DNA of 64,000 nt from an uncultured Gemmatimonadaceae bacterium (GCA_963716745.1 OY970320.1:1536001-1600000), one strand, 5' to 3'. Counted from the stretch's first letter, positions 1 to 64,000 are shown. Notes: generated by a model not told the origin, from the sequence alone. Numbers and translations: made by a program.

Positions 1-33
1 TAACGTCTAAGTCTAGAGTCCAAGTCTGTAGTT
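1..33. repeat. Partial short-period (6-7 nt, AGACT core) intergenic repeat at the window edge; on the minus strand it begins TAACTAC at the ppa stop codon
   Basis: Minus strand reads TAA CTAC AGACTTG GACTCT AGACTT AGACG. Same AACTAC head as other repeat elements in the window. Truncated by the window edge. Confidence 0.4.
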
Positions 34-598
34 ACGGCGTCGCCGTCATGAACTTCGCCGCGTACCGGTCGATGCCTTCGCGAATGACCGTCATCGCGAC
101 ATCGCTCTTCCCCCACCCCACGGTCTGCACCCGCTTCCCCTCGAGATCCTTGTAGATGTGGAAGAAGTGCTCGACCTCTTTCAGCACGTGCTGCGGGATG
201 TCCGCGATGTCGAAATACTCGCCGAAGAAGGGGTCGTTGATCGGCACCGCGAGGATCTTGTCGTCGGGCTCGCCGCGGTCGGTCATCTTCAGCACGCCAA
301 TGGGGCGCGCGTCGATCTGGCATCCCGGGAACGTCGGCTCGTTCACCATCACGAGGATGTCGCACGGATCGTGATCCTCCGCCAGCGTGCGCGGGATGAA
401 CCCGTAGTCGCCCGGATAGTGCACGGCCGAGTACAGCACGCGATCGAGACGCAGGAGCCCCGACTCCTTGTCGAGCTCGTACTTGTTGCGGCTCCCGGTG
501 GGGATCTCCACGAGCGCGGTCACCTCTTCCGGCGGGTGCCGCCCTGGGGGCAGGTGGTGCCACGGGTGGAGCAAGCGCGCCTCACGCGAAGTGTGCAC
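32..598 (-). CDS. ppa: Family I soluble inorganic pyrophosphatase
   Basis: Motifs EIPxGSRNKYELDK, LDRVL, YPGDYGFIPRTL, DxDPxD, D..DDKILAV, FF..YKDLE. True start may be the TTG about 9 codons downstream. Confidence 0.95.
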   Translation of the reverse strand: MHTSREARLLHPWHHLPPGRHPPEEVTALVEIPTGSRNKYELDKESGLLRLDRVLYSAVHYPGDYGFIPRTLAEDHDPCDILVMVNEPTFPGCQIDARPIGVLKMTDRGEPDDKILAVPINDPFFGEYFDIADIPQHVLKEVEHFFHIYKDLEGKRVQTVGWGKSDVAMTVIREGIDRYAAKFMTATP

Positions 599-648
599 CG
601 GAATTGTAGCGCGCCCGGCGCTCGACTGACAGCCGCGGCGGGCGTATC

Positions 649-1830
649 ATGTTCACGACCCCAACCGCCGGACTCTCGCTGACCCCTTCACGCTCGGCCG
701 CGCGCCCGCGCATCGTGCTCCTCGGCTGCTCTTTCGCCGGGCTCGAATTCCTGTTGCGGTACGCGCGGCGCACTCGTGCCTTCCGGCCGGGCGAAGTGAC
801 AGTGGTGGATCCGCGCACGAGTCATTCGTACGTTCCGCTCGCGCACGAGGTGGCGAGCGGCGCGCGCGAGGCCGCGGAGCTCGTCTTCGAGACGCCGGCG
901 TTCGTCACCGCGCTCGGCGCTGAGTGGGTGACGAGCGGCGCGCGCTCGGTGGATCCCGCGGCGAAGACCGTACTGCTCGAGAACGGCCGCGTCCTCGCCT
1001 ACGATCGCTGCATCGTGGCGGTGGGATCGGTGCCGGCGGTGCCGGCGGAACTCGACGGCAAGGCGGGCGTCATCGCCGCGAAGTGGATACCGGATGCCGC
1101 CGCGCTCAACGCGCGCCTGCACGTGCTGCGCGCGACGGGCGCGCGCATGATGCGCGTGGTGGTCGCCGGCGGCGGACTCACCGCCGTGGAGTGGAGCGCG
1201 GAGCTGGCGAGCGCGCGCGTGGAGGGCACGCGGATCGCGGTGACGCTCATCGGTTCGGAGCCCCGGCTGCTGCCGGCGTTCGCGCCGCATATCGCGCGCC
1301 GCGCGAGCCGCGCGCTGGAGTCGGTGGGCGTCGGAATGGTGTTCGGCCGCCGCGTGGCCGGCTTCGCGGGCGACCGCGCGCTGCTCGCGGACGGCGCGGC
1401 CTTCCCTGGCGACGTGCTGCTGTGGGCGGGCGGCGTACGCGCGAACCCGGTGCTCGCCGAGTTCGGCGCACCGCTCGGCGAGGACGGCCGCATCGTGGTG
1501 ACGCCGCGCCTCGAGGTGAACGGGTGCGACGGACTGCACGTGATCGGCGATGCCGCGCAGATCGTGGAGGACGGGAACCCGTGGCCCACGATGCGGCGCG
1601 CGATCGAGGCGATCTGGCAGGGCGCGCTGCTCGCGCGGCGGATCGCCGGACACTATGCCGTTGGCTCCGGACCATCGCACCGCCTGCGCACCGATTTCTG
1701 GTACGGCCTCTCGCTCGGCGCGAAGAAGAGCGCCATTGTGCGTGGCGGGCGACTGGATGAACGATCGGTGTATGTCGCGGCGCGCCGCGGGCTGCAATGG
1801 GCGTACTACCGCCGGTTCCCGGTTCGATAA
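649..1830 (+). CDS. NAD(P)/FAD-dependent oxidoreductase (NDH-2/pyridine nucleotide-disulfide family)
   Basis: Two Rossmann motifs (IVLLGCSFAG; VVVAGGGLTAVE), plus LWAGG and VIGDAA. Confidence 0.85.
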   Translation: MFTTPTAGLSLTPSRSAARPRIVLLGCSFAGLEFLLRYARRTRAFRPGEVTVVDPRTSHSYVPLAHEVASGAREAAELVFETPAFVTALGAEWVTSGARSVDPAAKTVLLENGRVLAYDRCIVAVGSVPAVPAELDGKAGVIAAKWIPDAAALNARLHVLRATGARMMRVVVAGGGLTAVEWSAELASARVEGTRIAVTLIGSEPRLLPAFAPHIARRASRALESVGVGMVFGRRVAGFAGDRALLADGAAFPGDVLLWAGGVRANPVLAEFGAPLGEDGRIVVTPRLEVNGCDGLHVIGDAAQIVEDGNPWPTMRRAIEAIWQGALLARRIAGHYAVGSGPSHRLRTDFWYGLSLGAKKSAIVRGGRLDERSVYVAARRGLQWAYYRRFPVR

Positions 1831-1831
1831 G

Positions 1832-1925
1832 AACTACTTTGACAGGATTAACATGATCGACATCATGATGGACAACGGGCGTCGTTCATCATGATGTCGA
1901 TCATGTTAATCCTGTCAAAGCAGTT
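1832..1925. repeat. Family A palindromic REP-like element, copy 1
   Basis: 39-nt arms (1832-1870 / 1887-1925) with 1 mismatch; core TTGACAGGATTAACATGAT. Confidence 0.95.
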
Positions 1926-1962
1926 GTCATGAATCTGGCGACGGCCCCGTCGCGCATCTAGA

Positions 1963-3935
1963 ATGTGTCCCATGTCTGACGATATCGACGTCCTCCTCCA
2001 CGAGCACCGGAAATTCCCGCCGCCCGCGAATTTCGCGAAAGGGGCGCACGTCAATTCCACCGCAATGCACGAGCGCGCCGCGAAGGACTACGAAGCGTTC
2101 TGGGCGGAGATGGCGCATGAGCTCGAGTGGTCGAAGCCCTGGAGCAGAGTGCTCGAGTGGGATCCGCCGTGGGCGAAGTGGTTCACCGGCGGCACGCTGA
2201 ACGCGAGCGTGAATTGTCTCGACCGCCATGTGCGCGGCGCGCGTCGCAACAAGGCGGCGCTCGTGTGGGAGGGCGAGCCGGGCGATACGCGGACGCTCAC
2301 ATACTGGGACCTGTACCGCGAGGTGAACAAGTTCGCGAACGTGCTCGACTCGCTGGGCGTGAAGCGCGGCGATCGCGTGGCGATCTACCTGCCGCTCATC
2401 CCCGAGGTCGTGATCGCGATGCTCGCGTGCGCGCGCATCGGCGCGCCGCACTCGGTGGTGTTCGGCGGCTTCTCGAGCGACAGTCTGCGCGACCGGATCA
2501 ACGATGCGCAGTGCAAAGTGCTCGTCACCGCCGACGGCGGCTACCGGCGCGGCACGATGCTGCCGCTCAAGCGCAACGCCGATAAGGCGCTCGAGGAGAC
2601 GCCGTCGATCAAGCACGTGGTAGTGGTGAAGCGCACCGGCGATGGCAGCGAGAGCCACGCCGAGATGACGGAGGGGCGCGACCACTGGTGGCACCGCCTC
2701 ATGAAGAACGCGGCGGCGTACCGCGAACCGGAGCAGATGGGCGCCGAAGATGTGCTCTACATCCTGTATACGAGCGGCACCACCGGGATCGCCCAAGGGC
2801 ATCGTGCACACCACCGGCGGCTACATGACCGTTGCGCACGCCACCACGAAACTGGTGTTCGACCTGAAGGAGGACGACGTCTACTGGTGCACCGCCGATG
2901 TCGGCTGGGTCACCGGACACACATATCTCGTGTACGGGCCGCTCTCCAACGGCGCGACGTGTGTGATGTACGAAGGCGCCCCCGACTGGCCCGAGAAGGA
3001 TCGCTTCTGGGAGATCTGCGAGAAGTTCGGCGTCACGATCTTCTACACCGCGCCCACCGCGATCCGCGCGTTCATGAAGTGGGGGAAGGAGCACGTGCTC
3101 AAGCACGATCTCTCCCGCCTCCGTCTGCTCGGCTCCGTGGGCGAGCCGATCAATCCGGAAGCGTGGATCTGGTACCACGAGAACGTCGGCAAGGAGCGCT
3201 GCCCCATCGTGGACACGTGGTGGCAGACGGAGACCGGCAGCATCCTGATATCGCCGCTCCCGGGCGTGACGCAGGACCAAACCCGGCAGCGCGACCATGC
3301 CGTTCCCGGGGATCTTCGCCGATCTGCTCGACGCGAACGCGAGACCCATCGCGGTGGGCGGCGGCTTGCTCGCGATCACCAAGCCGTGGCCTTCGATGCT
3401 TCGCACGATCTGGGGCGACCCCGACCGCTACGTGCAGACGTACTTCTCGAAGTGGAAGGACCGCCCCGATCTGTACTTCCCTGGCGACGGCGCGAAGCGC
3501 GACGACGAGGGCTATTTCTGGATCCTGGGCCGCGTGGATGATGTGCTCAACGTCGCAGGCCATCGCATCGGCACCATGGAGGTGGAGAGCGCGCTCGTCT
3601 CGCATCCCGCGGTGGCCGAGGCGGCGGTGGTGGGCAAAGCGCATGAGCTGAAGGGACAGGCGATCGCGGCGTTCGTGACGCTGCGCGAAGGGCAGAGAGC
3701 CTCGCCCGCCCTGCGCGACGACCTGCGCGAGCACGTCGCGCAGAAGATCGGCGCGCTCGCCCGCCCCGACGACATCCTCTTCTCGGCCGACCTGCCGAAG
3801 ACGCGCTCCGGAAAGATCATGCGCCGGCTGCTGCGCGACATCGCCGAAGGACGCGCGCTGGGCGACGTGACGACCCTCGCCGATCCCGCGGTCGTCGCGA
3901 AGCTGAAGGATCAGTACGAGGCGACGGAGTCCTGA
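1963..3935 (+). CDS. acs: Acetate--CoA ligase (AMP-forming); two frameshifts at ~2788 and ~3274, probably sequencing indels
   Basis: Three consecutive frames give [51 protein letters not shown] and [12 protein letters not shown]. Confidence 0.95.
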
Positions 3936-4028
3936 ACGAACTGCTTGACAGGATTAACAAGATGGACAGGATGAACAACAAGCGTTGTTCATCCTGTCCA
4001 TCTTGTTAATCCTGTCAAGCAGTTCGTT
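3935..4028. repeat. Family A palindromic element, copy 2 (between convergent acs and VKOR genes)
   Basis: Perfect 45-bp inverted repeat (3935-3979 / 3984-4028) with loop AAGC. Internal 9-nt units ACAGGATTA/ACAAGATGG/ACAGGATGA. Confidence 0.95.
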
Positions 4029-4440
4029 GAGATCGCAGATCCGCGATGGACGTCATGAGAATCCCGAGCATGATGCACGCCGACGTCACGCACCAGATGC
4101 AGATCGCGTGGATCACGAAGAGTTCGAGGTACGTGAGCCACATCGAGAACAGCACGCTCCAACCCGAGATCGCGACCATCATGTAGGAGATCGCGCGCGA
4201 CTCGGAGCCGCGCTCGGAGAGTCCCGCGATCGCGAGCACGAAGAGCACGACGTATGTCGCGAGCCCCCATGCCGCCACCGGCAAGCCGAGGAAGGTGGCC
4301 CAGCGGCTCGTGTTCACCGTCTCGCACTCGCCCACCGAGCAGGCGAGCTCGCCGATCACCCCCACCTTGTAGAGCGTGAGGTAGAGCGCGACGAACGCGC
4401 CCGCCAGCGCGAGGACGGCGATGACCTGCCGCGTCCTCAC
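4015..4440 (-). CDS. Vitamin K epoxide reductase (VKOR) family protein
   Basis: About four TM segments, loop Cys pair (C-SVGE-C), C-terminal CIWC redox motif; coupled to the DsbA gene. Confidence 0.9.
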   Translation of the reverse strand: MRTRQVIAVLALAGAFVALYLTLYKVGVIGELACSVGECETVNTSRWATFLGLPVAAWGLATYVVLFVLAIAGLSERGSESRAISYMMVAISGWSVLFSMWLTYLELFVIHAICIWCVTSACIMLGILMTSIADLRSQRTA

Positions 4441-5201
4441 GGCTTCTTGGCGGTCTTCGGTCCTGCGGGTGCCGCGGCGGGCGGCTGGGTCGCGGCGCTG
4501 TCCACGTACGATTTGAACTCATCGTAGCCGATCGCGCCCGCCACCTTCCTCCGCCCGATCACGAACGTGGGCGTCTGCGAGACGCCAATGCGGTCGCCTT
4601 CCTTGCGGTTGCCGTAGATGCGCGTGAGGTGCTGCTGTTCCTCGAAGCACTTCTTCCAGTCGGCCACGTTCAGACCGATCTGCTTGGCGTACTCGGCGAA
4701 GAACTTGCCCGGGTTGTTCGTCGCCTCGGTGGACCACTCGGGCTGATTGAAGAAGAGCGCGTCATGCATCTCCCAGAATTTCTTCTGGTCGTCGGCGCAC
4801 GCCGCCGCGATGGATGCGCGCAGCGAGTTCTGGTGCTGCGGCAGCGGGAAATCGTAGTAGTGGTAGCTCACGAGACCGGCCTGCACGAGGCGGCGGCGCA
4901 CGTCGGGCTCGGTGACGAGCGAGAACTGCCCGCACGCCGGACACTCGTAGTCCGCGAACTCCAGCACTTGCACGGGCGCGTTGGGATTGCCGAGCAGATA
5001 GCCCTGCGCCGCAGCCGCGGTGACGTCCACTTCCTGTACGGGCGCCGATTTGGGGCGGGAAGCGACCGAGAGCAGCCATGCGCCGCCGGCGATGATGACG
5101 ATCGCGATCAGGATCCAGAAGCCGCGCGAATTCTTCGCCGGCTTCTTCTTCTTCACCACTCCCGGTCGCTGTCCCTTTCCCTCTTTTCGTCCGGCTGCCA
5201 T
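4437..5201 (-). CDS. Membrane-anchored DsbA-family thiol-disulfide oxidoreductase
   Basis: N-terminal TM, GNPNAPV, EFADYECPAC, DFPL, cis-Pro motif TPTF. Confidence 0.9.
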   Translation of the reverse strand: MAAGRKEGKGQRPGVVKKKKPAKNSRGFWILIAIVIIAGGAWLLSVASRPKSAPVQEVDVTAAAAQGYLLGNPNAPVQVLEFADYECPACGQFSLVTEPDVRRRLVQAGLVSYHYYDFPLPQHQNSLRASIAAACADDQKKFWEMHDALFFNQPEWSTEATNNPGKFFAEYAKQIGLNVADWKKCFEEQQHLTRIYGNRKEGDRIGVSQTPTFVIGRRKVAGAIGYDEFKSYVDSAATQPPAAAPAGPKTAKKP

Positions 5202-5467
5202 GTGGTCGGCTCCCAGTGTGGTTCGTTGGCTTGGCTTTCGCTCACGATACGCCGGCTCTCCGCGATCTCGGGCGTGTCGTACGTCGCGCGCACTTCGTAA
5301 TGGAAGAGCTCGCTGCGGATGTCGCCGATGAGTTTCATGAGTTCGCCGGCATGCGCCAGCAGCTCGCCGCGCTCATCGAGAGCGACGATCCGTGCCGCCA
5401 ACGACCTGAGCAGGGCCTGGAGCGCCCGCGCGCGGCCGTCGCCGTAGGTCTCTTCCGGCTCCGTCAT
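5153..5467 (-). CDS. Hypothetical protein
   Basis: ORF from MTEPEET with normal composition, co-oriented with dsbA/VKOR and overlapping the dsbA start by about 49 nt. Confidence 0.6.
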   Translation of the reverse strand: MTEPEETYGDGRARALQALLRSLAARIVALDERGELLAHAGELMKLIGDIRSELFHYEVRATYDTPEIAESRRIVSESQANEPHWEPTTWQPDEKRERDSDREW

Positions 5468-5573
5468 TCGAGGAAAGCTAGGGCCTGCGACAGACCCCGG
5501 CAATTCGCCGGACGCACTACACCGGGAGGCGATCTTCGATTAGATTCATGGGTCCTCATACCGTGCAGGGAGA

Positions 5574-5855
5574 ATGGCCAAGGATAGGAATCGCCAGCGC
5601 GAGAAGAGCGTGAGTACGCCCTTCGAGCAGGCGCGCGACGAGATGTTCCAACAGATCATCCAGTGCGGCGTGCTTCAGTCGTCGCCCGAGCACCAGATAG
5701 AGTGGCTCGACGATACGATGTCGTACCTCGCGGACCGATACCACGAACTCCAGCCCCGCGACGTCACCGAACTCAAGACCCTCGGCGTTCGTTTCTGCCA
5801 GCCGCCCAAGGCGCGCGTGGCGGATGAGCCGGCGGACGAGAATGTCGCGGCGTAA
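5574..5855 (+). CDS. Hypothetical protein (93 aa)
   Basis: GGGAGA RBS before ATG; natural composition; terminator downstream. Confidence 0.75.
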   Translation: MAKDRNRQREKSVSTPFEQARDEMFQQIIQCGVLQSSPEHQIEWLDDTMSYLADRYHELQPRDVTELKTLGVRFCQPPKARVADEPADENVAA

Positions 5856-5896
5856 ACAGCAACGGCGTGTGTGGCGTCTGGCGTATGGTACGACTG

Positions 5897-5925
5897 AAAA
5901 GCCCCTGCGTTCGCGCGGGGGCTTT
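5897..5925 (+). terminator. Intrinsic terminator (possibly bidirectional)
   Basis: AAAAGCCCCTGCGTTCGCGCGGGGGCTTT: GC-rich stem flanked by A and T tracts. Confidence 0.7.
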
Positions 5926-5987
5926 GTGCATCCCGTGGTCGGCGCGCTATACTCAGCAGCGTGCACTCCAACAGGAACCGGTATCGA

Positions 5988-6806
5988 ATGACGGGACATG
6001 CCTCGGCTCGCGCGCACCGCTCGGCGGCGGCGCTAATTGCGGCGTTCGCCACGTTGGGGGCCGTCGGCGCCTGTGGCGGGCATGTCGCCGCCACCGATGA
6101 GACCCCGTCGCCCCATGAGGCGCACGCCGCGTGGAGCTACAGCGGAGCGAAGGGCCCCAAGCACTGGGCCTCGCTCGACACGGCGTACAAGCTCTGTTCC
6201 GACAGCAATAACCAATCGCCGATCAATATCGACAGCGCCAAGCTGGTGGACGCCGAGAACATCGAGTTCCACTATGAGCCGAGCAAGATCAACATCGTGA
6301 ACAACGGGCACACGATCGAGGTCGAGTACGAGCCGGGGAGCTACGTCACGCTCGTGGGCGTGCGCTACGATCTGGTGCAGTTCCACTTCCACATGCCAGG
6401 CGAGCACAAGACGAAGGGCAAGCTGCGCGACGGCGAGCTGCATCTCGTGCACAAGAGCGCCGATGGCCATATCCTCGTCATCGGGGTGATCCTCTACCAC
6501 ACGCAGACCGACAATGCCGCGTTCGCGTCGGTGTGGGAGAACATCCCGAAGAAGCCGGGCGAGATGCAGCATCTCAATGCGCAGACCAACGCGAGTCTGT
6601 TCCTGCCGGCCAGCCGCGCGACGTACCGCTACGACGGATCGCTCACGACCCCGCCGTGCACCGAGGGCGTGCTCTGGAACGTCATGGTCGACTCGGTGGC
6701 CATGTCGCAGGGCCAGATGCTCGACTTCATGCACATCGTTGGCGACAACTACCGGCCAGTGCAGCCGCTGGGCGGGCGGCCGCTGCTCAAGGACGCGACG
6801 CCCTAG
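5988..6806 (+). CDS. Alpha-class carbonic anhydrase, probably an exported lipoprotein
   Basis: WSY..G..GP.HW, QSPINI, NNGHT, QFHFH, ELHLVH, GSLTTPPCTEGV, NYRPVQPL; lipobox-like VGAC. Confidence 0.95.
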   Translation: MTGHASARAHRSAAALIAAFATLGAVGACGGHVAATDETPSPHEAHAAWSYSGAKGPKHWASLDTAYKLCSDSNNQSPINIDSAKLVDAENIEFHYEPSKINIVNNGHTIEVEYEPGSYVTLVGVRYDLVQFHFHMPGEHKTKGKLRDGELHLVHKSADGHILVIGVILYHTQTDNAAFASVWENIPKKPGEMQHLNAQTNASLFLPASRATYRYDGSLTTPPCTEGVLWNVMVDSVAMSQGQMLDFMHIVGDNYRPVQPLGGRPLLKDATP

Positions 6807-6819
6807 TGGGCCTCTGCCA

Positions 6820-7725
6820 TCAGTGCGCGCCGCAGGACGAGACCGGCAGGGTGGAGTAGGCCATTCCTTCCGGCGCGATCTCCACGCGCACAGCGAATCG
6901 CTGCGCGCCCGGCGGCTGATCCTTCACGTTCGAGCCCACGATCATCGCGAGCCGGCGCACCGCGGAATCGGGAATGGTCGACCGGGTGATCGCGAGCGGA
7001 TACATGCCGCCGGTGGAGTCGAAGGCGAGCTCGAAGATCGCGTTGCCGGCCGGCAGCGGCGGCGTCGCGCCGGTCACCATCATGCTGACCACGCCGGTGT
7101 CGAGCACCTCGGCGATCTTGGGCGGCGCCGCGGGCGCTTTCGCACAATTCGGATCGATGACCTTATTGCCCACGGATCCGGGGAACTGGACCGTCCAGAA
7201 CAACTGGCGAAGCGGCAGCAGATCGGACTGGTACTGCGCGACGATCGCGACGTCCACGACGCCGATCCCGTCGCTGGCGAGCCACTCCGCGAACAGCGTG
7301 ACGCTCGCGGTGCTCGTGGGGATGGCAGAGATGTCGTGTCGGGCCATCGACTCGGCGTTCAGCGACGAGACCGCGCTGAGGCTCGCGGGAATGGTATAGA
7401 GCGTGATCGTGGCGGGGCGTCCCCCGAGCATGACATGGCACGTTTTCAGGCTCTGCATGTTCGGCTGCCGAGGCATCCTGTGGCCAACCCACAGATGAAC
7501 CGTCACCTTGCCCGTCGAGTACGTCTGATAGTAGCTGGTCGACGCGGAGACCGCGAAGCTCGACGGGACTTGCATCGTGACTCCGCTGACAGTCACCTGC
7601 ATCGAACCCGCGGCGGCCGGCGGTGGCGCGCCACACAAGTCGTCGGCTGAACCGTTCGCGGCCGGTGGGGCGATCGGCGTGCGAGCCAAGATGCCCGAGA
7701 TGACGAGCGCGATTGCGATGCTCAT
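6820..7725 (-). CDS. Hypothetical secreted protein
   Basis: GGAGG RBS before MSIAIALV; hydrophobic N-terminus; four Cys. Confidence 0.6.
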   Translation of the reverse strand: MSIAIALVISGILARTPIAPPAANGSADDLCGAPPPAAAGSMQVTVSGVTMQVPSSFAVSASTSYYQTYSTGKVTVHLWVGHRMPRQPNMQSLKTCHVMLGGRPATITLYTIPASLSAVSSLNAESMARHDISAIPTSTASVTLFAEWLASDGIGVVDVAIVAQYQSDLLPLRQLFWTVQFPGSVGNKVIDPNCAKAPAAPPKIAEVLDTGVVSMMVTGATPPLPAGNAIFELAFDSTGGMYPLAITRSTIPDSAVRRLAMIVGSNVKDQPPGAQRFAVRVEIAPEGMAYSTLPVSSCGAH

Positions 7726-7846
7726 TGCTAGGTCCTCCGGCGTGACTGGAGGCGCAGGGATCAACGCCCCCTGTCGACACTACGCGCCACTCGGCGCCAT
7801 CGCTAGGCTCGATTCGACGTGACGATTGGAATGCTCCAATCCGGCG

Positions 7847-8338
7847 CTACCGCCCGCGCACCGTCGCGCGCCGGAGTCCGAGTCCGATCTGTACGCCACC
7901 GCCGTATCCGGCCTCCACGAACGGAGTCCACGATCCCCACTTCGGGCCCTCGAGTCCGACGAGCGCCACGAGCGCGCCGCGCCACGATGGCGCCGCTTCA
8001 TAGCGGAGACTCAGGCCGCCGGTGCCGTAGAGCGCCCACTGCTCTTTGCGATCCGGATCGAGCACGTAGCGCCCCAGCAGGTCGAAGCGCGCGCTGAATT
8101 CACCCACGCCGCTCGCGAGAGTGCTGCCCGCGCCGCCGAGCGCAACGAGCCGGAAGCTCGGGTCGAGGAAGAACGCCACCGCCGCCGCGCCCTGCACCGT
8201 GGTCGTGCTCGCGAGGAACACATCGGCGCGCCCCTCCCACTGCGGGCCTGGCACACTCTGCGCCGCGCTCGACGTCGCCGCGAACGCGACCGCCGCGATG
8301 ACCGAGCGGTAGCGCCACGCACAACTCTTGTTCCTCAC
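7847..8338 (-). CDS. Hypothetical secreted protein, possibly a small outer-membrane beta-barrel
   Basis: Signal peptide ending AAQ; alternating Gly/hydrophobic strands; 4-nt overlap with the upstream gene. Confidence 0.65.
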   Translation of the reverse strand: MRNKSCAWRYRSVIAAVAFAATSSAAQSVPGPQWEGRADVFLASTTTVQGAAAVAFFLDPSFRLVALGGAGSTLASGVGEFSARFDLLGRYVLDPDRKEQWALYGTGGLSLRYEAAPSWRGALVALVGLEGPKWGSWTPFVEAGYGGGVQIGLGLRRATVRGR

Positions 8339-8859
8339 GCTTTTCGCCGTGTGCGTGAGAGGTACATCGTATAATCAATGATCGCCCACGCCGAGCACCC
8401 CGCCACGACCCAGATGTACCACGCGAGCCACGCGGGCTCGAGCAGGATCACGAACAGCGCGGCGATCTGGAGCGTGGTGAGCACTTTGCCGGAGAGCCGC
8501 GCCTTGAAATCGCTGACCTCGAGACCCGGCAGATAGTGCGCGACGAGGAGCCCCACCGCCGTCGCGAGGTCGCGGGAGATGATGATGAAATAGTCGCGGG
8601 TGGTGAGCGAGCCGTCGAACAGGAATGCCGAGAGCGCGAGGAGCACGAATGTCTTGTCGGCGATCGGGTCGAGCAGCGCGCCCACGCGCGTGCTGGCGCC
8701 CTGACGCGCGAGCCAGCCGTCCAACAGATCGGTAAGCGCGGCTGCACTGATGAGCGCGAGACGCGCGGTAGTGCCGTGCACCGCCACGAACGCCGCGGCC
8801 AGCGGGATGCGCGCGAAGGACAGCAGGTTCGGAACGGTGAACACGCGGTTCTGCTGCAC
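8335..8859 (-). CDS. CDP-alcohol phosphatidyltransferase (PgsA-like)
   Basis: PNLLSFAR and the signature TDLLDGWLAR...GALLDPIADK. Confidence 0.9.
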   Translation of the reverse strand: MQQNRVFTVPNLLSFARIPLAAAFVAVHGTTARLALISAAALTDLLDGWLARQGASTRVGALLDPIADKTFVLLALSAFLFDGSLTTRDYFIIISRDLATAVGLLVAHYLPGLEVSDFKARLSGKVLTTLQIAALFVILLEPAWLAWYIWVVAGCSAWAIIDYTMYLSRTRRKA

Positions 8860-8917
8860 GCCGCAAGCTAGATGGACCGCTCCGCGCTTGCCAGCGCGGG
8901 GCGTTGGACGCTATTTC

Positions 8918-9388
8918 ATGGATATGTCCGCCACCATCGAGATCCTCAAGACGATCAACATCTTCAAGGACCTCACGCCCGAGGAACTCGGCCGCGTCTC
9001 GGAACTCTGCGAGGAGCGGAAATACGAGTCGGGGGTGTACGTGTTCCATGAAGGCGAGCCGGGCAACCGGCTGTTCATCATCGTCGAGGGCGCGGTGCGG
9101 ATCTCGCGCCAGATCCCGGGCGCCGGTGAAGAGGCGCTCGCCGTGCTCAAGAAGGGCGCGCTCTTCGGAGAGATGGCGGTATTCGACAAGAGCGAGCGCT
9201 CCACCGACGCGATCGCCGACGGCGGTGTGACCGTGCTCACGATCTCGCGCCCCGAATTCGAGATGCTCCTCGAATTCAACAAGGAGCTGGGCACGAAGAT
9301 GCTCTGGGCCGTGATCCGGATGCTCTCCATGCGACTCCGCAGCACGAACGACTCGCTCAAATCGTTCCTGGCGATGAGTATGTTCTAA
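8918..9388 (+). CDS. Stand-alone cyclic nucleotide-binding domain protein
   Basis: IF..L, VFHEGEPG, FGEMAVFD..RSTDAIA; no HTH domain. Confidence 0.9.
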   Translation: MDMSATIEILKTINIFKDLTPEELGRVSELCEERKYESGVYVFHEGEPGNRLFIIVEGAVRISRQIPGAGEEALAVLKKGALFGEMAVFDKSERSTDAIADGGVTVLTISRPEFEMLLEFNKELGTKMLWAVIRMLSMRLRSTNDSLKSFLAMSMF

Positions 9389-9439
9389 CTGCGGACGACG
9401 GGCTGTTACGCTTCTACCGCTCCAGGCATCTAGTACTAA

Positions 9440-9805
9440 ATGCCCGCGACCATCCCGCCTCCCGCCTTGTCCGCGTTCACGCACGTCGCCGCCGATCTCA
9501 TCGGGGTGACGGGCGACGCGCTGCGCGATGTCTCGGCGCTCGGCGGGCTGCTTATCGCGGCGGCGGGCGCGGCGGGCTACGGCACGATCGGGGCGCCGGT
9601 GGTGAAGCAGTTGCCGGGCGGCGACGTCGCCGGGGTGCTGCTGCTCGACGGCTGCCACATCGCGCTGCATTCGTTCCCCGAGCGCGAATTGCTCCTCCTC
9701 GACATCCTCGCCCCCGCCTCGCGCGACGCGCGGAAGGCGCTGGACGTATTCGCGAAGCGTCTGGTTCCGCGGCAGATCAGGAGCGAGGCCCGGCCGAGGG
9801 GTTAG
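9440..9805 (+). CDS. S-adenosylmethionine decarboxylase (SpeD)-like protein with degenerate active site
   Basis: GVLLLDGCHIALHSFPE...LDIL aligns by eye with SpeD G...LAESHxSxHTWPE...DxFTC. Confidence 0.75.
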   Translation: MPATIPPPALSAFTHVAADLIGVTGDALRDVSALGGLLIAAAGAAGYGTIGAPVVKQLPGGDVAGVLLLDGCHIALHSFPERELLLLDILAPASRDARKALDVFAKRLVPRQIRSEARPRG

Positions 9806-12442
9806 TCGCTCCCTTGGCGTTCCCTCGCACGACGGCCTGTACGAGTCGCGATTCGTCGAAGTACTTCCTCGCGAGTTCTCGCATTGCGCCCGCCGTCACC
9901 GCCGCGCACGCGCGCATCGTGCTCGTCGAGCTCGCGAGTCCGCGTCCCATCATCCATGCGTCGACGATCTCCCCGAGCACGCTGCCGCCGCTCTGCTGGC
10001 GGATCGCGTGCGTGCCGATCGCGTATTCCTGCGCCAGCTCCAGTTCGCGCGCGGTGACCTCGCCCTCGCGCAGCCGCGCGAACTCGCGCAGGAGTCCGCG
10101 GCGCGCCGTCTCCTCCTGCGCTGGCGACGTCGCGATGTAACTCACGAACATGCCCGCGCGACGGCGCTCGCTCGAGTGCGCGTGCACGGTGTAGGCGAGC
10201 GACTTCTTGTCGCGCAGCTCCTCGAAGAACCGGCCGCCGAGTCCGCTCGCGACACCGGCGATCATCTCGGCCGCCCAGCGATCGTCGTCCCACCGGTCGG
10301 GCGCGGGGAACGCGAGCGCGAGTGCCGTCTGCGCCTTGTCGCGGTCCTCGCTCACCGACACCGGCCGCGCGCCGGCCACGCCGGTGCGTCCAACGCACCC
10401 GGCCGGCCCGCGCCGAGGCCTGCGAAGAGCACCGCGGCGCGCGCGGCCGCGTCGTCGGCGTCCACGTCGCCCACGATCGCGATCGCCGTCGCACCGCTGA
10501 TCACGCGCACGCGGTGCCAGGCACGCAGCCGCCCTGCATCCAGCGCGGCGAGTGTGTGCTCATAGCCGCTCGAAGGAATGCCGTATGGGTGCCCCGCGAA
10601 CGCCGCCGAGACGAGCAGGCGCATCGGCCAGCGGTACATGTCATCGCGCATCAGCGCGAGGTCGGCGATCGCCACGGCGCGCTCGGTCTCCAGCGCGCCC
10701 GCCGGGAAATTCGCGTTCAGCACGACATCGGCGAGCAGCGCCATCGCCGCCGCGCCATGCTGCGATGGCACGGAGATCGACCAGCCCAGTTGCTCGGCGC
10801 CGGCATGCGCGCTCACGCTCCCGCCGAGCGATTCCGCCTCTTCCGCGATCTGCTCGGCGCGGCGCTTGGCCGTGCCCTTCACCGCCGTGCGCGTCATGAG
10901 CGACGTGAGCCCCGCGCTCTCTTCGTTCTCATCGCTGGCGCCGCCCGCCGCGAATACGCCCACGTGCATGAGCGGCGATCCCGCGCGCCGCTTCACGAGC
11001 ACTGGCACGCCCGCCGCCGTGCGATAGATGCGCACACCCGCCTCCTCGCGGTCGAGCGCGACCGGCGAGAGCACGAGCGCGGGCGACTCCGGCGCCGGCG
11101 ACGGCGCGACGAAGGGCTGGGCGCGCCCTCCTTCCAGGATCGCGCGCAGCGCACCGGTGTCCGCGGCGACGGGCGGCGAATTCCGCGGCCGGTAGAACAG
11201 CACGCCCGCGCGCTCCGCCGTGAGGTGCCGGCGCATCGCCGCGGTCACTTGCTCGCCGTCGGCGCCAAGCAGTCCCGCGAGGTATGCACCGCCAAGCGTC
11301 CAGGCGCCGAGCGCTTCCCACCCGGCGAGATAGGTCGCCTGGCCCTCCATGGTCTCCAGCCGGCGCAGCCACTGCGATTCGATCACGCGGCGCGCGCGCT
11401 CAAGCTCGGCCGGGTGCACGCCCACATCGCGCATTGCCGCGAGCTGCGCCCACGCTTCGGCGGTCGCATCCGCGGCCGATGAGGGTGGCCCCTCCGCGTG
11501 GATGGTGAACACGCCGAGCTGGGTCGGCGTGTAGTTCGACGCTCCGATGGAGGCGACGAGCCGGCGCTCGCGCACCGCGCGATAGAGTCGCGACGCGCGG
11601 CCCGCGCCGAGCATCGTCGCGGCGAGATCGAGCAGCACCGTGTCGGCGTCGAGCGTGCCCGGCGTTCGCCAGCCGATCGCGATCTGCGTCTGCGCGATGT
11701 CGCCTGCCAGTTCGTGGAAACGGAGTCCGTCGTGCTCCGGCTCCGCCGGTCCGGCCGCATGCTCCACCGGAGCATCTTTGAGCGTGCCGTACAGGCGCTC
11801 CACTTCGCGCACCGCGATCTTCAGGTCAATGTCGCCCACGATCGAAAGGATCGTATTGCCGGGGCGGTAGTGATTGCGGTAGAAGCGCGTGACATCCGCG
11901 CGCGTGAACCGCCGCAGCATGTCCTCGCGGCCGATGCGCCAGCGTCGCATCCGATGCCGGTCGTGCAGCAACGCGTACAGCGACTCGACCGCCACGGCGG
12001 AGGGATTGTCCTCCTTCCGTTTGGCTTCCTGGATGATGACCGCGAGCTCGCGCGCGAGCTCATCCGCATCGATGAGCGAATTCGCGAACGCATCGAATTG
12101 GATCTCGAGTCCGCGCACGAACGCCGCGGACGGGAGTACGGTGTAATAGCTGGTCTGGTCGTAGATCGTGCCGGCGTTCAGGTAGCCGCCGGCGGCCTTC
12201 GTCGCACGCGGGATCTCGCCCACGCCGCGCGTGGGCGTCCCCTTGAAGTACATGTGCTCGAGCACGTGGGAGATGCCCTGCACGTCGTCCGTCTCATCGA
12301 AGTAGCCGGCTCTCACGTGCGTGACGATCGCGACGACCGGCGCACTGGCGTCGCGGCGGAGGAGAACGGTGAGCCCGTTCTCCAACCGCACGCGCCTGAC
12401 GGAATCGACTGGAAGGAGCGGCGAAGCGCCGCCGCCGCTCAC
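9777..12442 (-). CDS. M16 family zinc peptidase (pitrilysin/PqqL-like); frameshift at ~10370 and probably further indels near 9905-9935
   Basis: LENGL, inverted zincin motif HVLEHMYFKGT, NAGT, two M16 halves; GTG start overlaps the upstream TGA. Confidence 0.9.
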
Positions 12443-13557
12443 TGCACGATGCGCAGCAGTCCCGCGTCGGCGCTGCCGCGGATGAAACTCTCCGCGTCGT
12501 GCGTCGGGATCTTCACGCCGGTGAGGGAATAGCCGCGGCGCGCCTCGGTGGCCATGAATTCCTGCACCGAGCGTCCGGTCATCATGGTGTTCGCCTCTTT
12601 CATCGCGCGCACGATGCGGTCCCACGAGCCGCGGAACTCGGTGCCGTCATCGATCAGCACGCTGTGCTCCGAACTCTCCTCATCGCGGCGGCGCTCGGCG
12701 AGATCGGCGAGCAGCGTGGAGAACAGCTCGAGCTGCGCGCGGTCGCGCGATTCCGCTTCCTCGGCCGCCCGCGTCTCGATCTCGGAGAGCATGTCGTCGA
12801 TCGGGTCGCTCTCCCCGGCGAGTTCGCCCAGCCGGTTGCGCCATTCCACGAATTCGGGATCGGCATCGCTCGCGCGCTTGAGCTTCTTCGTGAGATCGAT
12901 GTAGCGCCAGATGCCGAGTTCATCCCAGTGGTCCTCGGCGGACGTGCGCTCGAGATGCCGGAGCGAGCGCTCGTATTCGCCGCGATCGTACAGGATGTTC
13001 GCGAGGTAGATGCGCGCCTCGGTGTGCTCGTCATCCAGTTCGAGCGCGCGCTCGAGATGTGCGATCGCTTCGTCGTCCTTGCCGAGCCGGTGCTGCGCGT
13101 AGCCGAGGCACGCCTGGGCCTCGGCGAGCTCCGGGCTCTCGCGCACCGCGGTCTCGAAGAATTCGCGCGACTCCTCGAGCATCTCCTCGCGGAAGAGCGC
13201 GCGCCCTACCTGCAGCACGAGATCGAGGTCGTCCTCGTAGCCGAGCTCGAGGATGCGGCGGAAGCTGGTGAGCGCGGCGTCGCGCTGGCCGAGTTTCAGC
13301 AGCGTCTCGCCGAGCCCGGCGAGACCGTCCTCGTGATTCCCGTCGAGCACGAGCCCCATCTCGAAGCTCTGGCGCGCCCACGCGTACTCTTCACGCGCGA
13401 GCCGGGCGTAGCCCACGCCCACGTGCAGTTCCACCGAGCCCGGGTAGAGCGCGAGTCCTTCGCGCAGCACTTCGAGCGCCTCCTCGTACTGGCCTTCGTT
13501 GTAGAGTTGGTGGGCGCGTTCGTCGTACTCTTCGGAACTCAGGAATGGGTTCGACAT
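12439..13557 (-). CDS. Tetratricopeptide repeat protein
   Basis: Multiple TPR-like helical repeats (EALEVLREGLALYP, LGYAQHRLG, ALELD). Confidence 0.85.
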   Translation of the reverse strand: MSNPFLSSEEYDERAHQLYNEGQYEEALEVLREGLALYPGSVELHVGVGYARLAREEYAWARQSFEMGLVLDGNHEDGLAGLGETLLKLGQRDAALTSFRRILELGYEDDLDLVLQVGRALFREEMLEESREFFETAVRESPELAEAQACLGYAQHRLGKDDEAIAHLERALELDDEHTEARIYLANILYDRGEYERSLRHLERTSAEDHWDELGIWRYIDLTKKLKRASDADPEFVEWRNRLGELAGESDPIDDMLSEIETRAAEEAESRDRAQLELFSTLLADLAERRRDEESSEHSVLIDDGTEFRGSWDRIVRAMKEANTMMTGRSVQEFMATEARRGYSLTGVKIPTHDAESFIRGSADAGLLRIVQ

Positions 13558-13617
13558 CGGCTCCGGCGCCTCCGGCACTGAGGGACATCGTAACGTAGCA
13601 TACCGTGACCGCGAAGT

Positions 13618-14547
13618 TCAACCGCCTGCCGTGCCCTGCATCGCACTCAGACTCCTGGCGATCGCCGCCGCGAGCGCGGCGTTCGCTTCCAGCAGGGCGA
13701 GGTTCGCCGCGCGCGCGCGGCCTTTCGTCGCCTTGTCCACCGCGGCCAGCAGGAAAGGTGTGAGGGCTGCGCCTCCCACCTTCTTGAGAGACGCCGACCG
13801 CTGCGCCCCCTGCACAGCCCGCTTCACCGTGGCGGCGCTCAGCGCGTGCTCCTCCGCCACCGGTTGCATCACGACCATGCCCTCATTCCGTGCGAGCGCG
13901 CGGTGCAATCGCCACATACTCGCGACATCCAGCGGCGCATCGGCGCGCGCCGCGAGCGGGATCCCGCTCGAGCGCGAGTAGAACGCCGGCATCTCATCCG
14001 TGCCGTAACCGATCACCGGCACGCCCAACGATTCCAGCCGTTCGTTCGTGGCGGCGAGGTCGAGGATCGACTTCGCCCCCGCGCACACCACCAGCACCGG
14101 CGTTCGCGAGAGCTCCATCAGGTCCGCACTCTCGTCGAACTTGGGACTCTTGTGCACGCCGCCAATGCCACCGGTGGCGAATACCTCGACTCCCGCCGCA
14201 CGCGCCAGCATGATCGCCGCCGCCACGGTCGTCGCGCCGTCCACGCCTTTCGCCATCGCGAGCGGCACGTCGCGCGCCGAGATCTTCCGAATGCCTTCAC
14301 GCCGGAGGAACCGCTCCAGCTCATCCCGTTCGAGTCCCACCGCGGCGACCCCGCGCACGACCGCGGTGATCGCCGGCACCGCGCCGGCCGCGCGCACCGC
14401 GGCGATCATGCGCGCCGCCGCTTCGCGATTCGCCGGTTCGGGCAAACCCTGCGCGAACACACTGCTTTCTAGGGCGACGACAGGCGCGCGCGACCGCAAC
14501 GCGGCCGCGATCTCCGGCAGCACGCGCACCGGAACGGGCGCGTTCAT
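13618..14547 (-). CDS. psuG: Pseudouridine-5'-phosphate glycosidase
   Basis: VVALESS..AQGLP.P.N, ATTVAA, ATGGIGGVH, DESADL, AGAKSILD, LTPFLL. Confidence 0.92.
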   Translation of the reverse strand: MNAPVPVRVLPEIAAALRSRAPVVALESSVFAQGLPEPANREAAARMIAAVRAAGAVPAITAVVRGVAAVGLERDELERFLRREGIRKISARDVPLAMAKGVDGATTVAAAIMLARAAGVEVFATGGIGGVHKSPKFDESADLMELSRTPVLVVCAGAKSILDLAATNERLESLGVPVIGYGTDEMPAFYSRSSGIPLAARADAPLDVASMWRLHRALARNEGMVVMQPVAEEHALSAATVKRAVQGAQRSASLKKVGGAALTPFLLAAVDKATKGRARAANLALLEANAALAAAIARSLSAMQGTAGG

Positions 14548-14572
14548 GCCATCACGCGCCGGCGGACTACCG

Positions 14573-16228
14573 TCATTTCTTCGGACCGCCGGTGGAATCG
14601 CGCATCGCCTTGAACTCCGCGCCCGCGCTCCATTCCGGCACCACGGGCGAGTTCCCGAGCGCGCGGCCGAATATGAGCACGATGTCGGCGAGCTGCGTCG
14701 CGCCGGAAAGATCGAAGTCCGGCCGATACTCATCGGATGGCTGGTGATAGCGGTGCGCCGTATAGTCCGCCTGCTGCGCTTCGCCCCAACCCTTCGGCCG
14801 TCCGACGTACGTGAGTCCCGCGCCGATCGAGATCGCGGGGACGCCCGCCTTGGCGAACGAGAAGTGGTCGCTGCGATAGAAGTGACCCGCCTCCGGATGC
14901 GGGTCGGGCACGAGCGACATCCCCTTGGTCTGCAGGAGATGCGCGAACATCGTGCCGAGCGAGCTCTTGTTGGAGCCGATCACCACGTAGTCCTTCATCT
15001 TCCCGTCGAGCGGCACGACGTCGAGGTTCAGATCGGCGACGATCTGGTTCACAGGCACGGTGGGGTGCGTCGCGAACCAGGCGGAGCCGAGGAGTCCCGA
15101 TTCTTCCGCCGTGACGAACACGAACAGCTGCGTGCGCCGCGTGGGCGCGAGCTTCGCGGCCGCGCGCGCGATGCCGAGCACCGCCGCGGTGCCCGACGCG
15201 TTGTCGGCCGCGCCGTTGTAGATGGAGTCGCCGTTCACCGCGGGGCCGATGCCGAGATGGTCCCAGTGCGCGCTGTACACGACGTACTGCTCCTTGTAGC
15301 CGGCCGCGTTGCCGTTCACGACGCCCACCACGTTCTCGCTCTCCATGTGCGACATGTGGTTCTTCATCGTCATGTCCATCATGATGCCGGTGTGCACCGG
15401 CTTGAACGCGCGCGTTGCCGCCTGCGCGCGCAGGTCGCCCATGTTAAGTCCAGCCTGCGCGAGCAGCGCGCTCGCCGCGCTGTCGGTGATCCATCCGTTC
15501 ACGCCGTTGGGCGACGGGCCGTTGGGATCGCGCGGCAGCATGCGGATCTCCTTCGCCCACGATCCCACCACCGTGTGCCACGGATAGCTCGCCGCCTCGG
15601 TGGTGTGCACGATGAGCACGCCCGCGGCGCCGAGGCGTTCGCCTTCCTCGTACTTGTAGGTCCAGCGGCCGTAGTAGGTCATCGCTTTGCCGCCGAAGAA
15701 TCCCGGCTCGCTCGCCGTGGCCGGCGGATCGTTCACGAGCACCAAGAGGATCTTCCCCTTCATGCTCTCGCCCTTGAAGTCGTCCCACTTGTACTCGGGC
15801 GCCTGCGCGCCGTAGCCGACGAACACGAGCTCGCCGCGCGCGACGCTCGAGTCCGTCGCGCTGCCCGGCGCGACCACGACATCGTTCGGGTAGTTGAGCG
15901 TCGCCTTCGCCTTGCCGCTCGCCGTGACGCGGATGGTGGACGCGATGGCGCCCACGACGTCGATCGGCACCTTCTGGAAGTACGATCCCTTCACGCCCGG
16001 CAGCACTCCCGCGATCTGCAGCTGCGACGCGATGTACGCCGCCGTGAGCTGCCCGCCGCGCGTCGCCGGCGCGCGTCCCTCGAGCAGGTCGCTCGAGAGG
16101 AACTTGAGGTCGGCGTCATACGCCGACGCCGTGATCTTCGCCGCGCAGGAACATGGCGTGGCGCTCTGAGCGTTGATCGACGCCGGCGCGGCCACGGCAA
16201 GAGACAGGATGACAAGAGTTCGCTTCAT
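14573..16228 (-). CDS. Secreted M28 family metallopeptidase with PA domain
   Basis: Signal peptide; SAHWDHLG, NGAADNASG, TAEESGLLGS, RSDHFSF, YHQPSD. Confidence 0.92.
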   Translation of the reverse strand: MKRTLVILSLAVAAPASINAQSATPCSCAAKITASAYDADLKFLSSDLLEGRAPATRGGQLTAAYIASQLQIAGVLPGVKGSYFQKVPIDVVGAIASTIRVTASGKAKATLNYPNDVVVAPGSATDSSVARGELVFVGYGAQAPEYKWDDFKGESMKGKILLVLVNDPPATASEPGFFGGKAMTYYGRWTYKYEEGERLGAAGVLIVHTTEAASYPWHTVVGSWAKEIRMLPRDPNGPSPNGVNGWITDSAASALLAQAGLNMGDLRAQAATRAFKPVHTGIMMDMTMKNHMSHMESENVVGVVNGNAAGYKEQYVVYSAHWDHLGIGPAVNGDSIYNGAADNASGTAAVLGIARAAAKLAPTRRTQLFVFVTAEESGLLGSAWFATHPTVPVNQIVADLNLDVVPLDGKMKDYVVIGSNKSSLGTMFAHLLQTKGMSLVPDPHPEAGHFYRSDHFSFAKAGVPAISIGAGLTYVGRPKGWGEAQQADYTAHRYHQPSDEYRPDFDLSGATQLADIVLIFGRALGNSPVVPEWSAGAEFKAMRDSTGGPKK

Positions 16229-16261
16229 CAGATTGACTTGAGAAAAGTGAGAGGTGGTGTT

Positions 16262-16354
16262 GCAGTTCAAAGCATGTGAATCATGTTAATCCTGTCCAAT
16301 GCTCTTCCTAGAATCCGCGATAACTGCTTTGACAGGATTAACATGATTTACATG
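16262..16354. repeat. Family A element, copy 3 (arms in outward orientation)
   Basis: CATGTGAATCATGTTAATCCTGTC (16273-16296) / GACAGGATTAACATGATTTACATG (16331-16354), 1 mismatch; GCAGTT at 16262 and AACTGC at 16322. Confidence 0.9.
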
Positions 16355-16383
16355 ATTGGGCACGGAACGCTAAGTTTGCAGTC

Positions 16384-16545
16384 ATGACCGACACGCCCGC
16401 ACCGGAAACGCCCGCCGCCGAGAATCCCGTCGTCGATACGTCGCCCGCCGCGCCCGAGCGCACCGCCGTCACCTACGGGATCCTGTTCATGGTGCTCGCC
16501 GCGCTCGTCGTGTACTTCGTGCTGCACGCGGTGCGCCGCCACTAG
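16384..16545 (+). CDS. Small 53-aa single-TM membrane protein (below the ORF-track cutoff)
   Basis: MTDTPAPETPAAENPVVDTSPAAPERTAVTYGILFMVLAALVVYFVLHAVRRH*; GC3-rich codons; fills the intergenic gap. Confidence 0.7.
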   Translation: MTDTPAPETPAAENPVVDTSPAAPERTAVTYGILFMVLAALVVYFVLHAVRRH

Positions 16546-17474
16546 TCCTGTTCGACGGCCGCCTTCGGTGGCACGCCGACGGCTCGCGCGATCTCGGCGC
16601 CCATGCGGCCCATCAATCGCTCCGGCTCATTGTCGATGATCCAGCGCTGGTCCACGTTCGCGCGCGTGAGCACGCACACCACCACTCGCGTCCGCAGATA
16701 GTACAGCCCGCATTCGGTGCGGATGTCGTCATCCTTGCCGGACTTGTGCGCCGCCCGCACGCCCACGAGCATGCGCGTGAGCAACTCCGTCTCGTCGTTG
16801 GTCTCGAGCATCGCGAGCATCGCGGAGTCGGCCTTGGCACCCACGGCCTTCCCCTGCGCCAGCAATACGAAGAGCTGCGCCATCTCGTTGGGCGTGGTCT
16901 TCCCGAGGCCGTACTTCTCGGAACTGTCCCGCGCGATGGTCGTGATCGCGCGCTGCATCACGAGATGGTGCACGCGCGTGTTCGCGAGATGCAGCGAGTC
17001 GAGCCGCGCGTTGACGCGCGCGAGCGTGATCTTCTGCAGCAGCAGGTTGGTCGCGGTGTTGTCGCTGGTCTCGATCATCAGCTGCGCCGCGTCGCGAACG
17101 GTGATCGTGAGTCCGGAGTGCAGGTACTGTAGCACGCCGCTGCCGCCCGCCTTGTCCAGCTCGAGCAGCACCAGCGGATCGTTCAGGGAGATCTGCCCGT
17201 GCTCAACGAGGTCGTAGAGCGTCACCAGCACGCCAACCTTGATCAGGCTCGCGGTGGGGAAGGTCGAATCGCCGCGCAGCGAGAGACGCCATCCCGCATC
17301 CACGTCGCGCACCGCGTAGCCGACCACCCCATGATGCGCCGCCGCGAGCGAATCGAGCGTGCGGTGCAGCTTGGCGGTGTCGACTCTCTGAGCTGCGGCG
17401 ACACCGGCCGCCGCCGCGAGGATCGCTCCCGCGATGCCGAGCGCCGAGAGCCGAGCGCCGAGGCCTGCCGTCAC
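16542..17474 (-). CDS. Class A beta-lactamase-like serine hydrolase
   Basis: Signal peptide; SxxK (ASLIK), SDN, KSG; TTPNEM. Confidence 0.88.
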   Translation of the reverse strand: MTAGLGARLSALGIAGAILAAAAGVAAAQRVDTAKLHRTLDSLAAAHHGVVGYAVRDVDAGWRLSLRGDSTFPTASLIKVGVLVTLYDLVEHGQISLNDPLVLLELDKAGGSGVLQYLHSGLTITVRDAAQLMIETSDNTATNLLLQKITLARVNARLDSLHLANTRVHHLVMQRAITTIARDSSEKYGLGKTTPNEMAQLFVLLAQGKAVGAKADSAMLAMLETNDETELLTRMLVGVRAAHKSGKDDDIRTECGLYYLRTRVVVCVLTRANVDQRWIIDNEPERLMGRMGAEIARAVGVPPKAAVEQD

Positions 17475-17478
17475 GTTG

Positions 17479-17706
17479 CTACGCGTCCGTGAACGTCCCC
17501 GCGTTCCGCGTCTCGACGAGCTCGCGCTCCTTGGACGTCGGATCGTACATCGCCAGCACCTTCACGTGCTCGCCCGAGTAGCAGTCGAACACCTTGCCCT
17601 GCCCCTTCCTGATCTCGATCTCGTGGCCGTCCTCGAACCGGAGCACGACGGCCGGATACTTGGTGTTCTCGTATTTCTTGCGGAGCTTTTTCGGAGGAGT
17701 CGGCAT
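17479..17706 (-). CDS. Hypothetical protein (75 aa)
   Basis: Natural composition; co-oriented between kynureninase and the serine hydrolase. Confidence 0.7.
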   Translation of the reverse strand: MPTPPKKLRKKYENTKYPAVVLRFEDGHEIEIRKGQGKVFDCYSGEHVKVLAMYDPTSKERELVETRNAGTFTDA

Positions 17707-17764
17707 AGCCCTGGGGATGAGAGTCTCCCGAACTTACGGCGCGCGCACGGGGGCTACAAGGCGC

Positions 17765-18955
17765 TCACGTCACGACGGCGCGCGCGCCTTCGAACCGCTT
17801 CCAATCGCCGTTCGCGAGGATCGCGTCGATCGCCGCCACCACCGCCTCCACTTCATCGTCGTGCGTGTAGAAATGCGGCGCTACGCGAATGCCCGCATCG
17901 GGGCGGAAGTCCACGATGATGTCGCGCGCGAGCAGCGCCTGGCTCACTTCGTACGCGTGCGGCACACGGAACGCCACGGTGCCACCGCGGCGCTCCGCAT
18001 CGCGCGGCGCGTGCACTTCGTAGCCCCGCTCGTCGGCGAGCGCGATGAGCCGCGCCGTTTGCCGCATGCTCTTCGCGCGCACCCGCTCGATCCCCGCGCG
18101 CCGCACGATCTTCGGACCCTCGGCCGCCGCGTAGAGCGCGGGGATCACCGGCGTCCCGTTCAGCCAGCGCCAGGCTCCGTGCGCGGGCTGGAGCTCCGGC
18201 TCGAACGCGAACGGACGCGCGTGCGCTTGCCAGCCCGTGAGCGCCGGCGTGAGGGTGTCGCGGATGTTCGGCGCACAGTAGAGGAACGCGCCGCCCGGTC
18301 CGCCGCATAGCCACTTGAGCACGCCGCCGGTGAGGAAATCGGCGCCGATCTTCTTCACGTCCACCGGGATCACGCCCACGGAATGGAACGCGTCGAGCAT
18401 CACGAGCGCGCCCACTTCGTGTGCGCGCGCGACGATCGCATGCGCGTCCATGATGTACGCCGACCGGAAGAGCACGTGCGACACCGCCACCAGCCGTGTG
18501 CGCTCGTCGATCGCCGCCAGTAGCCGCTCGAGATCGATCCCGATCCCGTCGTCGCTCGGCACGTTCACTACTCGCGCGCCGAAGCGCCCGGCGAGACCCT
18601 CCACGGCGTAGCGCACGCTCGGGAAATCGAGCGCCGTCATCACGATCGCGTTCCGCTCCGGCGGGAAGTCCAGCGCCGACAGCACCGCCGCGTGCGCGAG
18701 GCTCACGTTCGCGAGCATCGCGATCTCGCCGGCGCTCGCGCCGATGAGCGGCGCGATCTCATCGCCGACCGTCACCGGCATGTTCCACCACCCGTCGGCC
18801 CACGCGCGCACGCCGCGCTCGCTCCACGTGCGCGCGTACTCCGCGAGGCGGTCGCCCGCCGCGCGCGGCATAGCACCCAGCGAGTTCGAGACGAGATAGT
18901 TCGTGCGCGCGAGGATCGGGAACTCGGGGCGGAACGCCAGGAGCGGGTCGATCAT
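17765..18955 (-). CDS. kynU: Kynureninase-like class V PLP enzyme
   Basis: YL.SNSLGAMP, DFPS, LDAFHSVG, GGVLKWLCGGPG, RGG, DFR...IRVAPHFY. Confidence 0.8.
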   Translation of the reverse strand: MIDPLLAFRPEFPILARTNYLVSNSLGAMPRAAGDRLAEYARTWSERGVRAWADGWWNMPVTVGDEIAPLIGASAGEIAMLANVSLAHAAVLSALDFPPERNAIVMTALDFPSVRYAVEGLAGRFGARVVNVPSDDGIGIDLERLLAAIDERTRLVAVSHVLFRSAYIMDAHAIVARAHEVGALVMLDAFHSVGVIPVDVKKIGADFLTGGVLKWLCGGPGGAFLYCAPNIRDTLTPALTGWQAHARPFAFEPELQPAHGAWRWLNGTPVIPALYAAAEGPKIVRRAGIERVRAKSMRQTARLIALADERGYEVHAPRDAERRGGTVAFRVPHAYEVSQALLARDIIVDFRPDAGIRVAPHFYTHDDEVEAVVAAIDAILANGDWKRFEGARAVVT

Positions 18956-20283
18956 CCGCCGGCCGGCACCCTCGGGCGCCAGAGATAGGAGAGGAAGTGG
19001 AGCGCGGCCGCGGCAGCGAGCGTGATGCCCGTCGCGATGAATTCCTGCGTGGTCGCGGAGAACAGCAGAACGCCGATCACGCCGACCGCGAGCAGCGGCA
19101 CGAACGGTCCGCCCGGCACGACGAACGGCTCACCGTCGCCGCGCACATTCTTGCGTCGCAGTTGCAGCACGCCGAACGCGACGATGGCGTACATGAGCAA
19201 TACTGCAACGTTTGCCACCACGATCAACGATACGAAACTCCCGGTCGCCGCAAGCGTGAGCAGCAACACCGCGTGCACGACGATCGCGCGGTACGGCGTG
19301 CGCAACCTGGGATGGATCTTTGAGAGCCACGGTGGAAGCTCGCCTCGCTCGGAGAGCGCGAACAGCGCGCGCGGCGATGTGAGCGCGTCACCCGTGAGAT
19401 AACCGAGCGTCGAGATGAGCGTGCCGAGAAGGATGATGTTGCTGCCCACGCTCCCGAACACGACGCCGGCGACGGCCGCAAGCGGCGCAGCCGTCTCGGT
19501 CGCGAGCCGCGGGCCGAGCACGCCAGCGGCCACCATCTGGATGGTCAGATACAACACCGTCACGATCGCGAGCGCGAACAGGACCCCGCGCGGCACGGTG
19601 CGGTGCGGATCCTTCACCTCTCCGCTCGGGTTGAGCGAATTCTCGAATCCCAAGAAGGCGAAGATCAACACGACACACGCGCGCGTCATCGTGCTCGCGG
19701 GCGGCATCGCGGGGATCGCGAGGTTCGCCGGGTGCATGAAGAAGATCCCGACCCCGGCAAGCGCGAACAGCGGCAGCAGTTTGCCGAGCGAGAAGATCTC
19801 CATCGTGCGCACACCCGGCCGCGCGCCGCGGATGTTCACCGTCGCGAGGACCCCATACGTAAGGATCATGAGCGCCACACGCGGCACGGTGCCGCCGAGC
19901 GCGGGGAAGATCACCGCGAGCGTGCCGACGAACGCGTTCATCACCGCCGCGCCGGCGAGCACGCCCGCGCCCACATAGAGCAGAGCGCCGGTCATGATGC
20001 CCACCAGGGGACCGAACGCCGCCGTCGCGTACGCGTAGCCGCCGCCCGTGCTGTGCACGCGGCTCCCCGCTTCCGCGAAGCAGAGCACGACGAGCGCCAT
20101 GGCGAATGCGCAGATCACATAGGCCATCGGCGCCGCACCGCCGATCGCCGCATACACCGCGGCCGGCAGGAGGAAGATCCCCGAGCCCACGGTCATGTTC
20201 ACAGACGACGCGGTGAGCGCGCGGACGCCCATCACGCGCTCGAGCTGCGCGTCGGGCGGTGTACCGGCGGGAGTGGGCATCAA
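18952..20283 (-). CDS. APC family amino acid permease
   Basis: VGSGIF, FAE, GGGY, FAFLGFE, GEVKDP; about 12 TM segments. Confidence 0.9.
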   Translation of the reverse strand: MMPTPAGTPPDAQLERVMGVRALTASSVNMTVGSGIFLLPAAVYAAIGGAAPMAYVICAFAMALVVLCFAEAGSRVHSTGGGYAYATAAFGPLVGIMTGALLYVGAGVLAGAAVMNAFVGTLAVIFPALGGTVPRVALMILTYGVLATVNIRGARPGVRTMEIFSLGKLLPLFALAGVGIFFMHPANLAIPAMPPASTMTRACVVLIFAFLGFENSLNPSGEVKDPHRTVPRGVLFALAIVTVLYLTIQMVAAGVLGPRLATETAAPLAAVAGVVFGSVGSNIILLGTLISTLGYLTGDALTSPRALFALSERGELPPWLSKIHPRLRTPYRAIVVHAVLLLTLAATGSFVSLIVVANVAVLLMYAIVAFGVLQLRRKNVRGDGEPFVVPGGPFVPLLAVGVIGVLLFSATTQEFIATGITLAAAAALHFLSYLWRPRVPAGG

Positions 20284-20311
20284 TCCATTTACCCCGCAGG
20301 CCGCCGCTCCG

Positions 20312-22063
<1,752 letters not shown>

Positions 22064-22190
22064 TCCGAAGGAGGACAGGTGGGGGTCCGCGGCCGCAACG
22101 AAGCGCGCGCGCCGCTCGCATCGGCGGGCGCGGCGCATAAGTTAACCGCGGTGGCATTCGGGCCACGCGCAAGTTACCCAATCCGTGATC

Positions 22191-23306
22191 ATGGCCTCGT
22201 CAGCATTTCCCTCACGCGTGGCCGTCGTGCTCGGCGGCGGCGGACTCAAGGGATTCTCGCATATCGGCGTGCTGCGCGCGCTCAAGCAGCGCGGCATCCG
22301 GCCGTCACTCTACGCGGGCACCAGCATCGGCGCGCTCATCGCCGCCGCGCGCGCCGCCGGCATCAGCCTCGACGAGATGGAAGCGCGCGCGCGCGCGCTG
22401 CAGAAGACGGATCTCTTCCGGATCAATCATCTCGCGATGCTGCTCGAGCGCATGAAGAGCCCATCGCTCTATCACGAAGAGCCGCTGCGCGAACTCTGCC
22501 GGCTCAACGCGCCGGCCGGCACCTTCGAAGACCTCAAAGTGCCGCTCCTCGTGAACACGGTGGACGTCGAGCGCGGCACGCGCGTGGTCTGGGGGCTGCC
22601 CGGACTCCGCAATGTGTCGGTCGCGGATGCCATCTACGCGTCGTGCGCACTACCCGGTTTCTTCCCGCCCGGCATCATCGGTGGCCGCCCGTGCATCGAC
22701 GGCGGCACGGTGGACAACCTTCCTGCCGCCATCGCCGGACTCGGCGCCGAGATGGTGATCGCCGTGGACGTCGGGACGACGAGCCTCGGCCTCGCGCGGC
22801 TCATCCGCCGCCAGGGATTCGCCGCGATCTACATGCGCGCCGCGTCGATCATGATGCACGCGCTGCAGTTGCAGCCGCTGGCCGAGTGGTCGGGGCCGCC
22901 GATGCTGCTCATCCGGCCGGACGTCGCGCATCGCGACATGTTCAGCTTCGTGCACACCGAGGAGCTGATCGAGGCGGGGTACAGCGCCACGATCGCGGCG
23001 CTCGACCAGGTGGCCGACCAGGAGCTGAAGCACGGCGTGATCTATCCGCGCCGCCGCGTGAACGTGCTCGTGGACCGCGAGAAATGCACCGGCTGCGGGA
23101 TCTGCGTGTCGCTCGCGCCCGACCGGATCGTGCTCGACATGGAGAACAAGGCCGTGATCGCGAACCCGGTGATGGAATGGAGCCCGGCGGACGGTGACTT
23201 CGTGCAGCAATGTCCGTTCGAGGCGATATCCGTGCACTCGCTGGACGGCACGCGGCGGACGACGAAGCCGATCACGCAGCCGATGGCGGTGGCAGCGGAG
23301 GACTAG
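22191..23306 (+). CDS. Patatin-like phospholipase fused to a C-terminal [4Fe-4S] ferredoxin-like domain
   Basis: GGGGLKG, GTSIG, DGG; C-terminal CTGCGIC...CP. Confidence 0.88.
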   Translation: MASSAFPSRVAVVLGGGGLKGFSHIGVLRALKQRGIRPSLYAGTSIGALIAAARAAGISLDEMEARARALQKTDLFRINHLAMLLERMKSPSLYHEEPLRELCRLNAPAGTFEDLKVPLLVNTVDVERGTRVVWGLPGLRNVSVADAIYASCALPGFFPPGIIGGRPCIDGGTVDNLPAAIAGLGAEMVIAVDVGTTSLGLARLIRRQGFAAIYMRAASIMMHALQLQPLAEWSGPPMLLIRPDVAHRDMFSFVHTEELIEAGYSATIAALDQVADQELKHGVIYPRRRVNVLVDREKCTGCGICVSLAPDRIVLDMENKAVIANPVMEWSPADGDFVQQCPFEAISVHSLDGTRRTTKPITQPMAVAAED

Positions 23307-23436
23307 AACTGCGCGTTGGAACCGCTGACGGCGGGACTGGTACCGCTAGGGGCGGGATTGGCGTTGGATGAAGCCGTTGTGGTATCCAACGCCAATCCCG
23401 CCGTCAGCGGTGCCAGTTCCGCCGTCAGCGGTTCCA
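23307..23436. repeat. Family B long hairpin element, copy 1 (21-nt internal unit)
   Basis: 53-nt arms (23317-23369 / 23384-23436), about 5 mismatches; unit TGGNACCGCTGACGGCGGGAY; AACTGC immediately after the TAG. Confidence 0.9.
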
Positions 23437-23475
23437 GTCCCTAATTAGCTTTCAGTCATACCCACCGGACATGAC

Positions 23476-26145
<2,670 letters not shown>

Positions 26146-26151
26146 AGTCTT

Positions 26152-26267
26152 AACTGCAAGCCGGGAACCGATTGCCGGGAACCGATGAGGAACAAAAAAT
26201 GATTCCCTTACGACAGGGAATAGGTGGTCATGCCTCACCGGTTCCCGGCAACCGGTTCCCGGTAGTT
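26152..26267. repeat. Family C hairpin element, copy 1 (14-nt unit CCGGGAACCGRTTR)
   Basis: 30-nt arms (26161-26190 / 26233-26262), 2 mismatches; bounded by AACTGC and GTAGTT; lies between convergent genes. Confidence 0.9.
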
Positions 26268-27025
26268 CAGCTCTTGGACTTCCCGTTCCTCGCGCGTAGC
26301 TCCGCCGCGATTACCCAGCTGCGCCACACGGCCGTTCCCACGCTCGCGGCGCCGATCACGGTCACGGCGGCGATGAGGACCGACGACTCCGGCCAGCCGA
26401 AGTACTCGCACACCGGGTTGTCCAGCATCGACGCGATCGCGAGCAGCACGAGGCGCTCCGCGCGCTGCATCACGCCGCCCTTGCAATCCACGCCCACGGC
26501 CGCGCCCTTCGCGCGCGAGTAGCTCACCATCATCGCGCCGCCGAGCGCCACGACGGTGCTCAGCATCGCCCAGCGGGAGGGCTCGAAGTAGAGCGCGAGT
26601 CCCATGAACACGAACATCTCCGAGAACCGGTCGATGATCGAGTCGAGGAATTCGCCGTAATCGCTCCCCACGCCACGGGCGCGCGCGACGCGGCCGTCGA
26701 GCACGTCGGCGAGTCCGCCGAGCAGCACGAAGGTGCCGCCGAGCGCGATCGCGCCCTGCGAATACGCAACGCCGGCGGCGAGGCCCAGCGCGCCGCCGCC
26801 GAAGTTCAGCAGGTCGGGCGACACGTTCACGCGCACGAGCGCGCGTTCGACCGGGGTGATCACCCACATCAGCCAGTCGCGCACCCGAATGCCCAGCAGG
26901 AGAGTCGAGGGACGCCTCGCCACGTCGGCGTCCACCGGACGTCCGCGCGCGACGACGGCGTACACCGGCATCGTGAGCAGGAAGGCGAACGCGAGAGAAA
27001 CGGCAATGTAGGTGCTCGGCGTCAT
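26267..27025 (-). CDS. CDP-alcohol phosphotransferase (PIS/IPC-synthase-like)
   Basis: SPDLL, DVLDGRVAR, GEFLDSIIDRFSE, SYSRAK, G.MQRAER. Confidence 0.9.
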   Translation of the reverse strand: MTPSTYIAVSLAFAFLLTMPVYAVVARGRPVDADVARRPSTLLLGIRVRDWLMWVITPVERALVRVNVSPDLLNFGGGALGLAAGVAYSQGAIALGGTFVLLGGLADVLDGRVARARGVGSDYGEFLDSIIDRFSEMFVFMGLALYFEPSRWAMLSTVVALGGAMMVSYSRAKGAAVGVDCKGGVMQRAERLVLLAIASMLDNPVCEYFGWPESSVLIAAVTVIGAASVGTAVWRSWVIAAELRARNGKSKS

Positions 27026-28029
27026 GTAGAGCGACGGCGTTGAGGTCTCGTGCGAAGATAGCGGAATACGCGCGGCCAGAGGAATATGAGCGGCCAGCGA
27101 CGCTCGCGCAATGTGAGTTGCACCATGGTTCCGGACCGGCGCTCTACCTTCTGGACGACGTACTCGAGCCAGTCGTCATAGAGCAGTACGTACTTCACCC
27201 AGCGGAGCGTTGCCCGGCGCTTGCTGCGCGCGAAATAGCGGACCCATGCGCGCCGTTCGCGCGCTGGAACGGGCGTCAAAAGACGGTAGACTTTTCCCTC
27301 TTTTTTGATTATCTTTAAATGCTCAAGCCGTTGCAGCAGTTCGCGATAGACCGGCGCCAGCGACTCCCGTTGTGCGCCGGTCAGCGTTTCGATCCGGTCG
27401 GCGGTCTCGGGCCGGATCTCGGCGGCGAACGAACGCGCGAGCGACGCACGAATGTAGTCGGCGCTGTCGAAGGCGGCGGGCAGGAAGGAGAGGCTCCAAT
27501 CGCTCGTGCGCGCACGGGCGGCGGCCAGCGAAGCGATCACGGCGTCCCGGTCTTCGGGCGCGGCGGTCCATGCGAGCTGGACGTGCTGGAAGAGGCGCCC
27601 CTGCGCGAAGTGGTCCTGCGCGCCCGCCGAAGTGGCGAGGGCGAGGGCCTCCCGGGAGAGCACGGCGCACTTGGCGAGAGCCGGCGGCGTGAGTTCCGGG
27701 AAGGCAATGGCGATGACGTTGGGCGCGAGCACGCGATTGAGGCGTGCGGCGCTGGAAGGTTTGAGTTTGGTGCCGCGCGAGGCGGCGAGCGCGGTGTACG
27801 CCGCATCGTAGTCTCGCACGATGATGAAGAAGTCGAACGCGCTTTCCGCTTTCGCGCCGGATCGTTGGGCGTGCGAGCCGTAGTGGATGATGGCCGAACA
27901 GGCGGTGCCGAACGACTCGGCGAGCGCTCGCGCGATGCGCGCGGCGGCGGGGTCGGGCGGTTCGAAGATGTCGGATGTGAACGCGGCGGTCGCGCCGGGC
28001 TCGGCGAGCATGGTGTCGGCGAGCGTCAC
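27022..28029 (-). CDS. Pol-beta-type nucleotidyltransferase, Tam41/Mmp37-like (putative lipid cytidylyltransferase)
   Basis: IIHYGS...FDFFIIVRDY, LAPNV, later GRLFQ, and SFAAEIRPE resemble Tam41 motifs; coupled to the neighbouring lipid genes. Confidence 0.6.
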   Translation of the reverse strand: MTLADTMLAEPGATAAFTSDIFEPPDPAAARIARALAESFGTACSAIIHYGSHAQRSGAKAESAFDFFIIVRDYDAAYTALAASRGTKLKPSSAARLNRVLAPNVIAIAFPELTPPALAKCAVLSREALALATSAGAQDHFAQGRLFQHVQLAWTAAPEDRDAVIASLAAARARTSDWSLSFLPAAFDSADYIRASLARSFAAEIRPETADRIETLTGAQRESLAPVYRELLQRLEHLKIIKKEGKVYRLLTPVPARERRAWVRYFARSKRRATLRWVKYVLLYDDWLEYVVQKVERRSGTMVQLTLRERRWPLIFLWPRVFRYLRTRPQRRRST

Positions 28030-28856
28030 GCGGCAGCGCCGGAACGGATGCGCTCGAGCGTCGTCACCATGTTCGAGCGCAGCATGTCGAGGAATGCGTC
28101 GGCATCTTCGGGAGCGGGCGGTTGGAACGGGCCCGAGACGACGACGTGGATGTGGCAGTTGGCGATGGATTCGAGGGCATCGGTGAATGTTCGGGCCCCC
28201 CAGAGTCCGTCGGCAACTATGGTATATACTGGCTGTTGTGCGTGTGTCACGATGAGGCGGGGACCTTGCCGCATGAAGCGGCCGATCTGGCCGTCGCGTG
28301 TGCGATGACCCTCGGCGTAAATGAGCAGCGAGTTCCAGCCTTTCGCGACGCGTGAGGCGGCTTCACTCAGTGAATCGAGATCCTGCTGGATCGCCGATGG
28401 TTTCTGCGTGATGAAGGGGAAGCGCCCCATGCGCAACGTCGGCGAGATGAACGGGATCTTCCATTTGTAGCGGTCGCGGGTAGGAAAGAGCGGCGAGTGA
28501 TCGCCGAAGAGCACCACCGCGACGGGGATGTCGAAGATGGACTGGTGGTTCATGATCGCGACGACGGGCGCATCGGGGAGTTTCCCCTCGACCGTGATGC
28601 GAACGCCGGCCGCGTAGCGGGCGACGAAGAGCAGAGGCACGCATTGCAGGCGCAGCCAGCGCCCGTACCATCTGGCTCGGCGCTCGGGTGACGGAGCGAG
28701 CGTGAGCAGCGGCCAGACGATGAGACGCTGCACGATCGCACAGAGGCCGCAGAGGTAGGGCAGGAATATGATGAAGAAGAGCGAGCCGCGGACCGCGCGG
28801 ATCGCCCGCTCCAGGCGGCTCTTCGCCCGGGGTGATGCTATCGGTACTGAAGTCAT
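28026..28856 (-). CDS. PlsC/LPLAT-family acyltransferase
   Basis: NHQSIFD (HxxxxD) and YAEGHRT blocks; N-terminal TM. Confidence 0.9.
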   Translation of the reverse strand: MTSVPIASPRAKSRLERAIRAVRGSLFFIIFLPYLCGLCAIVQRLIVWPLLTLAPSPERRARWYGRWLRLQCVPLLFVARYAAGVRITVEGKLPDAPVVAIMNHQSIFDIPVAVVLFGDHSPLFPTRDRYKWKIPFISPTLRMGRFPFITQKPSAIQQDLDSLSEAASRVAKGWNSLLIYAEGHRTRDGQIGRFMRQGPRLIVTHAQQPVYTIVADGLWGARTFTDALESIANCHIHVVVSGPFQPPAPEDADAFLDMLRSNMVTTLERIRSGAAA

Positions 28857-28884
28857 GCCGCAGTGAATAATTGGAGGTCACATC

Positions 28885-30165
28885 ATGGCGATCCGCATGG
28901 AACCGCAAACGGCGATGAACCCGCTCGACTACGACTATAGCAGTTTCTTCTATTCGTCGAGCGACGATCCGTTCGCGATCCTCGAACCGTATAACGAATG
29001 GTACAACCGCGCCGTGCCGGAGGGCTACTACCTCTTCGGCCAGCCGATCTCGACGCCGCCCGGCGGGCACGTGATGCTCACCGAGATGCGCGACCAGAAG
29101 ACGCTGCAGCTGCTCAACCTCAGCTCGTACAACTACCTCGGCCTGTCGTCGCGCGCGGAAGTGATCGCGGCCGCGAAGGCCGCGCTCGACCAGTACGGCC
29201 TCGGCGCCGCCGGCTCGCCCATCCTCAGCGGCACGATGGATGTGCACATGCAGCTCGAGGAAGCGCTGGCCAAGTTCAAGCGGAAGGAAGCCGTCATGGT
29301 CTTCCCCACCGGTTACAGCACGAACATCGGATTGATCTCGGGCCTCATGCGCCCGGGCGATTGGGTGATCGCCGACCAGAACTCGCACGCGAGCATCGTG
29401 GACGGAGCCATCCTCTCGAAGGCGGACGTGCGCTTCTTTAGGCACAACAATCCGGTGGACCTCGAGAAGAAGCTGCAGAAGGTGAAGGGAAAGAAGGTGC
29501 TCGTCGCCATCGAAGGCGTGTACTCAATGGACGGCGATGTCTGTCCGCTCCCCGAGCTCGTGGCCGTCGCCAAGAAGTACGGCGCGCGCATCCTGCTCGA
29601 CGAAGCGCACTCCGCGTTCGTGTACGGTGAGAACGGCCGCGGTGTGGCCGAGCAGTACGGGCTGGAGGACGAGGTCGACATGCACGTCGGCACGTTCTCG
29701 AAGGCGCTCGGCGGACAGGGCGGCTACGTCGCCGGTTCGAAGAATCTCTACAACTACCTGAAGGGCTTCGCGCGTTCGCGCGTGTTCTCCTGTGCGCTGT
29801 CGCCGGTGGTCGCGGCGGGCGTGCTCAAGAGTCTCGAGATCGCGCAGGCCGAGCCGCAGCTGAGAGCGCAGCTCTGGAAGAACGTGGCACATATCCGCGG
29901 CCGTCTCGAAGAGGCGGGCGTGGACATCGGCGACTCCACGTCGCAGGTGATCCCGATCATGGTGAAGAACGACCGCCGCGTGTTCGAGCTGGGGCACAAG
30001 CTCCTCCGCGCCGGCCTGTACCTGCAGCCGATCATCTATCCCGCAGTGGCAAAGCACCGGTCGCGGTTCCGGGTCTCCATCTCGGCCTCGCATACCACCG
30101 ACCAGCTCGACGAGGGCGTCGCGATCCTCGTCAAGGTTCTCCGCGAAGAGGGCATTCTCGTATGA
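28885..30165 (+). CDS. Alpha-oxoamine synthase family PLP enzyme, serine palmitoyltransferase-like
   Basis: SYNYLGL, GTMD.H..LE, SHASIVDG, FRHN, YSMDGD, DEAHS, GTFSK; sits among lipid-modifying genes. Confidence 0.85.
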   Translation: MAIRMEPQTAMNPLDYDYSSFFYSSSDDPFAILEPYNEWYNRAVPEGYYLFGQPISTPPGGHVMLTEMRDQKTLQLLNLSSYNYLGLSSRAEVIAAAKAALDQYGLGAAGSPILSGTMDVHMQLEEALAKFKRKEAVMVFPTGYSTNIGLISGLMRPGDWVIADQNSHASIVDGAILSKADVRFFRHNNPVDLEKKLQKVKGKKVLVAIEGVYSMDGDVCPLPELVAVAKKYGARILLDEAHSAFVYGENGRGVAEQYGLEDEVDMHVGTFSKALGGQGGYVAGSKNLYNYLKGFARSRVFSCALSPVVAAGVLKSLEIAQAEPQLRAQLWKNVAHIRGRLEEAGVDIGDSTSQVIPIMVKNDRRVFELGHKLLRAGLYLQPIIYPAVAKHRSRFRVSISASHTTDQLDEGVAILVKVLREEGILV

Positions 30166-30857
30166 GCACGAGCAAAGAGGGTTACGTCCAGTATCACTAC
30201 CGCAATGCCATCGGCGGTTTCTTCGAATTCCCCACGGAGAACGCGAGGGCCATCCTGCCGCCCGAGCTGCAGCCGATCGAGCCGCACCACGGCTCGAGCG
30301 TGCTCTCGGTCATGGCGTTCGACTTCACCAACAGCCCGGTGGGCGACTACGGCGAGCTGATCCTGTCGATCCTCGTCGCGCCGCGCATCGAGCCGGGGCA
30401 ACCAATGCCGCGGAGCGCGTTCTACCCGTTCCGCCTCGGCACCACGACGCGTGAGTCGCGCGAGCACGCCATCGAGCGCTGGCACCTGCCGCACTACATG
30501 CAGGACATCGGCATCCGCTGGGTGCGCGGCAATGGGCACATCACCATCCATGCTACGGATCGCGGCCAGCCGATCGTCGACATGACGATCACCGAGCATG
30601 AGTGGTCGAACGTGGAGCATCGCTATCAGGCGTTCATGAACGACGAGGAGGGCGCGTACACCTCCACGATCATCATGGCGAGCCAGTTCAGCGAGAACGA
30701 GGAGGAGCGTGGCGGCATCACGATCCACTCGCAGGCGATGACCGACCTGCTCGCCGACTGGGATGTGGACTTCAAGCCGTTCCGTGAGCTCTGGATGAAG
30801 AACGGCCTGCAGACCTTCCACCCGCTCCAGACGCTGGCGAGTTACGCGAAGCGATGA
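30162..30857 (+). CDS. Acetoacetate decarboxylase-like fold protein lacking the Schiff-base Lys
   Basis: A.AILPPEL.P, VGDYGEL, and ERWHLPHY where ADC has E.WGxPK; ATGA-coupled on both sides. Confidence 0.65.
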   Translation: MSTSKEGYVQYHYRNAIGGFFEFPTENARAILPPELQPIEPHHGSSVLSVMAFDFTNSPVGDYGELILSILVAPRIEPGQPMPRSAFYPFRLGTTTRESREHAIERWHLPHYMQDIGIRWVRGNGHITIHATDRGQPIVDMTITEHEWSNVEHRYQAFMNDEEGAYTSTIIMASQFSENEEERGGITIHSQAMTDLLADWDVDFKPFRELWMKNGLQTFHPLQTLASYAKR

Positions 30858-31750
30858 GCGGCCGCGTCGCCGTCATCGTCAACCCCGCCTCCGGTAGGGG
30901 GCGGGGGGCGAGGACGGCGGAGCGGATCCACCGCGCATTCGCGGATGTGGGCGTCACCGACATCCGGTTCACCACGGCGCCTGGGCAGGAGCGAGAGCTC
31001 GCGGCCCAGGCGCTTCGCGATGGGGCCACGACCATCGTGGCCTGCGGCGGCGACGGCACGTGGAGCAATGCGGCGAACGCCATCGTGGCGGCGAAGAGCT
31101 CGTGCCGCCTCGCGATCGTGGCGGCCGGCACCGGCAACGATTTCGCGAAATCGCTCAAGATACCGGCCACCGACATCGAGCAGATGGCGCGACTCGCGGT
31201 GGATGGTCCCGACACGCCGATCGACGTGGGCCGCATCGAGGACCGCTACTTCCTGAACATCACGGGCTTCGGATTCGACATCGCCGTGCTCGAGGACATC
31301 GAGAGCATCTGGTGGCTGCGCGGCTACCTGCTCTACAAGTACTCCGCACTCAAGCAGCTGCTCAGCTACAAGGGGCTGATGGTGGACATCGCGAGTCCCG
31401 CCAAGCCGCGCGGCATGAAGCAGCATCTCATGGTGATCGTGGCGAACGCGCGGTATTTCGGCGGAACCTTCGTGATCGCGCCGAACGCCGATCTCGCCGA
31501 CGGGAAGCTCGATCTCATCGCCATCCACGACGCGTCGCCGATCCAGCGCGCCAACTTGTTCGGCGCCGTGGGCAAGGGCACGCACATGACGCACCCCAGC
31601 GTGGATGCGGAACAGTCGTCATCGTTCACGATGCGTTTCGCCGAACCGCCGGCGTACGAGACCGACGGCGAGTACAACCGCGCGAAGAGCGCCGTGCTCG
31701 AGATCACGACCGTGCCCCGCGCGCTGCGGCTCGTGGTGCCGGCGAAATGA
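30854..31750 (+). CDS. Diacylglycerol/sphingosine kinase family lipid kinase (YegS/DgkB-like)
   Basis: IVNPASG, GGDGT, GTGNDFA, GFD, YFGG, DGKLD, DGE. Confidence 0.92.
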   Translation: MSGRVAVIVNPASGRGRGARTAERIHRAFADVGVTDIRFTTAPGQERELAAQALRDGATTIVACGGDGTWSNAANAIVAAKSSCRLAIVAAGTGNDFAKSLKIPATDIEQMARLAVDGPDTPIDVGRIEDRYFLNITGFGFDIAVLEDIESIWWLRGYLLYKYSALKQLLSYKGLMVDIASPAKPRGMKQHLMVIVANARYFGGTFVIAPNADLADGKLDLIAIHDASPIQRANLFGAVGKGTHMTHPSVDAEQSSSFTMRFAEPPAYETDGEYNRAKSAVLEITTVPRALRLVVPAK

Positions 31751-32964
31751 AGGCGATCTCCTTCGCGGCGCCGATCCCGACGTACCTCGCGACGCTCGCC
31801 GCCGGCAAGATCTCCGACCGGTTCTATGTGGGCCCGTACGCCTGCACCACCTATGGCGACCGCGAAGCGCCCGCGCTGCCAAGCGACCGCTGGGTGCGGC
31901 TCCGTACGCGCATGGGCGGCATCTGCGGCAGCGACATCAACGTCGTCACGCTCGGCGCGAGTCCATCCAATTCGCCCTTCTCGAGCTTCCCCTTCGTGCT
32001 CGGGCACGAGTTGGTGGGCGAGGTGATCGAGTGCGGTGCGGCGGTGAGCAGCGTGCGCGCGGGCGATCGTGTGGCGGCGAATCCGCTGCTCTGCTGCGAA
32101 GCGCGCGGGATCGCGCCGGTATGCGCCGCGTGCGCGGACGGGCAGCATGGGCGCTGCGTGAACTTCACGACCGGGCCGCTGCCGGCGGGCGTGCTCATCG
32201 GGACCACACGCGGGCTCGGCGGCGGCTGGGGCGAGCAGTTCGTGGCGCACGAGTCGCAGCTGCTCAAGCTCTCGCTGGACATGAAGGACGAGGACGCCGT
32301 GCTCATCGAGCCGTTCGCGTGCTCGGTGCGGGCCGTGCGCTCCAATCTGCCGGCGCCGGGCGCGCGAGTGCTGGTGATCGGCGCCGGCTCGATCGGACTG
32401 CTCACCACCGCGGCCGTTCGCGCGCTCGCGCCGGCGGCGCGCGTGACCGTGCTCGCGCGTTACGATTTCCAGGCGGAGCACGCGACACGATTCGGCGCCG
32501 CGAACGTGATCAAGGCGCGCGGGAATTATCTCAAGGCCCTCGCCGACGTCGCGGGCACGAAGCTGCTGCAGCCGATCCTCGGCAAACCGATCGGCATCGG
32601 CGGCTTCGACATCACATTCGTGTGCGTGAGCGGCGCGCGCGGCATGGACGACGCAATGCGCTTCACGACCGCGGGCGGCACGATCGTACTGCTCGGCAAC
32701 TCGAGCACCATGCGGGGACTCGATTGGACGCCGCTGTGGGTGAAGGAACTCTCCGTGCGCGGATCCGTGTTCCACGGAGGGCACGCGCACGCCGCGTCCG
32801 ATCGCGACGATTTCCATGAGGCCGCGACGTTGATTTCTTCGGGCAAGGCCAATGTGCGCCCGTTGCTGACGCACACGTTCCCGCTCGCCGAGTACCGCGC
32901 CGCTCTCGCCGCCGCCATCGACAAGCGAGGAGAAGGCAGCGTGAAGGTGGCGTTCAAGTACTGA
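31747..32964 (+). CDS. Zinc-dependent MDR dehydrogenase (threonine dehydrogenase-like)
   Basis: GICGSD, LGHE, structural Zn cysteines CC...CAAC...C, EP..C, GAGSIG. Confidence 0.9.
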   Translation: MKAISFAAPIPTYLATLAAGKISDRFYVGPYACTTYGDREAPALPSDRWVRLRTRMGGICGSDINVVTLGASPSNSPFSSFPFVLGHELVGEVIECGAAVSSVRAGDRVAANPLLCCEARGIAPVCAACADGQHGRCVNFTTGPLPAGVLIGTTRGLGGGWGEQFVAHESQLLKLSLDMKDEDAVLIEPFACSVRAVRSNLPAPGARVLVIGAGSIGLLTTAAVRALAPAARVTVLARYDFQAEHATRFGAANVIKARGNYLKALADVAGTKLLQPILGKPIGIGGFDITFVCVSGARGMDDAMRFTTAGGTIVLLGNSSTMRGLDWTPLWVKELSVRGSVFHGGHAHAASDRDDFHEAATLISSGKANVRPLLTHTFPLAEYRAALAAAIDKRGEGSVKVAFKY

Positions 32965-32967
32965 TTC

Positions 32968-33060
32968 GCAGTTCCATCATGTGAATCATGTTAATCCTGT
33001 CAACGTAGTTTTTGAAAACTACTTTGACAGGATTAACATGATTCGCATGATTGGGACTGC
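32968..33060. repeat. Family A element, copy 4 (outward orientation)
   Basis: About 45-nt arms (32968-33012 / 33015-33060) containing ATCCTGTCAA and AACTACTTTGACAGGATTAACATGAT. Confidence 0.92.
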
Positions 33061-33118
33061 CCCGTTCCGCTCTGGAGTGCCGAGACCTACATTCAACTCG
33101 TTCCCCATCGGAGGCTCC

Positions 33119-33665
33119 ATGCAGAGATCCCGTCTCCTCGCGATAGTCGCCATCGCCGCGTGCGCCGCTCGTCGCCGCGGGCCAAGCGGTCGTCGCCGAC
33201 ACCGGCTCCGTCGCCCCCAATTTCTCGGCGCCAGGCGCGAACATGGCCGGGCTGATCCCGTCGGTGAGTCTCGCCGCGTACAAGGGCAAGACCGTCGTGC
33301 TCGCCTTCTTCTACAAGGCGCGGACCAAGGGCTGAACGATCCAAATGGAGGCGTACCGTGATCAGTACGCCACGCTCTTCAACAACGGCAAGAATGTCGT
33401 CGTCCTCGGCATCAGCGTCGATGCCGACACCACGCTGCAAAGCTGGGCGCACGACGCCAAGTTCCCGATGACGTTCGTCAGCGACACCGGCCACGTGATC
33501 GGCTCCGCGTACGGCGTGTACAGCGAGAAGAACGCGATGGACTCGCGCGTCGTTTTCGTGATCGCGCCGAATGGCAAGATCACCTACAAAGCGCCCTTCA
33601 ATGTGATGTCGGCCGACGCCTACACGACGCTCGGCAACGAGGTGAAGAAGGCGTCTGGACCATAG
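33119..33665 (+). CDS. AhpC/TSA (BCP-like) peroxiredoxin, probable selenoprotein (TGA 33333-33335 = Sec); probable 1-nt indel near 33170
   Basis: GGAGG RBS; G..APNF, SL..YKGKTVVLAFF.KARTKG[TGA]TIQM, VLGISVD, FVSD, R.VFVI..NG.I; SECIS-like hairpin follows. Confidence 0.82.
33350..33371 (+). promoter_or_regulatory. Putative bacterial SECIS element
   Basis: GGCGTAC-CGTGATCA-GTACGCC: perfect 7-bp stem starting 14 nt after the in-frame TGA. Confidence 0.6.
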
Positions 33666-33667
33666 TT

Positions 33668-33775
33668 CATCGTGCATCGCGCATCGTGCCTCGTGCATCG
33701 GCCATCGTGACCGCTTCGAGCGGTCGCGATGCCCGAATCCCCCGCCGAGGCACGATGCACGAGGCACGATGCGCG
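33668..33775. repeat. Family D heptamer (CATCGTG) hairpin element
   Basis: Tandem CATCGTG/CATCGCG/CCTCGTG units; perfect 23-bp arms (33678-33700 / 33753-33775); nested inner hairpin 33703-33731. Confidence 0.85.
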
Positions 33776-33838
33776 CCCTTTCCGCCGTGAGATATTTTTT
33801 CTCTCGCGAATCTCGAGTGGACGCGTAAGTTTCCGTTC

Positions 33839-35294
33839 ATGAAGACTCCCAGTCAGCCGATGTGGGCGGTCGCACCCGATGCGCCGATGGATGCGCGCAC
33901 GACGCTCATCCAGCTGTACTGGGCGGCGATCCGATCGGCGGCGCCGGCGCCCGCGTTGCGCGCGGCGCTCGACAAGATCCCGCCGGAGAAGGAGCGCCGC
34001 CGCGTCTGGATCTTCGCGGTGGGCAAGGCCGCGAACCCGATGGCGATCGCCGCGGTGGAATGGCTCAAGGAGCACGGCGCCGAGCCGGCCGGTGGCGTCA
34101 TCGTCGCGCCGCGACAGGTGCCCACGCCGCATGCGAGTCTCGAGATGATCGTCGGTGACCATCCGCAGCCCGGGCTTCGTTCGCTCACGGCCGCGCGCAT
34201 GATCGAGAATGACCGCGGCCAGAGTGCGCCCCGAGGACGACGCGTGGGTGCTGCTCTCCGGCGGCTCCACGAGCCTCATAGCCGCGCCGGACGCGGCGCT
34301 CAAACCAGAAGAGATGGTGCAGCTCTTCGAGTTGCTGCACGGCTCCGGTCTCGACATCGCGACGATGAATCTCATCCGCAAACGCTTCACGCGATGGGGC
34401 GCGGGCCGTCTCGCCGCCGCGCTCAAGGCGCACAAGGTGCGCAATTTCATCATCTCGGATGTCGTGGGCGATGACCTCGCGGCGATCGGCTCCGGTCCGT
34501 GCGTCCCGGACCCGAGCACGGCGAGCCAGGTACGTTCGATCCTCGTGGCATACAAGCTTTGGGACCTCGTGCCGATCACGCTGCGCCGCTACCTGCACGC
34601 GGTCGAACGCGATCCGGGTCTCGAGACGCCGAAGGCCGGCGATCCCGTGTTCGAGAACGTCGAGCGCCGCATCATCGCGAGCAACCGCACCGCACTCGAC
34701 GCGATCGCATCGAAGGCGAAGGAGCTCGGCTACGATCCGCGCATCATGAGCACCACGCTCTCCGGCGACGCGGCTTCCGCCGGCAAGCGCGTGGCCGCGT
34801 CGCTGGCCGGCACCTGCGGGTCCGCGACGCCCACCATCGCCGGCCGCGCCGGCCGTGCGTGCCTCATCTGGGGCGGCGAGACCACGGTGGCCCTTCGCGA
34901 AGGACCGCACGGCGCTGGCGGCCGTTGTCAGGAGCTCGCGCTCTCCGCCGCGCGCGAGCTCGCGCAGGTGAAGAGCGCGCGCGGCTCCACGCTCCTCGCG
35001 TGCGGCACCAATGGCCGCGACGGCGCCACCGACGCCGCCGGCGCGGTGGTGAATCGCGAGACATGGAACGACATCGCGCGCGCCGGACGCGATCCCGAGA
35101 AGGATCTCGCCGGACACGATTCATACCCGTCGCTCGACGCGGCCGGCGCCCTGCTCCGCACCGATCTCACCTCCACGAACGTCATGGATGTCGTGATCGG
35201 CGTCTGCGGCCCGCCCACCGCCGAGATGATGGAGCGGAAGACACCCGGTGCGCTCGCCCGGATCTCGGGTAGCTTTAGGCGGATCACCCAGTAA
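33839..35294 (+). CDS. Glycerate 2-kinase (DUF4147/MOFRL, TtuD-like); frameshift at ~34210
   Basis: VGKAA..M, GDHP.P, LLSGGS, SDVVGDD..IGSGP, GGETTV, GGRCQE, DG.TDAAGA, TNVMD. Confidence 0.9.
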
Positions 35295-35345
35295 TTTCCC
35301 GCCGGCGGCGCGCTCCGCCGCCCTGGTCCTCCGCTGCGAGTTCAC

Positions 35346-36248
35346 GTGCCCTTCTCCGTCGCGCTCATCCAGCAACCCGTGCCCACCGACGCGAAGGCGG
35401 CGGTGGAGCAGTCCATCGCGAAGATCCGCGAGGCCGCCGCGCTCGGCGCGAACATCGTGTGCCTGCAGGAACTGTTCAACGCGCCGTACTTCTGCAAAGT
35501 GACGGACGCCGAGCGGTTCGATCTCGCCGAGCCGATCCCCGGGCCCACGGTCGAGCGCATGCAGGCGCTCGCCAAGGAACTCGGCATTGTGCTCATCGTG
35601 CCGATCTTCGAGCGGCGCGGCGCCGGCGTCTACCACAATTCCGCCGCGATCGTCGACGCGGACGGCGCACTGCTCGGCGTCTACCGCAAGATGCACATCC
35701 CCGACGATCCGCTCTATCACGAGAAGTACTACTTCACGCCGGGCGAGATCTACCAGCACGACGAGAGCCGCCCGGCCGCCGGCTTCCGCGTCTTCAAGAC
35801 GAAGTTCGCCACCATCGGCGTGCTCATCTGCTGGGACCAGTGGTATCCCGAGGCGGCGCGCATCACCGCGCTCATGGGCGCGCAGGTGCTGTTCTATCCG
35901 ACCGCGATCGGCTGGCATCCGAAGGAGAAGGCCGAGTGGGGCGCGGCGCAGGCCGATGCGTGGCGCACCGCGCAGCGCGCGCATGCCATCGCGAACGGCG
36001 TGTTCGTCGCCGCGGCGAATCGCGTGGGCTTCGAGGCGGAGCCCGGCACCGACGGCCTGGAATTCTTCGGCCATTCCTTCATCGCCGATCCGTTCGGGCG
36101 TCTCATCGCCGAGGCCGGCACCGATCCCGCGATCGTGCTCGCCTCGATCGACCCGGAGCTGATCGAGTACACGCGGCGCAACTGGCCCTTCTTCCGCGAC
36201 CGGCGGATCGACGCCTACGGACCGATCCTGAACCGGTGGATCGGGTGA
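35346..36248 (+). CDS. aguB: N-carbamoylputrescine amidase (carbon-nitrogen hydrolase)
   Basis: LQELF..PYFC, YRKMHIPDDP, EKYYF.PG, ICWDQWYPE, PTAIGW, WPFFRDRR; adjacent to aguA. Confidence 0.9.
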   Translation: MPFSVALIQQPVPTDAKAAVEQSIAKIREAAALGANIVCLQELFNAPYFCKVTDAERFDLAEPIPGPTVERMQALAKELGIVLIVPIFERRGAGVYHNSAAIVDADGALLGVYRKMHIPDDPLYHEKYYFTPGEIYQHDESRPAAGFRVFKTKFATIGVLICWDQWYPEAARITALMGAQVLFYPTAIGWHPKEKAEWGAAQADAWRTAQRAHAIANGVFVAAANRVGFEAEPGTDGLEFFGHSFIADPFGRLIAEAGTDPAIVLASIDPELIEYTRRNWPFFRDRRIDAYGPILNRWIG

Positions 36249-37289
36249 AGCCGTCGAGCGTTCGCTGGCCCGCGGAGTGGGAGCCGCACACGGCGACGTG
36301 GTTGAGCTGGCCGCACAACAAAGAGGATTGGCCCGGAAAGTTCGCGCCGATCCCGTGGGTGTACGTCGAGATCGTGCGCGCGCTGCACACGCACGAGCGG
36401 GTGGAGATCCTGTGTCACAGCGCCGCGGTGAAGCGCAGCGCCGAGTCGGCGCTCAAGGCGCACGGTGTGGATCTCGCGCGGGTGGGCCGGCACATCGTGC
36501 CGAGCGACCGCGTGTGGACGCGCGACTCCGGCCCGACCGGAGTGCTCGACAGCGGCGGCGCGCTGCAGTGGGCCGGCTGGCGGTTCAACGGCTGGGCGAA
36601 GTACAAGAACTTCAAGGAGGATGTGAAAGTCGGCGCCGCGATCGCGAAGCTGAGCGGCGCGCCGCTCACCGCCGCCGTGCGCGATGACACGGGCAAGCCG
36701 CTCGTGCTCGAGGGCGGCGGCATCGAGACCGATGGTGCGGGCACGATGCTCGTCACCGAGGAGTGGCTGCTGTCCAAGGTGCAGGTGCGGAATCCCGGCA
36801 TGGACCGCGCAGGCGTACGAGCGCGCGTTCGCGCAGTGGCTGGGCATCAAGCGCACGGTCTGGCTGGGTGAAGGCTGCGTCGGCGACGACACGCACGGGC
36901 ATGTGGACGACATCGCGCGGTTCGCGGACGCGCACACCGTTGCGCTCGCGTACGAGCCCGACCCGCGCGACGAGAATCATGCGCGGAGCAAGGACAACGC
37001 ACGGAGGCTCGAACTCGCGGGGGGACTGCGCGTCGTGAAGCTGCCGTACCCGCGCGCGGTGGTCATGGATGGCCAGCGGCTGCCGGCGAGCTACGCGAAC
37101 TTCTACATCGCGAACGGAGTGGTGCTGGTGCCCACGTTCAACGATCCCAACGACCGCGCCGCGCTGAATATTCTCGCGCAACTATTCCCGGGGCGAGAGG
37201 TAGTCGGGATCCACGCGGGGGATTTAGTGTGGGGACTGGGGACGATCCACTGCCTGACCCAGCAGCAGCCGGCGGCTAAGCGCCGCTAA
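36245..37289 (+). CDS. aguA: Agmatine deiminase; frameshift at ~36810
   Basis: PAEWEPH, WTRDSGP, LEGGGIE.DG, DDTHGHVDD, ASYANFY, GTIHCLTQQQP. Confidence 0.92.
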
Positions 37290-37291
37290 CG

Positions 37292-37432
37292 GCGTGAGTC
37301 GCACCGCAACGGGCGGGACTGGTACCGCTTGGTGCGGGATTAGCGTTGGGGATTGGATAGTGCGGGTCTCCATTCCAACGCCAATCCCGCCGCTCGCGGT
37401 ACCAGTCCCGCCGTCAGCGGTGCCAATCACGC
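37292..37432. repeat. Family B long hairpin element, copy 2 (between convergent aguA and SPFH genes)
   Basis: Arms 37301-37349 / 37375-37423 share GGCGGGACTGGTACCGCT and CCAACGCCAATCCCGCCG with copy 1. Confidence 0.88.
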
Positions 37433-38332
37433 TCCTATGGCTTCCCCGCCATTGGCAGTTGAATGAGCGGCATCGCCCCTCCCGATACCTGCGGCATTCT
37501 GACCGTTCCACTTCATCGCCAGTTCGTACTGCACCAGCGTCGGCGTGATGCTCTCGGCGAGCAGCCGGTTCGCGCGCGCCTGCGCTTCGGCTTCGGCGAT
37601 GATCGCCTTCGCGCGGCCCATCGCCTTGATCGAGTCGCCCTGCGCCTGGAACTTGTTCTTCTGCAGCTCGTTCTCGGCGGTGAGCGCCTGCTGCTGCATC
37701 ACGTTCTTCTGGTTGATCGCCTCGATCACCGCCGGCGGGGCGCGGAGCTCGTTGATCGTGAACTGCTCCACGAGAATGCCGTAATCCTGCAGGCGCTTCT
37801 CGAGCAGCGCGAACACGCGCGACGTCGCCTCGGCCTTCTTGGGGCCGATCACATCCGCAATGGGTTCGTTGCCCACGACTTCCTGCAGCGCCTGGCGCAC
37901 CGCCTGCTTCACGTAGCTGTGCTCGATCGCCACCACGTCCGTCCGGAACGTCGTGTACAGGAACGGCACCTTCAGCGGATCGAGCTTGAACGACATGGAG
38001 ATGTCGAGCGAGAGCGGTTGGCCCTCCACGCTGTTCACGTTGATCTCTTCGTTGTACCGCTCCCCTTCATTCGACGTCCGCGTCAGCACCAGCGTCTGCA
38101 TGAAGGTGGGGTACTCCATGATCCCCGTCGTCAGCGGATTGCGCAGGTGCAGCCCCGGATTCAGCGCCACCGGGTTCACCCCGCCGGCGGTGCGGTTGAT
38201 CACGATGCCGACGTGCCCCGGACTGATGTACACGACCATCGTCTTCAGCAGCATGAAGAGCGCGAGCACGCCCACGCCGATCGCCACCATCCTGAAGCGC
38301 CCCGCCCCGTACGCGCTGTGTTCCGATTCCAT
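37427..38332 (-). CDS. SPFH/prohibitin (band 7) protein; probable indel near the C-terminus
   Basis: N-terminal TM, PGHVG, PGLH, coiled-coil A.GRAKAI..EAEAQARAN, KWNG; the alternative frame continues MPQVSGG. Confidence 0.88.
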   Translation of the reverse strand: MESEHSAYGAGRFRMVAIGVGVLALFMLLKTMVVYISPGHVGIVINRTAGGVNPVALNPGLHLRNPLTTGIMEYPTFMQTLVLTRTSNEGERYNEEINVNSVEGQPLSLDISMSFKLDPLKVPFLYTTFRTDVVAIEHSYVKQAVRQALQEVVGNEPIADVIGPKKAEATSRVFALLEKRLQDYGILVEQFTINELRAPPAVIEAINQKNVMQQQALTAENELQKNKFQAQGDSIKAMGRAKAIIAEAEAQARANRLLAESITPTLVQYELAMKWNGQNAAGIGRGDAAHSTANGGEAIGA

Positions 38333-38356
38333 GGATCCCGTCCTCCGGTTCGTTCG

Positions 38357-38620
38357 CTATCCGAGTGTGTCCCGCACCGCTTCCCTGAAGCAGTCGGGAC
38401 AGATGCGTTCGCCGCTTGCGAGGCGGACGAGCTCGTGTTCTTCGTGCCGGCCGTGAATGGCGCAAACCGTCGCAGCTTCGCGTTCGATCCGCTTCCGGTT
38501 CTCCCGCTGCTGCAAACTGAGACCGAGGGGCGTGTACTTCTTGAGGCCGATGAAAAAGAGGCCGGCGATCGCCGCGATCGCCGCGACGAACATTCCGACC
38601 TCTGCAAGAATTGCCAACAT
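38357..38620 (-). CDS. Small membrane protein with CxxH...CxxC putative metal site
   Basis: N-terminal TM; CAIHG and CPDC; upstream of the SPFH gene. Confidence 0.7.
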   Translation of the reverse strand: MLAILAEVGMFVAAIAAIAGLFFIGLKKYTPLGLSLQQRENRKRIEREAATVCAIHGRHEEHELVRLASGERICPDCFREAVRDTLG

Positions 38621-38719
38621 GATGACTAAACATAACGCTTTTCACGCCCGGCCGTTCTGACATGCCGGAAGTCTATGCGGATCAACGCGTTAGAATGTTG
38701 ATTCGCGCAAAGATTAGGA

Positions 38720-38748
38720 TTGACCAGGCCCGGCCCCCGGCCTATTTT
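38720..38748 (+). promoter_or_regulatory. Putative sigma70 promoter for the NlpC/P60 gene
   Basis: TTGACC-17 nt-TATTTT, ending 11 nt before the ATG at 38760. Confidence 0.5.
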
Positions 38749-38759
38749 CTAATCAACTC

Positions 38760-39347
38760 ATGGGCACCTACCGGGCACGTCCCTTCGCGCTGGCCTGCGC
38801 TTGCGTCACTCTCGCTGTCGCGATGGTGCCCGCGGTAGCGCGTGCGCAGAAGGAGAGCGAGGAGACCTCTGCCTTCGTTTCGGCCGCCCCGGTCCCTGCC
38901 ACGTCCGCGCTGCGCGACTCGCTCATCGCTCGCACCCGCGCTCTGCTCGGCAAGAAGTACCGCCGCGGCGGCGAGACGCCGAAGCGCGGCTTCGATTGTT
39001 CGGGGCTAGTGGCCTACGTACTCACGGGTCTTAATCTGAACGTGCCGAGAACCGCCGCCGCGCAGGCGACGGTGGGCACCGAGATCGTAAAGGACACCGC
39101 ACAGCTCCTTCCCGGTGATCTCCTCACGTTCGGGAAAGGCAAGAAAGTGACGCATATCGGGATCTACATCGGCGCCGGCCGGTTCATTCAGGCCAGCTCG
39201 AAAGCGCGTAAGGTGATCGAGACGAACCTGCTGCGCGCGCCGGCGCCCGGGATTCGCCCGTGGCTCGGTGTGCGGCGGATCGTACCGGGCGATGAGAGCG
39301 CACTATCGCTCGTTCTTCCGTCGTCGACGACCACGTCGAGCGAGTAA
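38760..39347 (+). CDS. NlpC/P60 (C40) cell-wall peptidase
   Basis: Signal peptide; Y..GG, FDCSGL, PRTA, PGDLL.F, HIGIY.G. Confidence 0.92.
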   Translation: MGTYRARPFALACACVTLAVAMVPAVARAQKESEETSAFVSAAPVPATSALRDSLIARTRALLGKKYRRGGETPKRGFDCSGLVAYVLTGLNLNVPRTAAAQATVGTEIVKDTAQLLPGDLLTFGKGKKVTHIGIYIGAGRFIQASSKARKVIETNLLRAPAPGIRPWLGVRRIVPGDESALSLVLPSSTTTSSE

Positions 39348-39348
39348 G

Positions 39349-40428
39349 CTAGGGGACCCAGATCCCTTCGATGCGAAGTTTCAGCGTCGAGTCCCGAAAA
39401 TCGAGATGGCTCAGCGAGTCCATGAGTACGAGCGTTCTTCCGGAGATATCCGGGGAAACGATTCCCTGCTCTCGCTGGCGAGTCGGGCGTAGCGTCGCTC
39501 CCAGCACGGCCTTCTTCGAAACATCCGCGCACACGATCATCCCCCGGTCATTCGGCGCGTGCATCGAGAACGGGCCGGCGTTCACCAGATTCCCCAGCGA
39601 ATAGAACACCAGCGCTCCGGCGCCCATGCGCTGCATTCCGCGCACGACGTGCGGACCATGCCCGATCACCAGCAGCGCGCCGCTCTCCACCGCGGCTCGC
39701 GCGAACGCCACCGGATCGCCGCGCTCCTCCCCCACGAACTTCTCGTTCGCGTCGAGCGTGCGCTGCGCCGTCGGACCCTCGGCGCCCAAATGCATCGTCA
39801 CCACCACGCGCGGCGTGATGTCCGCCGCGCGTGCCACCAGCCGGCGCACGAGATCGAGGTCGCGCACATCCATCGGCGGCGACGCGGCGAAACCGAGGAT
39901 CGCCACGGTGTCGCCCTGCGGCGTCACGACGATCGTGGGTGCGCTGTCGGCGCCGGTCACGCGCACCCCCGCCGAATCCAGCCGCCGCAGCGTCTCGGCG
40001 AACCCGTCGTCGCCGGCGTCGTGCGCATGATTGTTCGCGACGTTCGCCACCACGGTTGCTCTCGCATTCACGCCGCGCAGCGCCTGCGCCGCCGCCGCGG
40101 GCATGCGGAGACCGAAACAGTTCTTCTCGCCCGGCGCGCATTTCGTGGCGGGGCCGTCGCCGATGGCACCCTCCGCATTGAGCAGCACCACGTCGGCGTC
40201 GGCGAAGAGTGGCACGAGCGGCGCAATGAGTATTTCTGGAGCCGGCCACACATGCGGCGGGATGCGCTTCCCCTTCTTGATCATGGTGTCGCCGTTGACG
40301 CCGAGCGTCACATCGCCGCCGGCGCAGATGCGCATGACGGTCGACGAGTCCTGCCATCCCTGCTGCGTGCGCGCGCCCGCCGCGAGAACGCAGATCGCGA
40401 GCGCCGCGATCGCGGGCGCGCGACTCAC
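39349..40428 (-). CDS. CapA/PGA_cap metallophosphoesterase family protein
   Basis: GGDV, N.EG, ANNHAHD.G, MHLG.E, IGHGPHV, YSLGN. Confidence 0.9.
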   Translation of the reverse strand: MSRAPAIAALAICVLAAGARTQQGWQDSSTVMRICAGGDVTLGVNGDTMIKKGKRIPPHVWPAPEILIAPLVPLFADADVVLLNAEGAIGDGPATKCAPGEKNCFGLRMPAAAAQALRGVNARATVVANVANNHAHDAGDDGFAETLRRLDSAGVRVTGADSAPTIVVTPQGDTVAILGFAASPPMDVRDLDLVRRLVARAADITPRVVVTMHLGAEGPTAQRTLDANEKFVGEERGDPVAFARAAVESGALLVIGHGPHVVRGMQRMGAGALVFYSLGNLVNAGPFSMHAPNDRGMIVCADVSKKAVLGATLRPTRQREQGIVSPDISGRTLVLMDSLSHLDFRDSTLKLRIEGIWVP

Positions 40429-41087
40429 GAAGCGCCGCCTTCCGCCGCGGGGCGGGGCTCTTCGAGCGCACGGCGCGCCATCGCGCCGGCCGGCGTGTCC
40501 GCGAATCGCTCGGCGAACCGGCGGAGTTCCGTGCGCGCCCGGCCCTCATCGTTCAACGCACCACGATACAGATCGATGAGCGCATTCGTCGCGCCGAACT
40601 CGTGCTGGCGGGTCGCGCCGGGGAGCTGCCTGATCTCACGGTACAATTCGGCGGCGCGCTCCGGTCTCTTGCCGCGCCCGGCAAACAGCGCCGCGGCGGC
40701 AAAGCGCACCGCCGCGTCGTCCGGCGATTCCCGGATCAACGCCTCGAAGCTCAGCACGGCGCCCTCGACGTCGCCGCGCATCTCGAGCGCGTGCTGGTAC
40801 GAGAACACGCGCTCGTACGGAGTGGTGGAGCCGGTGGGCATGTAGAGCATGCTCGTTACCGTCGCCGAGCGGCGCAGCATCGTGATGATGAACAGGGAGG
40901 CCCCCGCGCCGGTCGCCGCGCCGCCGGGCAGCGCCGCCAGGAAGAGCGGCACGAGGCCGATCCCCCATAGGTGATAGCCCTCGTACATGAGCAGCGGCAC
41001 CATGAGCACGGCGATCGCCGCGCCCGCCGCGATCGCCCGGCTTTCGTGGATGTCCCGGCCGGTTCGCGGCGGGATGGGCGCGGACAT
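40425..41087 (-). CDS. Membrane protein with C-terminal TPR-like helices
   Basis: Hydrophobic N-terminal segments followed by TPR-like repeats; coupled to the capA-like gene. Confidence 0.7.
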   Translation of the reverse strand: MSAPIPPRTGRDIHESRAIAAGAAIAVLMVPLLMYEGYHLWGIGLVPLFLAALPGGAATGAGASLFIITMLRRSATVTSMLYMPTGSTTPYERVFSYQHALEMRGDVEGAVLSFEALIRESPDDAAVRFAAAALFAGRGKRPERAAELYREIRQLPGATRQHEFGATNALIDLYRGALNDEGRARTELRRFAERFADTPAGAMARRALEEPRPAAEGGAS

Positions 41088-41094
41088 CACGCGA

Positions 41095-41655
41095 TCAGCG
41101 CGGCCAGAGCCAGCCGAACGCGCCGGCGGTGAGGCAGCCGTAGATGAGCGCATCGAACGTGTCCTTCCACGCGACGCTCCATGGGCGGCCCCAGAATATC
41201 GCGTAGATCGCGTGCGCGCCGCCGAACGCCAGGAACGCCACCGTTCCCGCCACGCGGAACACGGCGAGATATGCGGCGCCGGGCGCCATCGTGCGGCCCG
41301 CGAGATAGGCGACCACGATCTCGATCACCACGAGGTACGCGAACCATTGGCCGAGCATCGGTCCCATCCCGCCGCCGGTGTTCGCTCGAATGCTGATGAG
41401 CGCGAGCGGCCCGTCGGCCATCTTCTTCTGGAACTCCGGCGTCTTGCGCCCTTCCATTGTCGCGTGGTACGGGATGGCGTATTGGCCCGGGGCCAGCTTC
41501 TGCTTGCGCAGCGCGTCGGCGACCGCGGGCTCATCGGGCAGTCCCGCCAGATCGCTCTTGTGATATGGAAGCGCCATCCAGATGAGCGAACTCGCGAAGA
41601 ACACGAGCACCGCGGAGAGCACGATCGGCATCCAGAGCTGCATGATGGTGACCAT
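41095..41655 (-). CDS. Hypothetical integral membrane protein
   Basis: GGAGG RBS; about four TM helices (LWMPIVLSAV...FGWLWP). Confidence 0.8.
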   Translation of the reverse strand: MVTIMQLWMPIVLSAVLVFFASSLIWMALPYHKSDLAGLPDEPAVADALRKQKLAPGQYAIPYHATMEGRKTPEFQKKMADGPLALISIRANTGGGMGPMLGQWFAYLVVIEIVVAYLAGRTMAPGAAYLAVFRVAGTVAFLAFGGAHAIYAIFWGRPWSVAWKDTFDALIYGCLTAGAFGWLWPR

Positions 41656-41807
41656 TCCCGCCTCCAATGCGGCAAGGGATGTGTGCGAACGGGGAACTGC
41701 GCCGCGTCCATTCTATGGCGGCCGGGGCGTGCGGGACAGGGCCGGCTTCTGGCGCCGGGTGGGCCATGGGGTATAGTTCGAATAGCGGTTCCATCAGGAC
41801 GGTGCTC

Positions 41808-42980
41808 ATGCGACAGCCACTTCCCCGATCATTCGCCGCCGCGCTCCTCGCGGGCATGCTCGCCCTCGCGCCGGCCGCGGCGGCGCAAGTCGTGCACGGC
41901 GATGTGACGGACGCCTCAACGCACGCGCCGATCCTCGGCGCGATCGTGATCGTGACCGACACGTCGGGCGCGCGCGTAGCCGGCGCGATCACGGACGATT
42001 CGGGCCGATTCTCGCTCCGCCTCGGCGCGGCCGGCAATTACCGTCTGCGCGCCGAACGCATCGGGTACGCCGCGAACAAATTCGATACGATCTCGATCGC
42101 GGCGGGTGCGTCGCTGATCGCGCACCTGAGCGCGACATCCGTCGCGGTGATACTGCCCACGGTGTTCGTGAGCGCCGAGTCGCGCTGCGTGATCCGGCCG
42201 ACGGAAGGCGCCGAGACGGCCATCGTATGGGAGGAGGCGCGGAAGGCGCTGGATGCGACCGAGATCGCGATCGATGGGAAAACTGTGTTCGCGGTGCGAA
42301 AGCGCTATACGCGGGATCTCGACGGCACGAGCCTCAGCATTCGCAAAGAGCAGACGCTCGTCGATTCCGTGATGCTCGAGCATCCGTGGCAAACGGCGGT
42401 GTCGCCGGAAGACCTCGCGCGCCACGGCTACCGCGTGATGTACGCCGGCGCGCCACTGCCCGGATTCCTGCAGCCCGGCGACTCGGTGCTCGCCGTGCCC
42501 GACGCGGATGTGCTGCTCTCCGACGCGTTCGCGCGCACGCATTGTTTCCGGGTGCGGCACGATTCCACCGACGACGAGCATCCCGGGCTCATCGGGCTCA
42601 TGTTCACTCCGGTGATCAAGCGGAGCGCGCCGGATGTGACCGGAACGCTCTGGCTCGACTCGGCCACGGCGCATCTGCGCTATATGGAGTTCCGCCATAC
42701 GAACATGTTCGCCGAGGTATCGCCGCGCCGCTACGGTGGACGCATGGACTTCGAGTTGCTGCCGGGCGGCCTCTGGGTCGTACGCCGCTGGACGGTTCGT
42801 CTTCCCGTGCTCACGACGGCGAGCACGAACGCCGCCGGCATGGGTGACGCGCGGTACTTGACCGGCGGCCGCCACATCGCGTTCTACCATGATGATGGCG
42901 GAGAGTTATTGAGCGCGACGGTCATCAAGTCGCCGGCCGCGGCCGCGCCGATCCCGAAGCCTCCCTCCGCAACGCCGTGA
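41808..42980 (+). CDS. Secreted carboxypeptidase-regulatory-like domain protein
   Basis: Signal peptide (AAAQ); G.V.D...P..GA.V, TD..G.F, G.Y.L...RIGY. Confidence 0.8.
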   Translation: MRQPLPRSFAAALLAGMLALAPAAAAQVVHGDVTDASTHAPILGAIVIVTDTSGARVAGAITDDSGRFSLRLGAAGNYRLRAERIGYAANKFDTISIAAGASLIAHLSATSVAVILPTVFVSAESRCVIRPTEGAETAIVWEEARKALDATEIAIDGKTVFAVRKRYTRDLDGTSLSIRKEQTLVDSVMLEHPWQTAVSPEDLARHGYRVMYAGAPLPGFLQPGDSVLAVPDADVLLSDAFARTHCFRVRHDSTDDEHPGLIGLMFTPVIKRSAPDVTGTLWLDSATAHLRYMEFRHTNMFAEVSPRRYGGRMDFELLPGGLWVVRRWTVRLPVLTTASTNAAGMGDARYLTGGRHIAFYHDDGGELLSATVIKSPAAAAPIPKPPSATP

Positions 42981-42984
42981 TGCG

Positions 42985-43776
42985 GTGACGCCGGTGCTGC
43001 TTTCACCCGGCGCCCCGCTCGTGATCGGCCACCGCGGCGCGGCGGCGCGTGCGCCGGAGAACACGATGATGTCGTTCGAGCTCGCGGCATCGGCGGGCGT
43101 CGACGCGCTCGAGTTCGACGTCCACCTCTCGGCCGACGGGCGCGTCGTGGTGATCCACGATGCCGACCTCGGACGTACCACGGACCGCTCGGGAGCGGTG
43201 GGATCGCTTACGCTCGCCGAGATCCAGAACGCCGATGCCGGCGCGCGGTTCTCGCGCGACGGCCGCAGCTTCCCGCATCGCGGCGGCGGCGTTCGCGTTC
43301 CGGCGATCGAGGAAGTGCTCGCGCGGTTCCCGGCGATGCCGCTGTTGATCGAACTGAAGACGGCCGCCGCGAGCGCGGAGCTCCGTCGCGTACTCGCGGC
43401 GCACCGCGCGGAGGACCGGTGCGTGATCGGCTCGTTCGATCACGCCGCCCTCGCGCTGTTCCGCGAACCGCCGTGGCATGCGTCCGGCTCGCAGTCGGAT
43501 GTGCAGCGTGAGATCGCACATGTCTTGTTCGGCCTGCCGGCCGGAGCGCGCCGCTACGAGGCGCTCTCGATCCCGCCGTCGTGGCGCGGGATCCCGCTGC
43601 CGGTGCGCGCGCTCGCGCGCGATGCGCTCACGCGCGCGATCCCCGTGCATGTGTGGACCGTGGACCGTGCCGAGGATGCGCGGCGTCTCTGGGACGCGGG
43701 CGTGACGGGGATCATCAGCAACGATCCGGCGGCGATCATCGACGCGCGGCGGGAGGCAACCCAACGGCCGAGTTGA
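42985..43776 (+). CDS. Glycerophosphodiester phosphodiesterase
   Basis: GHRGA..APENT, EFDV, VIHD, IELK, WTVD, GIISN. Confidence 0.92.
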   Translation: MTPVLLSPGAPLVIGHRGAAARAPENTMMSFELAASAGVDALEFDVHLSADGRVVVIHDADLGRTTDRSGAVGSLTLAEIQNADAGARFSRDGRSFPHRGGGVRVPAIEEVLARFPAMPLLIELKTAAASAELRRVLAAHRAEDRCVIGSFDHAALALFREPPWHASGSQSDVQREIAHVLFGLPAGARRYEALSIPPSWRGIPLPVRALARDALTRAIPVHVWTVDRAEDARRLWDAGVTGIISNDPAAIIDARREATQRPS

Positions 43777-44449
43777 GCCACCGCACGAGCGGGAGGATGG
43801 CGGCGTATTCGCGCGCCACGCGCGTCGCGAGATCGGGGCGGATCGCCTCGGAATCCGTCATGGATCGCCCGGCGGTGAACGACTGGTACCGCAGCCATCG
43901 CGCGGCGGGGTGCGGCTCGGCGAACCCGCGCGGCAAACGGGTGAGCATGTAGTCGGTGGAGATCCCGCCATAGCGCCGGCGCATCGATGTCGAGTCGGCC
44001 ACGCGCGCGAACCCTTTCGGGTCGGCCACGATCGCGTCGCGCAGTTTCGTCAGCACGTCGCGGCCCGGCCGCCAGAGACCTCCGCCGATCTCGCCGCCGC
44101 CGGGTTCGAGATGGAAATAGAAACCGGCACCGCCGCCATCGTGTCCGACCTTCGCGTCGGAATCGCGATGGAAGAACCAGCAGGCGGCGTGCGTCTTGTA
44201 CGGACGCTTGTCGGAGGAGAAGCGCACGTCGCGATAGATGCGAAAGATCGACCGGCGCGCATCGCCGCAGATCTCGGGGGCGAAGCGCGCCAGTCGATCG
44301 TCCATCTCCTCCACGAACTCGCGCATGGGGCCGAGCACTTCCTGCTCCCATGTGGCGCGATGGGCCTCGAACCACGCTCGCTCATTGTGGCGCTTGAGCG
44401 AGCGGAGATACTTCAGCGCAGCCGGACGAAATCCAGCGAATGCGCCCAA
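43736..44449 (-). CDS. DUF2461 family protein
   Basis: N.R.WF, FRIYRDVRFSSDKRPYK, GFYFHLEP. Confidence 0.88.
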   Translation of the reverse strand: MGAFAGFRPAALKYLRSLKRHNERAWFEAHRATWEQEVLGPMREFVEEMDDRLARFAPEICGDARRSIFRIYRDVRFSSDKRPYKTHAACWFFHRDSDAKVGHDGGGAGFYFHLEPGGGEIGGGLWRPGRDVLTKLRDAIVADPKGFARVADSTSMRRRYGGISTDYMLTRLPRGFAEPHPAARWLRYQSFTAGRSMTDSEAIRPDLATRVAREYAAILPLVRWLNSAVGLPPAARR

Positions 44450-44455
44450 CGGCCG

Positions 44456-45931
44456 TTAGGGAACGCGATGTCCCATGCCGCCGCCTCCGCCGCCACCGCT
44501 CGGATGCGCGGCCGGAGCTCCACCACCGCCGTGAGGCGCCGAGGGGCCGCCGTAGTGCGGTGCCGGTGCGCCGCCGCCTCGCGGTGCGGACGCCGGACCC
44601 GATGGACCGCCGCGTTGCGCGGTCATCGGCCCGCCACCGCCACGCGGCGCCGGGGCATTGCGGCCCGGCTCATAGCGAGGCGGACCCTGATAGCGCTGCG
44701 GACGCTGCGCCGACTGCGGCGAACCATTCTGCCCGTTGCCGGAGGTATTGCGACGTCCGAGGTACGGCGCGTCCATGTGGCGCGGTTCCGACGTCGGCGT
44801 GTGCAGCGCGGGGCCGCGGCCGCCGAGCGTGAAGCCCGCGTGCGTGGCAGTCACCTGCCCACCATGCGTGCCGACGGCGGGCCCGAGGAATCCAGCGGGC
44901 GTGCCGGTGGTCTGCGGACGGTAGGGCGTACCCATGGTCGTGCCCGTGTGGCCGAAGCCGCTCGATCCAGGCGTAGTAGTGAGTGGCGGCCGATAGCCGA
45001 TGCCTGTGCCGCCCGTGCCCATCGGATTGCCCGGCTTGAAGCCATAGTGCGGACCGTAGCCGTTGCCAGGATATCCATAGTACGGATAGCCATAGCCCGG
45101 GTGGTAACCGTAGCCATAGTACGGATAGCCGTAGCCGTAGTAGGGATAGCCGTAGCCGTATCCCGGATAGCCGCCGTAGCCGCAGCAGCCGAATCCAAAG
45201 CTGAAGCCGAACGACCAACCGCCGTAGCCGTAGCCGAAGTACGCGCCGGGATAGCCATAGCCGTATGGGCCATAGCCATAAAGCAACGGACCGCCGTAGC
45301 AGAACGGGCTATAGATCCCCCAGCACGGCGAGCCGCCGTACACCGTCGTCGGTCCCGCGTATGCGGTCGACGCCGACGCGTACGAGTCATGCGCGATCAC
45401 TTCATAGCGATAGATATCGTAATCGAAATGGCCCGTGCTCATCTTGTTCACGAGCACGGTGAAGCCATTCTCGAAATCGCTGTCGAGACTCTTGTCGTAG
45501 AGCGCGCCGTAGTCCCAATGATCGTTCTGCGCGAAATCATTGAAGCGGAAGGGGACGCTCGAGATCGCGGCGTAGACCATGCCCTGCCCGCCGGGGCCGT
45601 CCACGTAGAACGTGCCCTTGCCGTTCCGGCCGGCGAGTTTGAAGTCCTTGCCGCCGCGCACGAAGTCGTCGTCGCCCGGATCGAGCGGGAAGATCACGCG
45701 CACGCGTCCATCCACATCGGCTTGCATCACGATGAGGTACCCGTCTTCGCGCGTCCGCACATGGACGTCGGCGTTGTCGCCGCGCGAGTACTGATCCCAG
45801 TCGGTCCAGACCTTGATGACGGGATCCCCGGAGCGCATGTGACGATCGGCGCTGGCCACGGGTGCGGCCGGCGCGGCGCTGTTCGGGAGCGTGACCGCGG
45901 TGAGCAGGGTGAACAGGACGGAGTGCATCAT
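44456..45931 (-). CDS. Secreted DUF4384-like protein with Tyr/Gly-rich repeats and a Pro/Gly low-complexity tail
   Basis: GGAGG RBS; signal peptide; Y..GD, DGYL.V, DG.VRVIFP.DP.DD; GYPYYGYG repeats. Confidence 0.8.
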   Translation of the reverse strand: MMHSVLFTLLTAVTLPNSAAPAAPVASADRHMRSGDPVIKVWTDWDQYSRGDNADVHVRTREDGYLIVMQADVDGRVRVIFPLDPGDDDFVRGGKDFKLAGRNGKGTFYVDGPGGQGMVYAAISSVPFRFNDFAQNDHWDYGALYDKSLDSDFENGFTVLVNKMSTGHFDYDIYRYEVIAHDSYASASTAYAGPTTVYGGSPCWGIYSPFCYGGPLLYGYGPYGYGYPGAYFGYGYGGWSFGFSFGFGCCGYGGYPGYGYGYPYYGYGYPYYGYGYHPGYGYPYYGYPGNGYGPHYGFKPGNPMGTGGTGIGYRPPLTTTPGSSGFGHTGTTMGTPYRPQTTGTPAGFLGPAVGTHGGQVTATHAGFTLGGRGPALHTPTSEPRHMDAPYLGRRNTSGNGQNGSPQSAQRPQRYQGPPRYEPGRNAPAPRGGGGPMTAQRGGPSGPASAPRGGGAPAPHYGGPSAPHGGGGAPAAHPSGGGGGGGMGHRVP

Positions 45932-46107
45932 ATGACCTCCGGAACGCGACGCAACGCTCGAGCGGCATGTGCCACCCGCACCTTGTACTTATGCGACTTG
46001 CATGCCGTCCGTCAAGTTACTTCCGGGCAAGGACTTGGCTTTTCTGCTGCCACAGAAAGTGTCCATAAAACGGACGGTGGGTGAGATACGATTGGACACC
46101 GGTGAAG

Positions 46108-46222
46108 TACGCGGGAAGCGGGAAGCGGGAATCGCCGCGGGAAGCGAGAACGGCGCGATGGGCACCATCGCGCAGTTCTCGCGTCACCGCGGCGAGTCCC
46201 GCGTCCCGCTTCCCGCGTAGTT
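46108..46222. repeat. Family E heptamer (GCGGGAA) hairpin element
   Basis: About 54-nt imperfect arms (46108-46161 / 46165-46219); tandem GCGGGAA; minus strand starts TAA-CTAC at the DUF62 stop. Confidence 0.85.
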
Positions 46223-47150
46223 ATTGCTTGCTGATCTCGAGGCTCCACTCCGTGCCCGCGCCGATCGAGTAGCGCTTCGCGAAGTTCCCCTCGTTCAGCG
46301 CCAACGCCATGCGATCGAGACTGTTCACGTAGAGCAGCGGCTTCGAGACGGGGACGTCGCCGAAGGTGCGCGCGATCGGCACGATGTCGGACCAGACCGC
46401 CGTCGAGCCCTTCATGATGCGCACGCGCACGCGGTCGCCCGTCTTCAAGCCAAGCGCGTGCACCGCCGTCGTGTCGATGTTGGTCCAGAGATTCCCGTAC
46501 GGCTGATCGAGCGCGATGATCGTGCCGGTCACGGAATGGGCGGCGATCTGCGGCGGCGGCACGGGGAGCGCCACGTACTGCGTGCCGCGGCTCGGGCCCA
46601 CCTGCGCGAACGTGATCACGCCCGACGCGAGCCGCGCCGCGGTGTACATGTACACGTCGCGGCCATGGAAGGTGGCGCTCCACTCGGATCCGGGGCGCCG
46701 GTTCACGGTCTCGTCGATCTCGCGCACTTCGTCCACGCCGAGCAATTCCGCGACGAAGGTGAGCGTCCCGTTGTCCGGCGTGACGAAGTACTGCCCGGTC
46801 TTCGTACGCATCACGACGGAGAGGCGCTTCGTACCGACGCCCGGATCGACGATCGACACGAACACGGTGCCGGCCGGCCAGAACGGTGCGACCTGTCGCA
46901 GCCGGTACGAGGCGTCGAGGATGTCGAAGGGCGGGATGAGCTGCGTGAGATCCTCCACGCGCAGCGCCGGGCTCACGGTATACGCAACGCCCTTGAGCGC
47001 GGCGACCGCTCCGTCCTGCAGACCGAAGTCGGACTGAATCAGAATAACGGGCGCCGGTGCAGCCGGCGGCGCGCCGGCCTGCGCTCCCGCACCCGCCCCA
47101 ACGAGGGCGAGTGCGGCGAGCGAGGCTGCTGCGCGAACGACCGCCGTCAA
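46221..47150 (-). CDS. SAM hydroxide adenosyltransferase (DUF62) with predicted signal peptide
   Basis: SDFG..D, VDPGVG, PDNG, TFHGRD, YGN.WTN; Ala-rich signal ending AQA. Confidence 0.88.
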   Translation of the reverse strand: MTAVVRAAASLAALALVGAGAGAQAGAPPAAPAPVILIQSDFGLQDGAVAALKGVAYTVSPALRVEDLTQLIPPFDILDASYRLRQVAPFWPAGTVFVSIVDPGVGTKRLSVVMRTKTGQYFVTPDNGTLTFVAELLGVDEVREIDETVNRRPGSEWSATFHGRDVYMYTAARLASGVITFAQVGPSRGTQYVALPVPPPQIAAHSVTGTIIALDQPYGNLWTNIDTTAVHALGLKTGDRVRVRIMKGSTAVWSDIVPIARTFGDVPVSKPLLYVNSLDRMALALNEGNFAKRYSIGAGTEWSLEISKQ

Positions 47151-47151
47151 A

Positions 47152-47610
47152 CTACTTCGGCGTCTGGTACTGGACGATGGAGTTCACGTCGAGCGACCAC
47201 TGCACGAAGCGCAGCGTGGGCGTGAGGTTGAACGGCTGCGACGGTATTTCCGCGCCGCCGTTCCCCTGCGCGACGAGCCGGTAGCTGCCGTTCAGATTCC
47301 CGGCCTTGAACGTGAACGCCTTGGTGGCGTTGATCGGAACATCGCCGAGGAGGATACGGCCGACGGACGGGCCGATAACCCACACGGTGACCACGGCGGG
47401 CGGGATCCGGCTGTTGATCACGTTCACCAGGATCTCGGTGGACACCACGGTGTCGCCGCCGCTCGATGCGACGGCGCCGGCACTCGCACCGGCAGCGGGC
47501 GCCGCCGCCGGAGCGGGCGCGGGCGCATTCGTCGTGGACGAACCGCCGCTGCTGCACGCGGCGAAGGCGAGCGCCATCGCGGAGAGGGCAACGAGTTTCT
47601 GAGTACGCAT
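47152..47610 (-). CDS. Hypothetical lipoprotein
   Basis: GGAGG RBS; lipobox FAAC; Pro/Ala linker. Confidence 0.8.
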   Translation of the reverse strand: MRTQKLVALSAMALAFAACSSGGSSTTNAPAPAPAAAPAAGASAGAVASSGGDTVVSTEILVNVINSRIPPAVVTVWVIGPSVGRILLGDVPINATKAFTFKAGNLNGSYRLVAQGNGGAEIPSQPFNLTPTLRFVQWSLDVNSIVQYQTPK

Positions 47611-47748
47611 GACGGTCCTCCGGTTGTAGTGAGCATGCGACAGGAGAGCGACGCACCGGCTGCGCCGCCCGGCAAAACAATGGTACGGCGCCATGGCGCA
47701 TCGCACAAGTGGACTTTGGGGTGCGTGCAGCAGCCGCTCCGAGCGCTC

Positions 47749-50892
<3,144 letters not shown>

Positions 50893-50977
50893 GCGCGACC
50901 TCGTTGCACCGGTATACCCGGGAAGTCATTGCCTGCTCCATGACACTACGACGCGGTGCGCCGCGGAGTGTCGCGGC

Positions 50978-53320
<2,343 letters not shown>

Positions 53321-53384
53321 CGCGGAGTCCTCGGTAGAGCAGTGTCCAGCGTGAAGATAGAGGCGGCATGCCCACCCTGAAAGG

Positions 53385-53555
53385 CGCGTGTGGGCCTTGG
53401 TACCGCTGAAGGGGCGCGTTTGGCAACGGAGCGTATGGTACCACAGGGCGTCCGTAGCCACGACGCACTGTTCTCGTCGTGCCAATTCACGCCGGGTGGT
53501 ACCATACGCTCCGTTGCCAGACGCGCCGTTTCAGCGCTACTAAGGCCTACACGCG
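53385..53555. repeat. Long inverted repeat (family F), MITE-like or structured RNA, in a divergent intergenic region
   Basis: 60-nt arms (53385-53444 / 53496-53555), 6 mismatches, inner 24 bp perfect. Confidence 0.88.
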
Positions 53556-53625
53556 TTCGTAGGATGCTTCCCGTGGAGAAGTCGCCGCTGCATAATTGCC
53601 TTCCATCTCCAATCCGGATCTCCCA

Positions 53626-54411
53626 ATGCGAGTCGTATTCGTAGTCGTCGCTACTATGCTCACGGCCTCGACGAAGCTCCAGTCGCAGTGCCCGACCCTG
53701 CCCTCGCCCATCGTCACGGCGTATGAGCAGCATTCCATGGACCGCCCGCAGCCGCCGGTCGTGAAACCCGCACCGGGCGGCGCGCCGGTCGCGCCGCCGA
53801 GCGATGCGATCGTGCTCTTCGATGGGAAAGACCTCTCGCAATGGGCGAGCGGCGACAGCGCGGGCAAGCCCGCGAAGTGGAAGGTGAGAGACGGCTACAT
53901 GGAAGTGGTCGCGCACACGGGCGACATCCAGACCAAGCAGAGCTTCGGCGATGTGCAGCTCCACGTCGAGTGGCGTACGCCATTGCCCGTGAGCGGCGAG
54001 GGGCAGGAGCGCGGCAATAGCGGCGTCTATCTCATGGCCGCGTTCGAGGTGCAGGTGCTCGACTCGTACGACAACCCGACCTACGCCGACGGCGCCGCGG
54101 GCTCCGTGTTCGGCCAGTATCCGCCCCTCGTGAACGCGAGCCGCAAGCCCGGCGAGTGGCAGACGTACGACATCATCTTCCACCGTCCGCGATTCAATCA
54201 GGATGGCACGCTGCAGTGCGCCGCGCGCGTCACGGTGATCCAGAATGGCGTGGTGGTGCAGAGCGACGCCGTGCTCACCGGGCCCACCGCCTACAAGCGG
54301 CGTCCGCCGTACGCGCCAATGCCCGACAAGCTGCCGATCCTCCTTCAGGATCACAGCTTCCCGGTGCGCTACCGGAACATCTGGGTGCGCCAGCTGCCCG
54401 ACGCGAACTGA
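53626..54411 (+). CDS. DUF1080 (3-keto-disaccharide hydrolase-like) secreted protein
   Basis: LFDGKDL..W, LHVEW, GNSGV, EVQVLDS, GEWQTYDI, LQDH, YRNIW. Confidence 0.9.
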   Translation: MRVVFVVVATMLTASTKLQSQCPTLPSPIVTAYEQHSMDRPQPPVVKPAPGGAPVAPPSDAIVLFDGKDLSQWASGDSAGKPAKWKVRDGYMEVVAHTGDIQTKQSFGDVQLHVEWRTPLPVSGEGQERGNSGVYLMAAFEVQVLDSYDNPTYADGAAGSVFGQYPPLVNASRKPGEWQTYDIIFHRPRFNQDGTLQCAARVTVIQNGVVVQSDAVLTGPTAYKRRPPYAPMPDKLPILLQDHSFPVRYRNIWVRQLPDAN

Positions 54412-54419
54412 GCGCCGCG

Positions 54420-56107
54420 ATGAAGGCTGATGACATGTATGACGTGTGCATCGTCGGCTCGGGCGCCGGCGGCGGGATGGCGGCGTACACGCTCACGAAG
54501 GCCGGCGCGCGTGTGCTGCTGCTCGAAGCTGGCCCCGCGTGGTACGCGACCAAAGATTCGAAGATGCTCGTGCCGGAATATTCCTCGCCGCGGCGCGGCG
54601 GCAGTACGAAGACGAAACCGTTCGGCGAGTTCGACGGCTGCATCGGCGGATGGGAGATCGCGGGCGAGCCCTACACGCGCGCGCCCGGCACCACCTTCGA
54701 CTGGTGGCGCGCCCGGATGCTCGGCGGGCGCACGAGCCACTGGGGGCGGATCTCGCTTCGCTTCGGGCCCGACGATTTTCGCGGCAAGAGCCGCGATGGA
54801 CTCGGCGACGATTGGCCGATCGGCTACGACGATCTCGCGCCGTACTACGACAAAGTCGATGAGCTCATCGGCGTCTTCGGCAGCGTCGAGGGACTGCCGA
54901 ACCATCCCGACGGGAAATTCCTGCCGCCGCCCAAGCCGCGCTGCTACGAGCTGATGATCAAGCAGGCGTGCGACGACTCTGAGCGTCACGTGCATCCCGT
55001 CGCGGCTTTCGATCCTCACGAAGTCCATCCACGGCCGCGCGGCGTGCCACTACTGCGGCCAATGCGGACGCGGCTGCGGCACCGCGTCGAACTTCTCGAG
55101 CCCCGATGTGCTCATCGCGCCGGCGCTCAAGACGGGCAAGCTCACGCTCGTGACCAACGCGATGGCGCGCGAAGTCACCGTAGGGAAGGATGGCCTCGCC
55201 GAAGGCGTGACGTACATCGACAAGACCACGGGCACGGAGCGTCACGCGCGCGCGCGGGTGATCGTGCTCGCGGCGAGCGCGTGCGAGTCGGCGCGCATCC
55301 TGCTCAACTCGCGCTCGATCGCTCTTCCCGCAGGGGCTCGCGAATTCGAGCGGCGTGGTGGGCAAGTATCTCACCGACACCACCGGCGCCGGCGTGAGCG
55401 GGTTCATCCCGAAGATGATGGACCACGTGCCGCACAACGAAGATGGCGTCGGCGGCGCGCACATCTATTCGCCCTGGTGGCTCGACAACGCGAAGCTCGA
55501 TTTCCCGCGCGGCTACCACATCGAGATGGGCGGCGGGCTCGACTCGCCGGGCTACGGATTCATGGGCGGCATCCAGAGCTATCCGCCCGGCGGCGGCTAC
55601 GGCAAGCAGCTGAAGGATGACTATCGCCGCTACTACGGCGCGTCCGTCGGATTCTCCGGCCGCGGCGAGATGATCCCCAACGCCGACTGCTACTGCGAAC
55701 TCGATCCCGACGTCGTGGACAAGTACGGCATTCCGGTGCTCCGCTTCCACTGGAAATGGAGCGATCACGAGCTGAACCAGGTGAAGCACATGCAGGAGAC
55801 CTTCCGCGCGCTCATCGCCGAGATGGGCGGCACGGTATTCGATGCGATGCCCACGAGAGAACAAGGCTACGGCATCGCGCACGGCGGGCAGATCATCCAC
55901 GAACTCGGCTGCGTCATCATGGGCAGCGATCCGGCCAAGAGCGCGCTCAATTCGAACTGCCAGGCGCACGATTGCAAGAACCTCTTCGTCGCCGACGGCG
56001 GGCCGTTCGTGTCGCAGGCGGACAAGAACCCCACGTGGACGATCCTCGCGCTCTCGATGCGCACGAGCGAGTACATCGCGCAGCAGCGTTCGGCGGGTGC
56101 GCTATGA
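54420..56107 (+). CDS. GMC oxidoreductase (glucoside 3-dehydrogenase large subunit-like); frameshifts at ~54978 and ~55322
   Basis: IVGSGAGG, LGGRT.HWG, WPI.Y, C.YCG.C..GC, HELG..MG, NPTWT. Confidence 0.9.
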
Positions 56108-56739
56108 GCCGCATCTCGCGCCGCACGATGGTGAAATGGCTCGCGGCCGCGCCGGCGATCGGCGCGATCGAATGGAGCTCGGCGCAAACGGCGCGCGCCG
56201 CGGAGCATCTCAGAGCGCTCGAGGAGCCGGGTGCGGCGCCGTACTCGCCGAGATTCTTCTCGCGCAACGAGTGGGCGACAGTGGTGGTACTCGTGGACTA
56301 TGTGATCCCGCGCGACGAGCGTTCGGGCAGCGCCACCGATGCGAAAGTCCCTGAGTTCATGGATTGGATCCTGGCGGATTCGAACACCAAGGATGAGACA
56401 CGCACCGCAATGCGCGGCGGACTCGCCTGGCTCGATCTCGCGTGCGAGGACCGCTTCGGGAAGACGTTCACCGCGTGCAGCGACGCGCAGCGGCGCCAGC
56501 TGCTCGACGACATCGCGTGGCCCAAGAAGGCGAAGCCCGAGTACCGCCAGGGCGCCGCATTCTTCTCGCGCTTCCGTGACATGACCGCGAGCGGATTCTT
56601 CTCCACCGAGATGGGTTGGAAAGACGTGCAGTACCTCGGCAACGTTGCCGTCGCTCAATGGAACGGATGCCCGCCCGCCGCGCTCGAGAAGCTCGGAGTG
56701 AACGACGCGATGATGGACGCGAGGCCTACGCGCAAATGA
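56104..56739 (+). CDS. Gluconate 2-dehydrogenase subunit 3 family protein (Tat signal)
   Basis: SRR twin-arginine leader; IP.D..SGSA.DA.V, GFF...G..D..Y.GN. Confidence 0.85.
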   Translation: MSRISRRTMVKWLAAAPAIGAIEWSSAQTARAAEHLRALEEPGAAPYSPRFFSRNEWATVVVLVDYVIPRDERSGSATDAKVPEFMDWILADSNTKDETRTAMRGGLAWLDLACEDRFGKTFTACSDAQRRQLLDDIAWPKKAKPEYRQGAAFFSRFRDMTASGFFSTEMGWKDVQYLGNVAVAQWNGCPPAALEKLGVNDAMMDARPTRK

Positions 56740-57972
56740 AGCGGCTTGGCGTTGGATTCATCGGGAGCGGATTCAATGCGCGCTTCCACATGCTGGGATG
56801 GCGCGGCGTGCGCGAGGGCGATGTGCGCGGCGTGTGGAGTCCCAACGCGAAGAACGCGGAATCGGCGGCCGCATACGCGCGCGAGTTGGATGTGGGCGAT
56901 GCGAAGGCGTTCCAATCGATCGCCGCGATGGTGGCCGATCCCTCGATCGACGCGATCTGGATCACCGGTCCGAACCAGGCGCGCATCGAGAACGTGGAGG
57001 AGATCGTGGACGCGCTCGCGCGAGGGCGCGGAGAGCTGAAGGGCATCGCCTGCGAGAAGCCGCTCGCCCGCAACGTGAAGGAAGCGCAGCGCGTGCGCGA
57101 TCTCGCAGCGAAGGCGGGACTCGCCACCGGCTACCTCGAGAACCAGGTCTTCGCGCCGCAGGTGGAGACGGGCCACGCACTGCTGTGGAAACGCGGCGCC
57201 GCGACGACGGGCCGTCCGTATCTCGCGCGCGCCGCCGAGGAGCACAGCGGGCCGCACATGCCGTGGTTCTGGCGCGGCGAACTGCAGGGCGGCGGCGTGC
57301 TCAACGACATGATGTGCCACTCGGCGCTCATGGTGCGGCACTTGCTCACCGCGCCGGGCGCGCCGCTCTCGAGCGTCAAGCCGGCGAGGATCACCGCGCA
57401 CATCGCGAGCCTCAAGTGGACGCGGCCGGAATATGCGAAGCGGCTGCGCGCGGCGATGGGCAAGGACGTGGACTACACGAAGACGCCGGCCGAGGATTTC
57501 GCGAGCATGATGATCGAGTTCGAGACGGCCGATGGTCACACCGTGATCGGCGAGGCGACGACGTCATGGAGCTTCGTGGGCCCGGGGCTGCGGTTGTCGG
57601 CGGAGCTGCTCGGCCCCGAATACTCCATGAACTGGAATTCGCTCGACAGCGGACTGAAGCTCTTCTTCAGCCGCGAGGTGCGCGGGAAGAGTGGCGAGGA
57701 TCTTGTGGAGAAGCAGAACGCCGAGATCGGACTCATGCCCGTCGTGGCGAACGAGGCGGTGGCGTACGGCTACGAGGCGGAGGACCGGCACTTCGTTCGC
57801 GCGTTCCTCGGAAAGGAGGCGCCGCGACTCACGTTCGACGATGGACTGGATGTGGTGCGCATGCTCATGGCGGGGTACATGAGCGCGGAGACAGGGGAAG
57901 ACCGTGAGCTTTCCGCCGAAGGGACTGGAAGCGTTCGTGCCGGCGGTTGCGCGAGGAACGTGGAAGCCCTGA
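56736..57972 (+). CDS. Gfo/Idh/MocA family oxidoreductase; probable indel near 57897
   Basis: GFIGSG, CEKPLA, GGGVLNDMMCH; alternative-frame C-terminus KTVSFPP...GTWKP* ends right at the repeat. Confidence 0.88.
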
Positions 57973-58098
57973 ACTGCGAACTACCGGGAACCGATTACCG
58001 GGAACCGGTATGGCATGACAACGCATCGTGAACCAGCCGAGCGACGCCGTATACCATGTGTTGTCATGCTTCACCGGTTCCCGGTAACCGGTTCCCGG
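57972..58098. repeat. Family C hairpin element, copy 2
   Basis: 43-nt arms (57984-58026 / 58056-58098); 36-nt block 34/36 identical to copy 1; headed by AACTGCGAACTAC. Confidence 0.9.
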
Positions 58099-59275
58099 CG
58101 GTTTGTGGTCTGAACAAGAACGCGAATACGAGCAGGATCGCGAACGCCCCGAGCGACGGCACCATCCATATCGCGTGCCAATCGTGTCCGTCGGCCGTGC
58201 GGTATGCGTCCACCACTGCGCCCGATGCCAGGGCGCCGATGAAGAGGCCCACGCCCTGCGTGATGAAGGCGAGGAATCCCTGCGCGGCGGCGCGCACGGC
58301 GACGCCGGCGCGCTGGTCAACGTATATCTGTCCCGTCACGAAGAAGAAATCGTAGCACACGCCGTGCAATAGGATGCCGGCGTACAGCATCCACATGAGC
58401 GAGCCCGCGTTCCCCTGCGCGAAGAAAAAGTAGCGCAGCGCCCAGGCCGCCATGCCGAGCAGCAGAATTCGCTTCACGCCCACGCGCATCAAGAACCAGG
58501 GCAAGAGCAGCATGAATACGAACTCAGAGCCCTGGCCCCACGTCATCGCCGACGCGGGCTCGGCGAGATGGATCTCGTTCAGGTATAGATTCGTGAAGGC
58601 GTAATAGAATTGCAGCGGAATGCATAACAGCAGCGAGCCGATCGCGAACGTCGCGAAGGAGCGGTCCTTCATGAGCGAGAGCGCGTCGAGCCCAAGCACG
58701 TCGCGGGTGGAGATCTTCTTGCCCGCGGCGTGGGGCGGCGTGTGCGGCAGCGCGAGCGAGAAGACGCCGAGCAACATCAATGCGCCGGCCGCGATCTGCA
58801 TTGGTACGGCCGTAGCCTCAAGGCCGAGATGGCCGATCGCGCGCCCCGCCACGATCCAGCCGATCGTCCCGAGCACACGAATGAACGGGAAGTCGCGCTG
58901 CGGGTCGCCGATATGGTCGAAGGAGATGGAATTCGAGAGTGCGAGCGTGGGCATGTAGCAGAGCGCGTACGCGATGATGAGCGGGTAGAACGTCGCGAAG
59001 GTGCCCGCGCGTGACGCGAGCCAGAGCAGCACGCCGCCAATGAGATGCAGGATTGCGAGGAGCTTCTCGCTCGCGAAGAAGCGGTCGGCGAACATGCCCA
59101 CGAAGAAGGGGGAGATCATCGCCGCGATCGCGGTGGCGCCGTACGCGAGACCGATCTCGGCGCCGCTGAACTTGAGCGTCGTGCCGAGGTACGTGCCCAT
59201 CGTGACGAACCATGCTCCCCAAATGAAATACTGGAGGAACATCATCGCGGAGAGACGCGTGCGCACGAGTGTCAT
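58064..59275 (-). CDS. nupG: Nucleoside:H+ symporter (NHS/MFS)
   Basis: [46 protein letters not shown]. Confidence 0.88.
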
Positions 59276-59646
59276 CAGTTGTATTTCACGCCGGCCGAGT
59301 GGGAGAACAGCACATAGAAGAGAGCCAGCAATGCGCCGACGACGAGCACCGTGATGGTGGTCTTCTCGACCGAGAGGTTCTTCACCAGCACCGAGTCGAC
59401 GTCGGCCGTCGCGGCGATCACCTGCCCTTTCGTCCCGACGGCGTAGATCGTGTCGTGATTGACGGTCATGCCGTCATGCGTGAACTCGATCCGTTCGCCG
59501 TTGTGCATCACGAGACCCACGACATGCGCGGCATTCATCTGCGGCTGCAGTGGCTCGGGGTGGATCACGTAGCATGCGGTGATCTGTGGAGCGAGCAGGA
59601 CCACCAACGCCGTTCTCGCCAGCGCGCTCCGGAAGAACCGTCGCAT
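59275..59646 (-). CDS. Hypothetical lipoprotein with C-terminal TM
   Basis: GGAGG RBS; ITAC lipobox-like; hydrophobic C-terminus. Confidence 0.7.
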
Positions 59647-59774
59647 CGTACCTCCGTGGTTGGCGCTGACGATACGCGCGACGGAGTGCGTGCGCTAGCG
59701 GCCTCGCGCGCACCCAAGTTAGGGAATTCTCATTGCGTCGCGCGCGGCTTGCCGGTGCACTAAGTTCAGCGTTC

Positions 59775-60341
59775 ATGAACGCCGACCTGCAGGTCACGCT
59801 GTTGAACTCAATGAGCACGATCGCCGAGACTCTCGCGGGTGCGATGGGTCTCTTGGGCGCGATCGTGCTCTTCGCGTTGCAGGCGACGGCGCGCAGCATC
59901 GAGCGTGCGGCGGAGAGTCTCACCGAAGTGCCGCAGCAATCAATGACGCCGCTGTATCTGAGCCACCTGCTCACGCGCCGGAGCTATCACGAGCTGGCAC
60001 GCGCGTACGGATCGCTGCTCTCGAACCTGAGCAGCGAGACGAACTCGAGCATGCTGCTGCACTATTCGGCGTTGTGCTGGGAATTGGACCACGATCACGC
60101 GCTGCGGCGGAGTTTCTGGATGTCGCTGCGCGCGACCGGCGCGGTGGTGGCGTTCGCTATCGTCTGCGGCGCCGTCGCCCCTCAACTAGCGGCGCGTCCT
60201 GACGTCGGCGACCTTGCGCTCGCGGGCGCGGTACTCGGCGCCATCAGTTGCTTGTTGCTCTATGGGATCCTGCTGAACGTCATGCTGCGGTCTTCGCCGC
60301 AGGAACCGATCCCGACGGCCACGACGAGCGACGAGCAATAG
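59775..60341 (+). CDS. Hypothetical membrane protein
   Basis: About three hydrophobic segments; fills the intergenic space. Confidence 0.6.
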   Translation: MNADLQVTLLNSMSTIAETLAGAMGLLGAIVLFALQATARSIERAAESLTEVPQQSMTPLYLSHLLTRRSYHELARAYGSLLSNLSSETNSSMLLHYSALCWELDHDHALRRSFWMSLRATGAVVAFAIVCGAVAPQLAARPDVGDLALAGAVLGAISCLLLYGILLNVMLRSSPQEPIPTATTSDEQ

Positions 60342-60488
60342 ATTCGGCCGTCTTGACCGAATTCTCCTAACGGAACGCTGGCGCGACAATAAGGTCGTAT
60401 TGCGCCGTTCGTCCGGCGACGCCCAACTATGGGGCAGAGATCGTCCCGATCTCCGACACGCGCAGTCCTTCACCCCAGGAGGCCGTGT

Positions 60489-62054
60489 ATGAATCCCCAT
60501 CCATCGCGCGCTCCCAAGCTCGCACTCGTATTCGTGATCGCGTTCGCCGCGATCGCACAAACATGCCCGCCCGGCAGCGGCGGCGGCACGCCGCCACCTC
60601 CGGCGGTGACACCGATCGCGGTGGCCCCCGATCCATCCGATCCGGCGCCGACGCCGGCGCCCGCTGGAGCGCCGTTCATGTACACGCAGGTGCTCAAGTT
60701 CAAGATCCCCACGGGCACGATCTTCGAGGTCGCGGAGGAAGGCTGGCTTCTTCCTTCGAGCGGCACCGCCAACTGTGGCGACGATGGATGCTACACCGTG
60801 CTCTCGAGCGTGAACAATGGCGCGGGATCCACGACGTACGTGATCCAGGCGTGGCCGCAGGCGTACAAGCGATTCGCGAATCAGCTCGAATACGAGATCA
60901 CCAATGTCTCGGTGAATTCGGGATTCACTGGTGCGCAGCTGGCGAGCCCGGCCTATCGACAGATCATTCTCGCCGCTGTGCCGCCCGGGCTCGGCGGTAC
61001 GCCGCTTCCGTCTGGCGTACATGGTACGCCCGAGTGGGCGGCGAACAATGAACAGATCCCGTTGGCGTTCATCACCATCGGATTGAGCACCCTCCAGGAT
61101 GCGCAGGCGTACTACGCCGCGACCGGCGCCCCCGGCGACTTCACCACCTGGAAGACCAACAACGGATTCGCCGCGAACAATGACAGTAAAGACAATGCGA
61201 AGGCGTACTACTTCAACGCCGGTGACCTGGCGTTCGGGCGTAGCATGCACATGAAGCTCGGGCCCAACGGGATCGCGTACTACGTGTCGAACTATCCGAC
61301 CGTCAACAATGCGATCCGCAATACCAATCTCATTGCGACCGTCGCGATGGAGTACACGCCGGGGCCGAACGGTGCGGCGACATTCATGAAGTTCGCGGTC
61401 TATAAGTTCAATGGCACGCGTCAATTCTCCGCCGACCTGGATGGCAACGGACAGAAGTACGTGCCGAACCTGTGCATCATCTGCCACGGCCTGCGCAAAT
61501 ATCCCGGCACGGGTTCCGCCAATGTCGGCGCGCGATTCCTGCCGTTCGATCTCTCCAATTTCCAGTACGATCAGACGATCGGCCGCAACAGCCAGGAGGC
61601 GGCGTTCAAGCAACTGAATCTCGGCATGCTGCAGCACAGCAATCCGTCGGTGGCCATGACCGCGCTGATCAACGCATGGTACAACGATCCCTCGCAGGCG
61701 TCGCCGAATACCGCGACCGCTACCCAGAACAATGCCGCGGTGCCGGCGGACTGGACCGGCGGCACGCAGGCGCAAACGGACATGTATCTGAGAGTGGTGA
61801 AGCCGTCGTGCCGTTCTTGTCACATCACCCGCAATGGTGCGCTCGCTTTCGGGAAGCTGACCGATTTCACCTTGAACAACACGTACGGTTCGCTGTCCAA
61901 GCAGCGCGTGTGCTCCGACCTCTACATGCCGAACGCGAAGGTCACGTACGTGCGTTTCTGGTTGACGCACCTGCAGCAGTACGGCGATCCGGCCGGCGTG
62001 ATGAAGGCCGCGGGGCTGAACACGTGGAATGCGCAAACGGCGTGTCCCTCGTAG
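60489..62054 (+). CDS. Exported di-heme c-type cytochrome-like protein
   Basis: AGGAGG RBS; signal peptide; CIICH (61473-61487) and CRSCH (61809-61823); distal MP motif. Confidence 0.75.
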   Translation: MNPHPSRAPKLALVFVIAFAAIAQTCPPGSGGGTPPPPAVTPIAVAPDPSDPAPTPAPAGAPFMYTQVLKFKIPTGTIFEVAEEGWLLPSSGTANCGDDGCYTVLSSVNNGAGSTTYVIQAWPQAYKRFANQLEYEITNVSVNSGFTGAQLASPAYRQIILAAVPPGLGGTPLPSGVHGTPEWAANNEQIPLAFITIGLSTLQDAQAYYAATGAPGDFTTWKTNNGFAANNDSKDNAKAYYFNAGDLAFGRSMHMKLGPNGIAYYVSNYPTVNNAIRNTNLIATVAMEYTPGPNGAATFMKFAVYKFNGTRQFSADLDGNGQKYVPNLCIICHGLRKYPGTGSANVGARFLPFDLSNFQYDQTIGRNSQEAAFKQLNLGMLQHSNPSVAMTALINAWYNDPSQASPNTATATQNNAAVPADWTGGTQAQTDMYLRVVKPSCRSCHITRNGALAFGKLTDFTLNNTYGSLSKQRVCSDLYMPNAKVTYVRFWLTHLQQYGDPAGVMKAAGLNTWNAQTACPS

Positions 62055-62077
62055 CGGTGCGTGCCGGAGAAGATGCA

Positions 62078-62114
62078 CGAGCGGCCCGCCGGGATCTCTC
62101 CGGCGGGCCGCTCG
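62078..62114 (+). terminator. GC-rich hairpin after the cytochrome gene (terminator or mRNA stabiliser)
   Basis: CGAGCGGCCCGCCGG-GATCTCT-CCGGCGGGCCGCTCG, 15-bp stem, no U-tract. Confidence 0.6.
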
Positions 62115-62213
62115 CGCATCGGTATCTCGACCTTGCCGAGCCGGCCGGTGTAGCTTATTTCGGAGTTCGTGCATCGCGCGGGTCGCAAGTCTCACGAACG
62201 AGCGTACGTCAGC

Positions 62214-63482
62214 ATGACCAATCGTCTGAAGTCGCAGGCCATCGTAGCGCTGATCCTCGCGACGGCCGCGTGCAACGAGAGCTCGACCGCCGCGCCATTG
62301 CCGCCGACGTCCAGCAGGCCCCTCGGCACGCTGATCGGAACGGTGTCGGGCGATTCCTTCACGGCCACGTTCGTTCCGGCGTCGCCGGGCCTCACCTCGC
62401 CAAGCGGCATCAGCCCCGCGATCTACGGCGGCCCGAGCACCGCGCATGTCTTCGGCACCAATACCAGGTTCACGACCACGCCGCTCGGTCGCACATGGAC
62501 GTTCAGCGTGGCGATGGAGAATCTGCTGTCGTACGCCATCGGCTCGAATTACACGGGCGCGCTCCCCTTCGACACAGGAGGCGTGTTCATCTTTTTCACC
62601 ACCTTGCCCACGGTCACATCGCCGGTCCCGTGCAGCGGGTGCAAGGTGAGTCTCACCAACGCCATGGGAGCGCGGAATTTCACCGCGCCCGCGCAGCCGT
62701 ATTTCTGGTACCACAATCGGCCCACCGCGAGACAGAGCCCGCTCGGGTCGGATACGACATCGGATCTGAGCTGGACGTTCAAGACCGCGTCGTTCATCCC
62801 GCCCGACACGGTGCATTCCTTCACTTTCTCGCTCCAGGTGAGCGCCATGTGGCCTCCCCCGAACGAGAGCACGTGGCAGGTGAGCTACGACGGCACCGCC
62901 GACTCGGTGCCCGACACGAGAGCGGAGCCGCTTTGGCGGAAATTCAGCTTCCTGCAGAGCGTCGGAGCGGAGTCGTGGTCTTCGGCGGGGTTGCAGCTCA
63001 CCGCGCGGAATGCGCGCAACTCCATTTATTTCTCGCGGCGCGATTCGCTGGGCAACATGTCCGCCTACATGGACGTCAGGGCGAGCGTCGATCAAGGAAA
63101 CATCATCGTTCCCGCCGCGCTGTTCGGATTCGCCGAGCCGCTCGGGGGAAAGACGGCGGTTGTCGCGGTCACCGCCACTCGCGCCGAGTTCGCGGTGATC
63201 GACAATTCCACGGGAGTGTGGAGCCAGCTTGCGGGCTCGGGCACGACGAACGTCGTCGGCACCAACACCTACCGCCTGCGAAAGTTCGCGAAGGACTCGG
63301 TCGTGCTCTGCGTGGGCGGTGCTCGCGCGCTCTCAATGCCATACTCTTCGCTTCCCGGAACGGTCACGGTGCTCTTGCCCCTCAGTTCGTTGTTCGGCCT
63401 GCAAGGCACACAGGCCAGAGCGATCGCGACCTACCGTCTCGTGAACTACACCATTGGCAGCGACGGCGGCGGATGCAGCTGA
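62214..63482 (+). CDS. Hypothetical beta-rich lipoprotein
   Basis: Lipobox TAAC; Ser/Thr-rich, beta-strand pattern; CSGC. Confidence 0.75.
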   Translation: MTNRLKSQAIVALILATAACNESSTAAPLPPTSSRPLGTLIGTVSGDSFTATFVPASPGLTSPSGISPAIYGGPSTAHVFGTNTRFTTTPLGRTWTFSVAMENLLSYAIGSNYTGALPFDTGGVFIFFTTLPTVTSPVPCSGCKVSLTNAMGARNFTAPAQPYFWYHNRPTARQSPLGSDTTSDLSWTFKTASFIPPDTVHSFTFSLQVSAMWPPPNESTWQVSYDGTADSVPDTRAEPLWRKFSFLQSVGAESWSSAGLQLTARNARNSIYFSRRDSLGNMSAYMDVRASVDQGNIIVPAALFGFAEPLGGKTAVVAVTATRAEFAVIDNSTGVWSQLAGSGTTNVVGTNTYRLRKFAKDSVVLCVGGARALSMPYSSLPGTVTVLLPLSSLFGLQGTQARAIATYRLVNYTIGSDGGGCS

Positions 63483-63498
63483 GTGCCGCGGACGCCCT

Positions 63499-63960
63499 TC
63501 ATCGCACAAAGCGTTTGAGTTCGATGTGCCCTCCCCACTGCGTGAACGGACACGACGCCGCGATCCGCGCCGCGTCGGCATCGTCCGCCGCCCGAATGAT
63601 GAACATCCCGCCGAGCGGCCCCGGCCCACTGAGCCGGCCCGCGCGTTCGAACTTCCCCATCGTATCGAGACTGTCGGCCCAGTGCGCGAGCACTGCCACA
63701 CGTTCCGCGCCATGCCCCGCGGGCGCAGGGCGGTACGTCGAGTCTTCATAGAGCAGCACCACGTACGTTTGGCCGGGCGCGAGCGTACGCGCCGGACGGA
63801 CCAGCGTCACGCCAAAGGCCAAGACGATCACCGCGGCGGCCGCCGCCACCCACACCGGCCACACACGCCGGCGGCGCACGAGCCCCGCCGCGACGAGCGT
63901 CGACACGACGCGCTCTTCCAGCGCCGGGTCCGGCTGTGTTTCTCGTGGAAGATTCGTCAT
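63499..63960 (-). CDS. Putative anti-sigma factor: single TM followed by a YCII-like domain
   Basis: RRRR then TM; YVVLLY..., GGMFIIRAAD..A..IA..CP....GG.IELK; ATGA-coupled to the upstream sigma-like ORF. Confidence 0.7.
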   Translation of the reverse strand: MTNLPRETQPDPALEERVVSTLVAAGLVRRRRVWPVWVAAAAAVIVLAFGVTLVRPARTLAPGQTYVVLLYEDSTYRPAPAGHGAERVAVLAHWADSLDTMGKFERAGRLSGPGPLGGMFIIRAADDADAARIAASCPFTQWGGHIELKRFVR

Positions 63961-64000
63961 GGGAGCGAACTCCGGAGCAGGGATCGCGCGCGATTGAGCT
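63957..64000 (-). CDS. C-terminal fragment of a probable ECF sigma factor (truncated by the window)
   Basis: Minus strand reads xLNRARSLLRSSLP*, typical of the end of sigma region 4.2. Only 14 codons are visible. Confidence 0.5.
   Translation of the reverse strand, partial: LNRARSLLRSSLP

Follow-up and report, generated by a model that had tools for sequence, protein, structure and literature searches.

AACTRC as an outer end shared by unrelated families of intergenic hairpins in an uncultured Gemmatimonadaceae bacterium

Several hairpins lie between the genes of a 64,000-nucleotide stretch from an uncultured soil bacterium of the Gemmatimonadaceae (genome positions 1536001-1600000; hereafter the window, with positions counted from its first letter). 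Their arms are built of different units, and many of them begin at or close to a stop codon with the same six-letter word, AACTRC or its complement GYAGTT, which we call the head. Is a single system at work behind these hairpins, and if so, of which kind? The initial annotation read them as one REP-like system. We analysed the whole genome, a single 3.29-Mb contig of 89.8% marker completeness that may hold frameshift errors, together with five sister genomes (63-89% complete), which makes a genus sample of six; the gene calls (3015 genes) were crude and made for this analysis. In this bacterium, many different and unrelated intergenic hairpin families have AACTRC in common as their outer end, and the hairpin repeats are gene-less copies of small cassettes that carry one of two cargo genes.

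Hairpin elements of the window

AACTRC has 57 matches in the window versus 21.3 ± 4.6 in shuffled sequences (largest shuffle, 31). It is present at every coordinate initially listed, including the arm-bounding sites at 1920, 4019, 16262, 16322, 33005 and 33017. The proposed location at or near a stop codon stands for the heads at 28-33, 1832, 3939, 23307, 26152, 26262, 32968 and 46217, but not for that at 57972.

Family A, with 9-nt units, is represented by a hairpin at 1832..1925 that runs from AACTAC to GCAGTT and starts 1 nt past the TAA of an oxidoreductase gene. Its RNA minimum free energy is -67.0, versus -18.6 for shuffles, and it aligns to the arms of a GxxExxY cassette at genome positions 1094715-1095191; the site is occupied in sisters G002, G004 and G005, with the inner part rewritten. 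Another A hairpin, at 3939..4024 (AACTGC to GCAGTT), lies 3 nt past the TGA of acs. This site is filled in G002 and empty in G004, where no head is found either, and G005 has an A-type element approximately 35 nt farther from the stop. Two A arms are arranged in inside-out order at 16262..16360 (heads GCAGTT at 16262 and AACTGC at 16322). An inside-out A pair is also found at 32968..33060, with GCAGTT 3 nt past the TGA of the MDR gene and with GTAGTT at 33005 and AACTAC at 33017 facing each other. At the MDR end, G005 has an A hairpin in normal order and G003 has no element, and in G002 the gene end and the element are tandemly duplicated.

The other families have units of different lengths. 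An arm of family P (6/7-nt units) is clipped by the window edge at 1..36; GTAGTT at 28-33 serves as its head and overlaps the TAA of ppa, a minus-strand gene, and the arm aligns to that of a PF05635-carrying P cassette of G004 (locus L144; 83% over 36 nt). The family B hairpin at 23307..23450 (21-nt units) has its AACTGC immediately past the TAG of the patatin gene and aligns to the arms that flank a broken PF05635 gene at genome position 2641426; sister genomes show other versions of the unit, with AACGAC, AACGGC or GACGGC at the same place. We identified a second B hairpin, beyond the initial list, at 37283..37432 (AACGGC at 37288-37293), where G002 and G004 have arrays of a different, longer unit.

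The hairpin of family C (7/14-nt units) at 26152..26267 fills the space that separates acnA from the convergent CDP-alcohol transferase gene. Its left head starts 6 nt past a TAG, its right head (26262-26267) shares one base with a minus-strand TGA, and it is 97.6% identical to the gene-carrying C copy over 42 nt; the same gene end harbours a GGGAAAA-unit hairpin in G002, an ACGGGAA-unit hairpin in G005 and a diverged C element in G004. The C hairpin at 57972..58100 has two successive heads (AACTGC at 57972 and AACTAC at 57979). The only long ORF there, 56736-58031, reads into the element, and the TGA at 57970 is out of frame, a relation that is the same in three sister genomes; the site is occupied by a different family in G002 and G004 and by family A in G005. 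In the family E hairpin at 46103..46222 (GCGGGAA units), the right head, GTAGTT at 46217-46222, overlaps the TAA of the minus-strand DUF62 gene, the left head is degenerate (AAGTAC), and the identity to the gene-carrying E copy (genome positions 568266-568580) is 92.7% over 55 nt. A family W hairpin, also beyond the initial list, at 53383..53566 has headless outer ends and a GCCGTT inside its right arm. Finally, a solo head, TAACTGC, on the plus strand (9386..9402) forms the stop codon of the gene ending at 9388, the hairpin behind it being deleted. Sisters have hairpins there, of GGCTGTC units in G002 and G004 and of GACTGAC units in G005; the sequence corresponds to that of G002 minus the stretch between two GCTGT copies, i.e. 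a deletion at 9392 between short direct repeats.

All window elements align to arms of gene-carrying copies, hereafter called masters. As initially stated, no candidate enzyme gene was found in the window: the PF05635 and PF13366 matches all lie outside genome positions 1536001-1600000. Since for each hairpin family of the window there is a gene-carrying master with matching arms, the reading as one system is largely supported.

The head and its placement at stop codons

Genome-wide, AACTRC is only 1.7 to 2.2 times denser between genes than within them; its signal is positional. We collected long hairpins without using the motif, 352 of 418 being mostly intergenic. The fuller consensus of the head is the degenerate AAC-K-R-C, with a loose position 4, a purine at position 5 and nearly fixed positions 2, 3 and 6. 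In the intergenic set, 150 of 352 hairpins have AACKRC no more than 10 nt from a stem end, 58 of them at both ends; the rate per hairpin end is 29.5%, versus 2.5% in random intergenic windows. Heads are thus enriched at hairpin ends, as the initial annotation supposed.

The head precedes the arm core at a fixed offset in 45/95 arms of family A, 36/89 of P, 37/82 of C, 23/96 of E and 21/76 of G, i.e. 24-47% of arms, compared with 1.5% of random intergenic 34-nt windows. It is not universal. Heads are sparse in families S (7/32 arms) and B (4/35), and missing on all arms of families H (0/37) and R (0/17). Even in A, P, C, E and G, the families where heads are most frequent, 53-76% of arms have none, which counts against the explanation that we favour below.

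In 62 complete elements, the 124 heads are AACGGC (47), AACTGC (34), AACTAC (27) and AACGAC (16). The two variable positions match between the arms of one element in 49 and 51 of the 62 cases, less often than the neighbouring arm bases (93%), which again counts against that explanation. Distances between heads in direct orientation show two maxima, one at 6-7 nt (41 cases) and one at 36-41 nt (44 cases versus 13-23 in adjacent bins). Additional heads are found at loop-side arm ends, between concatenated modules and in tandem. On either strand, GYMGTT follows the hairpin on its 3' side.

In 126 of 3015 genes, AACTRC begins between +1 and +10 of the stop codon, versus 13.3 ± 3.3 (largest value, 22) in 200 shuffles, and in 60 of these 126 genes an inverted repeat of 15 or more pairs comes behind it, versus 15 of 300 control genes. 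It most often starts at +1 (58 genes) or +2 (30 genes), and GYAGTT starts at -1 in 21 genes. A trivial reading is that TAA or TGA followed by C-rich sequence yields AACTRC by chance near hairpins, as the 88 stop-adjacent cases that share bases with TAA or TGA might lead one to think. Yet TAA is followed by CTRC at 58 of 388 TAA stops, versus 3.7 expected, and TGA by ACTRC at 28 of 1809 TGA stops, versus 2.8 expected, and heads also occur at loop-side ends and far from stops. These counts contradict the stop-context reading and leave it a vanishingly small probability.

Because 136 of the 246 arms with a head are more than 60 nt from any called stop and the empty acs site of G004 is headless, the head is a property of the element rather than of the stop-codon context. 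How often the head overlaps the stop differs by hairpin family. Counting only arms that have a gene stop no more than 60 nt away, the overlap is seen in 19/20 cases for E, 12/19 for P, 10/28 for C, 5/17 for G and 0/18 for A. The arm units of E and G contain no stop codons, and those of A contain several.

A head without any reader would be another way to account for these joints. It could be a relic of an ancestral cassette or result from repeated microhomology between an AA end and TAA or TGA, and the stop overlap indeed uses exactly the head's A or AA, a deletion between short direct repeats occurred at 9392, and the head is degenerate and frequently missing. However, the 6-mer has survived with both types of cargo and in genera other than this one, despite unrelated arms and proteins that are often less than 40% identical; the purine-only position 5 and the near-fixed positions 2, 3 and 6 have the pattern of a constraint; and stop microhomology cannot account for heads away from stops. 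We consider this alternative distinctly unlikely.

Gene-carrying masters and gene-less copies

Seven PF05635 matches were found in the genome, one per hairpin family (C, E, G, S, V, W and B) and always in the loop, the gene of the B master being broken. PF05635 is the four-helix-bundle family of 23S-rRNA intervening-sequence (S23p) and Avd-like proteins; six of the seven proteins pass TIGR02436, and the closest solved structure is 2GSC (E = 7.8e-22). Family P encloses a PF05635 gene in sister genomes. The sole intact PF13366 gene (GxxExxY, PD-(D/E)XK nuclease fold; 130 bits) is framed by family A arms. Both types of small genes suggested beforehand, four-helix-bundle and GxxExxY, are therefore inside master copies. 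We know of no catalytic activity of PF05635 proteins, and the accessible part of PMC3424549 lists PF13366 with function unknown. We found no paper tying PF05635 or PF13366 genes to dispersed hairpins.

In the seven PF05635 masters, two terminal blocks of approximately 40-90 nt recur 25-87 times in the genome, and the interior recurs 0-2 times. The outer block edge coincides with the head in masters C, G and V, and masters E and S have no head at the block edge. Arms of different families have no sequence in common, and cargo proteins are less than 40% identical in 270 of 528 pairs. Co-variation of arms with proteins is confined to protein identities of 80% and higher, where shared descent alone would produce it. 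What is new here is one head common to several families and to both cargo types.

This architecture extends to related genomes. Unit-built inverted arms were found at 24 of the 28 PF05635 loci examined in the five sisters, with the head exactly at the arm edge in several of them (L144, L145, L146 and L143). A arms flank three of the ten PF13366 loci of the sisters; AACTGC stands on both sides of two of these and on one side only of the third. Outside the genus, elsewhere in the phylum, 17 of 28 PF05635 loci have unit-built arms, six of these 17 with a head beside the arms; the six all belong to the order's two nearest families.

Orthologous stop-abutting gene ends hold different families, or nothing, in genomes that are 84-95% identical. 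The elements are thus not fixed at orthologous sites: the comparison of empty and filled sites proposed at the outset revealed clear presence or absence as well as family replacement between sisters. Clean sister-genome insertions without a head also occur, such as a 146-nt insert at genome position 1730467. In these comparisons, no excision or insertion junction could be placed at a head with base precision, and no target-site duplication was found among 67 elements, whose flank matches were of 2 nt in 12 cases, of 3 nt in none and of 4 nt in one.

On balance, we think it probable that these hairpins belong to a lineage-wide superfamily of palindromic cassettes resembling intervening sequences, with AAC-K-R-C as outer end-word and the window hairpins as gene-less derivatives. 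AAC-K-R-C, mostly as AACTGC or AACTAC, would be the conserved outer end of cassettes whose construction resembles that of 23S rRNA intervening sequences. A complete cassette of approximately 0.5-0.7 kb comprises a head, an arm, a small cargo gene, the inverted arm and an inverted head, with family-specific arm units of short period (6-10 nt, or 21-37 nt) and a cargo of the PF05635/TIGR02436 four-helix-bundle type or, for family A, of the PF13366 GxxExxY type. The window hairpins have kept arms and head and lost the interior, as MITEs do relative to an autonomous element. The families would differ because each cargo lineage brings its own arm units, the head being the common part. A single mechanism probably handles all hairpin families, because they share the end-word and include gene-less copies of cassettes with two cargo types.

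The results above show the cassette architecture, the relation of masters to gene-less copies, the head as part of the element, its accumulation at stop codons, and gains, losses and family replacements between sister species. From these we infer that the head would be retained because a factor common to all families reads it, either in DNA, where elements would be copied or rewritten, or in RNA, where the long stem would be processed. Candidate readers are a host protein, a conserved face of the cargo proteins or a nuclease-fold protein acting in trans; the single nuclease initially proposed to act on the head stays a hypothesis. The TAA-C and TGA-AC overlaps may stem from settling or compaction at gene ends, with selection keeping the stop, and this overlap would be strongest in families with stop-free arms.

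Alternatively, the hairpins might be useful to the host as 3'-end signals, namely terminators or stems that stabilise or process mRNA, evolving in place under host selection, with AACKRC/GYMGTT as a putative RNase or termination-factor site at the stem base and the cargo genes as passengers. They lie at gene 3' ends and often occupy the whole gap between convergent genes; the stems are very stable (-39 to -114 kcal/mol versus -15 to -55 for shuffles), and sites remain occupied across species despite the change of family. The accessible part of PMC4990558 also describes an RNase III cut at the start of the first heptamer repeat of the Coxiella 23S intervening sequence. However, a U-tract-like run (5 or more T among the 8 nt that start with the head's TT) is present at only 20 of 124 element ends and the stems are far longer than usual, so that intrinsic terminators were rejected. 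Moreover, some sites are plainly empty in sister genomes, the recurrence of arm blocks shared with masters is a signature of copying rather than of local evolution, and heads occur on the loop side, in tandem and, for the majority of headed arms, away from any called stop. We consider a host signal unlikely.

A bolder version of the cassette reading, which we advance only tentatively, is that AAC-K-R-C may be the recognition or cleavage word of a so far undescribed mobile or self-rewriting system with two cargo classes. One activity, possibly a nuclease-fold protein in trans, would copy, swap and erase modules between heads, and the unit arrays would be sites bound by the cognate multimeric cargo protein. 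If true, such a system would explain the family replacement at the same stop-abutting sites, and a function would be found for two protein families and for bacterial heptamer repeats, to which none has been assigned for decades.

Comparison with known systems

In REP systems, a conserved GTAG lies at the 5' side of each hairpin, and the RAYT gene is typically framed by its own REPs. The elements described here resemble REP, BIME and REPIN sequences in being dispersed, extragenic imperfect palindromes near gene ends, with a short terminal motif and mosaics, and in forming several families per genome, each linked to a gene framed by its own repeats. It was this superficial likeness, together with the GTAG contained in GTAGTT, that made a RAYT (Y1 HUH) transposase reading the head conceivable. 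However, a profile search for PF01797 gave no match in any of the six genomes of the genus (none in the genome studied and 0/5 in the sisters), while in a control search PF01797 was recovered from 6 of 14 reference genomes. GTAG is present in the AACTAC variant only, one of four (27 of 124 heads of complete elements), the others containing GCAG, GCCG or GTCG, the head is on the 3' side, and the framed genes are those of PF05635 and PF13366. The cargo folds are different, and the long stems (60-130 nt) of tandem units further distinguish these elements. Membership in a classical REP/REPIN-RAYT system is contradicted and, in our view, highly improbable; of the initial proposal, the families sharing one kind of system stands.

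In integron attC sites, which have the form RYYYAAC ... GTTRRRY, the AAC and GTT are turned towards the body. In the present elements these triplets are outermost and the flanks have no RYYY or RRRY pattern, and we rejected this candidate. The relation between MITEs and autonomous elements is closer, in that gene-less copies keep both termini of a longer gene-carrying element and far outnumber it. Unlike insertion sequences, these elements have no recognised transposase or target-site duplication, and the whole element is one long tandem-unit palindrome; the cargo genes are not of transposase families, and no RVT_1 was found either.

Intergenic heptamer repeats have been described as GGGAATC inverted pairs in Xanthomonas and GGGGA(C/T)T in Nostoc (PMC4692102) and as TAACTGA in Beggiatoaceae and cyanobacteria (PMC4679880). 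As far as the accessible parts of both papers go, these also consist of short-period units, often in convergent stem-loop pairs, and prefer the first 50 bp past the stop or overlap it. TAACTGA, which gives stops in all frames (PMC4679880), shares AACTG with the head. Differences are that these parts present one unit type per genome and no common end-word across unit types, and report no link to mobile elements or cargo genes, explicitly so in PMC4692102.

The 23S rRNA intervening sequences of Coxiella burnetii and Leptospira (S23p), as described in the accessible part of PMC4990558, have a PF05635-family ORF in the loop of an inverted-repeat stem and tandem heptamers beside the ORF whose number varies between strains; they are called selfish, of unknown mobility, and are processed by RNase III. 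That text does not mention a common end-word such as AAC-K-R-C. Those sequences are located in helix 25 or 45 of 23S rRNA, whereas the cassettes described here are placed between protein genes or at their ends; this genome's only 23S gene has 2959 nt for a model of 2925 positions and therefore contains no large insert. Many families per genome, tens of gene-less copies of each and a second cargo class, PF13366, also set the present cassettes apart. What they have in common with the intervening sequences is the PF05635 ORF enclosed by long-stem inverted repeats, an arrangement seen for all seven PF05635 matches of the genome.

A common end-word on unlike hairpins and its position at stop codons

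The genome under study (hereafter called G000) is a single 3.29-Mb contig with a G+C content of 66.9%, of which the window covers positions 1536001-1600000, and the best relatives of its aconitase (~70% identity) are found in Gemmatimonadota MAGs. Genome-wide counts were based on a crude codon-usage gene caller (3015 genes, 84% of the sequence), which gives exact stop positions for the chosen frames and misses some genes.

AACTRC or its complement GYAGTT was found at all the sites at which the initial annotation had reported it, and the window harbours 57 copies of AACTRC, versus 21.3 ± 4.6 in shuffles. A listing of 642 non-coding sites showed that this word, called the head, caps at least six different bodies of intergenic hairpins, the families of which (denoted by letters) have their own short-period arm units. 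Counted per arm, the head is present at a fixed offset in families A (45/95), P (36/89), C (37/82), E (23/96) and G (21/76), against a background of 1.5%; frequencies are lower in S (7/32) and B (4/35), and none of the 37 H and 17 R arms has it. Position weights describe a degenerate AAC-K-R-C hexamer, with positions 2, 3 and 6 almost fixed and a purine at position 5. Among 352 intergenic hairpins collected by a motif-free search, AACKRC is present at 29.5% of stem ends, versus 2.5% of random windows, and strict AACTRC at 16.5% versus 1.0%. The palindrome stops at the head in 35 of 67 complete elements, indicating that the head is their outermost paired part.

The listing of non-coding sites also places the head on the loop side, where it closes arms in direct orientation, between concatenated modules of different families, and in tandem; direct head-to-head spacing peaks at 6-7 nt and 36-41 nt. 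Of 62 elements, 42 have two identical heads (17.5 expected under independence), and at the two variable head positions the agreement between arms is lower than for the adjoining arm bases.

Two further sequence features were noted. In family A arms, a perfect TTGACA hexamer directly follows the head (window 1838-1843, 3945-3950, 16329-16334 and 33024-33029); a promoter role is conceivable in inside-out family A pairs, where it points at the downstream gene. A three-fold run of the family G unit, CGACAGC, lies within the acnA coding sequence (window 24703-24729) and probably represents chance or a coding repeat.

Genome-wide, the density of AACTRC between genes is only 1.7-2.2 times that within genes; its position is sharply non-random. 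In agreement with the placement at stop codons proposed in the initial annotation, the word starts at +1 to +10 of the stop in 126 of 3015 genes (13.3 ± 3.3 in 200 shuffles), and an inverted repeat of at least 15 pairs starts at the word in 60 of these 126 genes, versus 15 of 300 control genes. Of the start positions, +1 accounts for 58 genes (TAA-CTRC) and +2 for 30; in 21 genes, the complement GYAGTT has its start at -1. CTRC directly follows TAA in 58/388 cases (3.7 expected) and ACTRC directly follows TGA in 28/1809 cases (2.8 expected). The stop codon initially assigned to the site at window position 57972 had to be discarded, because the only long ORF there is in a different frame from the TGA at 57970. 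A whole-genome comparison of TAACTRC with the reversed pattern was dropped as a control because coding bias dominates it.

Overlap between head and stop depends on the family. Where a gene stop lies no more than 60 nt from an arm, head and stop have bases in common in 19/20 cases for E, 12/19 for P, 10/28 for C, 5/17 for G and 0/18 for A; the arm units of E and G have no stop codon in any frame, and those of A have several. This dependence would be compatible with selection that favours a stop codon at the edge of the element, or with compaction through small deletions that exploit the A or AA common to stop and head; it would agree less well with an enzyme targeting stop codons.

Cassette copies and their cargo genes

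Seven PF05635 (four-helix-bundle/S23p/Avd-like) matches were found in G000. Each occupies a hairpin loop, and the seven hairpins represent as many families (C, E, G, S, V, W and B); the B-family gene is broken. Six of the proteins pass the TIGR02436 "four helix bundle protein" model, and three of these six (E, G and C) also show weak similarity to the DGR Avd model. Against the Xanthomonas structure 2GSC, the C-family protein reached E = 7.8e-22, and the second PF05635 subtype only E = 0.0021. Each of these cassette copies, or masters, has two terminal blocks of 40-90 nt with 25-87 recurrences in the genome, and an ORF-bearing interior with 0-2. The head itself bounds the repeated block on its outer side in the C, G and V masters. 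In E, S, W and B it is missing from this edge; in W, an AACTGC lies 4 nt beyond the left block.

No PF05635 master was found for family A in G000; its arms enclose the sole intact PF13366 (PDDEXK_3, GxxExxY) gene of this genome (genome positions 1094715-1095191). All window hairpins align to the arms of some master, the window-edge P arm aligning to a PF05635 cassette of the sister genome G004, and the window was confirmed to lack a candidate enzyme, as no cargo gene is present there. The convergent A-arm pairs around one lipocalin-like and one cyclase-like gene were rejected as cassettes: each is a normal gene that happens to be flanked by two independent hairpins. At genome positions 2952555-2953217, a hairpin of 206 nt, which has AACTGC heads and GCGGA-type units, adjoins a PF13366 gene broken into two frames.

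Unit-built inverted arms are present at 24 of the 28 PF05635 loci examined in five sister genomes of the same genus (G001-G005), several with the head exactly at the arm edge. Family A arms flank 3 of 10 sister PF13366 loci, with AACTGC on both sides in two of them and on one side in the third. The head followed by the family A core was counted 33 times in G000, 29 in G002, 13 in G004 and 54 in G005; it was not found in G001 or G003, and just once among 35 searched genomes of other genera. PF05635 is present in 44 of 61 sampled Gemmatimonadota genomes, a tally that includes G000 and an unpublished genome, G086. Outside the genus, 17 of 28 loci have unit-built arms, with AACKRC beside the arms in 6 of the 17, all in the two nearest families. 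Cassette pairs have arm 7-mers in common in 9/13 cases at protein identities of at least 80%, in 2/91 at 60-80% and in 0/424 at lower identities. Such co-variation of arms and proteins fits co-inheritance and is no proof of specific recognition.

Element turnover among sister genomes

Synteny across the window is unbroken with G002 (94%), G004 (93%) and G005 (84-87%), and the comparison of empty and filled sites suggested in the initial annotation revealed gain, loss and family swapping. On the 3' side of acnA, family C is present in G000 and G004, a GGGAAAA-unit hairpin in G002 and an ACGGGAA-unit hairpin in G005, where the palindrome takes in both stop codons. Three different families occupy the 3' side of the Gfo-like gene across four genomes. 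In G000 its ORF (window 56736-58031) extends ~20 codons into the family C hairpin, and the orthologues in G002, G004 and G005 end inside whatever element is there; the elements therefore rewrite the C-terminus.

The acs site is empty in G004. The acs gene itself (window 1963-3935) consists of two overlapping frames (1963-3651 and 3297-3935), probably owing to an assembly frameshift. At window position 9392, a deletion between short direct repeats has left G000 with the head alone. The MDR gene has no element in G003, and its end was duplicated together with the element in G002. Between window positions 39277 and 39349, G002 (L092 region) harbours a 562-nt insert in which inverted GCCATCG heptamer arrays flank a PF05635-type ORF; the corresponding stretch of G000 measures just 71 nt, with convergent genes 1 nt apart, and G005 has a family A hairpin there. 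The family B hairpin of G000 at 37305-37427 corresponds in G004 to five or more tandem copies of a ~50-nt unit; long-period family units start with AACGGC. At 9777-9823, convergent genes overlap in G000 and are separated by a 100-160-nt hairpin in G002, G004 and G005, which points to element loss with fusion or extension of gene ends.

The same turnover pattern extends over a further 400 kb, including a conserved protein end with the head in place at genome position 1778366, where the body is of family E in G000 and of family C in G004. A 399-nt stretch of G000 without counterpart in G002 and G004 (genome positions 1969531-1969930) is apparently located inside coding sequence and is unrelated to hairpins. 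No target-site duplications were found at the elements. Insertion junctions, and with them the limits of the mobile unit, were not resolved to the base, as most empty/filled pairs across 460 kb of three-way synteny are replacements or have diverged flanks. For positions 16000-34000, Logan contigs from four soil/rhizosphere DNA runs yielded short low-depth pieces with no usable joints at elements, and a look-up of RNA runs for window positions 22000-30000 gave none.

Function and relation to known systems

The initial annotation's observation of a common head was confirmed and sharpened. Its REP-like reading was abandoned, as no RAYT was found in G000 or in any of the five sister genomes; as far as architecture and cargo are concerned, its proposal of one system with one common rule is supported. 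Rfam gave no match on the window at the gathering threshold, and a likeness to integron attC sites was ruled out by inspection of flanks. No reverse transcriptase (RVT_1) was found in G000, leaving no obvious retro-route with an Avd-like partner.

The hairpin stems are extremely stable. As a U-tract-like run is present at only 20 of 124 element ends, they are not classical intrinsic terminators. RNA-level processing of the stem base is plausible by analogy with the Coxiella intervening sequence, in which, according to PMC4990558, RNase III cleaves where the first heptamer begins, ahead of the S23p ORF. G000 has one 23S rRNA gene (231259-234217), which lacks an intervening sequence; a GGCTGTC-unit hairpin is located just downstream of it (234505-234581).

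In practical terms, the elements remodel the 3' ends of genes: they provide stop codons and lengthen or shorten C-termini. They also make Gemmatimonadota genomes more difficult to assemble and annotate. The 6-nt head marks the families and can be mutated or serve as a probe.

Intervening sequences, S23p with its heptamers and the Xanthomonas pentamer structure are treated in PMC4990558; PMC4692102, on GGGAATC inverted pairs near stops, states outright that its authors saw no association with mobile elements; TAACTGA repeats are treated in PMC4679880, and PF13366 is listed with unknown function in an entry of PMC3424549. In a full-text literature search, with subscription journals outside its coverage, PF05635 or PF13366 genes were nowhere tied to dispersed hairpin families, and no common end-word was named. 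One explanation could join three old loose ends, namely abundant short-period (heptamer-type) intergenic repeats, S23p/intervening-sequence proteins and GxxExxY nuclease-fold proteins. G000 makes it testable: its hairpin families number at least nine, and every one is linked to a copy with a cargo gene.
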